A stretch of 64,000 nucleotides of DNA, taken from the NCBI GenBank assembly GCA_964035545.1, contig OZ037767.1, positions 7,760,581-7,824,580 of the forward strand, given 5' to 3'. Positions 1-64,000 of the stretch are shown here, piece after piece. Position numbers and translations under genes: made by a program. The notes below the pieces were generated by a model. It had not been told where the DNA came from, did no database searches, and saw only the letters and a program-made list of their open reading frames with translations. Position 1 is the first letter of the stretch, and every line of letters begins with the position of its first letter. The stretch comes from Bugula neritina (Eukaryota; Animalia; Bryozoa).

Positions 1-146
1 GATGTTTAGAGTATTAAACAAACTTCTTGACATTTCATTACTAGTAGCTCTAGTAAAAATAGATTTTAATTGCCCCAACAGTAAACACAAAAACCACCAA
101 TGACCTCATTGACCCCAATAAAGTCCCTGTTTATGCCTTGCAATGA

Positions 147-374
147 ATAGCTTGCTTGGTACTTTGTTTATGTAGCGCCTATAATGGAATGTTGATAGAT
201 AACGCAGCCCTAATGAAGGTTGCTGCTTATTGGTTGTAGTTTGATCTCAGGCTAAACAATTGCAAGTAGGCAACACGCATGCCACCCGCAGAGTAGTATT
301 ATTCAAGAACCTAAACTACATTTTGAGAGAAATTTATGATATTCTTAGTGAGGATGCCCTTAACTGTCCTGTGT
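147..374. repeat. Inverted copy (~228 bp) of 5312-5540
   Basis: The reverse complement of 5312-5540 aligns with about 15 substitutions (manual count). It directly abuts the truncated 3' LTR. Confidence 0.85.
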
Positions 375-3300
375 ATATGGCTTTATGGATTTATGGCTTC
401 ATGGTATGATATAATTCTCATAGTCAGGGCTGTAGCAGCATCCGTTGCATATGTAACATCTCCCCACTAGCCTTTGATGCATCTATGTATTTTGGTGAGC
501 TGCCAATCTCTTTGACCTTCTAAGATTTTCAAATCCATACTCTTCGCCTGTGGGTAGTCTGGGATTTCTCCATGGTTGAGGTGTTTGGTTAGCAGTACTA
601 TCGTCATTTGAAACATCAGCCATTTGAACTTCAGATTTCACATCGTCTGCTGGTTCAGAATCTTCCTCAACTCCGTAGCGTGGTAATAGTTGTTCAATAT
701 GACGTCTCCATATTGGTCCTCTTGGTGTGACTTTGACATTTATACTTCTTGGTCCCAATACTTTTGTGACAATGGCAGGGACCCATCGTGGTTCTCTGTA
801 TCTTCGGGGTCCACAATAGAATGCGTAGCAAAGACTTCCAACTGTATAGGTGTGAACTTTGGATACAGTGGATTTCTGGTCTGTAGACTTTTCCACTTCT
901 TTTGATTGTCGTTCTTGGGCTTGGTGTGCTGGTGATGGTAGCAGAACATCAATTTTGCAATGAATCTGTCTCTCATTCAGCAGTTCACTGGGCGAGTATC
1001 CTCCTATCAAGGGTGTGCGTCGGTAGTGCATCAGGAATTCAGTCAAAGCTAGATTTGGTAGTAAATTAGATTTTCTTAGAGCCTATTTAAATGATTGCAC
1101 TAGTCTTTCAGCTGCTCCATTTGTGGCAGGGTGATAAGGGGCTCCAGATAGATGAACTATTCCACGACCCCGGCACCAGCTTTGAAACTCTTCAGACTTG
1201 AATGTGCTTGCATTGTCGGATACAATTGTGTGTGAATATCCAAAGTGTGCAAAGTCTTTTTTTAGAAGCTCTGTAGTTCTCTTCGAAGATGTTGATGTAG
1301 TTGGATGTATGCAGGGATACTTTGAGTATGCATCCACAATTATTAGCCAGTTGCTTCCCAGAAAGTTGATTGCATGGTCGATGTGAATACGACTCCATAG
1401 CTTTTCTGGAATCATCCAAGGATGGAGAGGAGCTTTGCCTGGTTGATTCTGGTGCTCAGCGCAAGAGCTGCACTGTTTACAAGCATCCATGATGTCTGCG
1501 TCTGTTCTTGGCCAATAAACAGCAGAACGTGCGAGTTGTTTCATCCGCTGCATGCCAAAGTGTCCTAGATGAAGAATCTGCAAAACTTGTGGCTGAAGGG
1601 TAAGCGGTATTACATCTCTTGAACCGTACAGCAAGCATCCGTCTGAGATAGAGAGTGAGCCAGACACCTTCTTGAAACACTGTATGTTGTAAGCTGCACT
1701 ATGAGCTTGGTCCTCATCTTCTGTGTTTGTCTCTTCTAGTGTTTTAGGCCATCCTTCTCTTGTATAGCGAATTACTGTAGACAGAATGGGGTCTTTCAAG
1801 GTTTCTTTTAGAAGTACTCCTGAATCTGTTGGCTTCAATTGTTGAGAAATCAGTCGTATCGTGCATATCGTGTCCATATCATCACCATTTTCCTCCTCAT
1901 CAAACTTGAAGTCTGGGCCAACTGGCAGACGACTAAGTGCATCTGCATTGCCATGTTTGCTGGTCGTGCGATACTCAATACTATAATCGTATTGACTCAG
2001 TCGCAGTGCCCATCTTGCTAGTCTGTTGGCTGCTAAAGCTGGCGTCTCCTTTGTAGGTCCAAATAATGCCAATAGTGATCGGTGGTCGGTAACCAAGATA
2101 AACCGCCGGCCGTAGAGGTATTGATGAAACTTCTTTAGTGCGAACACTATAGCTAGAGCCTCTTTCTGTATCTGTCCGTATTTCTTCTGAGTTCCAGTTA
2201 GTGTCTTTGAAACGTTGAAGATTGGTCTTTCTGATCCATCTGGGTATCGATAAAAAAGAACAGCTCCGATTCCCACTGATGAGGCATCACAGGAAATCCC
2301 GACTTCCAAGGTATAGGGTCAAAATGAGCTAGTACTGTGTCCGAGCATAACATCTCTTTAAGTTTCTGAAAGCTTGACTCTTCTTCAGATCCCCACTTCC
2401 AAACAGCGTTCTTTTTGGTCAGATGATGTAGCAGCTCTGTAACTGTAGATAAATTTGGTAAGAATTTGCTGTAGAATACTACCGATTCAAGAAATGACTT
2501 GAGTGATGATACATCTGTTGGTACCGGCATAGTTTTAACAGCGTCTGCCTTCTTTCCTTTAACTATGCCATGGTTAGAGAGGAGATGTCCTAGGTAGTGG
2601 ATTGCTGGCTTTGCAAATTCACACTTCTCTCTACGACATCTTAGTCCTTTCTCATCTAGGCGTTGTAGAAGTCTTCTGAGGTTGTTTAAGTGTTCCTTTG
2701 CTGTTGATCCGCTGACCAGAATATCATCTAGATACACTGCCACACCTTCTAGGTCGCTAGTGAGTTTCTCCATGATTTCTTGAAAACACCCTGGTGCCGA
2801 ACTAATGCCAAAAGGAAGTCTCATCTGAAGAAGTACTCCTCGATGGGTGTTCAGAGCCAGTCTTCTTTGACTTTCTGGAGCTAACAGAATCTGGTTGTAG
2901 GCATCCACCAAGTCTATTTTGGTGAATCCATATCCTCCTCTGAGCTTCTGCATCAAGTCTCCTGGTAAGGGCATTGGTTGACGGTGAGTTTCAAGTTGGC
3001 TGTTAATGGACACCGAGTAATCTCCGCACACTCTGAGCTTTCTTTTTTGTTGACCTGGGAGTGCGGCTTTCCTGATTGGTACTACTGGTGTGCCATAGTT
3101 GTTGAGCTGAACAGGTTTCCAGACTCCTCTTTTTTTCCTGCTTCATATTCTTGGACAAGATCATCTTGCATAGCGAATGGAACTGGTCTGGCTTTGCAGA
3201 ATACTGGTTTCGAGTCAGGTTTGAATTCAATCTCCAACTCAAAATCTTTGAGACAACCCAGTTCTGATTTGAAGAGATCTGGAAATTCTTGACAAACTTG

Positions 3301-5141
3301 TTCGCAAGCTTTCTGTAGTGAGTAGTCAGGTTTAAGATCTTGGAAAACTGTGTTCACTGAATTACTTGTAGTTGATGATGTACATGGAATCTTCATCTTG
3401 TCATCTATAGATATCTGTAGCCTTTGTATAGCATCACGTCCTAGAAGATTTAGTTGTGGTATTTCTGTGACTACGAAGTTCAACATCTGTCCACTGGCTT
3501 TATCAGGAATGTTGGCAACTCGTTGGAATTGTCCCATTACATTAATAGGATGTTTAGATGCTGACTCGTACTGTGCTTCTGTCGGCTCCAAATTCGGTCG
3601 ATCAAGTTTCTCCCAAATGTCGGCAGTGATGAAATTTTCACATGCTCCGGTATCCAATTCCATAGTGAATTCCACACCCTCTATCTGTAACTTCTGTTGT
3701 AATTGTGATAGAGATTTAATCCTTTTTACTGTAGAAGTGATAACTTTGACAGCTTGTGATGTTGATTTCTTCTTAAGTCGGCATGCTGATTTTATGTGAC
3801 CTAGTTTTCTGCAAAAATTGCATTGAGCATTTTTATAATTGCAAATACTTGGTGAATGTTTTTTTCCACATCTGTAACAGCTGGTTTTTAGTTGAGTCTC
3901 TTCTTTCTTTGTTGAAGAAACGCTGCTAGCATTGTTTGTTGATCTTTTGTCAGTCTGAACTTTGTTGACACCTGTAGCCTTAACTCCATGCGCAGTTTCC
4001 TTGGCTACTTTTGCTGCATCTTCAGTTTCAATTGCAATTTCCACAGCTCTGGTGAAGGTCAATTCATCATCTTTAATTTTGAATAACGCTTTTAGAACTG
4101 CTTCATTGCTAACAGAACAAATGAATTTTGTCCGCATAGCTTCATCTAGTGGATTGGTGATGGAAGCAAAATCACAAGTTGTGGCGTCCTGACGAATCCG
4201 TGCAGCTAATTCCTGAACAGTCTCGCTTGGTTTACGTCGCATTTCACTCCAAAATTTAAATCGCTCTCTTATGATGAACTTCTTTGGGTCAAACTGGTCC
4301 TTCAATAATTCTGTTATTTCTGTTATTGTAAGTTCATTGATGTCTTTAGGTGGTGTCATCTGAGCTGATAAGTTTCCTAGAATCTTATATGTTGCAGCTG
4401 ACTGGGAGGTTAGGAAGATCTTTGGGTTGCGGTTTTCTGGATTAGCGTGTGCAGCTACAAAAGTGTTAAACCTAGCCCAATAGTCCGTCCACAATTCTAA
4501 TGTCGAATTAAATGCCGGAAAATTAGGTATAGAAACTGTCGGTAATGCTTTAGGTTCATTTCTCTCTTCCATTAGCATTTGCATTAGTTTTCTATTGTCT
4601 TCCTGTGTCTGTTTAAACATGGCTACTAACTCCGCAACTTCTGCCATTATGAAAATTTTTGAAACTTAATTTGTGTTACTCACAAGGCGATTAGAGTGTA
4701 GATATTGCCTAGCCTGGTATTGTTCTGAACAGTCCGAGATTCCTCTGCTGTAGGTAGTTCTATCTGTCAAACTCTGAAGTAGATGTAGAACTCCACTGGT
4801 AACTTTGTCCACCCAAAAGAAGAATCCCATCCTCGTCGCCAATTTATCCTGTTGTATTCTTGAGTAGAAAGGATAATTTATGTAGATATCATACAATGTC
4901 GTATATTTGAATTCCAGAAAAATACAATTAGCTCAGAGAAAACTCACTGTTTATATACAAAAATATTACATAGCTTTTTAGTGATAGCCAATCATAATAC
5001 AAAATTATAATAGATGCTTCATGGCTATATGGCTATATGCTATATGGCTATATGGCTTTATGGCTTCATGGCTTTATGGCTTCATGGTATGATATAATTC
5101 TCATAGTCAGGGCTGTAGCAGCATCCGTTGCATATGTAACA
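374..5141 (-). mobile_element. Ty3/Gypsy LTR retrotransposon, Mag/K02A2.6-like, recently inactivated
   Basis: 5' LTR 4850-5141 (TG...CA), PBS TGGCGACGAGG at 4831-4841, PPT AGTGGGGAGA at 459-468, and a truncated 3' LTR at 374-458 that nearly matches the corresponding end of the 5' LTR. Domain order is gag-PR-RT-RH-IN. Confidence 0.93.
483..4647 (-). pseudogene. gag-pol polyprotein of the Mag-like element, broken by two frameshifts (~3133, ~2312) and one stop (1083-1085)
   Basis: ORF 3082-4647: two CCHC-type knuckles and protease LDTGA. ORF 2198-3031: RT with YLDD. ORF 1083-2309: RNase H (CDAS...TDH) and integrase (HHCC, DHA...SDN...AERLV). ORF 483-1046: integrase C-terminus, in frame after the TAG. 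Confidence 0.9.
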
Positions 5142-7403
5142 GTTTCTTTTTGTAATTCAATATCTCTAGCTTGGAAACAGAGAAATAATTTTAAAAAAAT
5201 TATTTACTGGACATTTGGCTTATCAAAAAATATTTTTTAATAAAAAAAATTGTTTAATATGAAATGAATGAATGTCACAATTGTTCAAGTTAATGATAAA
5301 GATAAAACTTGACACAGGATAGTTAAGGGCATCCTCACTAAGAATATCATAAATTTTTCTCAAAATGTAGTTCAGGCTCTTGAATAATATTGCTCTGCGG
5401 GTGGCATGCGTGTTGCCTACTTGTAATTGTTTAGCCTAAGATTAAACTACAACCAATAAGCAGCAACCTTCATTAGGGCTGTGTTATCTATCAACATTCC
5501 ATTATGGGTGCTACATAAACAAATTACAAAGCGAGCTATTTATCATAGCCTGCCAGCTAGCTAGCCTGTAATTATTATGTAGGCGCCAATATCTTCTCAT
5601 CCCTACGTGCTCAGTGAAGCGTGAAGTGCTGGGCGCTGCTTGTTTCTTATGAGAAAATATGGCATTTTCAGTGTATAAATCACCAATCTATGAGCAATCT
5701 AGCAATCTATCATGCTTTGCTGCTGAGATATTTTACTGGTACTGAAAAGTCAGCTTTTCAGGCAAAATTGGCCAAAATTCGGCAGTTTTTTGTCTATAAC
5801 TTCGCAAAAAAAATGAAAACTGAAATTTCCAAAAAACTTACACTGGAGAAAAAAAAGATCTACAACATAGTTTTCAAATTTTGACTCTAGCACAATTAGG
5901 TGAGATTTTATTTTACTGGTACTGAATACTTATATGATTACAATGCAAACCTCAGCAAGGCAGTTGCAGCTAAAAGGTTGCCCTTAACTATCCTGTGATC
6001 AAGTTGAAGCAAGAGTAAGAGAAAAAAATACTTTTTTATATATATCACATATATATTTCCTAATGTGCTTTTTCTATAATGCTTTTTTAGGCACCTAAGA
6101 TTCAATATTTGTAGCAACAGAAGTTGTCTGTCCATCAAAAGCAACAAATGCAGCACCAGCCAGCTAACAAGAAATTGCTTGCTTTTAACTTTGAGTAGAG
6201 AAGCTATATTTAATGCTCAATTTTTTACAATAAGGCAAAACTGTGTCTTTTCTAAAAAAGTTGCCCAACTGATGTATATAGTTGCCCTTCTCACAAAAGA
6301 ATCCTTTATAGGCAAAAGTAGTTTTTGTATATTTGAAACTGGTAGAACATAAAACAAAAACAATTGCATCTATATGTCTAACCCACCCAATTTTGTGTGT
6401 CGGCACCCCTGCCACACCAAAATCTGGTCACAAGCTTTTGACTATTGGTTATTATTAGGCTGCATGTTTGAAATTTATTGGTAGTGAAAGCCATTGCATA
6501 AAAAACACACTCAATAACTAATAAGAAACCATTTGCTAATAAATTCAACCACAGGTATGATATTATGCAAATTGATTTGAAATAATAACAACTCATTTCT
6601 AAATGAATCAAAGCCACAAAAATGCATTAAAAATGCATATGGTGAAGCAATAGAAATGCTACAATTATAACTAAAAGTATTGGTAAATATTTTAGCAGTT
6701 GACAGCAGCTACAAATTTGACATAAATCAATTTTGTTTATTCCATCTATAAACAGTGTAAACAGATGTTGTATGCCGCCGAGAAAATTTATGCAATTCGT
6801 TGTTGCAAATAATTAAAGTTTTTTTGTCTCCAAACATTATTTTCTCGTTACAGAGCTATATAAACTAGCTTCATTTCATGTGACATATAACATGTGAATA
6901 ATAAAATAGAACGCACAACTCAAAGAATTATATTGTCTTACAAATAAAAATTGTGTTCTGCCAGTCTCTATTATACTGTGCATAAATTTCACCAAATACA
7001 AATTATTATTTTATCGCACAACTACTCTGTATAAAAGATATATAAAAATAAACTGATTATCATGACCAATAGTCATATTTCTCAATAATCATAATAATAA
7101 CTTAAAAACATAAATATTATATAGCTTACCTTCTATGAAGAGAGTTCATGAAACTTATTATAGAGAGTGGTGAAAATTTTTTTTTTATGAATATTTGAAT
7201 ATATTTCAAAATTTTAAGTTTTTGTAATCAAATTTTTAAATATAAAATATAAAAAAGCAGTAAATTTTAAGAGTTGGAAATATTGAATAGTTCGCCACCA
7301 TAAAGAAAGAATACTAGTTAGTCTGTCTTATGTAATACTTGGCAGTCGGATTGGTTAGATTTTAAAATTGAAAGTCAGCTGAGAACAAATATATTTTGAA
7401 TAT

Positions 7404-7720
7404 TTAATTAGAAACTGCAGCATAAACATGGTCGGAAGCAGCTGGTTGATCTATTTGCAGAATTTCATAAGTCACATGCTCTTCTTTTTCAAAAGTTGTA
7501 TTTATGTAAGTGGGTTGGCAAGCAGTTGTAGTAGACATGATAGTAGAAGGTACTTCATAGGCTGATCCATTATTTCTATCATTGGCAACAGGTGTACGGA
7601 GGCCCAAATCTTTCATTGAGGCAACTTTTTTTCTTAGCATAATAATTATGCCACCAAATACAATTGCCACCATAAAGGTCAATGATAGGGCTGCTGAGAA
7701 TCCAATCACAATAAACGAGT
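7404..7720 (-). CDS. Gene A last exon: TM helix and cytoplasmic tail with YEVP, YIN, VTYEIL and VYAAV motifs
   Basis: Hydrophobic stretch FIVIGFSAALSLTFMVAIVFGGIIIML followed by the stop-transfer RKK; acceptor TTTTCAG ending at 7721; stop codon at 7404-7406. Confidence 0.8.
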
Positions 7721-10700
7721 CTGAAAATAACAAGTTATAAAATAGTGAAAATACTAAAGTTTACCCATTAAACGACCTACTTATATATACTTTTTAATTA
7801 AAGATGGATAATCGATGAGTTGAAAGCAATGATGGCATCCAAAAACAATATGTATATAAAACAACTACCTTTAGACATTGCTATAACTACAGTAATCACC
7901 ATGCAATCAGAATGATATTATGCAATGTACTTGGAAAAACACCATTTAGGATTATAATTATTTAGCTTTCACCCATTTAACACTATAATATCTTTTATAT
8001 ACAAAAGCTGACTTACTAGAGCTGCAATTTGTGCTGTCCTTACAGATCAGCGGCTCTCCTAACCATTCAGTCACCAACTCAGTATTCAACACACAGTGTA
8101 GGTGATGGTCTCCTCCTACTTGTTCTTTTCCTTTTTCACATTCATAGAGGACAGATTCTCCAATCTGTACTGGATCTCTTGTTATAGATGACTTAGTGCC
8201 AACACCAGCTGGTGGGTTTGAGCATGTGGTAGAAGGAGGAACTACAATCAGTTGTAATATAACAGTTTGAAAGGCAAAAAATAGTTAAAAACGCCACTGA
8301 AATTTCAATATGTATGCAAATAACATGCTTTCAGGTTTGAACAGATAAAATGGTAACTTTGTCCTATAATGTTTATTAAAAGGTTAAAGTAAGGCCCATA
8401 GCTTTTACATATTATTAGTACTCTTTACATAAAATCAAATAGTTGTGAGTATAACCAATTAGTACCACATAATCAAAAATGCTAACCTTTAAAGCTGTGT
8501 CCTTCCCCAAGTAGTTTGACATACTCATCCTCAGAGCCCTGTAAACATAATTACATTCAAGTATTATATATAAAGCCATTACAGATTCTCTGACTATAAC
8601 TAACTTGTGAGGTGGACCAAAGAGAGAAGCAGCTTTTGATATAAAAGAGAGTGCAGCTGCTAAAGCAGGCCAGTTGATTAAAGTTACCGTGAGCCTCAGC
8701 TGTTTAAAGATACACTTCTTGCCTTAAGATACTATCGCCGCACGTGTCCCAATGCGTTAGGAAGAACGCCTCATATATTAGGCTACACAGTTCTTCCCCC
8801 TTAGTGCGACTATGCGCAATCTGAGCCAGCCTTTTGATGGTGTTGGCATAGTCTCGCAAGAAAATCCACCTACTTCTTTGGAATCTTTGAAGTATGTTCG
8901 ATGCGTAACAGGCAGTCATACCGAAGTGGTTTTGGAAAGCCCACATGATGTGGTTCTCATTAAGTCTGAGAGCAAAGCTCCTGTCCTGACCTGTCAGACA
9001 AGTTCAAAGTTGGAGGACACGTACTGGTGCCAGCCATCCAGTAAAGGTTACAACATTCTCAAACTCTCGGTAGGATTGTTCCATGCACATTCCTGTCATC
9101 TTCAAAAGTCTGGGGCTTAAGACAGTACCTGTCACCAGGTGGTGCCTGACCAGTTCCATTGAATTTTTTGAAGAGCTGCCACTGGGGTCTCCATTGTGAG
9201 AGCTAGGTGCTTCTCACTGCTGCTAGTCTTCCTGGTTTTATTGGCCCCCCTTCTCTTGCTTCAGTCATCTTGCTTCTCTATTCTCGTATGCAGGCCCACC
9301 TATTATTCTGAATCCCGACGCTGCCACCATTGAGTAAGTCTCTTAGGTAGAATGCAATCAAGTGGCAAGCGTACCTCCGTAGTATAAGAAACAAGATAGC
9401 TTGTCTGTGTTGAGTATAATAATCTTTATTAGGTGTTATAAGTTTATCTATGTGTTTTTACCCAGCGAGCTTCAGTGGAAGACCGACCCTACTCTATAAA
9501 AATCTTCTCTCAACAATGTACTAAGAAATGAAAATAAGTTGAACTTTTAAAGAATATTTTTAGAAAACAGAATATATGATTTTTTATCTTCTCCTCACAG
9601 TTTCATAAATAAAGAGCAAAGTCTTGATTACCAACAAAAAATAATTGCCTGTAAGCCCACAAGTGTGTTTTGGACTTTATATATTATAGTAGTTTGCTTA
9701 CACTGTATTAACTTACATGGGGCACCCAGGTAATAGCCATCCACACATCATAGTTTGTTGCTGAAGCTAGTTTTGCATTTTTGTAACCATTGTAACTCTT
9801 GCCATCCCCAACAGTGAACTCATATCCACCAGGTGTAGGGAGCTTTGTGTCATTAGCCAGTATCTCAGCTGTTATGTAACAACTTTGAGTTAGAGTAAGA
9901 CTTGCTCTAGATATTGACTGGGAGTGAGAAGTTGAGATACAGCTACTATTAAATACAGCTCCTTTAATCCTGGTATTTCTTTGAACCAGTATCAAGTAGG
10001 ACCTGCAGCAAATGTTACCCAAAAGAATCATTCACTCAGACTATTTATTATGTGGTTTGTTTGATAAAAATGTGGCTGGTCAATAACAAGAGACGGCCTC
10101 ATGGAAAGTTTTATACGACTTCCCTGTGTTTCTTAGAAGTGTGTGGCCGAGCCCCTAAGCTAATTATGGTTGTCACATTAGAACTAATCTCAGACAGTGC
10201 GGTTGATAATATTGTGACAGGAATAATGTTGATGGCTTTATTCAAAGTTGAAAACATGTACCTTATATATGAGATAGAAAAGAAAGCTTAAGTAGCAGCA
10301 ATGAAAATATTCTTACTAAAAATTTGAAGCAGATATTATCCTTTAGATGGCTTACTACAATTTATGTGGTTTAGGTTGGTTATTACATAGTAACCTAAAA
10401 TTATTATGCTAGATAAAAATATTTTGTGGTGCTTTAATATTTGAGTTCTCTTAACAACATTTCTTCTTAAGAATTACTGGCATAACAAATTGGCTGCTGT
10501 CACAAGATGAAGAGATCTTGCAAAGTTGCTTATTATAGATTAAAAATGCTCTAGCTGAAACTTTAGTGTCAGCTTCTTTGCAGCAAACATAACCAAAATA
10601 ATTTTGATATAGATATTGTAGAGTTATGCAAATAAATTTGAAAAACCAAACTTTTCAGTAAACTGGCATCTGCATGAAAATGCAACTTTTGTGCAATCAT

Positions 10701-13700
10701 TGAATTGAGTCAAGAATATAACTTGACAATTAAGCTGAATCACCTGATCGCCACCATCTTGTTTGAACGTTACACTAAGTATACTATGTCTTGCACAACT
10801 TTGTAATCCTGGTAACTAAAATGAAATACTAAGTGATTACCTTATGTTGACAGCTTCTAGCTGAAATGGTACAATGGTGACAGTAACTTTTCCTGAAGCT
10901 ACCACAGGCTCGGTTAACAGGCTCTGATTCAAGACTAAAATTATTATTCAATTTTTGAAAAAAAAGTGAAAATTAAACAGCATCAGCAAGTTAAAAGTTA
11001 TAATTTTTAGAAAACAGCAAAAAAGAGTTAAAATGACTATGAAATGGGAGCAGTAGAATAATTGTCATTTGCCAACGTAATCGCCTGTTTGAAAAGCTGA
11101 TAATAGTGATAAGACCAATTGTAGTTTTAGAAGAGCTCTGGGATCATGCTCACTTAAGTATAAATTTTAACACAAATAAGTTTCGCTATAAAATGTTGTA
11201 GACTTTATGAACTTATGTCATGACAAAGCCAAAAGATTTAAATACGTCTGCATTTGAATATGTAGCCTTTGGTAGTGTCTTGAATAAAAATGTTAGTTAC
11301 TATTGCAGAGCTAAGCTTGTAATGTCACAATTGATATATTTATAAGTAAATATTTTTAGCATGGTATGTCTTATAGTGTTTTAATTAGGGAGCAGCTGTG
11401 GTCTAGGGGTTAGAACGTCTGCTTAGTAAACAGGAAGTCATGGGTTCGAGCCCAAACAAAGACCATTGGGGATGTTAGGAAGAACATCTAGCCATAATTG
11501 CTCCTGTTCCCTATCTGAATGAGTCCATAACACAATTTAACAAAACACTTTTTTATCAAAGTATTCTCACAGGGATGGCAACTATAAATTCATGGGTGAG
11601 TTTATAGTGTTTTAGTTGTAGTTGAAATAGTTTTTCAACAAGACAAATCATAAGCAATATGGTTACTTTGCAATGGGCTTTGTACTTCACAATGGTTACT
11701 GGTTCTTTAAATAAAGTTGTTATTTATTATTGCAGAGCATAGCAACTGGTCCCAAAATTTGAAAATAACCTCTTGAGAATATTACCCCACGATATTAAAA
11801 GTTATATGAAATGGTTAGTTTAATTAAAATGTAATACTAACTGATGAATTCAGTAACAGTAGTTGCTGGTAGACTGGCAGGACTTGGCGCGTATACTGAA
11901 CCAGCTTGAGCTGTGCATTTTATCACAGAAGCAGACGTTAGATCACATATATAGGTCTTTTCTTCACCACGATTGGTTAATGTAAAGTTTACTAATGGTA
12001 TGAGACCAACGGTATTGTTATAGTTACATTCGATCTAAAAAAGAAAGCATTTCTTATACCATTAGACACTGCATTTTGAACAAAATAGTTATGCATTGAT
12101 AACTTTATGATTTTTATCTACATTAGTAAGCGAGCCATATACAACTGGCTGACTCATCAATGCAATTTCAAGATAATATGCAATTTTGTATGCGGTTTTG
12201 GAAATATCTCGAAACAGATTGCAGCTGCCAGAAGAAAATCATAGCACTGATGACCGTTTGTTGTTATTGTAGTTATACTCACTAAATAATAAGTAATTGT
12301 TCCTGTGTATTCTTCAGGTTTGTTTAGAGATACATTTATGCAGTTTTCTTTCGCTGATTCCAAAGCAATGCTAGGTGGAGTTGTTGGTTCTACAGTAAAT
12401 TACAAAATTTTAAAAAGCAATCTTTCATATATTAGAGTAAAGACGTAATTTTGATACAAATGAATAAATTAAATGCTAGTTTCTGAATATATTCATGCTA
12501 TAATAGTGAATTTCAACTGTTTGGTAAACTTCCTAAAAACTGATTATAATATTGTGAATTTAAAAAAAGTTCTTACCAATATTTCCAGTCATAACTGTCA
12601 GTTCTTTGGTTGAATTCTTGTTTTGTTCATTTCTAACCTCCACTTCAAACTGGTAGCTGGTGTTGGCCATCAGATTAGAGAAAACATTTTGTTTACTGAA
12701 CCCTGGCTGAGGAGAACTTTTCATCCTGAAACTCAATTCTGTTGTACCACTCGTTCCACACCCACTCAGGAGTGTCTATTAGAAAGTCGCAAAACATTGC
12801 ATACAGTGTAAAAGGGCATAAGAGACTACTGACAATTAGCATGGTTTTAATTGCCAAAATGACATTATAGAGATCATATTATGTTATGTACAAATCAATA
12901 AATGAGCATACCTGGTTTTTATTAATTGTAACTTTTCGGTAACTTTTCCAGTTATCTTGATAAACATACTCTTCTACATAATCTATTTTCCCCACAAACT
13001 CTGGTGCTGAAATAAAAAAGTCACTGAACACATGTCTGAAGATGTTGTGATACACTTGAAGGTTCAACCTGTAGACTTGTAATACATTTTTTTTGCTCCT
13101 TCATTATAATTATGTTGTGTAAATTTAGTGTTAAAAGAACACTTGTAAAAATAATATAACATCCCATATACCGTGTCCAGTAACAGTGGCACCGGTAAAA
13201 ATGGCACAAGTCAAAATGGCACAAAGCATGGTAATGTAGGTACAATGACACATTTTCAAAATATGAGCGTAGGATAGGATTGGGTGTTTGGAATATAGGA
13301 GTTTAGATTTAAGAATGGGCATTTGAGTTTGGAATCGGAGGTTAAGGGCTGCGGGTTTGACTTGAGGATTTGAAAAAATGTAACGGTTGTGTGTGCCTTA
13401 TCTTCCTAAAATATTTTTATTTTCTATCATATCTTATTTAATTTTTCCTGCTATTATTACCTGTGCCACGTTTTCCTAAAATCCATATATGCATCTATAA
13501 CAGATGACAAGCAGCATACCTGTACACTCCTTAGTCATTACATGCAGAGAGATAAAAGGTCCAGAACACGTATCAGCATTTCCTGTATGATGAGACACTA
13601 GAAATCTGTAAAATGTTCTCGGATTTAACTGAGTGGCAGTAAAATTCACTCTACCATCTTTCTTCTCAACATTCAGATTTATTTCACCAGTCAAACCGAC

Positions 13701-16700
13701 TTCATACCTGTATATTGTTAGAAAATACAAAGTAGTTACTGTTATGCATACATTTTGCTTTCTTTTTAATGATCAACCGATAATAATTGGTTTGGTATCA
13801 GTATATGTTAGATGTTGATAGAAACATGCTGTTTCTTATATCACATACTTACTGTAAATTGCTGTAATTAACTTTAGGGTTACAATTAAAAAGCCAAGGT
13901 TGCGATTCCTGATTCCATTGACTGAAAGATGCTGTTACAGAAGTATAGTCTTGATATACTATACCATCATTCTTTGCTACATTGAATGTAGGGATATGAT
14001 CTACAACAATTCAAAAAGGTCTTAGTTGTAAAGTCGTTTGAATAGTTTACTTGATCAAAAATTATGTCAGCTTTTTAATAACTTTTATAAAATAAGAAAC
14101 ATATTCGGCTTGAGTGATCACCATCAGAAATGTATAGGCAGATATGAACGCATAAACTTTGTGAATTTAAAAATTCAGATGGACTATGCTTTTGATCGCT
14201 AAACCTAATAGAATGTCATTACATATTAAAAGTTAGTAAACAAAGACATTATTTGATAACATGTACAAATTTTGTGCATTGATTACCAAGCTTAACAGAA
14301 AGTCATATTATAATATAATAAAAGTTAGTAAACAAAGACATTTCAAGATGACATAAAATCAATGAATAAATAGTGTTGAAAAAAATGCGTATGTTCGAGT
14401 GATATCAGTTCATTCAGTCAATTATCATTAAATTTTGTAAACTCAAACAAATGGTTCAAAAAATAATATTTGCAAGATTGTTCATGCGTTCTTTAAAAAA
14501 AATATAAATGTGTAGCAAAAAATTCACCCTAGGGTGAGTCCAGCAACATTGAATAACATTTAATTGTCAGATTGCTAGTTAGCATGTGGGCTAGGACAGT
14601 TGTTTCCACCAGATACAAACCACATTTGAAAGCTGTTTGTTTTAATTGAGGCCAGGAAATAAATCAAAAAACTGATACAGAAATTTTAAGAAATAAAATA
14701 AATTATGTTAGTAAGCAAAATACAATAATTATACTCTACTCACCATAGCCATATATTTCAACTTCTCTGAATGCTACTCCTGTATTGCTATAGGCGAGTA
14801 TAGCAAACTGTTGCATGTATGGAGATACATTCAGTGCACATAACACATTAAAAATAACTCCTTGAGGATCATGAACATAATATTTACATCTCTCCCAGTT
14901 ATTGTTTGACCAAGAGTTTGGTGGTTTGTTTGCATCATGTGGCTCTGAGTTAGTCAGGTAAAACATCTGCTTTAGTCTGTCAGCTATAAATCATGATTAA
15001 AATAGACAATCATAAAACAAGTTATTGACTGAAAAATATAAGCCAATAAAACTGTTGTTTACGACTTTAATTCATACTTGTTGTTCAAATGCACAGCACT
15101 TAGTAATGAATATTATCATATTCAAAAAACTTCATTGTGTTCAAATCAAAAGTAGTCACAGGTAGCAATGATTTAATGTTATTCTAATCTCTTTTAAATA
15201 AAACCATATTTCATCCTACATTTCTTCTATTCTAATCTAATTTGTCACCAACAGTGATGGGTTACTCAACTAACTGATAAAAGCTTTTTTATTATGAATA
15301 TTTGCCATACTAATTGAAAATCTTAAAGATGCAGAACTTTCACAAGCTGCAAATAAGCACTGTTGAAATTACATTAACAAGAGTGATGAGAATACATTAG
15401 AGTTTGCACATTATTGACATTTGGAGTTTTATATCCCGATTTTTAGAGCTCAAATTATTTCACAAATCTTGCAATAATTTCCTAATCTTCCGATCTGCGA
15501 AGAAATGCAATAATGACTTATACCTAATATAAGGTAGAACTAATTAATGAAAATATTAATAATACAAATATATATTTTATACTATTTTTGTATTAGCCAT
15601 TTGTAATCGTCAATCAAAGGTTTTGCAATGAAACTGGACAGATCAATAATTGAAATACTAAATGTATTTAAATAGTTCAAAATCTTCTACTTGGCATTTT
15701 ATTAGGTTTGACGGTGACATATGGAACTATATACAAGTTGAAAAAAGACAAAAATTATTCGTCTTATGGAGCACCAGTGCACATAGACTCTAAGATAATA
15801 TCAAGTCAAATTAAAAGAGGTAATTGATGGTTTATGGAAGGCTTGCATTATTATGTTAACGTTACTTTGGTTATTAGTATAAAAATCGTACCACAAGGGT
15901 TTCCATTACAGTCCCCATCTCGAGCATATATTCTGGCAAACTGGAAAATGATTTTTCTCCCCAAGTCCACTTTCCACCATTCACCGGCTTTAGACTGTCC
16001 TGTGTTAGAATAGCTACTGTCTATTTTACCATCAATAGAAACTTCAGCAGACCAGTTACTATCACCTCCTGTATAAGTTGACTCCTGATAGGCTGTGCCT
16101 TTAGTAGCATAATTTATTCCTGAAATCACAAACATAATATGACATTGTATAAAAATATGCATACATGTAGTGCATGAAGATGTTCGCTGACAATTCCTAA
16201 AGTCATTAAAGTCTTAAACTAGATGTTTTATCAAAAATATATCATGGGAAAGGTTGCATGACAATATCACTATAACAAGAGAATATCCATGTCTGGTATG
16301 ATCAAAATTGCATTTTCTTTTTAAGCTATGGTCATGCAATATTTATAAAATTTGGTTGGCAATGAGTTTTATTGTTTTTATTAGAATAGATGGCGCCAGA
16401 AACAAATATTACCAGAACCTTGTATGTGACTTCACCCCACAGCTTTGATGTAAAGTCAGCCTTGCAATAGGCTAATTCCTTATGTCATTCAATGATTCAT
16501 GAATGCAGTGAAAAATTGGCACTGATCCTAGCTTTATAAAGATAAACAATTCTGTCTACTTTGAGCATTAATTAAACTTGATCTCATATGAAATATTAGA
16601 ATTAGGAATGGTTAAGTTTATGTACCAAGGTTTTCTGCAGACTAGAATTACCAACGAAATAAAAAAAACTCTTCTTATTCTATTTATTTTAAAAATTTGA

Positions 16701-19700
16701 TGGATAGCTTATCCAATGTGTGATTAATTTGTATAAGAGAAATACCAATCGGGAAAATCTTGACCTAGGAGTCATCTGGTAAAATAATAATCTTATAAGT
16801 AACACAATACGCTATTTATCAAAAAAAATTGATTTTTTAAACAAAAACTTATAGCATTGTTTTGTTAGGAAAAAACTAGTCTCTAAAAATTGGTTGTATA
16901 GGGTTTTGCAGAGTTGAAAAAGGATAAAAATTTACAATGTAACAGAAACATTGAAGTTTTAAAAACACATTTAAACAGATTTTTAATATTGAAAGAAGTC
17001 TGGGGATTGTTTCAAATATTTTTACTATTATAAAACACGAGAGTTTGTGTAAAATGCTTTGTTAAAAATTCAAAAGAAAAGCTTTTTGACAAAGCTATAT
17101 TGATTGGCCTGCTGTACCAGTCGAAGAAGATAACAGTAGATGCCCACTTAGTTGAAAACGTACTAAACTTGGTGCTCAGTATTTTTTAAACATAACACTG
17201 TGAATGCTGCATATAACTGTACAAATTATTAAAATATGTAAATGTTATAGGCCACTATCATAAGGCAGTATTTTTTATACCTAATTAATTGTAAAACTCA
17301 CTTTTCTTTGAGAAGATTTGAACTTCTTTAAGGGAGATAATTCCTTTCTGATCTCTAGAAACAGCAATGTGCCTAAACATTCTTACATAACTGAATTCAA
17401 TGACGTGGAGGTAGTTTATTGGATCATTCTGAGTAGAGATAACTTCCCAGTCAGATGTAGAGGGATATGAAGTAGTGGATACTGTCTCTTTGTTAGAACC
17501 CCACACAGTTATATTTGATAGTCTGTCACCTAAAATATAATGTCTGCCATACAAAACTTATACACTTATAACTCATTATTATAATATTATGTTAAAAAGT
17601 GTTTGCCAACAACAACCACTGTTAGATGCTAAAACTGTGTTAATAAACTCTACAGTACATTTTCATACAGGGTTAATGTTAACAACTAAATTTCACTTTA
17701 TACAGACGAACATCCTAAAGTGGTGCAAATGGACATTTCAACATCATGCAGTTATATGTCAAAAGTAGAAATGATTTTTAATCAAAAGTTATGCACCATT
17801 GTTGAAATGCTTTTTCTATGTACAGCTAAATGTTAAAGCAGTTTTTAATCATGTTTGGTTATTGTAAAAGTTTTATATCATAAATGTTTACACTTAAAAT
17901 TTACTTTCAGAGAAAGAAACTAGTTGAGAAACTGAAGTCACATAGAATGTGTAAGCTTTAGAAAAAGAAGCTACTCATGCAGTACAAAATTCTAGGAAAT
18001 CAAAACTCAGCAGGTATTTTAAGCAGTGGTGTCTATTGTAGTGAACAGTATGCAAACCTTGCAATTAAGTTGCATTTTGCTCAATTATGTATGATGTTTT
18101 TTCAGGTAAGCTAGCTGTGACTACAGTAAATTCTTGGCTTTGAAAACGGTCAGTTTGCCAAAGCCTGTGTCACTGGAGAGGTCAATTTGTAGACAGCCAA
18201 ATAAGATTGAAGGTGTGCATGAGGTAGAGCTTAATATAGCGAAGAAGATTAAGTGCAACAACCACGAGCCTAACTTTCTTATCTCTGTCATACAATGGTA
18301 ACAGTGTCAACAATGTGAATATACTAGACTCAACTAGTAAGTTATAGATCTAAAGGTTTATTGAACAAAATCAAGATGTATAAATAAATAAAATATTATT
18401 GTCATTTTAACACAAACTCATGAAAGTTGATAGTCACCATCCCTGTGAGAAGCTTAATGCCGGCTTGTATAAACAAGGGGCTATAATATCTTATAGTAAC
18501 CAAAAATGAGTTTTTGTGTTGATTTCACATGCTTGTTATTAAAGACCTATGTAATATAATTGGTGACAGTAAATAATTCTCTTAAGTCATATTATTTGTA
18601 TCATAAAAATACAGTGTTAACAGGTTTTTCATGATATAGAAACTTATTTGACATGTTGACTTGAAATTACAATTATATGATACGTCATATGAGCAAATAG
18701 TGGCTTGTCTTAAGTTAATGAAGAAACAGTATAAAGTAAACTCAATTTATTCCATATTTCTATCACTTGCATAGGATATTACAATGCATATGTATGCTGT
18801 ATGCAGTATATCTATCACTCTAAACGACTATATTAGTCAAATAGACAACGAATCAACAGTAAAGATATTCAATACTTTTGTGAGTAAAAAACTTTTGAAA
18901 ATTGAGAAGCCTCAATTAAGTTGCAGAAGTACAGTAATAAATCTTATAGATGGATAGTTTAATGAAACAAAAATATTTTGGTTGGCTATACATAATTACC
19001 TTTGAGCAGGAATATAACAAATTTAAACTTTGGATAGTAAATAATAATAACAGAAGCAGATACTTACGGTTACCCTGTCTATTGTAAAGTTCAATCCACT
19101 GAACATTATACGTGTCTCCTAAGTCAACCATCCAGAACTGTTTCTCCTTGTTTTGTGTATGGGTCACTAAGTAATCATTTGTATCAACAGCAGCTATTAT
19201 TCCATCAACACCATAACTTGGAGAAAAATTAACATAGTCGATGTAGGTGCTGCTTTCATGTGTAGTCTTTCTGTACGCCAAGTTATCTAAAAAGTACAAA
19301 TATTGGAACAAAGTAGTTGGATGCCACTACGAAAATGGGCGAGTGGCAAACATAATACTGTTGTTGCTATATATAAATTACTGTTAAGCCAACATTATAT
19401 TGATTTCAAAGCTGCAAGTAACATTTTTGCATCTAGGAGACGGCCATTCTTGAAACGGATGGGTATACAGGAATTGGTTGAATGTCAAGAAGACATCATG
19501 AAATTTGACCTACCACTAGCTAAAGACCTGGCCACTCTTGTGAAAATCACATGAAACTTGTGTGACAGTTTTTGTTATGACCAGCCACACACTCGTCAGA
19601 TAAAACCCATAATAAATAGTCAATGAATTAGTCTTGTACACAATATAAACAGTAAAAAATTGCCCAAACAAAAAAACTTTATGGAAATGAAATAATCACT

Positions 19701-22700
19701 CTTGCTAAAATTCTATTGACCAATTAAATCGATTGTGATTTGTTGTTCATCATCATTGTTGGCAGTTTGGTCTCAAAGAAAGAGGTTGTGTTTTCAATGT
19801 TCTTTGTATTCTAGTCGCTATTTTTGTTACTTTTACGGCTTACATTGTGGTGCAGTTATTGCAGCCTTAGTTTATGCTAGCTTATAACCGCTCTTATCTA
19901 CATTGACAGCAAATGGTCAACAAATAACAACCTTATATTATTCAACTACATAAACAATCACTGTGGAATTATGACAATAAAATCAAAACCTCACTGGCTT
20001 CCAATAGAGTTTACTCCAAATATCACTGTATCATGCTATACTTTCTTCACAGGTGCCTCCATGCAGACTAAAACAAAATGCTTCATCTACAGCTAAAACA
20101 ATATCAACACAAGTTAAAGAACTAAAGAAAGAGCACCAAATTATTGTATTCTTGTGGCAGTGGATTTTAATTAGCTTCTGCCTAAACTTGATGGATACTA
20201 TCAAACAGTAAAAACACTTACCTAAAACAATACAATTTTTGATAAATGCTATATCATGCAGAATTAAAGATGCCTTCAAACAATGCCATCAACTTGCAAA
20301 GCTTGGTGGGTCAGACCACTTTATAACACACTTCGTACCAACCTACACACCCTTATCTTATAAATACAAGCCAACTGGAGTCATCCGACATAAACATTCT
20401 GAAGAGAACTGTGAAAAACTGGAGGCAGCATTGGATATTACTATATCTGAAATAGTCTGCTCTCTGATGATGATAACATCCATCAACATACTGGAATTGT
20501 AGCAGGCTATATAAACTTCTGCACAGATATGTGCATACTAAAGAAGAGCTTCAGAACATGTACCAATCAGAAACCTTGGATTACTAAACATATAACAAAA
20601 AGGATGTATTTAAAGCAAGTAGCCCACAAGGATGGAAACCGTAAACTATATATAATAAGCTTAAATGTGACATCACCAGATCTATAACCAACAGCAAACA
20701 TAATTACTCTAAGAAAATCCAACTACAACTAGTAAATCAACCAGCCAAAGCATGGCTTGATATAAACAAAATAAGTGGTCTACCACATAGCAAAACACTT
20801 ACTACTAAAACTAACCTATTTACACCTGATGACCTAAATACCTTCTTCACCCGATATGAAAAGCTTGTATCTCATCAGCCTGTTTTTGATAAAAACATTA
20901 ACAGTGCACCACTATTAGAAATATCAGAATATGCTGTTTATAACAGCTAAAGGGACTAAATTCACAAAAAAAGGTGCAGGTCTTGATCGTCTTATTCTGA
21001 AAGTTTTGAAAATCTGCTGCTATCAACTAGCACCTGTCTTTGCAAAAATGTTTACTTTCTCCATGAAATCTAAGTCAACTCCAAATTCATGGAAATCTGC
21101 AATGATCAAGCCACTTCCTTAAATAAAGGATCCTGAACTACTTAAACAATATTGCCCAATTGCTCTCATAAGCTGTATATGCAAAACTCTGGAAAGGCTC
21201 ATCAAACACTACATTAATAACTCATACATCTTTAGATAGATATCAGTTCACATATTGTACAAATCACTCTATACAATTGATGCGCTGTTATGTAGAACTA
21301 CAACTGTGACAAGTTTTACTGACAAGAAAGCATCCAATTATGCAAGGTGCCTCTTTTTAGACTTCTCTTCTTCATTCAATACTATATCTATAGTTGCGTT
21401 TATACCTCTGCTGAAAAAAGTACCCAGTTTAAGTTAATAATGCTAGTCCGGATACCCCTTTATAGTCAAACCGAAACTCGTTGAAGTCATATTGATGCGG
21501 TTGCTCACTTTCTGAAATTGAAATTTGACTCGCATAATAGCTATTTGATGCCCTTTGTAAACGTCGTGAATTAGTGAAGCGGAAAGCATAAAAGCGATAA
21601 TTGAGAAAGCGTAGGCTATATAATTATAACCGTATAAGTACGTTGTCTAATCGCCAAAGTAATAACTAAATAACGATGTTTACAAGGAGTTATTACTCCT
21701 ATTCTAAAATTGGCCGATTAAGTTATCACAGTACAAAAATTTCAACGGGTGGCTTTTACAATGCAATGCAACTCGGAGAAATTTCAACCCGGCCAAATTG
21801 AAATTTTGACCGAAAATCGTGAAGGTATAAACGCAACTTATTTCAGACCTCATTACTCGACTAACTCATCTTGACTGCAATGTTACTGAGGAGATTTACA
21901 GTTTTCTTACAAACAGAGTACAGCCCACAATAGTAGATGACATATAGCATACCCAAGAAGTGATGTTCTCAACTTAACATGCTAAACCTCATACCCCTAA
22001 TATTGTATTCAATGGAACTAACATTGTACTGTCTGATAAAGTGAGATACTTTGGTGTGTTAGTAGATCAAAATTTCAAATTTCATGAACATGCACAACCA
22101 GTAGTTACAACAGTATCAAGAAAAATGTATATTGTGAAGAATTTTGTGCATCTCAGCTCTAAACCTCTTGCAAATATGTTATTCAAAAGTTTCATCATGT
22201 TCAGTATCGCCCATTGTCTACCTATTATTTGTACTTGCATTTATGCCAGTGATAAAAAAGCTATCCTAAAGATGTCCAAAGATTGCTCAAAACTTAGGAT
22301 TGAGCATCTAAATATTGATTTGCACATTCAGAAGCTCACTAAAAAACTTGCCATTAAATATATATAGTAGACAATGACCATTTCATCAGTAACTTTTTGA
22401 GCCCAATGCCCTTCTGGAAGTTATCGTACCATCAAAAACAGAGGGGCATGGGGCCGAGATAGTTTCTTTTGACATCTTGTAAATATTTTAAATAAGCTTT
22501 GATTGTAAATAATCCCAACAGAGTTTTGACTTTTCTCTTATTTTCGTTTGTTCCTATTTATGTTATAGCCAGTATTTAGACTGAATTTTGCTATGTGTTG
22601 TCATGTTTGTGATATGCAATAAATAAATAAATCAATCAATCAATATCTTTGTCCATGCAGCAAACTAAAATAGCACTTGTAAATCTACGAGAAATATTAC

Positions 22701-25700
22701 CAGGAATATACCTGTGTTCAAAATTTATTTAAAATACTCTAAAAAAGATTATGTGAAACTGTAGCAGGGGAAAAAACTTAATCTCAAGTTATTTTTTGAT
22801 GATAAATAATGACAAAATCAAGCAGTTTTGATTAGCAAAAAGACTAAATTATCCGACTAGAAACAAGCATATAATTAAATAACTATAAACCTATGGACCA
22901 CTTACACTGATTCAGATTTAAAACTAAAAAGGCTATATAGTGTAGCTTCTAATAATTTGAAATTAGTTCTGCAACTGATTTCAAAGCTATTACACTAGCA
23001 AATATTGGCCAGGTATCGTACAGTTTCATGCAACCCAAAAGACAATGTTGACCTTTTGAGAAGATGCGGTTAATGGAAAGAAGACTGCAAAATGCACCTC
23101 AACAAGTCAAATTTAAAAAATTGACCTAAAAATAGATTTACTGAAACTAAAAAAAATATTGAGTGTCTGTTTTTTGCAGGAAGCTAAAGATCAAAATAAT
23201 TAAACTTGTAGCAAACAAAAACTAAACTTTTATGATTTTGAGTGTCCAAAAAGCAGTCACAAAATCCAGTCAAGAGAATTTGCTGAACATTATAAAATTT
23301 ATTAAAAATTCATTACCCTTATTACATTATGGCTGTTAGCAAAGCTTGCAGCAACAAAAATATTTGAATTGGGTCAAAATCTGATCTCAAGAATACCGGG
23401 TCGTAGACACCCCATAAAATAAATGTAGATTATGTGTGTTTATGTATTTTGCAACACTGTATTATTCTATTGTATTTGGTTTGCTCACGTGATGCTGTCA
23501 AATTATTGTTGGTTACAAGTCATGACTTGCTGATAGCTTTTCAGCTTTGAAAAGTGAAAGAAGTGAGCTGCAACCTTTCTCATGCTTTTTGAATCTTTAG
23601 TTTTGTGCTGTAACACTGTGAAAGTTTTTGTTCAGTTTGTTTTGGTATGCTTATATAAATATAGTAGCTCTAATCAACAAGCTATTTTAGCCCAAATTTA
23701 AAATATTGAAATGGCTAGTGGAAAATTGTCTGACATTGCAAAGAATTATGTAGGCTACAGTACTATAGTATAGTGGATAATTCACTGTTTGGATGGAGAA
23801 ACTAAAACTAGTAGCCTAGCTGCAAGATATAAAATTGACAAAAACTCAAGTTTCTACCACTCATCTTAGCTGGTCCAGTTTTTGCTGTCTACCAGAAAAT
23901 TTCTGATGGTGACCTAATAGACTATGAAGGGCTAAAATCGAAGTTTACGGCTGCATTCAATACGAACTCAATTACAGCATAAATAAGCAGCTCCGTAACA
24001 TAGTTGTGACAGTTGATGTGTATTTGACTGATTTGAGAAGACTGCCTTAGGTAATAAGCCAGAAAAATGCTAATGCTTTCTTACGGTGCTCTCTTAATTG
24101 TGGCTAATCTACCATCTCAAATATTGCTATATTTTTTTCAGTAAGTGTGGGTAAGGTGTATCCGTTTTTAGTACATTACTCAAAGTTATGCAATCGACTT
24201 CCCTGGTTTGTTTCGTGAGAATAGTACGATATATTTTTCTATGATAGATACGACAACAACGTTATAATTAATCCATTCAATACTACTATTATACATAAGT
24301 GTCCATTCTTTGTCTGACTGATCACAACCAACTTGGGAGCAGACTGCCCCTCATGATATAATTAGATCCCCATATGTAGAAAAAGAAAAAAACAAAAATA
24401 AAACATGGCAACATACATTACTACACATGCTGAATAGCCTTAATTAGAAAAGAGAGGATATATATATATTGAATGTGGATTATTATGTGATTTCAAATTT
24501 CAAGCTGCCTAATTAGGCATAATAAAAAATAAATCAAATTCCAATTGGTGAAAATTAAATAGTTTCAAGAATTTCTACATAGAGAGCTTTTAGACTAGAG
24601 CCAGCAAAATATAAAACAGTATAAAAATGAAATCTGCATAAATTGCTGCCTAGTAATCCGCATGAATTGCTAAATACTTGTTCAACATTGAATAATGCTA
24701 ACTCATACCATCGCTTTGTTGTACTTCTACAAACACTTGTGTAGTGCTTTTATTATTTACTAGTTTTGGAAAAGAAATCTTTTACCAAATTGACTGTACG
24801 GCATGGTGATATTTCTCACAATTGAAAATATTTTGAGAAATTATAATTATATTTCTATGTTTACCAATAAAACTAATTATTGCAATATTTTATATTTTGA
24901 AACATCAATTTTATGCAAATTGACTCTCTGAGTTAGATTACCGCCAACAATTACAAAATTGTTCTACATTGGTTCAATTGCTCCACACAATGTTCACATT
25001 GTGGTAAACTCTCTAGTTACTGACACATCTCATTACATGAATTCTCTACCAAGAACAAGAAATAATCTGATAAACTGTACAACTTACAGTCCTGTTCATA
25101 CACTTCTACTTCAGCCAATGAAAGATGTTCTGTGTGAACACTGTATACAGCCACATATCTAACAAGAACATCAGATTCTAATATAACATTTGCTTCAGCT
25201 CCATATTGTTTATCTCTGTATGATCTGATCATCCAGTTACTGTCATTGGCTAGAGTCGGTTCCCCTGGGTTGTTTTCCGCAGATGTGAGGATGAAAATCT
25301 TCTGAAGCCTGTGACCTAAAGTTATGAAATTGAGCTCATAACACTTCTGTATAATATGCTTAAAAGGTGAACAAAGCATCATTTGGCAAAATTGGAATTT
25401 CTGCAACACACAACTTGTTACCTTAACAGATTAACCTAAAATTTGCTTTAATGAAAATCACACAGTAGTAACATATACTTTCTTGATATACTTATATACA
25501 TACACTGGTAGCAGTTATTATCCTGTCTGTTCCATATATTGATCCTGCTGACATGAAACTTCTTCTCCAAATCTACCATCCACCATTTCTCAACAGGCAG
25601 GCGTGAAGTGTGAGTGAAATCATCAATTCTTCCATTAACCGCATTTTTTGCCTCATACGGTCCATACATGTTTGATTGATGACATGGTTTGTTTAGAGCT

Positions 25701-26525
25701 AAATTATCTACAAATATATCTTATTAGTAACTAACTCTAATCAGAAATAGCTCCATATAATGCACCATTATTTTATTGAAGCCATCTATAGAATGTTTGA
25801 GGAGACTATCCTCTTATACAAAAACTTATATCTGAAGGTGCAACAAGCTAATTTTATTCTGCTGTGGTAAGTAGTATATAAGGAAACAAATTGGGCACAT
25901 TTATTAATGCTACTTGTATTTCTAGAATAACAGTGAGATTTACTAAAAAAATTAGATGCTCAGCAGTTTGGCGTCAACATGCAGTAGCTTCTATGACTTT
26001 TTCATGAAGAAGTTGCTTGAAGCAATCTATAAAATATTTTGTAGTCTCTATAGGGTTGAAGATTGACATAGTTAGGACTCGTAAAATTTATACTCAATTT
26101 GAGACAATGCTTAGTGATGCTACGGCCTGTGATTCACATCACTTAATAAAATATGTTGTGAACAAAACAATTGCATTTTCTGTCTTGAACATAACATTTT
26201 TAAATAGATTACTAAAAATTTTCAAGAACACATACTTGTTTATACACTGCAAGTCATACAATATTTGAAAAAGTTAGTAGCAACTCAATTGGTATTTTGT
26301 ATGTACTGACACTGGTGCAACCACTCATCAGTATTTAGCAAACTACAGCCTAACTGGTTCATTTATTCCACCTTAATAACTACAAATAAATTTATAGTCA
26401 AGCACTCAATTAAAAAAATAAATGCCTAAAGCTCTTTACCATGCATTACCTTGAGCAGTGCTGACTGAAAGACATACTGAGTACATGACAATCAGCAACC
26501 AGAGTCTTTCTACGCTAACCTTCAT
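7404..26525 (-). CDS. Gene A: type I membrane receptor with signal peptide, 3x F-type lectin, 3x FN3-like, RPTP juxtamembrane domain, Sushi/CCP, TM and Tyr-motif tail (no phosphatase domain); about 1108 aa
   Basis: Manually assembled GT-AG exons with continuous frame: 26450-26525 (MKVSVERLWLLIVMYSVCLSVSTAQ), 25504-25707, 25088-25315, 19068-19286, 17302-17529, 15892-16119, 14744-14983, 13853-14000, 13520-13707, 12912-13006, 12577-12775, 12283-12389, 11842-12034, 10841-10934, 9717-10002, 8487-8538, 8017-8241, 7404-7720. Total 3327 nt, with no internal stop. Extra small exons cannot be excluded without RNA data. Confidence 0.82.
8017..8241 (-). CDS. Gene A exon 17: Sushi/CCP domain (not in the ORF track)
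   Basis: Translates as CSNPPAGVGTKSSITRDPVQIGESVLYECEKGKEQVGGDHHLHCVLNTELVTEWLGEPLIC. This has the four Cys and the W-x-G-x-P-x-x-C signature, and is flanked by phase-1 AG/GT sites. Confidence 0.8.
8700..9330 (-). mobile_element. Degenerate Gypsy 5' fragment (PBS + gag) related to the 28143-31357 element, in intron 15 of gene A
   Basis: PBS TGGTGGCAGCGTCGGGAT at ~9312-9329. The gag remnant FQNHFGMTACYASNILQRFQR...LAQIAH...IYEAF aligns with LRARFGISAIDARARLQKLRR...LAQIAF...TYDAF of ORF 30253-31056. Confidence 0.7.
11387..11601 (+). mobile_element. tRNA-derived SINE with target-site duplication
   Basis: A-box-like TGGTCTAGGGG and B-box GGTTCGAGCCC. Flanked by the direct repeat TTATAGTGTTTTA (11371-11383 and 11602-11614). 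The orthologous intron of gene B (~49756-49780) has a single copy, i.e. the empty site. Confidence 0.8.
13186..13476. mobile_element. Short non-autonomous element with TGGCAC/GTGCCA sub-terminal inverted repeats and degenerate GGGTT(A/T)-like internal repeats; second copy ~51155-51450
   Basis: Three (A/G)TGGCAC repeats at the left, TGTGCC repeats at the right, and a GT-rich degenerate middle. Present at the same intron position in both paralogs. Confidence 0.5.
14744..25707 (-). CDS. Gene A exons 2-7: three tandem F-type lectin (fucolectin/FTP, F5/8 type C fold) domains, each split over two phase-1 exons
   Basis: Each repeat follows the pattern NLA(L/Y)xKxxxQ/ES...(A/G/S)(V/I)(N/D)G...(THT/SNT)...(W/F)WxVDL...(N/A)R...xRL...EV(E/Q)(V/I), for example NLALNKPCHQSNMYGPYEAKNAVNGRIDDFTHTSRLPVEKWWMVDL...WNRQD...HRL...LSLAEVEVY. 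Confidence 0.85.
19760..22645 (+). mobile_element. Degenerate non-LTR retrotransposon (Rex1/Babar-CR1 group), antisense in intron 3 of gene A
   Basis: Fragments KGAGLD..LKICCYQLAPVF..F..S...P.SWK.A.IKPLP, YARCLFLDFSSSFNTI, SFLTNRVQ and VRYFGVLVDQNFKF. 3' tail (ATAA)n(TCAA)n at ~22617-22643. Many stops and frameshifts; 5' boundary approximate. Confidence 0.8.
23780..24050 (+). mobile_element. Decayed LTR-retrotransposon gag remnant
   Basis: Frameshifted translation WMEKLKLVA...KFLPLILAGPVFAVYQKIS...YEGLKSKFTAAF...VDVYLTDLRRL resembles the N-terminal Gypsy gag pattern. Confidence 0.5.
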
Positions 26526-27618
26526 TCTCTCATCTGTGCTTTATTAACATTCAGTGTAAAATGAACTAACAGAGAAAGAAGAAGAAGGAAGTTAGTCTGT
26601 AATAACATTTACCTAAGTAAACCTATTCAATTATATTCCTATATAATAGAGGAGGTGTTGTATTTAACCATTGTTACAAAGCAAGATTATGTTTAAATAG
26701 TTAAAAGGTTTTTGAATACACCAAGCTCATTCTTTCTTTTGCGACTCAATTGTATGAGTTGCCTGTATTAAATAAATACAATCTTCACAATTCTATACAA
26801 TCACCTTGTTTTTTATTTCTAAACTTGCTTTCTGTAATGCAAGCATATTAACTCAAGGGTATGTGTCAACTAACTAAAACAAGTTTTAGTAGCTAGTGTT
26901 GTTTTCACATGAAACGGTGTCTACAACAGTAGAATATAAACCAATTTTTTTTCCAGCATCCACCGATACCCAAATGTTCTAATTTATGACTACTGAGTAA
27001 AATTATAAACAGTTCTCTTTTTTTTTCAAAAGTGCAGTGATGTCTAGAGTATTAAACAAGTTTTGTGGCATCACAATACTGGTAGCTCTAGTGAAAATGG
27101 TTGTGAAAGACCCCAACAGTGAACACCATAATACCAATGAATTCAATGATCCCATTAAAGCTCCTGTTTATGCTTGCATGGGTGACATCACTCATCTACC
27201 TTGTGCTGACTATTAGATCTGTGGTTATGTCAGTGTGGTTTGGGTGACTGTTGTTTTTGCCCAACATTTGTCAGGCGATAATGATGCCTTGAGGTGAGTT
27301 AGTAAATGTTTACTATGTTTTTTCTTTTTCACCATCATTGTAGTGTTTTTAAGTGAGTCTATTTAACATATTTTTACTTCGTCCAGTAACAACAACAATA
27401 TTATGCATAATCTTTTGATAAACTTTGAGAATCGATTGGCAGCACTCTACACAGAACTGCTGTTCTTTATTAAACTGCTTTTCTGTATAATTTCCTGATT
27501 GTTTTGTATGCATAACCTGCAAATTGAAGCTAAACACTATTATCCATATTACATTATTTGAATATTTGGTTTTAGAGTAAAATATTTTATTCGTTCTCTT
27601 GTATGCGGATTTTTATCG

Positions 27619-27949
27619 ACATTACTTTAGTATTCAGCTAAACTTATCTATGTATATCATTTATATAATTGGTTTTATATTATATACATTTTCTAATTGT
27701 TTTCACCACAGTAAGTGCATAATCAAAGCTGATAAAACATAACGCAACGTGTGTTGTGAAATAATGCAAGCAGAAGCTGATTTGTTTTTACATTACTTTT
27801 ATTTTTAGCCAAATTTATCTTTACGTATATCACTTATATATAACCTGGTTTTATATTAAATTGTCCTGTTTTTACCATAGCAAGTGCATAATCAAAATTA
27901 ATCAAGTGCGTGTGTTGTGAAATAATGCAAATGGAAACTGCTTTGTTTT
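27619..27949. repeat. Two diverged tandem copies of a ~165 bp unit
   Basis: ACATTACTTT...AAGTGCATAATCAAA...GTGTGTTGTGAAATAATGCAA occurs at ~27619-27788 and again at ~27790-27949. Confidence 0.8.
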
Positions 27950-28142
27950 ATTTCATAAGTAATAATCCATGCAAAATGTTTGCTGTCAGTTGAAGACTAT
28001 AGATTGTGTCTCCTCATTTAATTGAGACTAATTATTTCTTTACACTATTATGCAGGAATATAGTTTCAAAGGGAAAGTCACAATGACAATAATTTTGATG
28101 ATCCAGAATAGTAGGACATTTTGGAATGAGAGCGGTAAATGA

Positions 28143-31100
28143 TTAATGTTTAATGGCACGTCTACTCTTGACTGCATCAACGTAGGAAAAAACCGGGCAG
28201 CGTGGTTGTGAAGCGTGACTAGGGCTTTTTACTTTCAGCGGATGAATCTCGTTTGTGATTCCGCCAAGGCAAAAGTTGAGATTTTCGTGGTGTTCACAAC
28301 TCTCACGTTTCTTTGCCTGTTTTCCCATACGAGACCTCGCTAGACTTTCATAACTGCCGCTTGTAACGCGGTCACGTACGAAGTCTCCAAGGCACGCAGG
28401 GGGTTGCCTAGTGTGTGGTCCTGGAGGCGTCGTCACTGTGGGAGGCGGTGTGCTCACCCGTGGATTGTTATGTCTCACGGGTGGTTTTTCAAGCCTGTTT
28501 GTGACGGTTGTTCCTACGTTGGTATCTCCGTACGGAGCCTCTCCCACGGGGGGTTTTTGCACTTCCGAACCCATTTCCAGTTCCGGAAGTGGTGGTGGTG
28601 GCAGGCTTGACACTGAGGGCGGTGGGCGCACTTCCAAGGACGGAAGTGGCCTTTCTTGCCTCGCCAAGTCTTCCTGAGGAGTCATGGGGGTGTTTCCGGT
28701 CAGGACGACAGTCTCCGCTTGCCAAGACCTTCTCGCACAATACGTCTGCCGCCGCGCTTCACCAGGGAGACGGCTATGCTTGTTGGTCTAGCAGATTTCG
28801 CACTGTCTCACTCTGCGCTGGATGTCCCGCTCCATGTTGGGCCAGTACCACCGGAGTTGTAGCTTGGTGACCACCCTCTGAACTCCTGCGTGAGTCTGCT
28901 GGTGGGTGTCCCGTATCAACCCCCGGCGGATGGCAGCTAGGCAGACGATTCTCTCCCTCGCTGGTTGTCTGTTGTTGTCGGCGAGAGTCATGGTCAGCAG
29001 AGCATCTGGCCCGATCCGCAGGGAGTTCCAACGTTGACAGTACAGCCGTAACTCGGCGCATCCCTGTCTTCGTTGTCTACCATTGGGTCGTCGCCCTTCC
29101 TGTTTCCCTCGGTACACGTTGGCTACCACCCCAGGAAGGCTTTCCTGGAGTTTCTGCAGCTCCCTAACGTTACCAGCCCATACAGGTTTGGCGCGGAGGC
29201 TCTGGACAGTCTCCGGGGGCGTGTCAGCCCTCTGTTGGAGTTGGCCCGGGTTCCGTGTTAGCAACGGGGACCGCGGGGGAACTCTGCTCTTCTTCTTCGG
29301 GTCCAACCTCCTCGTGGGCTGCCGGGTAGGGGCGGTCTCTGCCGCCCGTGGTACCTCACGCGGGCCGCTCTATTTAGGCGGGCGTCATAGTCTGTGTGGC
29401 GGGGCGCCTCACTGTACCGGTGTGGCAACTTGGCCATGGCATGGCGCTTTCCGTTGCCTGTATAGCCACGCGTCCCTGAAGGATGGGAGGCGTGGGTTGG
29501 GACTATCCTCCGCCCTTGAGACAGGCTCTGCCGAGGACCTTCCGTCGTAGCTCCCAACAACGGCCCAATGGCTCCCTCCTGGACAGGATGGAAGCGGCCC
29601 AGCATGGACCTGGGTGGTAGGTCTACCGTCTCTGAGGAGGGGTTGACGCACTGCACTGAGATCTCTCCTTGTTCCGTAAGCCGGCTAAAGCTATGGGCAA
29701 GTTAGATTCTTGAGTGCGTACTTTCGACAACTCCCAACCTAGAGGTCTGGCCACCGTCTACTTTGCGGCGGACGGTAGCCCGGGAGTGGCCTGGTATCGT
29801 ACAGCTCCGTACTACCTGCAATCCTCCCGCTAGAGGACGACCAAACTTATCGACACAGGCGAACTCCCTGTCGCCCATGATCATCGCAGATTTACTGAAA
29901 TCGATGCGACATCCGTGTCGTTGTAAAAATGGCATCCCGAGGATAGCATCCTCGTTGAGCTGTCCGACGATAAACGTCTCCTGGATGGCCTAGTTACGAA
30001 TGTAGCCATTCGGCTCAATAATGCCGTAGAAGGGAATGCACGACCCCTCTGCCAGGGTGCCATGATTCCCCTCATATGGTGCCAGACCGTCCCTGACCTT
30101 AGCGCTGAGGGTGTCAAAGAGCTGACGGCTAGAGAGGTTGGTGGTGCAGCCCGAGTCCAGAAGGAAGTTGGCAGGCTTGCTAGCTAGCTTTCCTTGCAGG
30201 AAGTAGCTACTTCTGTGTGGCTGCATCTGGAGGGGTCCACGATTGGCGACGACTATTGACCAGCTGTCGTTGGGGCGGTACGCCTTGCGGCGACCAGTTT
30301 GGATAGCATGTCAGTCATTTGTGCGACTTTCGATGCTACCGACATCTGGGTCACATTAGCTACCGCGGAGGGTTCCGCATTTGGTTCAGTATGAGCAGTA
30401 GTGTGCTCCGTGGCCACCTGGCGGGAGGCCACGCGGTTGCGGTGCATGTGAGTCGCCAAGAGGTAGGCTTCTCCCACCGCGAGTGCATCCTCGACGGTGG
30501 TGACTCCCCTCGCTTGGAACTGATGGTGGAGCCCCAAGTTGTTGATGGACTGCACGAAGGCATCATAAGTATACCTCTCACGGTTCACTTGAGGCAGATC
30601 CCGGAACGCGATCTGCGCCAGCGTCATCACCGTGGTAGCAGGCTCCTGCAGCGGCGTGTGAGGATCACGCCGCAGCTTTTGTAGGCGGGCCCGCGCATCT
30701 ATGGCGGAGATACCAAAACGGGCCCGCAGAGAAGCAAAGATCCCGTCTATGTCAGGTCCCGCTCCGTATGGCTTAGCCTTGTTCGTCAGCGCCATTCTGA
30801 GTTTGAGCAACGCCACCCTTGGTGGCCACCGTGCAACTTCAAGCACATCTTGGAATTCCTGGATAAATTGCTCTACGGCTTCCTCGCCTGTGATGGTGGG
30901 CGCCTTCAGACGGTTTCTATCATCACCGGGCTCTCTAGGAATTCTCACTTCTTCTAACACTACTGGTTCCACAGGTATATCAACATTATCTTCCTCACCT
31001 TCATTCAGTGGAATGGGTAGCTCCGTACCGTCTTGTGCCATGACTGTTATACGCAAGATCCCACCGCTGCCACCACTGTAGTAATTCTTGCAATTACTGT

Positions 31101-31357
31101 GCGTGATTTTTTTTACTCGCGTATTTAGTTAGCTATTCTACTAGCAATTACTAGGGTAGCTGTCGAGTAATTGTGTTTATTATCCACAATACAATACAAA
31201 ACAAACATTACATCAATTTACACTATAACATCAGTCACTACTAACACATGTTTCTACTTCAAGCCCTCGCTTAAAACAACGTGATCATTGCTAATTGCCC
31301 GAGAACTATCACATGAGTCGGAAGCAAATCTTCCGGTGCTGCTGATTGGTTACTACA
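28143..31357 (-). mobile_element. GC-rich Ty3/Gypsy internal-deletion derivative (5' LTR, PBS, gag, protease, integrase zinc finger and tail; RT/RH/IN core and 3' LTR missing)
   Basis: LTR 31077-31357 bounded by TGTAGTAA...TTACTACA (an alternative end lies near 31427). PBS TGGTGGCAGCGGTGGG at 31060-31075, tRNA-Leu type. gag ORF 30253-31056; protease FLLDSGCT in 29990-30226; integrase H2C2 motif THQQTHAG...WYWPNM..DI...VRQCEIC in 28788-29306. No YxDD found. Confidence 0.85.
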
Positions 31358-32342
31358 TAGGGGCCTTAGTATTCCCAGAATGGAGAGAGGACGATTCTCA
31401 TATTAGTACATTGCACGACTCACTACAATATGTAGTCTTAGTGGTTCAAGTGTTTTGAGTGGTTCGAGCGGTTCGAGTGTGCGTGTGCATGTGTGTTTGT
31501 GATATATTGTATAAATAATGTATATATTATTTATATATGTCAATGCAGGGGTGTTTGATGACAAATGAAGCGTGGAAAGACAAAAATAGTTACACGTGAA
31601 ATAAAGCTAGTCTAATTAATTTTATGCTGAACAGTTTAATAATATATTTGGCTTTCCTGTTTCCTTTTATAATTTGATATCTGTAGCTTGGAGACTTAGA
31701 AATGTTGTTAAAGAACTTATTTACTGAACATTTGGCTTATCAAACAATGCTTTTGATATACACCAAATTTTTTATATATGAAATTAAATTATGTTACAAT
31801 AGTTCAAGTAAATATCAAGAAAAAAATATGTTTGATGTACAAACACTAATTTTTTTAGCAATAAAAAATATATCTTGTCATTAATTACATACAATATGCT
31901 TTCTTTAGGTATCTGAGATTTAATATTCGTAGCAACAGAAGTTGTCTGTTCATAAAAAGCAACAAATACAGCACCAGCCAGCTAACAAGAAGCTGCTTGC
32001 TCTTAAATTGAAGCACAATTTGAAATGGTTGCTGTGTAAAGAGAAAGAGCTATTTATTAATGCTCACCTTGTTGCAATGAGGCAAAACTCTGGTGCATGT
32101 GGGTCATCACTGATACTTGTCCATTCTTATGTAAAATGCAAATGCTGCCGTAAATAAGTTTCCTTAGATTTTAAAAAAAAGTCACATTCTCTTTAAACTC
32201 AAATAACATAAACATAAGCCTATTTTAAACTCCAATTTTTCTTTTGTTGTAACAAAATTATGTTGAAAAATACTAATAATTTACAAGCAATGCAATATTC
32301 TGTTATGACATTTTCAAGTAATATTGTAATAAGAATAATATC

Positions 32343-34920
32343 AAGCAGTTCAAATGGGCGTCATTATAGGAAAATGAAAATTACTACTTTTTATTGCAGA
32401 AGTGGTTTATTGTAATTATTTGAGTCTAGTGTATTGTAGAGTTCTTGCACAAGTTGAGCATTTTCACCACAAGGTTTACTAAATTACACTGCTGAATAAT
32501 ACAATAGTAATAACATAGCATAATTACGTAGAAATAATAAATGCTTATGCTTACGTCACAGCCATAAAACCATTTTCACAACTTCAACTGCTGTTAGAAA
32601 AGTAAGGTAAAATTATACTAAAAAATACATGTCTAGCTCATTGACAACAGTTGACAACAAAATACTAGGATGCATCTAATAACCCCAATGACTCTTTTTA
32701 GAGCCACTATTTTAATTTCAAACAGTTATGTTCAAAATAAGTAACAATCATTGCAATTTTTTAAAAAAAAAAGGTAGGGGAAACCTGGGTGATATGGGCC
32801 ACTTAAGCCCACAGCCCAGACTGACTATGGTTGATTGAAAATAAGTATTTCAACATGTGGGTGCTATCTCTACTGACATACAAACAGAATTTGAAGCTCC
32901 TATACAGATGCTGGACTGAACTATGATTGAAAATTGGTGGACCATATCACCCGAAGATTTTTTAAAATTTCGGGTGATATGGGCCACCACAAACTCCGTC
33001 ACATAAAATCAGCTTTTTTGTGTTGAAAATGCATTTTGCTATGTTAAAAAGTAACTTAAAACAATAGATTTAAAATAAGTGTGTAACAGCTTCTTTTAGT
33101 GCCTCCTAACTCGGAGCATTTCAAATATTTTTGAAAGAATATCTTGGCATCCAAAATACATTGCATGAGTATGAATATTTCAAGCACACATTCTACAGCA
33201 ATTAGCTATAATGTTGTCTAATCAATATTTAGGAGTTTAATGCTTCATCATTGTTTAAAATACTTGAGAAATAGTATTATTTTTCTCCAAACAAGTATAT
33301 GAAAAAAAAAATTCAATTTACTGAGTGATATGGTACACGGTCCATATCACCCCCAAGTGGCGGTCCATATCACCCAGAAATCATGTCACCAAAAATTTTG
33401 AATTCCCACAGACAGAGAGTGGACAAGTATTATATATACTATTTGGGTATTTATACATACCTTCCACACATTATCTGTAGATACAGGCCCCTTACTTCAG
33501 GTAATTTTTTTCAATGAAAATATATCCACAAAAGTTGTGAAAAGTTATAAGAAAATGAGCAAAAAGAGAAAATGTGTCTTTATTTTCTAAGACAAAGAAA
33601 CAAGTTTGAAATATGTAGACGGGAAGTTAGATATTCCTATTTCTAAAGAATAAAACACTTTTCAACTTTCTGGTAACCTTGGATACTGCAAAACATGCAC
33701 GGTCCATATCACCCGGGTGGTTCATATCACCCAGGTTTCCCCTAATAATTTTACTAGAATTTTCAATTTTAATACTAAAACGAGTATATTGGCCCGAAAT
33801 TGTACTACAGAAACTGAAATCTGCTAATTTTTTAAAGTATGTTTGTAGAAAACATATTTAACTTTCTATTGATATGCATATTACCCTATATCATCTTATA
33901 AATATTAAGCAAAATATCAATTACTAATAAATGATAAGTTTATTTTAAATGGTCTGTGACAGCCGATAATGGTTACTGTATCAGCTGATAATTGTTGCTG
34001 CGTCAGCACGAATGCTGTTTGGCACAGTTGCCTATGTATTGTAATTCATTTAATAAAGAGTGAATGAATGGAGGACACAGACGCAAGCCACAACTCTATT
34101 TTTGTCTATTGCTAACAGTGTATTTTTTAAGATAGACTTAGGCTTGAACTAACACTCATACTCATGATACTCATACTTGTACTCATACTGTAACCTATAA
34201 CCATAAAAATTACAAAAATCTTGTTAACTTAACATTATTTACATAGCTGACAAAACATAAGTTAATGAAGTTCAAAACAAACGATAATATAATACTTGAT
34301 ACTTACAATTATTTGGACAATTAAGTATAGATCGCCTGCATTTTTAGCAGGAGGAAAATTGAGCTACACTGACTCATCGACCAAAAACTGTCAGTAAATA
34401 GCTATCGCGAAAGCTTTCACAAATAGCTTTCGTTACACAATGGTTTTTGGAAAACTGCCAAAAAACTACTGCAACATGGTCCCATAATTAAGGTCACCAC
34501 TGTATGATGACAATTACTATTAATTTACACACAATGCAATAAAATGTTTATTTTGCTATTGTGTTTTTAAAAAATATTGTGAAAAGGAATTTATTAAACA
34601 GTTCAAATAAGCATCATTATGAAAAAATGAAAACTTACTAATTTTAGTGCAGAGGTGGTTTATTGTAATTATTTGAGTGGTAATGTTTGTATAGTGCTAT
34701 CGTAGAGTTCTTGCACAAGCTGAGCTTAGTCAACACAAGGCTTACTAGATTACAGTTTCTAATTAATACAATGATAATAACAAAGTATATAATAATGTAA
34801 CAAATAGTATGCTTATGTATACATCACCCCCATAAAACAACTTCAACAATTATTCTAACTGCTGTTAGAAAAGTATGCTAAAATAATAATGAAAAGTAAA
34901 TATGTAACTCGTTGATACCA
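32343..34920. repeat. Dispersed direct repeat, ~310 bp (32343-32650 and 34596-34920)
   Basis: Both copies share GTGGTTTATTGTAATTATTTGAGT, TAGAGTTCTTGCACAAG and AACTGCTGTTAGAAAAGTA in the same order. Confidence 0.75.
32775..33744. mobile_element. MITE, 970 bp including probable TA target-site duplication
   Basis: Ends TAGGGGAAACCTGGGTGATATG (32775-32796) and CATATCACCCAGGTTTCCCCTA (33723-33744) are perfect inverted repeats. There are at least six internal CCATATCACCC-like sub-repeats. Confidence 0.88.
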
Positions 34921-36621
34921 CGTCAGTGTAATTCAAACTATTTAGTTTGTATTTATCCTTTCTGTTATAATGGTATGCTTGATGGTGTGTGACAGGATGG
35001 CGCTGAATTGTAATGTTTTACATGTTGATTTATTTGGTACAACTACTATGAATATAAAATGATAATAACACTTTGGAATCTAGCAACTAACTGACTCTTT
35101 AGCAATACCTACACAATTATTATATATAGATGCTGACTATGTCAATAATAAAGAAATGCATGATTCACATAGAAGTCATATATCTACTAATTATAGCTAA
35201 TAAGATGTGAACTCTATGTGACATTATAACACTTTCGTATAGCTGCTGATTTAGATATGCACTTTTATAATGTTGAATATGTTCTTGAAGTTTAGAAACA
35301 CTTAACTTCTCTGCAAGTGACAGTAATAAAATTTACTTATTGCTAAATGATTATTCATTTAGTAACAATCTATTTAGGAAGTAGTCTTTACTATGTATGA
35401 AATAGAATAATTGTCTCCACTGACAGAGTGATACAAAAAATATCAGATTTGATTTATCAACATTATGGAGATGCAGCAGCTGCACATTAATATGAAGGAA
35501 TTTCTAGTACTAAGATTTGAAATCGTTCTCTCACCGATTACTTATCTTCACCTTGTCGAGGGTCAAGGTGAAAGCTATGAGGTGACTAGTACTAAGAACT
35601 GCAAATCTTGCTTTCTCATTCGGTAGTTATGTTCACCTTGTGCATATTCAAAAGTTCTGAAAAGCAGACTGTTGTATTCTTTGTAAAACTAATGTTAAAC
35701 CATTGTTCTCACTCATAGATGTATAATTATTATGGTAAATGTAAGCGAATTGGAGTGTCAAAGCAAAAACCCCCACTTGCCAAGTGAGGGGAGAGAATAG
35801 AGAAGAGGGATTATACTCTGAATACTCTGCCACTATGTTCTTAGTTAGAAGATACAATTTAAGCCATTTCTGTGCATGAGCGCAGGCTGCCTATACACAC
35901 CATTTATACGTTGCACGCACAAAACATATAAGAATTTTTTATTAGAATAAAAAGCAATTTATTACATCATAACGTGAGTAATAACAAAAAAAGTTAAAAT
36001 TTCGAAGTGAATTAAAATTTGAGTTTTTTCTGTTAAATGGCGTAAAATTCAAGATGCATATAATTATATGTTTTAAAAATTTGAAAATGCTTATGTTAAT
36101 GCATTAGTAATAATTGTCAATATGTTTTAGTTTTAAATAATATAACATGCATGTTAGATGGAACAATAATTATTGTTCAATGAGCTACATAATAATTATA
36201 AACTTTTAAGCATAATTTGTATGTAACAAATTGAAAAGCGAAGTCTTTCTTTTATATATGAAAACATATTAATTTGTGTATATGGCAATCAATAATATTG
36301 TTATGTGTGTTGTAAAACAATTATCAAAGAATAACACAGATACATTATATTGTTTTGAACAATTAGTATAGATTAGTTAATATAAAATTCTATCCAAAAA
36401 GTGAAAATATAAAAACATGAAAGTTAAAAACTCAGTTGAGATATAATCACATTTATAAAATAACAATGATGCTTGCAATGTTAGATTTTTAGTATAAGTA
36501 ATAAAATAAAAGATAAGAGTGAAATGTAACTAGAGCTTACTGTGATGTTAGGAATATAATATAAGATACCATCCAATCATATTTTAGAACCTGCCCCCCT
36601 CCCCCTGCGTAGACACTGCGG

Positions 36622-39600
36622 CTAATTAAAGTTGGAATATTCAGCAAAGGAATCAGCATAGTTCTTCAGCACTTTGTAAATGAATAAGTAGTCGTCCTGT
36701 AACATGAGTTTCATCAGTTTTATGTTGATGTCCAGCAGTACAATTAGTAGTATTTAAACAATTTATTATAATATTATTATTCTTGGTTTAAAATATCAGA
36801 ATTAACAAATGAGCTTTCAAAAATTAGTGTTGATTTTGAAAAATGACAGGTTCTGAATGCAGCAAACGCATGATGGTTAGTAAATAGATGCCAAATTAAA
36901 CAAAAGAGTTTTTAAATAATTTCCTCAAATAATTGCATTGTAACTTAAAATGAAAAACAGTGCTCATTTTTAGGCGAAAAATATGTATTTTAAGCGATCT
37001 AAAACCACCTATCTAGCAGTTTAAAAAGTAAGAAGCACTTTTGAAATGACCAGCAGTAAAAATAGTGTTAAATTTTGTAAACTCTAAGGTGATAAAATTC
37101 TGGTTGACTAAATTGAATAGAAGGTAAACTAAGAACAAAATAAAAAAAAACACCTTTAACAGCAAACTGACAAAACTAAAATATTTGGAGTATACTTCAA
37201 CTCACAATTGTAGACACAAACTGAGGCCTTCTAGTCTTTGCCATCATAGTGGGACTGTACACATCAATCTCCTGCTCATTCTTTAACTTCTCAATAGCAT
37301 TAGAAGCACTGATGAATATTCCACATCTTTTACTGCCATCTCTAAACAATAAAGGATTGAAATGAAATTTTCAAAAATAATAAAAGCAGTATGTGTTGTT
37401 TACTAATATTATATTTTAGTGTGGCCCAACATTTTACAAAAGTTATGTTTTTTATATCTAAAAAATAAAAAGCGGCAAATAAATTATAACAAAACTTACA
37501 AGCAAGTCACACAAGTTTTCTTGCTGCCGTCAGTCTTTTTAAGAATGTCTTCTACAGCGCCACACAAAGAGAGAATAGCTTCTCCTGTAGGATACTGCTC
37601 TGTTGTATCACGCCATGCTTTAATTTGAAGAATGAAGATAGACTTCTCCAACTAGCAGGTAAAGAAATAGTATTAACAATGCATCAAAAGCATATAGCAT
37701 TTATAGCATATAGCCAAGCCAATCACAATTTTTTAAATCTTCATCCAACATGCGTGAAACTAATTTTCCTTTAGTGCCTTTAGATGAGAAACTAGTAACA
37801 ACTAATGCAGTTAAATCATTTTGATTAATGAAACTACATATGAAACATGAATGGAGCAAAAAAATATTGAGAAATACTCAATATACTTCTATTCAAAGCT
37901 ATATTATCACTTAAAACATGAATATACTAGCATGCTGTTTAATCTATAAAAAAAATTGAAAAATGATATCTACTTTATCAATGAAGTGGATGATTAGCAG
38001 TGTATAGTTGGACCATTTTACAGTGCAGTATAAAGCATTTATTTCATTATCTATACTTGATTATATATATTCCCACTTGTGATGTTTGAATCTTCAATGG
38101 TATTATTCTGACGTGCTCTTTTTCTTCAGCAGTTCCTCTAACCAGAGAATGAAAGGAAGTTGAAAGTGTAGCCAAGTCAGTCATTGGAAAGAAAGGCATC
38201 TGAATTATATTATCAACATATTCTATAACATTATCATACTGGTATACTTATATGGCTATAAGAGTTACTGCGCAAAGTATATTGTCATACATGTAATATG
38301 AATATATGTTTTTTTCAAACAGCTATAGTACTACTAGTTTGTTAAGGTAGATTGCTAAGAAAATAAAAGCTTTATTGGTTGTGAGCCATTGTGTGGCTTA
38401 GCCAGCATCACAGTGTCAGAAGTTGCCCTTTCTATGCATATCTGCTGTTGGCATTAATTTGATTTAATTATTCTCCTTTCAATTAAAATTTAGAAACATT
38501 GAAGTATGTAATACTAATAAAAGCAGCACCTATAGCTTGATCTCCAAACATGTGAGTAAGCAGTATATAATCATTGTATACCAGTAGCAACAAACCTAAA
38601 ACTAATTTACCATAACTTCTATCATGAATAAATGAGTGTAATTATAATTGATTTTTTTAACCTTTATTAGAAAGGAGACAGGACAAAGCTTTCCCTAGAG
38701 ACTAGAAAAATGTTGATGAGATTATGATATGTATTCAAACATTTGTTAATAAAGGCATGTAGATGTGTTATTATTGGACAAATCTTACCTCTGCATGCTC
38801 CAACTGAACAATCACTTTAACATCTTGCTCAATGATCAGTTGCCAAAAGTTGCTCAGTGTATTTGATAGTGGGAGTTGAGTTGCAATAAATTGGTGCTTG
38901 CATGTGTAAGACTACAACGAAATGCATAAAATCCATAATAACCATCGGTAAAATAAATTCTTACTATATATACAAATTTGATTAACTTCTATATTCCATG
39001 TTTTCTTTGTGTTGAGAAAAAATTTTAGAGAGGAAATAAATATTTATCTTGCTTTTAAAAGCTTTAATTAAAACTAAAGAGGTAAATAAAAAGTTAAATT
39101 GTATTAGGAAATTTTTTCAGAATAAAAGACATTTACAAAAACCCATTCAATATGTCATTATGTAACTAGGTTTATTATTTTTAAAATGTTTGCAATAAAC
39201 TGCAAAAAAGCAGTTTATATGTATTAGTAATAACTAAATTCATTGTGAGCTTGAGGAATTAAAAATTAGAGCATGCAGAAAAAATGCCAACGCAAATAAT
39301 TTACATATTATGCTGCAATAATGTTGAACCTTGGTGTTGTTAGAACCAGTACAATTATATGGCTTGATAATTCTATAAAACTTAAAATTAATTTGGTTCA
39401 AAATTAAGCAAGGTCAAGCAATAACCATTTATTGTCAGACATAAGCGTCTAAGCCTTTTAGCCACTATTAAAAAGTAATAAATGACATACAATATATTTA
39501 GATTACTATTCAAAGAATTTACACTTACGTCTACAAACACAGCATTTATGTATAATCCTTGTCCGCTAGTAAGGAAGGCCATGTACTTGTCACCTACAAA

Positions 39601-40087
39601 AAATAAAATTCATGATTTTAAAATTACATAAGCACTTACTCTGGTTATATTATCTAATTCTTTGAGCCAACATAGAAAATTTGTATTTCTCGTTGGTGTA
39701 ATAACGCATTAATTTACCATACTATACTGCTTACACATTTGTTAAAAAGCAAACTAAATATTTATTCTTAAAAAAGACTGAATTATTTGTAGCTCTTCAA
39801 CTGACTACAAAAGCTAACTCTGCAACTCAAGTTGATATTTATTCAAATATTGCACATCATATCATTTTCTAAAAATATTCATCTATGCCCTAAAAAAAAG
39901 CACACTATATTATTTTCCACATTCATAAAATATTGCATGTAGAATTGAGTACGGCACGTTTTAGCCAAATTTTGTTATAGACACACTTACAAGGAAGGAT
40001 GTCAGGGAACCTGTTCTTTCTTAAGTTGTCTTCTTCGTGAGCTATGATGTACTTGAACTGCATACTTTGAAGGCGACTTTCCATGTG
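36622..40087 (-). CDS. Gene B PTP D2 (membrane-distal, degenerate) domain
   Basis: Motifs [33 protein letters not shown] (in place of WPD), TCLDGSKRCG and RRPQFV. The protein ends ...FAEYSNFN*. Confidence 0.85.
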
Positions 40088-43000
40088 CTACAATTAGATA
40101 ACGAATATATATGTGGTATTACTTCTGTAAACTGGTGGTATGACACCTTCTTACAGAAGTTATACCACATATACGTACTGCATCGGTTGCAACTGTAAAT
40201 TACTAAAGGTAAAAGTGAGTGATAACTATGTTTGAAACCCTTGGAGACAAGTTTTGCTGCTAAAAGCCCACTGGATATACTAATGCAGCATCGTGAAAGC
40301 AAGCAATAGTTTGTATTTTGCACACATTAAAGGTGTAAATAATGTATGTTTAGGTATGACTAAATTGTTAGAAAATATATTCTTTAAAAGTCTGGAATTG
40401 AGCTTCATGTAATACAACTAACGATATACCTTAGCACTATAACAAACCTGAAACTCCTGTAGAATGCTGTCAGGTTGATCCTGGGTTTCTCTTTGTTCAT
40501 GTGCATCAATTTTATCATTTATCTCTAAAGGAGAACATTTGAATCCTTCAACTGCCAATGACTCTGCCAGAACTTCATGCAAAAATATGTATTGATCCTA
40601 AAATAAATAATATATAGTCATTACCATAGTGAGTTTATAGTTTTTTGTCACTGTATAGTTAATCACATATGCATAGAAATTATACAATATACATCTTCAT
40701 TTTTCAGATCACATGAAATTTGTCTATTTTTGAGACTTAGAGCTTAAAAAGGATGCATTTTGTATGGGCGTGTTTCATCACTTGTGTTTAGATTAAAACA
40801 TAAAATAAAAAATGTTTTTATGCTTTTTAAAATATTATGGTAAAGTGAATTAAAGATATGATTGAAAATTTTAAAATCAAATCTCAATGCTAAAATCATA
40901 TTTTTTTTATTTGAAATTTAATTTTAAAAAAATATGTATTTTGTAGGCCTATTTCATGCACTAAAAAAGATTTCACCGTGCAGAAAAAATAAACAGGCAA
41001 AAAAAACTATCGTTAAGAAAATAATTTTAAACTAAAAGCTTTTCCAGGAAGCACACAACTTGACAAAGGAGTTTATTTGCAGCGACAATTTTGATGCTAC
41101 ACCTAATGCTCAAAAACTTGTGGTGATTTCATTTTGAATATTTCTTATTTTTAGATCTAATGACAATGGAACATTCTAACTAATATTCACATCTTTTTGA
41201 ACCATGCAGGGTCTCCTCTTTCTCATTTCTTTAACACATCCAAACACATCCACAGATTGTTCTCTCTTGGCTTGCTGAATCAAATATTCTAAAGCAATAT
41301 ACGTGCCTGTTCTGCCAACACCAGCACTACAGCATATAAAATATGAAGATATTTTAGTATACCAACTATATACCACTAATATTTAGTGAATTAAACAGTC
41401 AAATATTATATGCATGCACATATCATCATCTGTAAGCAGAAAGATACGCAGCACATAATGATATATAATCATATTTTAATTCACAAACCTGAAGCAAAAG
41501 TACTCCACGGTAACATACATGTAGATATATACAAGGTGTGGAGTTTGTGTCTACCTCTATTATATTATAAACACGCATTAGGTGATGCTTGGCTAGAAAT
41601 TTTAGCACAAAATAAAGCTTGCAACTTTTAGATTTTCAGTCATGGTTCAAGTTCACCTTTTGCCAATTTTAAATGTCCTTGTAGCAATTATTGGCAAATA
41701 GAAAAACACCAGCCTGTGCCGACCAGAAATTTGATTATAACTATTGTGAACAAACAATAAAGTTAGCATAAAACTATAAATACATAAATAAGCTCAATAA
41801 CCTGCAGTGAATAAGGAGAGGATTTGTGGTATGGGAAACGAGTGATTTGATCTTAAAGTAAAAGGCAACATAAGAAGATAGGTCATCAGGTACTCCATGA
41901 TCAGGCCATGACAGGTAGTTAAAGTGTGACAGAGTTCTTGTCTCACCTTCCTACAAATGTCAGAAAATAGCTCACATCAAAAGATGAGAATTTCAAATTA
42001 ATTTGCTACATTTAATATTTCATCACAAATTTTAAAGGTTAGGAACAGTGGTTTTAAAGTAGTTTAAAATGTTTCGTCTGAAATGTTTATAATTGTCTAT
42101 GTTGAAAGTGAATAATTATTATTGACTTTAGTTTAAAAATCTAAATTAGTTCCTATTTTTATTGTCATGTGTTGCTAGCTTAAATAAAAACACAATTTCA
42201 ACATCACAGAATGATATAACTTGTACAAATATTAATTCAAATTTTCTTACCGGTTTAATTAAACTGAAACAATTAAAAAGTGCATTAATTTGTTACTTGT
42301 TTTACATAGTTCATATCTAACAGGTAAATCTACCATGTTATTGAAAATCAATGAACACATTTTTTTTGATGTAGTAATTAGTATTGATTGTAAACAAGTC
42401 GTATCACACAGTGTTAGTGCATATATAGACATTGAGCTGTTGCTGGCACTTACCTCATTAGATTAGAAATTTGCTCTTAATTGCTCTGCTTGTAACTGCA
42501 GAGGTAATAATATAAATTGGGTCATGCTAATTTATTTCTATACCTAAATTTGATGTCGCTAGAGTACGCAACAGCATTACACTGCAATGAGCATAACATA
42601 ATTATTATATTTTAGATTTAAAATAGTGCTTATAAGACCATACCTTGGAAATACTCAGACATGTTTGTGTAAAGTCTGCCCACAACTCAACAGACTTACT
42701 ACACACAGTGATGTCTCCAAATGTCTTTGGTTGTTTGTCCAGAGGCCAGTACTGCTCGCATTTGTTCTACAATTCAAATTTCAGTAATGTTAAAAAAATG
42801 AAAATATTTTCAGTTACCAATTAAGCATTAATTCAAAATTTTAGCCAAGAAAAAAAATTATGATATGACACATGGGTTTAAAAGACTGAAGAAAAATAAT
42901 TAAGAATACACCCATGAAGTGAGTATTTTTTCTAAAACCAACCTTTCCACTTTCGACAGCTCTAGTTACCATAACTATAGCACTTGGTCTTTCTTGCCAC

Positions 43001-44389
43001 ACCATATACCAGAAGTCATTCACTGTTGCCCCAGTTGGACCTTAAATTATTGTGATATTACTAATTGTAAATGTATACTAAGCATTTGATTCCTGGCAAT
43101 ATTTTAAAATCAATAAACACTGATTAAATGAAAAAGTTCAAATTTGAATATTTGTTTATCAGTTATTGGTAATTGAGGTTGGCTAGATTTTTTTTGTGTG
43201 AGTTGATCAGCAAAGACATGATTAACAGACTCAATAGAAACGAAAAATTCTACATATAGTGCCTGTTTTCATGTCAAATGAAATTATTATCATCCTTCAA
43301 TAATCATCAATTACATATATATGATGTTAAAATACCAACTATGAGCTGCAATAAAATCATTTATTTATCGATACCGATAAAACACTTTTCTCTGGTTTTA
43401 TTTTATTTATCATCCACTATTTAAGCTTTTCTTTAAATACTATATCTAAATTTAACTAAGTAAAACAAAAAATTTTGTAAACAAAATCATAATGCCTTAT
43501 AAGCAAAAAGTCAAAAGTTTCACAGTCCCGTAAAATCATGTATACATATAATACATACCACCCCATATTATTCTAGCTAAGCTTACCTTGTGCTGCAATA
43601 TATGCGTTTTCTTTGCCGTAACCCTAAAAACATAAAAAAATGAAATTGAAACATTAGTTTGGCAAAAAAACCTATAAATCATTAAATGATTTCGTTATAA
43701 ACAGTGTAATGCACATAGGTATTTTATTGCCAATCTACAGCTAGTATTTTCGTCAGTTGAATTATTATTAAAATTAAAAAATGTTCTGACATTTACACAG
43801 TTTATGTAAACATAGAGTTACTGTTTCTTGATGTGTTAGCTGATCAATTGATAGTTTGTTTTGAAAAAATAGTCACTTCCTGTGTGACAATTTTTAGTGC
43901 TTGACTGACAATAATTTACAGGTGATAACCAAGTCAATGATAATCACTAAGTAAATAGACACCAATAAAATAAAACAGGGAGTTGTTTATTTATACTGCA
44001 GTACGTTGTATTAAAGCAAAAATACTAATCTTATTCAGCAGAAAATACCAAATCAATTTATAAACCAACTTAGAAACAGTTTTAATTAAAGCTCAATTAA
44101 ACTGAAAATGTGCAGTATTGTAGATTGCCATGCATATTTAATCCTGCATTGTGCATGCAAGACTCTAATTTCCAAACTTTCGGTTAGCAAACATATTTTC
44201 TAACAAGCTACTTTGCTAAAAATTTGCAGCCCGAGTATGAAATAGCATGAAATGTACTGCTATAAGAACACAACTATTAAATCTTACTGCAATAAAAGAA
44301 GCATTTATGAAATCATTTCCTTCCCCTTCTCTTCTCAGCACAACTCTGTGATCGTCAGCTGAAAAAAAAAGAGTATATATATTAACATA

Positions 44390-44473
<84 letters not shown>

Positions 44474-47400
44474 TCTATTTATCTATATATTTATATTTAT
44501 ATATAATATATTATCAATCTGTGGACAGCAGCTGTTTTGGGATTTGTCCCCTCATCAGCACAGAACAGAGTACCATGCATGGCCCACACCTTCGCAATAG
44601 TAGAAACTTATAGTTTTACTAAAGCATATTTAAAAGTTTCATATTTCATTTTTGGAGAAAGACAAGATCTATATCACAATTTCTTCAAAAATATATATAA
44701 GTGCACTTTGTTTGAGAATATTTTAGCATCTACGCTAAAATTACTATTTTGACTCAAAATTGTCATAAAAACACTAAAGTCAAATAAATTTTTGAAAGGT
44801 TCTTGTAAGAAACATAATTTTTTATACAGTAAAAGACTTCGGGTAGAAATTTATTGCCACAGCAATAATTTAATTATAGTCAGGTAACATTTTAAAAATT
44901 GATAAACAAGCTAGGTTAAAATTTTTATTGGCCTGATTGATGAATTTTGAACAACCATCTTTTCAACATCAACTCCTTCTTGCTTAAATTTATGCAAGCA
45001 ATATAATGAAACATGATTATATTTTTCTTATTGTATTATAATATTATAGTACAATAAGAAGAACCTAGTTTTTAATTGCTCAGAATGTCCTTTTATTTGT
45101 AATTTTTTTCCAGGGAAGTAATTATTTGGCTGTTGAACTACTTTTATACCAAAGCTAAAACATTTTTTTACAAAGCTAGATCAATCAGCCTTAATTCTAA
45201 ATGAGGCTAATATGCAATGTACAGCAAGAGTTTTACTTGGTTAATGTATGACATATAATAATTTGCATCATATATTATGACGTTCAATAACCGCTCAGCA
45301 AAATGTCTTAACAGTTATTCAGTTTCTACTGGTTCACTTACCATTCAAAGTTTAATCAAAACAAGTTTGTTCATCAACAGTTTTGAATTGTGTCATAGCC
45401 TGCCACTCTAATTATATCACATATTTCTAGTAGCTGCTTTCAACATCGTATGAATAATATTTACCAGGATAAAGTAGCTTGTATCTACACTTCCCTCTAT
45501 TGTGAGGCATTAAAGCAACTTCCATTTTCGGTTTTGGTAATGCTTCCAATTTCTGCAATTTATAATGTAGGCCTAATCATATCTTAATTGATTGTACATC
45601 AAGTTTAAACAGCATGCATTAAAATACAATATCATAGTATGATTTGTCAAAGTTTTTTCTATAAGAAATTAAGCAATAACAAAAGGAAATTGTGAATCTA
45701 GAATAAACTTACAATTTGAAATTTACTGCAAAAAAATTGGACAAGAATTAAGTCGGCAATAACCTTAGCACAGTTTTGTTTATTTGCAAGTGACTGCGAT
45801 TAAATTAAATAATTCACTTATAATTTATTTACATGCATAAATGTAGTCTTTATGCACAAATGACAAGAAATATAGTTCAACCATGCAGTTGTTTGTTTTT
45901 TTTCAAAAGTTTTTAGTTTGTAAACTTTGACATTGTGTTCTTTAAACTATTTAAAAAATTAAATTTGTGTACCTATAAATATATATGATTACTTTAAAAA
46001 GAGTGAAGTGTTAAATGTTACCAGAATACTAGCAAAATAAAGCAGGTGAAAACAGAAAAAACAAAGGCAGAACTAAATATAAAAACTCTAGAAAACTTCA
46101 CTTTTGCCATCAATAAAATAAACAACAACTTTATATTGTAATTAAAATATGAATATTTACTAATTCAGACGTTACGATAACATACACTTCAGTAAAAATA
46201 ATCACCTACCTCAAACTGTGTTTTCATCAAGCCAACATTGTTAATAATGAAAGTTCTAAGTTCTGTCACAGGAATTTTGGTAACATCAGGTGGTAAGAGC
46301 TCATCTACATTTTCATATTCAGCTCCTTTGGAATATAATATAATCATACAATTTTAAAAACAGGCAAACTTAGAGCTACAAGAAGAGCTAAAAAGAAATA
46401 TTTATCTTGAATAAAATAATATACTTTTGGACATACTATATATACAATCAAATATATTGCTATAACAAACTTGAAAGTAATAATTAGCCTGACGCAGAAC
46501 ATTTGAAGTGTATACTACCATCTACCTGAAATTAGTTTCAAATAAAATATACTGCAGTAGAGTGCATCACCAAACTTTGAGCAAGCTATAGATTTAAACT
46601 TGTAGTAGCTTTTTTCAATAAATATAATGTTGCTTATTTAGAGCATTGGCTGTGTTAAAGTGACTAAGAGTTTATAGAAAATTTATAATATTATAATTAG
46701 GCTTTGCAAGGAAATACTGGTTCTAAGCAATTGAATACTTAAAATAAATTGGCTGCAGTGTCAACTAACGTTTTGAAAGTGCTCATAAAACAATCTACAA
46801 AAACTGCTCTTTAAATTTTGAAAGATAGAAATTGTTATTATACATGCCCTGTAAAAACAGCTATATAACTCATCATTCTGATAAAATTAGTTTGTAATTT
46901 GAATAGTTCTAAAACTTGCATAAATCTAACAAAACAATACATTAGTTAAGCTCACTAGGCGAAAATGCCATTAACACAGATCGAGATCCATTAAAAAGTA
47001 ACTGCAGTGAACTAGGCTGTGATTTGGGCAATGAATCATAATATAACTGATGTCCTTAATTATATTATTATTCTAAGATAACACTGATTGACATCATTTG
47101 ACACCGGGTGATATCGTCAAGATTATTTTTTCTCTTCTAAAATTACAACTATAAGTTCACTAGCACCAACTATTGCAAAGTCCCAGAGGTCATGTAATTG
47201 GCACTGACTGTGCTGTAGAAAGCTTTTTTGTAAGTTTTTAATATAGCACATAATTTCACTACACTAACATTGCAACTTATGCAAAAAAGCATAGCCACAA
47301 GGTTAAGAATTTCAGCAAGTCTATGATATCTGGTTATTACCTGAGTTCACATTTTATAGTTGAATGCTAAACAATAAAATCAGTTTTGAACAAAATAAGT

Positions 47401-50400
47401 CAATGCCATACCAGAATTATCCCCTCTGGATACAGAGGAATTTGCACTTTCCGTTAGTTGAAGGTTGGTCAGCTCATTGTCACTGCTATTGTCTTTTTTC
47501 TTGCCAAAAAATGTTTTTCTGTTGTAAGAAATGTAGAAAATAATTGAGAAATACATTGTTGTCTGAGCTACCATTATTCAGTGTACTATAAACAAAAAAG
47601 ATGTGATGTATCATACAAAAATTTTTCAGAATTGGCAACTTACACATAAAGCAAACAAAGAAAAATCATACAATAATATGCATATTTGTCTTTATAGTTT
47701 GGCAGGTTTTATTTTGAAGCACTCCCGATCTCACTTAGCCTAAGGCCACACTGTGCGTATTTACGCATGCAAAAATTGAAATCACAAGTAGCAAAGGTGT
47801 CCACTGTGCGAGTTGAGAAAACATTCGCACTTGTCGCTCTGCATTTTCAACGCAAGTGCGAATCGTCTCTGTCGTCGTCACCTAATTGGCTGGTAGTTAT
47901 TTAGCGAGCCCAATTTCTTTATTTTAGTGCTATACATTCCAGTAAGTTGCGTTTTATTAAAAGCGAGTGCGATTTAAAAATGAAAGCTTTATTTATCACG
48001 CATCACTGACGCTACAGTGGACACCTTTGCTACTTGTGGTTTCAGTTTTCGCATGCGAAAATACGCACCGTGTGGCCCTAGGCTTAAAGTCACTTCTGTT
48101 TGTTTAAACTCTCAATGTTTTTGGAAACCCTTAATGATGAAAGTATTTTAGTGAGCATAAGTTTGTGTATATCTCGACACAGTTGCAATTATGACTAAAT
48201 GACCTCTCCGCCAGCATTTAAATTTTTCAATTATTGCAAACTATGTAATATAAAAAATGTTATTGCAATAACGTTTTAGCATTTTTGGTGGCCAACAATG
48301 GAACTATAATTGCAGCAACCATGCTACCCAGCAAAAACTAGCACTACCAGAAGAGAGTCTGTTATATGTTGTAGCAGAACCTATGTGGCAAACAGATTAG
48401 CTTTTAGTTAAAAAAAAGTTGACAGTCTTAGCCAGTTGAGGTAGTTGAAAAGTTAATTGGCCTTTTTTTATAAAAAAATAATATCATGGTAGCACTGAAA
48501 TGTCTCAACACAGAAACGCAATAACAATTTTGCAAACTTTGGGAAACAATATTGACTTATAGACAGAAAATGTTGACTGTTTGCTTATAAGGCACCCTTG
48601 CGTCTAATAGAATGTTTACTTTTTATGTATAGTTGCACTGCTATATACTTTAAGAACAAAGTTTGCGTTAAAAAAGTAGATGTTTTCATTGTATTGAGCT
48701 ATTAAACATCTTAGGAAACTCAAACACAGCAAAAACTGAACCCTCCAAATATATCACATACATAGAAAATGGCACAGCTGATAATATGTTGAAGAATTGT
48801 CCACCTTAATTAAAGTTAAAATTGTACATTTATATGAGTGCTATTTATTAGTAAAAGTTTTAAACCTTTATCTGCTAACAAAACTTTTTTTGAAAACCTC
48901 TAAATTTAATCATTATTTCAACTCCGTTCATTCTAATAGTTCATTCTCGGAAACTTTCTTGCAGTATCAATGTTTACCATTCACTACTCAATATATAATT
49001 AAATGTAACCCAAAATATTATTTAGAAGGTGTTGTGTTAGAGAAAAATTTTATATGCGGTCTTGTTTATTAAAACTAATGATAGCAGCAATATTATTAGC
49101 AACTTGTGTTTTATGCAGTAGTTACATATTTAGGGTGTGTCAGTAACATGGGATGATGGAGCAATGATATATAGTAGTCAAGTTTATAGCTACTTATAGT
49201 AGTTTAGCAATGAGTTTTATAGCTTAGATGAGTAAAAATGTCATGAATTAATTTACCTTTTTATTACCACTATGACAACAACAGCTGCTACAATAACAGC
49301 CACCACTCCACCTATAGCTCCACCAATGAGTCCAGGCTTGGGTGGTTTTAAAGTAGTTGATGGGGAAATAGTCACAGGTAATGGCCCAGGGGCTAAAAAA
49401 GTGGGTATTAGCTGTACATTTTTCCCATTTGTACATTACAATAAGAACACACAAAAAGAGCTCAAATGACTAAGAAATTAAGACAATTGCCAGTTGGAAA
49501 AGCTGATAAAAGTAAATGTAGTTTTAGAAGAACTTTGTAATTTTGCATACTCATGTGTATAAACCTCAGAACAAAGATATTTATTTCACTATAGAATAAT
49601 GTGGCTTTTATGAAATAATGTTGTGACAAAATTAAAAAATTAGGATTTGTAGCATTTTGTTTTGCCTTGAATAAAAATGTTATTTATTATTGCTGAGCTG
49701 AGCTTGTAAAGTCGTAATTGGTATATTTATATAAAAAAGATATTTACAATATTTGTTATATTGTTTTAATTGTAGTTGAATAGAATATAGTGTAGTACTA
49801 ACTGAGGAATTCAGTAACAGTAGTTGCTGGTGAACTGGCTGGACTTGGTGCATATACTGAACCAGCTTGAGCTGTGCATTTTATCACAGAAGCAGACGTT
49901 AGATTACATATAGAAGTATTTTCTTCACCCTGATTGGTTGATGTAAAGTTTACTAATGGTATGACACCAGGTGTGTTGTAGTTACAATCAACCTAAAATA
50001 GAACGCATTTTTTTTGTTATTAGACTCTGCATTCTTTACAAAATAATTATGCATTGATCACTTCATGATTTTTATCTACATTAATAAACTAGCTATATAC
50101 AACTGGCTGACCCATCAATGCAGTTTCAGGATAATAAGCAATCTTGTATGCAGTTTTGGAAATATCTTGAAATAGATTACTGCCAGAGAAAAGTCATAGC
50201 ACTAATCACTGTTTGTAGTAATTGTAGTTGAACTCACCAAATAATAAGTAATTACTCCTGTGTATTCTCCAGGTTTGTTTAGAGATACATTTATGCAGTT
50301 TTCTCCTGATGATTCCAAAGCAATACTGGGTGGAGTTGTTGGTTCTACAGTAAATTACAAAATATTGGAAAGTATGCATGTAATCTATCATATATTAGAG

Positions 50401-53400
50401 TAAAAACATATTTTCGATACAAGTGAATAAATTGAATGTTAGTTTCTGAATATATTCCTGCTAGAATTGATGGTGAATTTTAACTGTTTGGTAAACTTCT
50501 TAAAAACTGATAATATAATTGTGAATTAAAAAAAAAGTTCCTACCAATATTTCCAGTCAAAACTGTCAGTTCTTTGGTTGTAGTTTTGTTTTGCTCATTT
50601 CTAGCCTCCACCTCAAACTGGTAGCTGGTGTTGGCCATCAGATTAGAGAAAACATTTTGTTTACTGAACCCTGACTGAGGAGAACTTTTCATCCTGAAAC
50701 TCAATTCTGTTGTATCATTTGGCCCACACCAACTCAGGAGGGTCTATTAGAAAGTCACAAAACATTGCATAAAGAGTAGAAAGACATAAGAGACAACTGA
50801 CGTTTAGCATGGTTTTTATTGCCAAAATGACATTATAGAGATTATAATATTATGCTATGTACAAATCCATGAATGAGAATACCTGGTTTTTAATAATTGC
50901 AACTTTCCGGTAACTTTTCCAGTTATCTTGATAAACATACTCATCTATGTAATCTATTTTTCCTACAAACTCTGGTGCTGAAAGAGAAATGTCACTGAAC
51001 ACATGAGAAAATGTTGTGATACACTTGAAGGTTCAACCTGTAGACTTATGGTACATTTTTATTGCTCCTTTTTATAAAATTGTTGTGTAAGCTTAGTGTT
51101 AAAAGAACACATGTAAAATTAATATAACATCCCACATACGGTGTCTAGTAACAATGGCACCGGTAAAAATTATGACACAAGTAAAAATGGCACAAAGCAT
51201 AGTAAAGTATATAAGTACAATGACACATTTTCAAAATATGGGCTTAGGATAAGATTGGGTGTTTGGAATAGGAGTTTAAATTAAAGATTGGGGGTTTGAG
51301 TTTGGAATTGAAGTTTAAGGGCTGAGGGTTTGAGTTTAGGGTTTGAAAAAATTCAACACTTGTGTGCCATGTCTTCTTATAATACTTTTATTTTCTATCA
51401 TAATATCTTATTTACTTCTTCCTGCTATTATTACCTGTGCCACGTTTACCTAAAATCCATATATGCATCTATAACAGATAACAAACAGCATACCTGTACA
51501 CTGCTTAGTCATTACATGCAGAGAGATAAAAGGTCCAGGGCAGGTATCAGAATTTCCTGTAGATTGAGACACTAGAAATCTGTAAAATGTTCCTGGATTC
51601 AACTGAGTGGCAGTAAAATTCACTCTACCATCTTTCATCTCAACATTCAGATTTATTTCACCAGTCAAACTGACTTCATACCTGTATATTATAAGAAAAT
51701 ACAAAGTAGTTACTGTTATGCATACATTTGCTTTATTTTTGATGACAAACAGATAATAGTTAATATTATGGTATCAGCATTTGTTAGATGTTGATAGAAA
51801 CATGCCGTTTCTCAAGTCACATACTTACTGTAAGTCAGTATAATTAAAGTCAGGAGCACAATTAGAAATCCAGGGTTGGGATTCACGATTCCATTGACTG
51901 AAAGATGCTGTCAGAGAAGTATAATCTGAATGTACTATGTCAGCATTCTCTTCTACACTGAATGTTGGGATATGATCTACAATATTTCACTAAGTGACTA
52001 GTTATAAAGTGGTTTGAATACGTGACTTGACCAAGAATTATCTCAGCTTTGTATTAACTTTTATAAAACAAGAACATATTTTACTTGAGTAATATAATAT
52101 TAGGAATGTATAAGCAAATAAACCGATATAAAGTTTTGTACATTTAAAAGTTCGAGGCTTTTTAATATTATAAACCCAATAAAAAATGGTTTTAAGATCA
52201 CACAAATAACATTTTGTAATATTGATCATTTTTTAATGAATGTTGTAATCGTTTAGCAGAAAATGCTCAGGGTGAGTCCTGGAATATTGAATAACATTTA
52301 ATTGTCAGATTGCTAGTTAGGCTGTGGGTGAGTACAGCTGTTTCCATCAGATGCAAACCACATTTGAAAACTATTTTGTGTTAATTAGGGCTATTAAATG
52401 AATTAAAAAACCGATATAGAGATTCTATGCAATAAAAATGTTATAATAATAAGCTAAATACAATAGACTCTGCTCACCATAGCCATATATTTCAACTTCT
52501 CTGAATGCTACTCCTTCATTGTTATCAGTGAGTATGGCAAACTGTTGTATGTATGGAGATACATTCAGTGCACATAATACATTAAACATAACTCCTTGAG
52601 AATCTTTAACATATCTACATATCTTCCAATTGTTGTTTGACCCATGGTTTGGTGGTTCGTTTACATCATGTGGCTCTGAGTCAATCAGGTAATACATCTG
52701 CTTTAGTCTGTCAGCTATAAAACATGATTAAAATAATTATAAAACAAGTTAGTGACTGAAAAATTTAACCAATAAAATTGTTGTTCATGGCTTAAATTCA
52801 TACTCATTGTTCAAATACACAGCGCTTTATAGTAATGAATATTATCATATTCAGAAAATTTCATTGTGTTCACATTGAAAGTAGTCACAGGTAGCAATGA
52901 TTTAATGTTATTCTAATCTCCTTTAAATAAAGCTTTTTATGCTATATTGCTTTTATTCTAATCTAATTTGTCACCAACAGTAGTCGGTTACTCAACTAAC
53001 TGATAAAGGCTATTTTTATTATGAATATTTGTCATAGTATTCAAAAAAAGTTAATTTCACAAGCTAAGTGAATTTTCACAAACTACAAATGAGCACTGTC
53101 AAACTTACATTAGCAACAGTGAGGAGAATACATTAAAGTTTTCACATTATTGAGATTTGGAGCTATACACCCGATTTTTAGAGCTCAGATTTTTTCATAA
53201 ATATTGCAATAATTTTTCATCTTCCTCATATATATATTTTTTATACTGTTTTTGTATTAGCCATATGTAGTCGTTAATTAAAGGTTTTGCAATGAAACTG
53301 GACAGATCAGTAATTGAAATACTTAATGTATTTAACTAATTCAAAACCTTCTACTTGGCATTTTATTAGGATTGACAGTGACATACAGAATTATACACAA

Positions 53401-56400
53401 GTTAGAAAAAGACAAAAATGATTGATGTTATGGAGCACCAGTGCACCTAAACTCTAAGATAATATCAATTCAGATAAACCGAGGTAGTTGAAGGTTTATG
53501 GAAGGCCTACATTATTATCTTACTTACTACTTTGTATATTAGCTATTATGCTAACATTACTTTTGTTATTAGTATAAAAATCTTACCACAGGGATTTCCA
53601 TTACAGCCACCATCTCGAGCATATATTCTGGCAAACTGAAAAATGATTTTTCTTCCCAAGTCTACTTTCCACCATTCACCAGCTTTAGACTGTCCTGTGT
53701 TAGAGTAGCTACTGTCTATTTTACCATCAATAGCAACTTCAGGAGACCAGTTATTATCACCTCCTGTATAAGTTGACTCCTGGTAGGCTGTGCCTTTAGT
53801 AGCATAATTTATTCCTGAAATCCCAAACATAATATATGGCACTATATGGAAATATGCATACATGCAGTGCATGAAAATGTTAGCCAACAATTCTTAAAGT
53901 CACTAAAGTCTTTAAGTCGATGTTTTATTAAAAGTATATTATGTAAACAGTTGTGTGACAATATCACTATAACAAGAGAGTATGCATGTCTGACGTGTGA
54001 TCAAAATTGCATTTTTTATTTAGGCTATGGCCATGTGATATTCATAAAATTCGGTCAGCAATGAGTTTTATTATTTTTAATAAATTAGTTGACGCCAGAA
54101 AAAAATGTTACTGGAAACGTGTACAAGATTCACCTCACAGCTTTGGTGTGAAATCAGCCTTGCAATAGGCTAATTCCTTGCTATTCAATGATTTATGAAG
54201 GCAGCGAAAAATTGGCACTGAACCTAGCTTTCTAAAAATAAATAATTCTGTCTACTTTGAGCATTAATCAAAGTTAGTCTCATATGAAATAGTAGAATTA
54301 GGTAAGGTAAAGTTTATGTACCAAAATTTTCTGCAGAATAGAATTAACAATGAATGTGTGGCCATGATGTAGAGTAGTAAATATGAAATACGTTTGTGAT
54401 ATTTATATTGATTGATGTTTTAACTTATGGAGCAATCTGATTGACTAATTTGATTATTATTTAATAAGATATTTATTTGAAAAACAGCGCGATGGCTTGT
54501 TTTACAGAAAATAGAAGAGAAGAGGTAAACAAAAATACAGCGATTCTAATTATTGGCACGTGATTGTCATGTGATCAGCAATGGAATTGCATGATTGTTT
54601 CTCAACAGATCTCTAATCCAAAATAACCTGTATGAGAGAAATATCAGTGGTGAAAATACTGACCTAAGAGTAATATGTTGAATTAATAAACTTAGTAACA
54701 CATAACACTAGTTATCAAGTTTTTTTTTCAACAAAAACTAACACTGTTTTGCTAAGAAAAAGCCAGCCCCTAACATATTGGGTGCATAGGGTTTTGCAGA
54801 ATTGGAAAACGGTCAAGATTTCCAATGTAATAGCAACATCGAAGTTTTCAAAACACATATAAACAGAGTTTTATTATTGAAAGAAGTAAATGTGAATTAT
54901 TTCAAATATTTCTACTGTAATAAAACAAGAGAGCTCAAGTAAAAAATGCTTTGCTAAAAATTCAGCCAAAGACTTCCTTGCCAAGGCTATTGATTAGACT
55001 TCTGTAGCAGTAGCAGAAGATTATGTTCAGGAGATTTCTTTGTAATATAGCTACGCGGTGCTCAATATTTTGTAAATAAAAGTTGGTGAATACTGCCTAT
55101 TATAGCTGTAAGAATTATACACATAATATGTAAATGTTATAGACCACTATCGTCAGACATTATTTTTTATACTTGATTAAATTGTAAAACTCACTTTTCT
55201 TTGAGAAGATTTGAACTTCTTTAAGGATGATAAATCCTGCCTGCTCTCTAGAAACAGCAATGTACTTAAACCTTTCTACACTACTGAGTTCAATGACATG
55301 GAGATAGTTTATTGGATCATTCTGAGTAGAGATAACTTCCCAGTCAGGTGTAGAGGGATATTCAGTGGTGGATACTGTCTCTTTGTTAGAACCCCACACA
55401 GTTATATTTGATAGTCTGTCACCTACAATATAATGTCTGCCATACACAACTTATACACTTATAACTCTTTATCATATGTTAAATAGTGTTCACAGCAACA
55501 ACCACTGTTAAATGCTAAAACTGTGTTAATAAACTCAACAGGCACACATTCATTCAAGCTTAGTGTAACAACTGAATTACGTTTTATACAGACAAACATC
55601 CTAGTTAAGTGATGCAAATGAACATTCCAACAACATGCAGTTATGTTAAACATAAAAATGATTTTCAACTAAAGTTATAAAACAATGCTGAAATATGCTT
55701 TTCTATATATGCACTGCTAAATAAATGTTAAGGCAATTTCTATAAATCATGTTCATTATTGTAAAAGTTTTATATTGTAAATGTTTCAAACCAAATATTT
55801 ACTTCAAGAAAAAAAAGTAGGGGAACTAAATTCACATAGAATATGTAAGCTTTAGAAAAAGAAGCTACACATGCAGTACACGATTGGAGGAAATTGAATT
55901 TCAGTAGGTAATTGTAGTGAACAGTATGCAAACCTTATAAGTTGCATTTTGCCCGTTTATATATGATGTTTCTCAGGCAAGCTGTGTCTGCATTAAATTC
56001 TTGGCTTTAAAAACAGTCACTTTGCGCCAAAACCTGTGTCACTTAAAAGGTCATTTTGTAGACAGCCAAATAAGATTTAAGGTGTGCATGAGGTAGAGCT
56101 TAATATATAGCGAAAAGGATTAAATGCAACCAAGAACCTAAATTCCTTATATCTGTCATACTATGATAATAGTGTCAGCAATGTCAATATATTAGACTTG
56201 ACTAGTAATTTATAGGTCGATAGATTTATTGAACAAAGTCAAGATGTCAAATTAAATAAAATAATGTCATTCTAAAATAAACTCATGCAAGGTGATAATC
56301 ACCATCTCTGTGGGAAACCGGTGATCGAATGGGTTTTTTTGTCAAATTGGGCTATGAAGACTTATTCAGAAGGGGCACAGAAAAAATTAGGATTGGATGC

Positions 56401-57947
56401 TTTTCTTAACATCACCAATGACATAATATGTCAGGTTAGAACTTATAGCGTCATGTTTACTGAGCAAACGATCCATAAACCCCTAGACTAAGCCTGCTCT
56501 TTATTGTTGTTTGAGCATACTTTCCTAATATTCTCAAGAGCTAATAAATAATATCACATATTTTTCAAAAGAAAAACCATTTATAGCACAAAAGAAACAA
56601 GATAACTCATTAGTGTTATAAAAAATCGTTTATATGAATAAAAAAGTAATGCTTGTACCGAGTGACAAACTTCTAGCTGTAAAATTTTTTTTTTACCGCA
56701 GAATAAACAAAATATTGCAGCAAAGTGACTAATATCTAGCTGTTAGCAATAAAATAACTGACTTAAATTACGTTAATTTAAAATATTAGCACTTATGTTG
56801 CAAATGTAAACTATCCGGTTGCATTGTAACACTTATGTTAGTAGCATGTAATAAAATTAGTCAGTAGATTACGAATAAAAACACATGACTAATTCTTATA
56901 TTAATAATCATTATTAGCAGCATTAAATATGGGATTGACGTTATTTTTATATTTTAGGATACGATGGTGAGCTTATAACTTTCGAAGCAAGTTTCTGATC
57001 TGACAGCATTTTTTCATCTTTCAACACACAAATTGAGGGCAAAAAGTCCTAAATGTCAAAAACTATGCTGCAGGAGTAACTCGAGAAGCTTAATGCCGGC
57101 TTATATGAAAAATGCTTGAATATCTTATATTAGGGAAATTAATTTTTGTGTTGGTTTCACATGCATGTTACTAAAGACTTATGATATTATATACTAACAG
57201 GTGTCAGTAAATAAGTTTGGTAAGTCATATTAATTATTGTATATAATAAAAAATACAGTGTTAACAACTTTTTTTCAGAGTATAGAAACTAATTTGTCAT
57301 GTCAACTTTAAATTACAATTATGCACTATATAATCATATAGGTAGTGGATTGTCTTAAATCAATGAAAAAACAGTATGAAGTAAATTCAATGTCTTCCAT
57401 ATTTGAACTGTTTCTATCACTTGCATAGGATATTAAAATGCATATGTATGCTGTATGCAGTATATCTATCATTCTACACGACTATATTAGTCATATAGAC
57501 AATGAATGAACAGTAAAGATACTCAATATTTTTGTGATTGAAAAACTTTTGAAAATTGAGAAGCCTCGATTAAGTTGCAGAAGTACAGTAATAAATCTCA
57601 TAGATAAATGTATGCTTTTATGAGCCAAAAAAGTTTCTGTTGGCTATACATAATTACCTTTGGGCAGCACTATAACAACTCTATAAGTTGTTAAGTAAAC
57701 AATATTAACGAAAGCAGATACTTACGGTAACCCTGTCTATTATAGAGTTCAATCCACTGAACAGTATACGTGTCTCCTAAATCAACCATCCAGAATTGTC
57801 TCGACTTGTTTTGTGTATGGGTCACTAGGTAATCATATGTATCATTAGCAGCTATTACTCCATCAACACCATAATTTGGAGAATGATTGCTTTCAGTTTC
57901 GATGTAGGTGCTGCTTTGACTTGTAGTCTTTCTGTACGCCAAATTAT
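36622..57947 (-). CDS. Gene B (5'-partial): receptor-type protein tyrosine phosphatase with F-type lectin + FN3 ectodomain and tandem PTP D1/D2 domains
   Basis: 28 in-frame GT-AG exons: 57726-57947, 55195-55422, 53587-53814, 52478-52714, 51829-51976, 51494-51681, 50883-50977, 50545-50743, 50238-50344, 49803-49992, 49257-49392 ([26 protein letters not shown]), 47412-47518, 46210-46325, 45465-45552, 44288-44358, 43587-43623, 42943-43040, 42644-42766, 41802-41950, 41191-41326, 40448-40597, 39991-40087, 39529-39593, 38789-38911, 38077-38199, 37500-37651, 37206-37341, 36622-36696. Homologues of gene A exons 1-3 are not in the window. Confidence 0.88.
40448..45552 (-). CDS. Gene B PTP D1 domain, catalytic motifs intact
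   Basis: All classical PTP motifs are present: KCRY (KNRY loop), [52 protein letters not shown]. Confidence 0.92.
44393..44470. repeat. (TA)n microsatellite
   Basis: Seen directly in the sequence. Confidence 0.97.
47738..48083. mobile_element. PIF/Harbinger-like MITE with ~70 bp TIRs and TTA TSD
   Basis: Left end GCCTAAGGCCACACTGTGCGTATT...GGTGTCCACTGT and right end ACAGTGGACACC...AATACGCACCGTGTGGCCCTAGGC. TTA flanks at 47735-47737 and 48084-48086. Confidence 0.85.
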
Positions 57948-58670
57948 CTAAAAAGTACAAATAATGGAACAAATTAGTTGGGTGCCACTACAAAAATGGG
58001 CGAGTGGAGGGCATAATACTGTTGTTGCAATATATACATCACTGTTAAGCCAACATTCTGCTGTTAACAAAGCTGCAAATCACAATTTTGTATCTAAAGG
58101 AGGGCCTCTCTTGAAAGGAGTGGATATACAGGAGTTGGTTAAATTTCAAGAAGACATCATGAAATTTGACCTACCACTAGCTAAAGAATCACGTGAAAAT
58201 CATGTGACGATTATCATGAGTTATCTTTTTGTTACGGCCAACCACACACTTGTCAGATGAAACACATAATAAATAGCCAATGATTGAGTCTTACACAAAA
58301 TATAAACAGTAGGAAATTGCCCAAACAGGGAAACGATATAGAAATGAAATAACAATTATGTTGCTAAGATTCTAGTGACCAATCAAATCGATTGTGATTT
58401 TTTGTTCATCATCATTGTTGGCAGTTGGATCTCGAAAAGGGAGGTTGTGTTTTCAATGCTCTCTGTATTCTAGTCCCTAGCTTTAATGCTTTTACAGTTT
58501 ACATTGTGGCTCAGTTATTGCAGCCTTTGTTTATGCTGGCTTATAATCACCTTTATCTACAAGCCAAAGGGAGTGAAAGACCTCTACCATAATTATTATG
58601 GATTATCAAGCTCTGTTGAATACTAAAAAAGCTCCATGGCTCAACATTAGCTAAAAGATAGTTGAAACGG

Positions 58671-58831
58671 TAACTACAAACAGGCTAACTACAAACAGGC
58701 TAACTACAAACAGGCTAACTACAAACAGGCTAACTACAAACAGACTAACTACAAACAGGCTAACTACAAACAGGCTACCTACAAACAGGCTAACTACAAA
58801 CACGCTAACTACAAACACGCTAACTACAAAC
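58671..58831. repeat. 15-bp minisatellite (TAACTACAAACAGGC), ~10.7 copies
   Basis: Seen directly. It explains the artefactual VVSLF-repeat ORF 58651-58908. Confidence 0.95.
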
Positions 58832-59197
58832 TCGAGGTAAAGGTTTTTGATCAGAGACTTCTTCGATCTAGAAAGAGGGGCAAGTGTGGTGGAGTTAAAC
58901 ACAACCACAGTACTAAAACTGCCAAAGTGCCATTACCTGCAGTTAAGTGCTCACTATAATTCGCGATCTCTAAAAAACAAACTCGACAAACTTCATGGTC
59001 TCCTTAAAACCAAACGACTTAGTAACCAATTTCAGCTTATTTGTATAACAAAATCCTGGCTTACTCCAGAAGTGCTACATTCAAGAACTAGGGTTATGAA
59101 GGTTTTGAGCAGTTCCGTGTGGACAGACTTTCAGATGCTAGCGGTCAAACCTGTGGAGAAGGCATTCTAGTCTATACTGACAGCTAATGGTCAACAA

Positions 59198-59660
<463 letters not shown>

Positions 59661-59669
59661 ATAGTTTTG

Positions 59670-59843
<174 letters not shown>

Positions 59844-59934
59844 AAATGAGTGTTTATAAAACGTTACTAGAGTGCTCTATAGAAATAAATCTAGAGCATA
59901 AACATTAGAAGAAATAAAATGAGATTTGATTAAT

Positions 59935-60005
59935 ATAATGGCATTTATTACTAGTAGTTTCGTACACAAGAACGATGTGCACTCGTCAGATAAATTAGCC
60001 ACTAT
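59935..60005 (-). ncRNA. Second hammerhead ribozyme copy in the inverted pseudo-LTR
   Basis: Reverse complement of 62196-62266. Confidence 0.85.
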
Positions 60006-60592
60006 GATTGCTTACAACTATAAATAATGTAATATGTAAATATACACAGATTAAAGCTAGAAGATCAAAAATATTATAACAAAGAGGTAGCATTGGAATT
60101 AATTGGCTATGTTACAGCATTCTTGAGTAGAAATTTACTACTATGTCTGCATATGGATAAAAAGTCATAGCGCTTATTGAGGGAAGACAACTGTGGCTTA
60201 TAAAGAATGAAAGATTTTTCCCATGAGCATAGCTGACAGTTTTTAGTGTTGTTGTTGTATGGTTGAGCTTTTCTGAGAATTTTCCAGGATATGGTAAAAT
60301 CCAGACCTTTGTCTTTTAAGGTCCAGATGTGTTTGCTCAACTCAGTTTGCAAGCGCTTGGTTGGGTGTCTGAAAGAAGCAAGGTGGTTGTAGTATCTTGC
60401 CTTGAATGCAGTGGAGGAAATTCCTACATATGTTTCGGCAGTATCTTTTGATGGGACGGATACTTTGGCCTGGTACACAATGTTTGGGGTGGTGCATTCT
60501 CCTGGGAGCGGGCATGTCTTTACATTTCTACAGTTACAGCCTGCCTGTGATATAGGGGTGGTGTTGCGTTTAGTAAACCAGAAATAGGTAGG

Positions 60593-62097
60593 GTGAGTAA
60601 ACAACTACTTGACAGAATTAATACATCGATAAACAGCAAACTTGGCCTAAATCAGTGGAAAAGCACATCTGCAGTTTTACATTGGTTTGACAATTTGATC
60701 ACCACAAACAGGCACTCTTTTATCGTGTTCGATATTGTGGAATTTTATCCATCTATATCGCCAAAGCTATTATCAGATGCTCTCGACTTTGCCAACTTGC
60801 ATACCACAGTCAGCAACCACGAACGGAATATCATATTGCACAAAAAAAAATCCATATTGGTGCATGACAACTCATTTTGGGGTAAAAGACAATCAGATAA
60901 TTTGTTTGACGTCACTATGGGCTCACATGATGGTGCTGAAACATGTGAATTAGTAGGATTATTTTTATTAAGTACAATCTCAAAAAAGTTCAAAGCTAAC
61001 ATTGGACTATATCGAGATGATGGGCTAGGTGCAACAGATCTTAAACCACAACTAGCTGAAAGACTGAAAAAAGATCTTTGCATATTATTCCAGTCACACG
61101 GTCTAAAGATCACCATAGATGTTAATATTAAGACAACTGACTATTTAGATGTCACCCTAGATCTGGTCAAGAAACATCATACACCATACTCCAAGCCCAA
61201 CAACATCCCTCTGTATGTACACAAAGACTCTAACCATCCTCCTAGCATACTGAAAAATATACCAGAATCTATAAACCGCAGACTTTGTGACATATCTACC
61301 AATGAAACTATCTTCAACAATGCCATCCCACAATATCAAGATGCTTTGGCTAAAAGCAGATATGACTACCAACTCAAATACAAAGACTATACTGACAACA
61401 CCAATACAAGCATCAAACCCATCAGACAAAGACATGTCATTTGGTACAATCCACCTTATAGCCGCAATGTAAAGACGAAAATCGGCTTCATATGTACCTC
61501 AAGCTGATAAAAGATATATTCAACACCAAACACCCACTGCACAAAATATTTAATAAAAACACACTCAAACTCAGCTACAGTTGCTGCCCAAATTTGGAGC
61601 AGACCATCACTGCTCACAACAAAAGTGTTACTAAACGCAACACCACCCCTATATCACAGGCAGGCTGTAACTGTAGAAATGTAAAGACATGCCCGCTCCC
61701 AGGAGAATGCACCACCCCAAACATTGTGTACCAGGCCAAAGTATCCGTCCCATCAAAAGATACTGCCGAAACATATGTAGGAATTTCCTCCACTGCATTC
61801 AAGGCAAGATACTACAACCACCTTGCTTCTTTCAGACACCCAACCAAGCGCTTGCAAACTGAGTTGAGCAAACACATCTGGACCTTAAAAGACAAAGGTC
61901 TGGATTTTACCATATCCTGGAAAATTCTCAGAAAAGCTCAACCATACAACAACAACACTAAAAACTGTCAGCTATGCTCATGGTAAAAATTTTTCATTCT
62001 TTATAAGCCACAGTTGTCTTCCCTCAATAAGCGCTATGACTTTTTATCCATATGCAGACATAGTAGTAAATTTCTACTCAAGAATGCTGTAACATAG
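60593..62097 (+). pseudogene. PLE reverse transcriptase + GIY-YIG endonuclease, 5'-truncated, with one frameshift and one premature TAA (61984-61986)
   Basis: The inverted copy (ORF 60107-60604) reads WEKSF... where the + copy has TGG TAA, so the stop is a point mutation. Confidence 0.85.
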
Positions 62098-62195
62098 CCA
62101 ATTAATTCCAATGCTACCTCTTTGTTATATTTTTGATCTTCTAGCTTTAATCTGTGTATATTTACGTATTACATTATTTATAGTTGTAAGCAATC

Positions 62196-62266
62196 ATAGT
62201 GGCTAATTTATCTGACGAGTGCACATCGTTCTTGTGTACGAAACTACTAGTAATAAATGCCATTAT
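62196..62266 (+). ncRNA. Type I hammerhead ribozyme in the PLE 3' region
   Basis: Stem I ATTTAT/ATAAAT (extended by ATAGTGGC/GCCATTAT); core CTGACGA at 62212-62218; stem II GTGCACA/TGTGTAC; GAAAC at 62240-62244; short stem III; cleavage triplet GTA at 62250-62252. Confidence 0.85.
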
Positions 62267-62290
62267 ATTAATCAAATCTCATTTTATTTC

Positions 62291-62297
<7 letters not shown>

Positions 62298-62375
<78 letters not shown>
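62298..62375. repeat. (TA)n microsatellite, right flank of the PLE
   Basis: Seen directly in the sequence. Confidence 0.97.
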
Positions 62376-62379
<4 letters not shown>

Positions 62380-63539
62380 GTGTGTATATGTATGTATGTA
62401 GGAGTGCATTAGGAGTGAGCAAGTGAGGGGGTGCTAATAGAAGGGTAGAGCATAACGGGAAGCATACTGAAAGCATAGAACCAATCAAGTGGCAGCATCA
62501 TAAAATACATTGATTTATTCATATATTTACTCATGAGAAAAAGATGCAAACATGGATTCTTTGAGAAACAACATTTTTTAGAAATAAACCCACAAGTTAT
62601 AATTGTAATAATGTTCTTTTCCTATTTACTAGATTTCTATTTACTAGATCTATTGTGCTTTTAAATCCTAACTGTTTACCGGTTTTTTTGAAAAATTAAA
62701 CCAGTTCAATCAATCTTACAAAATAGGTATAATTTTTACTGATATCCAAATAAATTTACATGTTGTGAAAATGATTGCAGGTAAAATGTAAACAACTTTA
62801 GTTTTTTTATGACTTTATCTATGTTTCAGTAACTGTACAAAGTATAGTTTAAAATATGAGCAAAAATCAAAATTTTTCCATGAAGGAACAATATACAAAC
62901 GTTCAGTTTTTAAAAAAACGTAATACATACCAACATCTTTAAAATGAAACCATTTTTAAAAAAAAATTATCTATACCCACATTGAGTTTTCTCCTCATGA
63001 AATAGCGCTCAATTTGAAAATTTTAGGATTTCAGCACATAATTGTGATGAAAATTAAGCCAGTAAACAGCTGAAACCTTTTTAATGTATTGTATATAATA
63101 TAGTTGTTAGGGGCTAAAAATATCAAGATCATAGCTATTTGTAAAAGGTGAGTTTTAAGTGCCTGAAAATTGATGATTTTGAAGAACCGCCAAATTATTG
63201 GCCTAAAAACGTAATGCATCAGAAAATTTTTCTCAACACTTATGGCAGATTTGATGTTTTGATTTAAATAAAATTAAATAGAACTATCATTTACAAAAGT
63301 ATGAAAGGTTTGTCTTAAATTGCCTCCGAGATATAAATTCATGGAGGTGACCTACGGAACGAAAAACCATGAAAAAAGTACCGATTTTTTACTAACCTTT
63401 GCTCACAAAAAGTGCCATCACTACAAAGCTATTAGGAATTAAGGGCTAATATTTGATGTATTTTTATTTGACATGTCCTGGAATACTCTAGAAAAAACTT
63501 AAAAAAATCTGAAGTGGGGTCGGTTTTGGCCTTGTTGCA

Positions 63540-64000
63540 AGTCTACTCTCAACTGCATCAGCGTAAAAAAAGACTGGAAAATGTGGTTGTGGCACGTGAC
63601 TGGGGCATCTCACAACCAGCAAAATAATTTCACTCGTCGTTCCGCCCATGTAAAAGTCCGTTTTTACATTGAGCCCACAACTCCTGTAATTGACTGATGG
63701 TTCTTCCGTATAGCACCCCGCTGGACTTACATACTCGCCGCTTTGAACGCAGTTACATATGAAGTTTTATAGGTATGGGGGGGGGTTGCCTGGTACGTTG
63801 TCCTCGTTCTAAGGAAGGCCATGAAGTCTCCAGCGGCCTATCAAGTTCCACTGGTAGAACTTCCAGCTTGTTAAAGGCTGGCTCATCTCTAACTCTTCCG
63901 AATGAAGCCCCATCCTCTGTGGAGGTTTCCACTTCTGAGCCAAGCCCGAGCCCCTGAAGTGACGGTGGCCGACCTGGCCCTGGCGCCGGAGGCGGTGGAC
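63540..64000 (-). mobile_element. 3' end of the pol ORF of another copy of the 28143-31357 Gypsy family (runs off the window)
   Basis: Minus-strand translation gives LGSEV...RTRQPPPYL*NFICNCVQSG...PHFPVFFYADAVES, which matches MGSEV...HTRQPPACLGDFVRDRVTSG...PRCPVFSYVDAVKS in ORF 28143-28685. GC content rises abruptly here. Confidence 0.7.

Follow-up and report, generated by a model that had tools for sequence, protein, structure and literature searches.

The window, a stretch of 64,000 nucleotides from Bugula neritina, contains two receptor genes, A and B, both on the minus strand (Table 1). A phase-consistent GT-AG chain runs through all of A and through B from its second lectin domain (L1) to its stop, so both frames are open, as a preliminary description had stated; the signal-peptide exon and first lectin domain of B lie 7-8 kb past the window end (C3:7831497-7832623). 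Between A 11079-20020 and B 49485-59299 nucleotide identity is 78-86%, introns included, and the proteins are 83.5% identical over 605 shared in-window residues, which confirms that the genes are adjacent same-strand paralogs with a common ectodomain of lectin and FN3 domains. Each gene carries three lectin domains and not two, and position 57947, where the region first described ends, marks no more than the acceptor of the second lectin domain in B.

Table 1. Features of the receptor locus in window coordinates
Feature	Position	Strand	Evidence or remark
Gene A	26525-7404	minus	18 exons, 1,108 codons (3,324 nt), complete
A exon 1, start codon and signal peptide	26450..26525	minus	ATG and hydrophobic core
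A exons 2-3, first lectin domain (L0)	25088..25707 (25504-25707, 25088-25315)	minus	Pfam F5_F8_type_C_2, 6e-8
A exons 4-5, second lectin domain (L1)	17302..19286 (19068-19286, 17302-17529)	minus	
A exons 6-7, third lectin domain (L2)	14744..16119 (15892-16119, 14744-14983)	minus	Without triad histidine
A exons 8-13, FN3-like F1-F6	11842..14000 (13853-14000, 13520-13707, 12912-13006, 12577-12775, 12283-12389, 11842-12034)	minus	Weak Pfam fn3 matches, splice phases
A exon 14 (x), start of membrane-proximal FN3	10841..10934	minus	
A exon 15 (JM), RPTP-type membrane-proximal FN3	9717..10002	minus	Pfam Fn3_PTPRU, 1.4e-7
A exon 16 (y), last exon common to PTP-type genes	8487..8538	minus	
A exon 17, Sushi/CCP	8017..8241	minus	Pfam Sushi; phase 1-1
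A exon 18, TM, 77-aa tail, stop codon	7404..7720	minus	
Gypsy-type retrotransposon remnant, GC-rich	28100..31130	minus	B-A spacer; belongs to neither gene
Gene B	stop at 36622	minus	First three exons past window end
B in-window ectodomain (L1, L2, F1-F6)	49803..57947	minus	
B L1/L2 exons	57726-57947, 55195-55422, 53587-53814, 52478-52714	minus	
B F1-F6 exons	51829-51976, 51494-51681, 50883-50977, 50545-50743, 50238-50344, 49803-49992	minus	
B TM exon	49257..49392	minus	Joined straight to F6
B juxtamembrane exon (47412-47518) and PTP domain D1	40448..47518	minus	Pfam Y_phosphatase on five exons
B D1 exons	46210-46325, 45465-45552, 44288-44358, 43587-43623, 42943-43040, 42644-42766, 41802-41950, 41191-41326, 40448-40597	minus	
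B PTP domain D2 and stop	36622..40087	minus	
B D2 exons	39991-40087, 39529-39593, 38789-38911, 38077-38238, 37500-37651, 37206-37341, 36622-36696	minus	

This bryozoan genome sets one ectodomain design on two alternative signalling modules. Members of the family have a signal peptide, three domains of the F-type lectin fold, an FN3 region and an RPTP-type membrane-proximal FN3, usually with a furin site; the 3' module is either a Sushi domain, a TM and a 77-aa tail (tail-type) or a different TM followed by a tandem tyrosine phosphatase (PTP-type). The array occupies 7.11-8.14 Mb of C3 with at least 12 ectodomain copies, eight having a tail exon and four having close PTP exons, so the count of tail types along the chromosome finds the design recurring; it is a lower bound (at least 12 genes on this contig), with seven genes readable in full and three further gene ends taken from genome-search loci.

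Gene models

Unconstrained dynamic programming over splice sites gave exons of the wrong length, some too short and others too long, and junctions were instead set by eye and by conservation. Profile and structure searches were run exon by exon, and concatenated exon alignments were used for dN/dS and trees. An equivalent of exon 1 lies upstream of all seven genes, open, 88-96% conserved and with its GT donor kept; a candidate signal peptide at 27006-27167 was dropped in favour of it, since the candidate's frame is broken in paralogs. For exon x, no other frame stays open throughout the six paralogs with this exon, and its phases (1 to 2) connect F6 with JM; exon y was located through the B. 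neritina protein P0001 and lies in gene g1P directly upstream of the TM exon. In gene B, an automatically picked small D1 exon (43559-43610) was replaced by 43587-43623, encoding [12 protein letters not shown], and a D2 candidate at 37704-37877 was dropped, being frame-shifted or absent in paralogs.

The sole public run with this DNA (X1) covers introns evenly over 7300-12100 and shows no splice joints; it is therefore genomic DNA. A representative search with the JM exon returned 24 matches, mostly ORF fragments and none of them a full-length tail-type protein, the tail exon found one genomic fragment, and public protein sets contain only fragments of the family. The B. neritina GenBank annotation breaks up a PTP-type gene (pieces of 276, 92 and 97 aa) and leaves out its ectodomain. 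The best locus match in GCA_010799875.2 is at only 83-88% nucleotide identity, and that assembly was rejected on this ground as one of the same species.

Domains of the ectodomain

The half-domain lectin exons match Pfam F5_F8_type_C and F5_F8_type_C_2 (at or near its cut-off). The best PDB matches of L0-L2 are FBP32 (3CQO), Sm-hPAF (3LE0), SpX-1 (2J1R) and eel agglutinin (1K12), the first two being the best solved relatives of L0; E-values of the half-domain exons are 9e-8 for L1, 1.6e-6 for L0 and 5e-3 for L2, and similarity to solved folds thus places the domains in the F-type lectin family. The fucose-binding motif H-X24-R-X-D-X4-(R/K) (PMC5712786) is absent in its strict form from all three: L0 has the H and R-Q-D with the basic residue after 7 residues instead of 4, L1 has the H, R-Q-G (G for the acidic residue) and R at +6, and L2 reads S-N-T, without the histidine, and its loop is longer. 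Fucose binding therefore cannot be assumed, and the glycan sensing proposed earlier stays presumptive. Variable sites fall in the lectin loops, some with indels, and the most variable loop, which carries indels, lies in L1.

The Sushi exon scores 21.9 bits in Pfam against a cut-off of 20.7 (E 2.3e-4), and its matches to solved structures (CR1, DAF, Crry) have E-values from 1.7e-7 to 1e-5; together with the C...C...C...W...C pattern, kept in nine paralogs, these matches identify it as Sushi/CCP. The JM exon has RPTP-mu structures as its best PDB matches, and the furin site of the paralogs, RSKR, reads RIKG in gene A. With respect to the ectodomain of R2B RPTPs (PTP-mu/kappa/rho/U), which consists of MAM, Ig and four FN3, no exon gave a MAM or Ig match; the family has in common with R2B RPTPs only the Fn3_PTPRU-type membrane-proximal domain, and B lacks even that.

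Signalling modules

Gene A ends, as first described, in an RPTP-type juxtamembrane domain, a Sushi domain, an unrelated TM and a tyrosine tail, whose 77 aa hold four tyrosines in the motifs YEVP, YINT, VTYEIL and VYAAV. Three motifs, YxN, an ITIM-consensus (V/L)xYExL and a C-terminal VYAxV, are kept across deep paralogs and persist in copies 36-53% identical; the same motifs are found in an independent JGI contig, in the order JM, Sushi, tail. The ITIM consensus [I/L/V/S]xYxx[I/V/L] in a cytoplasmic tail (PMC9546547) is matched by VTYEIL in A and by VNYEVL, VGYEPL, LSYEVL and VSYEVM in paralogs, and one copy (ESYEVL) has E at -2. Against the ITAM consensus Yxx[I/L]-x(6-9)-Yxx[L/I] (PMC9546547), YEIL-x11-YAAV has a spacer of 10-11 residues and a final V, and is ITAM-like only; YExL and YAxV also match YxxPhi endocytic signals. 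Neither the TM of A nor that of B contains a charged residue of the sort that recruits ITAM adaptors. Tails like that of A are also present on non-lectin FN3 genes (C3 7.91-7.97 Mb), and the tail thus acts as a portable module. Possible readers of the tail motifs exist in the genome, which has 30 SH2 exons as well as an SH2-SH2-Tyr-kinase gene (C7:14.37 Mb).

Gene B has the TM and motif-intact tandem phosphatase ascribed to it, with the features of a classical tandem RPTP: a single TM, D1 with HC(X5)R, WPD, pTyr loop and Q-loop, and D2. D1 carries KCRY, a variant of the recognition loop in which the N of KNRY is replaced by C, along with [37 protein letters not shown] and a Q-loop; its motifs include [24 protein letters not shown], YIAAQGP and MVQ..DQYIF. 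D2 keeps CX5R (CRDGSKR), but has WRD where WPD is usual. Tandem RPTP clusters are massively expanded in this genome, with at least 46 D1-like exons.

Intactness and selection

In the seven genes fully read there is no stop in any of 18-31 exons, and AG/GT is kept at every junction. The overall dN/dS is 0.24-0.64; by module it is 0.24-0.31 for PTP, 0.42 for the tail (0.3-0.45 at deeper divergence, dS 0.3-0.9) and 0.44-0.64 for the lectins. Given the open frames, the conserved splice sites and dN/dS below 1, both receptor classes look functional.

Exchange between receptor classes

A and B are two among at least 12 such genes and no special pair. Rather than being A's partner, as had been supposed, B groups by its ectodomain with g2A, about 100 kb off (99/99), and g1P groups with g3A (83/95). 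Monophyly of PTP-type ectodomains is rejected (AU p = 0.0125, under a tree model that recombination violates). As the ectodomain trees contradict tail type, ectodomains or tails have been exchanged between classes. Ectodomain pairs are 82-91% identical in amino acids, none near-identical across classes (best about 87%). The dS is mosaic: between g7A and g4A it is 0.01 from FN3 to tail, but 0.10-0.23 in the lectins. Between sub-clusters it is 0.7-0.9 for the tail exon versus 0.15-0.28 for the adjacent JM exon, and the tail exon, judged by this divergence, is evidently far older than its neighbour.

The juxtamembrane domain, which had seemed special to A, is ancestral to both classes; in B a 1.8-kb in-frame deletion took exons x, JM and y. 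Homology between tail-type and PTP-type genes stops after exon y, and the 3' modules diverge in the following intron. The locus illustrates exon shuffling clearly: at a single phase-1 intron an RPTP ectodomain received a new tail, and an in-frame deletion of three exons shortened a second gene. Class-crossing sequence exchange is typical of vertebrate paired-receptor clusters, and the bryozoan genes resemble paired receptors in being clustered, with related ectodomains, different modules and such exchange. The analogy with these systems stands for the shared ectodomain, the two modules, their recurrence and the exchange; it falls for the A/B partnership and an A-specific juxtamembrane domain, and is presumptive for glycan sensing.

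A model of the receptor family and its alternatives

We give about an even chance (roughly 0.5) to a tandem lectin-receptor family whose ectodomain is shared by exchange and whose phosphatase arm would oppose or reset the signal of the tail arm. The family grew through segmental duplication, and gene conversion or unequal crossing-over then swapped ectodomains between classes. Through their variable lectin loops, the two classes may recognise identical or overlapping ligands. Tail-type receptors clustered by ligand would be phosphorylated by Src-type kinases and recruit SH2 proteins: YxN would dock a Grb2-like adaptor, and YExL-x11-YAxV a tandem-SH2 Syk/Shark-type kinase or an SHP-type phosphatase. 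PTP-type receptors would bring phosphatase activity to the same contact, opposing or resetting the tail signal, and the outcome would hinge on the ratio of tail-type to PTP-type receptors.

Alternatively, adhesion or developmental RPTPs (LAR/PTP-mu-like) could simply have expanded by ordinary birth and death, with no immune-like paired logic; the tail-type members would then be phosphatase-less derivatives that serve as decoys or in adhesion during morphogenesis or larval settlement. The ancestral architecture, with its RPTP membrane-proximal FN3 and furin site, the expansion of RPTP clusters and the overall dN/dS below 1 agree with this. Against it stand the eight intact tail-type copies, whose tyrosine motifs are conserved to great depth, the clustering of variable sites in lectin loops that carry indels, and ectodomain exchange across tail types, and we regard it as rather unlikely. 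Equally, the tail-type genes might be endocytic or phagocytic lectin receptors sorted by clathrin adaptors through YxxPhi signals (YEIL, YAAV), and the PTP-type genes an independent RPTP lineage that shares their ancestry, the classes being uncoupled. YEIL and YAAV fit Yxx-hydrophobic, a strict ITAM is absent, and the tail is portable enough to sit on non-lectin genes; however, an invariant YxN and an acidic stretch before VxYExL are typical of kinase/SH2 sites and not of sorting alone, and continued class-crossing exchange is easier to explain if shared specificity matters, which makes this explanation unlikely in our view.

That gene A is a dead partial RPTP duplicate beside unrelated 3' exons, spliced otherwise than modelled, is very improbable. 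The loss of its furin site would agree with decay, but its 1,108 codons are open, its 17 GT-AG introns are conserved and match in phase, its dN/dS is below 1, and the identical 18-exon layout recurs in four neighbouring genes, in three lying farther away and in DNA from a second bugulid sample.

Bryozoan colonies fuse with or reject each other, and Bugula hosts a symbiont that is inherited vertically; to our knowledge no recognition receptors have been characterised in bryozoans, and the locus offers a concrete, testable candidate family for them. Tentatively, and with some doubt, we suggest that these genes may be a germline-diversified lectin system of non-self, allorecognition or symbiont recognition, independent of vertebrates, in which a fast-evolving F-lectin sensor shared by gene conversion is joined to an ITAM/ITIM-like tail or an intrinsic phosphatase. 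If both tail classes act on the same contacts, a balance of activation versus phosphatase arose separately in a lophotrochozoan, whose version would combine a lectin sensor with a receptor-intrinsic phosphatase as the opposing arm.

Comparison with known systems

We found no published description of such a receptor family. Like the vertebrate paired receptors (KIR, LILR, Siglec, SIRP, Ly49), the bryozoan genes are clustered paralogs with similar ectodomains, alternative modules, exchange between classes and one tail with an ITIM-consensus motif; unlike them, they combine F-lectin and FN3 in the ectodomain where the vertebrate receptors use Ig or C-type lectin domains, have no charged residue in either TM through which an ITAM adaptor could be recruited, and in one class carry the phosphatase within the receptor instead of recruiting SHP through an ITIM. 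Drosophila Draper is an ITAM-bearing engulfment receptor whose YxxI/L-x11-Yxx-hydrophobic spacing, shared by the bryozoan tail, is read by a tandem-SH2 kinase; in contrast, its ectodomain consists of EGF repeats and it has no phosphatase-bearing twin. With LAR/R2A and the R2B receptors PTP-mu/kappa/U the family shares the Fn3_PTPRU-type membrane-proximal domain with furin site, the single TM, a catalytic D1 and D2, but it has three F-type-lectin-fold domains at the N-terminus and no MAM or Ig; B, moreover, lacks the membrane-proximal domain of classical RPTPs, and in two thirds of the family Sushi, TM and tyrosine tail have replaced the phosphatase.

Hydractinia, likewise a colonial invertebrate, has in Alr a large tandem cluster of single-pass receptors, with ITAM or ITIM motifs in the tails and Syk/Shark and SHP homologues in the genome; the Alr ectodomains, however, are V-set/IgSF, no member has an intrinsic phosphatase, and there is no sequence relationship (PMC9546547). 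A review of F-type lectins, whose text does not contain the words phosphatase or fibronectin, includes mosaic members (PMC5712786); the bryozoan receptors lack the strict fucose motif and resemble these members, in particular Drosophila furrowed and sea urchin SpCRL, in joining the lectin fold to CCP/Sushi and a TM.

An array of receptor genes with two kinds of 3' end

Genes A and B, both on the minus strand, belong to an array on contig C3 (the window spans 7760581-7824580 there) in which a common ectodomain is joined to one of two signalling modules. Copies were counted by searching the whole 216 Mb assembly exon by exon, and the 254 kb around the window were mapped for every exon. The ectodomain query (L2, a lectin-fold domain) returned 12 copies, all at 7.12-8.12 Mb of C3; the TM-tail query returned 8 good copies, 2 pseudo-copies and 3 distant relatives, and the closely related PTP exon 4 copies. 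Both tail types therefore recur along the chromosome, where the preliminary description had proposed to count them. From 5' to 3' along the minus strand the order is g8P (only D2, its second phosphatase domain, lies within the mapped stretch), g7A, gene B, gene A, g4A, g3A, g2A and g1P, where P and B denote the PTP class and A the tail class.

Every gene in the mapped array starts with the same signal peptide, the lectin-fold domains L0, L1 and L2, and the FN3 exons F1-F6. Homology between the two classes stops in the intron behind exon y; at that point Sushi and TM-tail take the place of TM and PTP. Exons x, JM and y are present in the remaining PTP-type genes (g1P at 7638451, g8P at 7883583 and another at 8130026); the RPTP-type JM domain, previously described as a trait of gene A, is therefore ancestral to both classes and was deleted in gene B. 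About 1.8 kb are missing directly upstream of the gene B TM exon, which explains the absence of x, JM and y, and since these exons together span phase 1 to phase 1 the frame of gene B is preserved.

In three more genes on C3 (L030, L029 and L033), FN3 exons precede a related TM plus tyrosine tail (identity 27-39%, with YMN/YEV motifs retained), and Sushi and F-lectin matches are absent from the upstream part of these genes; the tail is therefore a portable module. Two pseudo-copies of the Sushi-tail module (L032 and L031), whose Sushi exons have in-frame stops, both lie directly behind plus-strand tail-type genes. Elsewhere in the assembly at least 46 PTP-D1-like catalytic exons occur in several tandem clusters (C1 3.96-4.23 Mb, C6 8.02-8.43 Mb, C5 0.49-2.31 Mb), and by this exon count the expansion of receptor PTPs is large.

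Gene models and domain content

Features of the locus and of related loci (window coordinates unless a contig is named)
Feature	Position	Strand	Phase in	Phase out	Remark
Gene A signal-peptide exon	26450-26525	-			conserved exon
Gene A F6 exon		-	0	1	
Gene A exon x	10841-10934	-	1	2	sole frame open in all paralogs
Gene A JM exon		-	2	0	
Gene A furin site	9950-9965	-			RIKG, in JM exon
Gene A exon y	8487-8538	-	0	1	located via B. neritina protein fragment P0001
Gene A Sushi exon		-	1	1	
Gene A TM-tail exon		-	1	stop	
Gene B, L1 acceptor to stop	57947-36622	-			phase-consistent exon chain
Gene B signal-peptide exon and first lectin domain	C3:7831497-7832623	-			7-8 kb past window end
High-copy short repeat	11325-11485				gene A F6-x intron
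(CA)n and (TA)n microsatellites	59200-59900; 62270-62430				first large intron region of gene B; long
Gypsy-type remnant	28100-31130	-			gene B 3' end to gene A 5' end
Ty3/gypsy-type LTR retrotransposon	486-4665	-			directly downstream of gene A
L030	C3:7913409-7916753				FN3 exons, related tail
L029	C3:7940415-7943759				FN3 exons, related tail
L033	C3:7971656-7975006				FN3 exons, related tail
L032	C3:8066373-8069585				pseudo-copy
L031	C3:8093936-8097136				pseudo-copy
SH2-SH2-Tyr-kinase gene	C7:14371513-14377601	+			two SH2 exons, then tyrosine-kinase exons within 6 kb

Minus-strand stop-free segments were compared with Pfam, with exons queried singly. Matches in the window were F5_F8_type_C, F5_F8_type_C_2, fn3, Y_phosphatase (8 exons of gene B), Fn3_PTPRU (E = 1.4e-7) and Sushi. 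Among solved structures, the top matches of L0, L1 and L2 are all F-type lectins (FBP32, Sm-hPAF, SpX-1 and eel agglutinin), while the Sushi exon of gene A resembles CR1, DAF and Crry and its JM exon the RPTP-mu ectodomain. The nearest public sequences are from Bugula neritina (KAF6029601), and the best-matching locus of the public assembly containing that entry has only 83-88% DNA identity to this one.

The junctions of gene A were read directly. Counting the signal-peptide exon, the gene comprises 18 exons with 3,324 bases of coding sequence (1,108 codons), and the phases from F6 through TM-tail fit without a gap, in agreement with the layout proposed earlier, in which exon 13 is followed by exons 14-18. 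Behind the TM follows a tail of 77 residues with the motifs YEVP, YINT, VTYEIL and VYAAV. Most members have a furin site, RSKR, in JM, which is kept in six paralogs and in a JGI contig; gene A and the copy at C3:7.109 Mb, where the site reads RSKG, would escape furin cleavage.

The coding chain of gene B comprises 4,368 nt (1,456 codons), including three exons outside the window. Its phosphatase had been called a motif-intact tandem: D1, the first domain, has all catalytic motifs (24 residues not spelled out here, and KCEQYWP) and D2 keeps CX5R, but the recognition loop of D1 is KCRY in place of KNRY and D2 has WRD at the usual WPD site.

Intactness and selection

The indirect evidence that these genes are alive, drawn from open exons, conserved splice sites and dN/dS, is strong. 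No stops occur in the exons of seven genes, and AG and GT are conserved at every junction; two apparent splice-site exceptions proved to be coordinate shifts from in-frame indels. The dN/dS ratio is 0.24-0.31 for PTP D1 and D2, 0.42 for the tail, 0.44 for L2, 0.47 for FN3, 0.53 for L0, 0.59 for JM, 0.60 for Sushi and 0.64 for L1. Among more diverged copies (dS 0.3-0.9) the ratio for the tail is still 0.3-0.45, and the motifs QPxY(I/M)N, xYE(V/I)L and VYAx(V/I) are retained in copies of only 36-53% identity. In the independent JGI contig, JM, Sushi and tail occur in identical order, all open, with 4/4 tyrosines retained. In run X1, the sole public run with this DNA, introns are evenly covered and splice joints are zero.

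Ectodomain exchange between the classes

As first described, the ectodomains of genes A and B are closely related; their identity is 84%, but all pairwise comparisons give 82-91%, and the two genes are therefore no special pair. In a maximum-likelihood tree of ectodomain coding sequence each PTP-type gene groups with a tail-type gene, B with g2A (99/99) and g1P with g3A (83/95). Constraining B and g1P to group with each other lowers the log-likelihood by 26 units (AU p = 0.0125, a value that is indicative only, because recombination in itself breaks the assumptions of the tree model). A mosaic is seen both in block trees and in dS: g7A and g4A differ by dS 0.01 from F1 to the stop and by 0.10-0.23 across all three lectin domains, and between sub-clusters dS is 0.7-0.9 in the tail exon versus 0.15-0.28 in the adjacent JM exon. 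Such old tails with ectodomains kept young would be expected from gene conversion or from repeated re-tailing. Amino-acid variation clusters in loops, for example the indel-bearing stretch preceding YGVDG in L1 and the stretch behind NWKxC in L2.

Ligand and signalling motifs

The strict fucose motif (PMC5712786) is found in 0/3 lectin domains: in L0 the spacing of the fucose triad is altered, in L1 Gly occupies the acidic-residue position, and in L2 the histidine is absent. Glycan sensing is therefore something that we infer. Within the gene A tail, VTYEIL matches the ITIM consensus and YEIL-x11-YAAV departs from the ITAM consensus set out in PMC9546547; these motifs are likewise compatible with YxxPhi sorting signals. 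Since SH2 exons number at least 30 in the assembly, which also includes an SH2-SH2-Tyr-kinase gene as a candidate Syk/Shark-type kinase, readers for such tail motifs exist.

Comparison with known systems

The design resembles that of vertebrate paired receptors and of the Hydractinia Alr cluster, but the array lies outside both families. In the literature we found no description uniting F-type lectin, FN3 and tyrosine phosphatase; a review of F-lectins names CCP and TM as partners, phosphatase not being among them (PMC5712786). The B. neritina genome paper reports only weak Alr1-like matches.

Repeats, mobile elements and foreign contigs

The short repeat in the gene A F6-x intron reaches a depth of 31,923 in run X1, compared with about 70-150 for most bins close by, and is thus very high-copy; genes B and g1P have a related stretch in the corresponding intron. 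The gypsy-type remnant, which fills the spacer between the two genes, contains an integrase zinc-binding domain and protease-like ORFs and has a GC content of 45-56% versus about 31% for the locus. The element downstream of gene A encodes gag/protease, RT, RNase H and integrase, with several broken frames. Small contigs of the assembly (e.g. C15, C33, C37, C44, C66, C101, C105, C133 and C176) carry dozens of intron-less protein-kinase ORFs, interrupted only by TAA/TAG apart from a single TGA in one or two of the contigs listed; this pattern is consistent with a ciliate-type genetic code and points to epibionts or contaminants as the source of such contigs.
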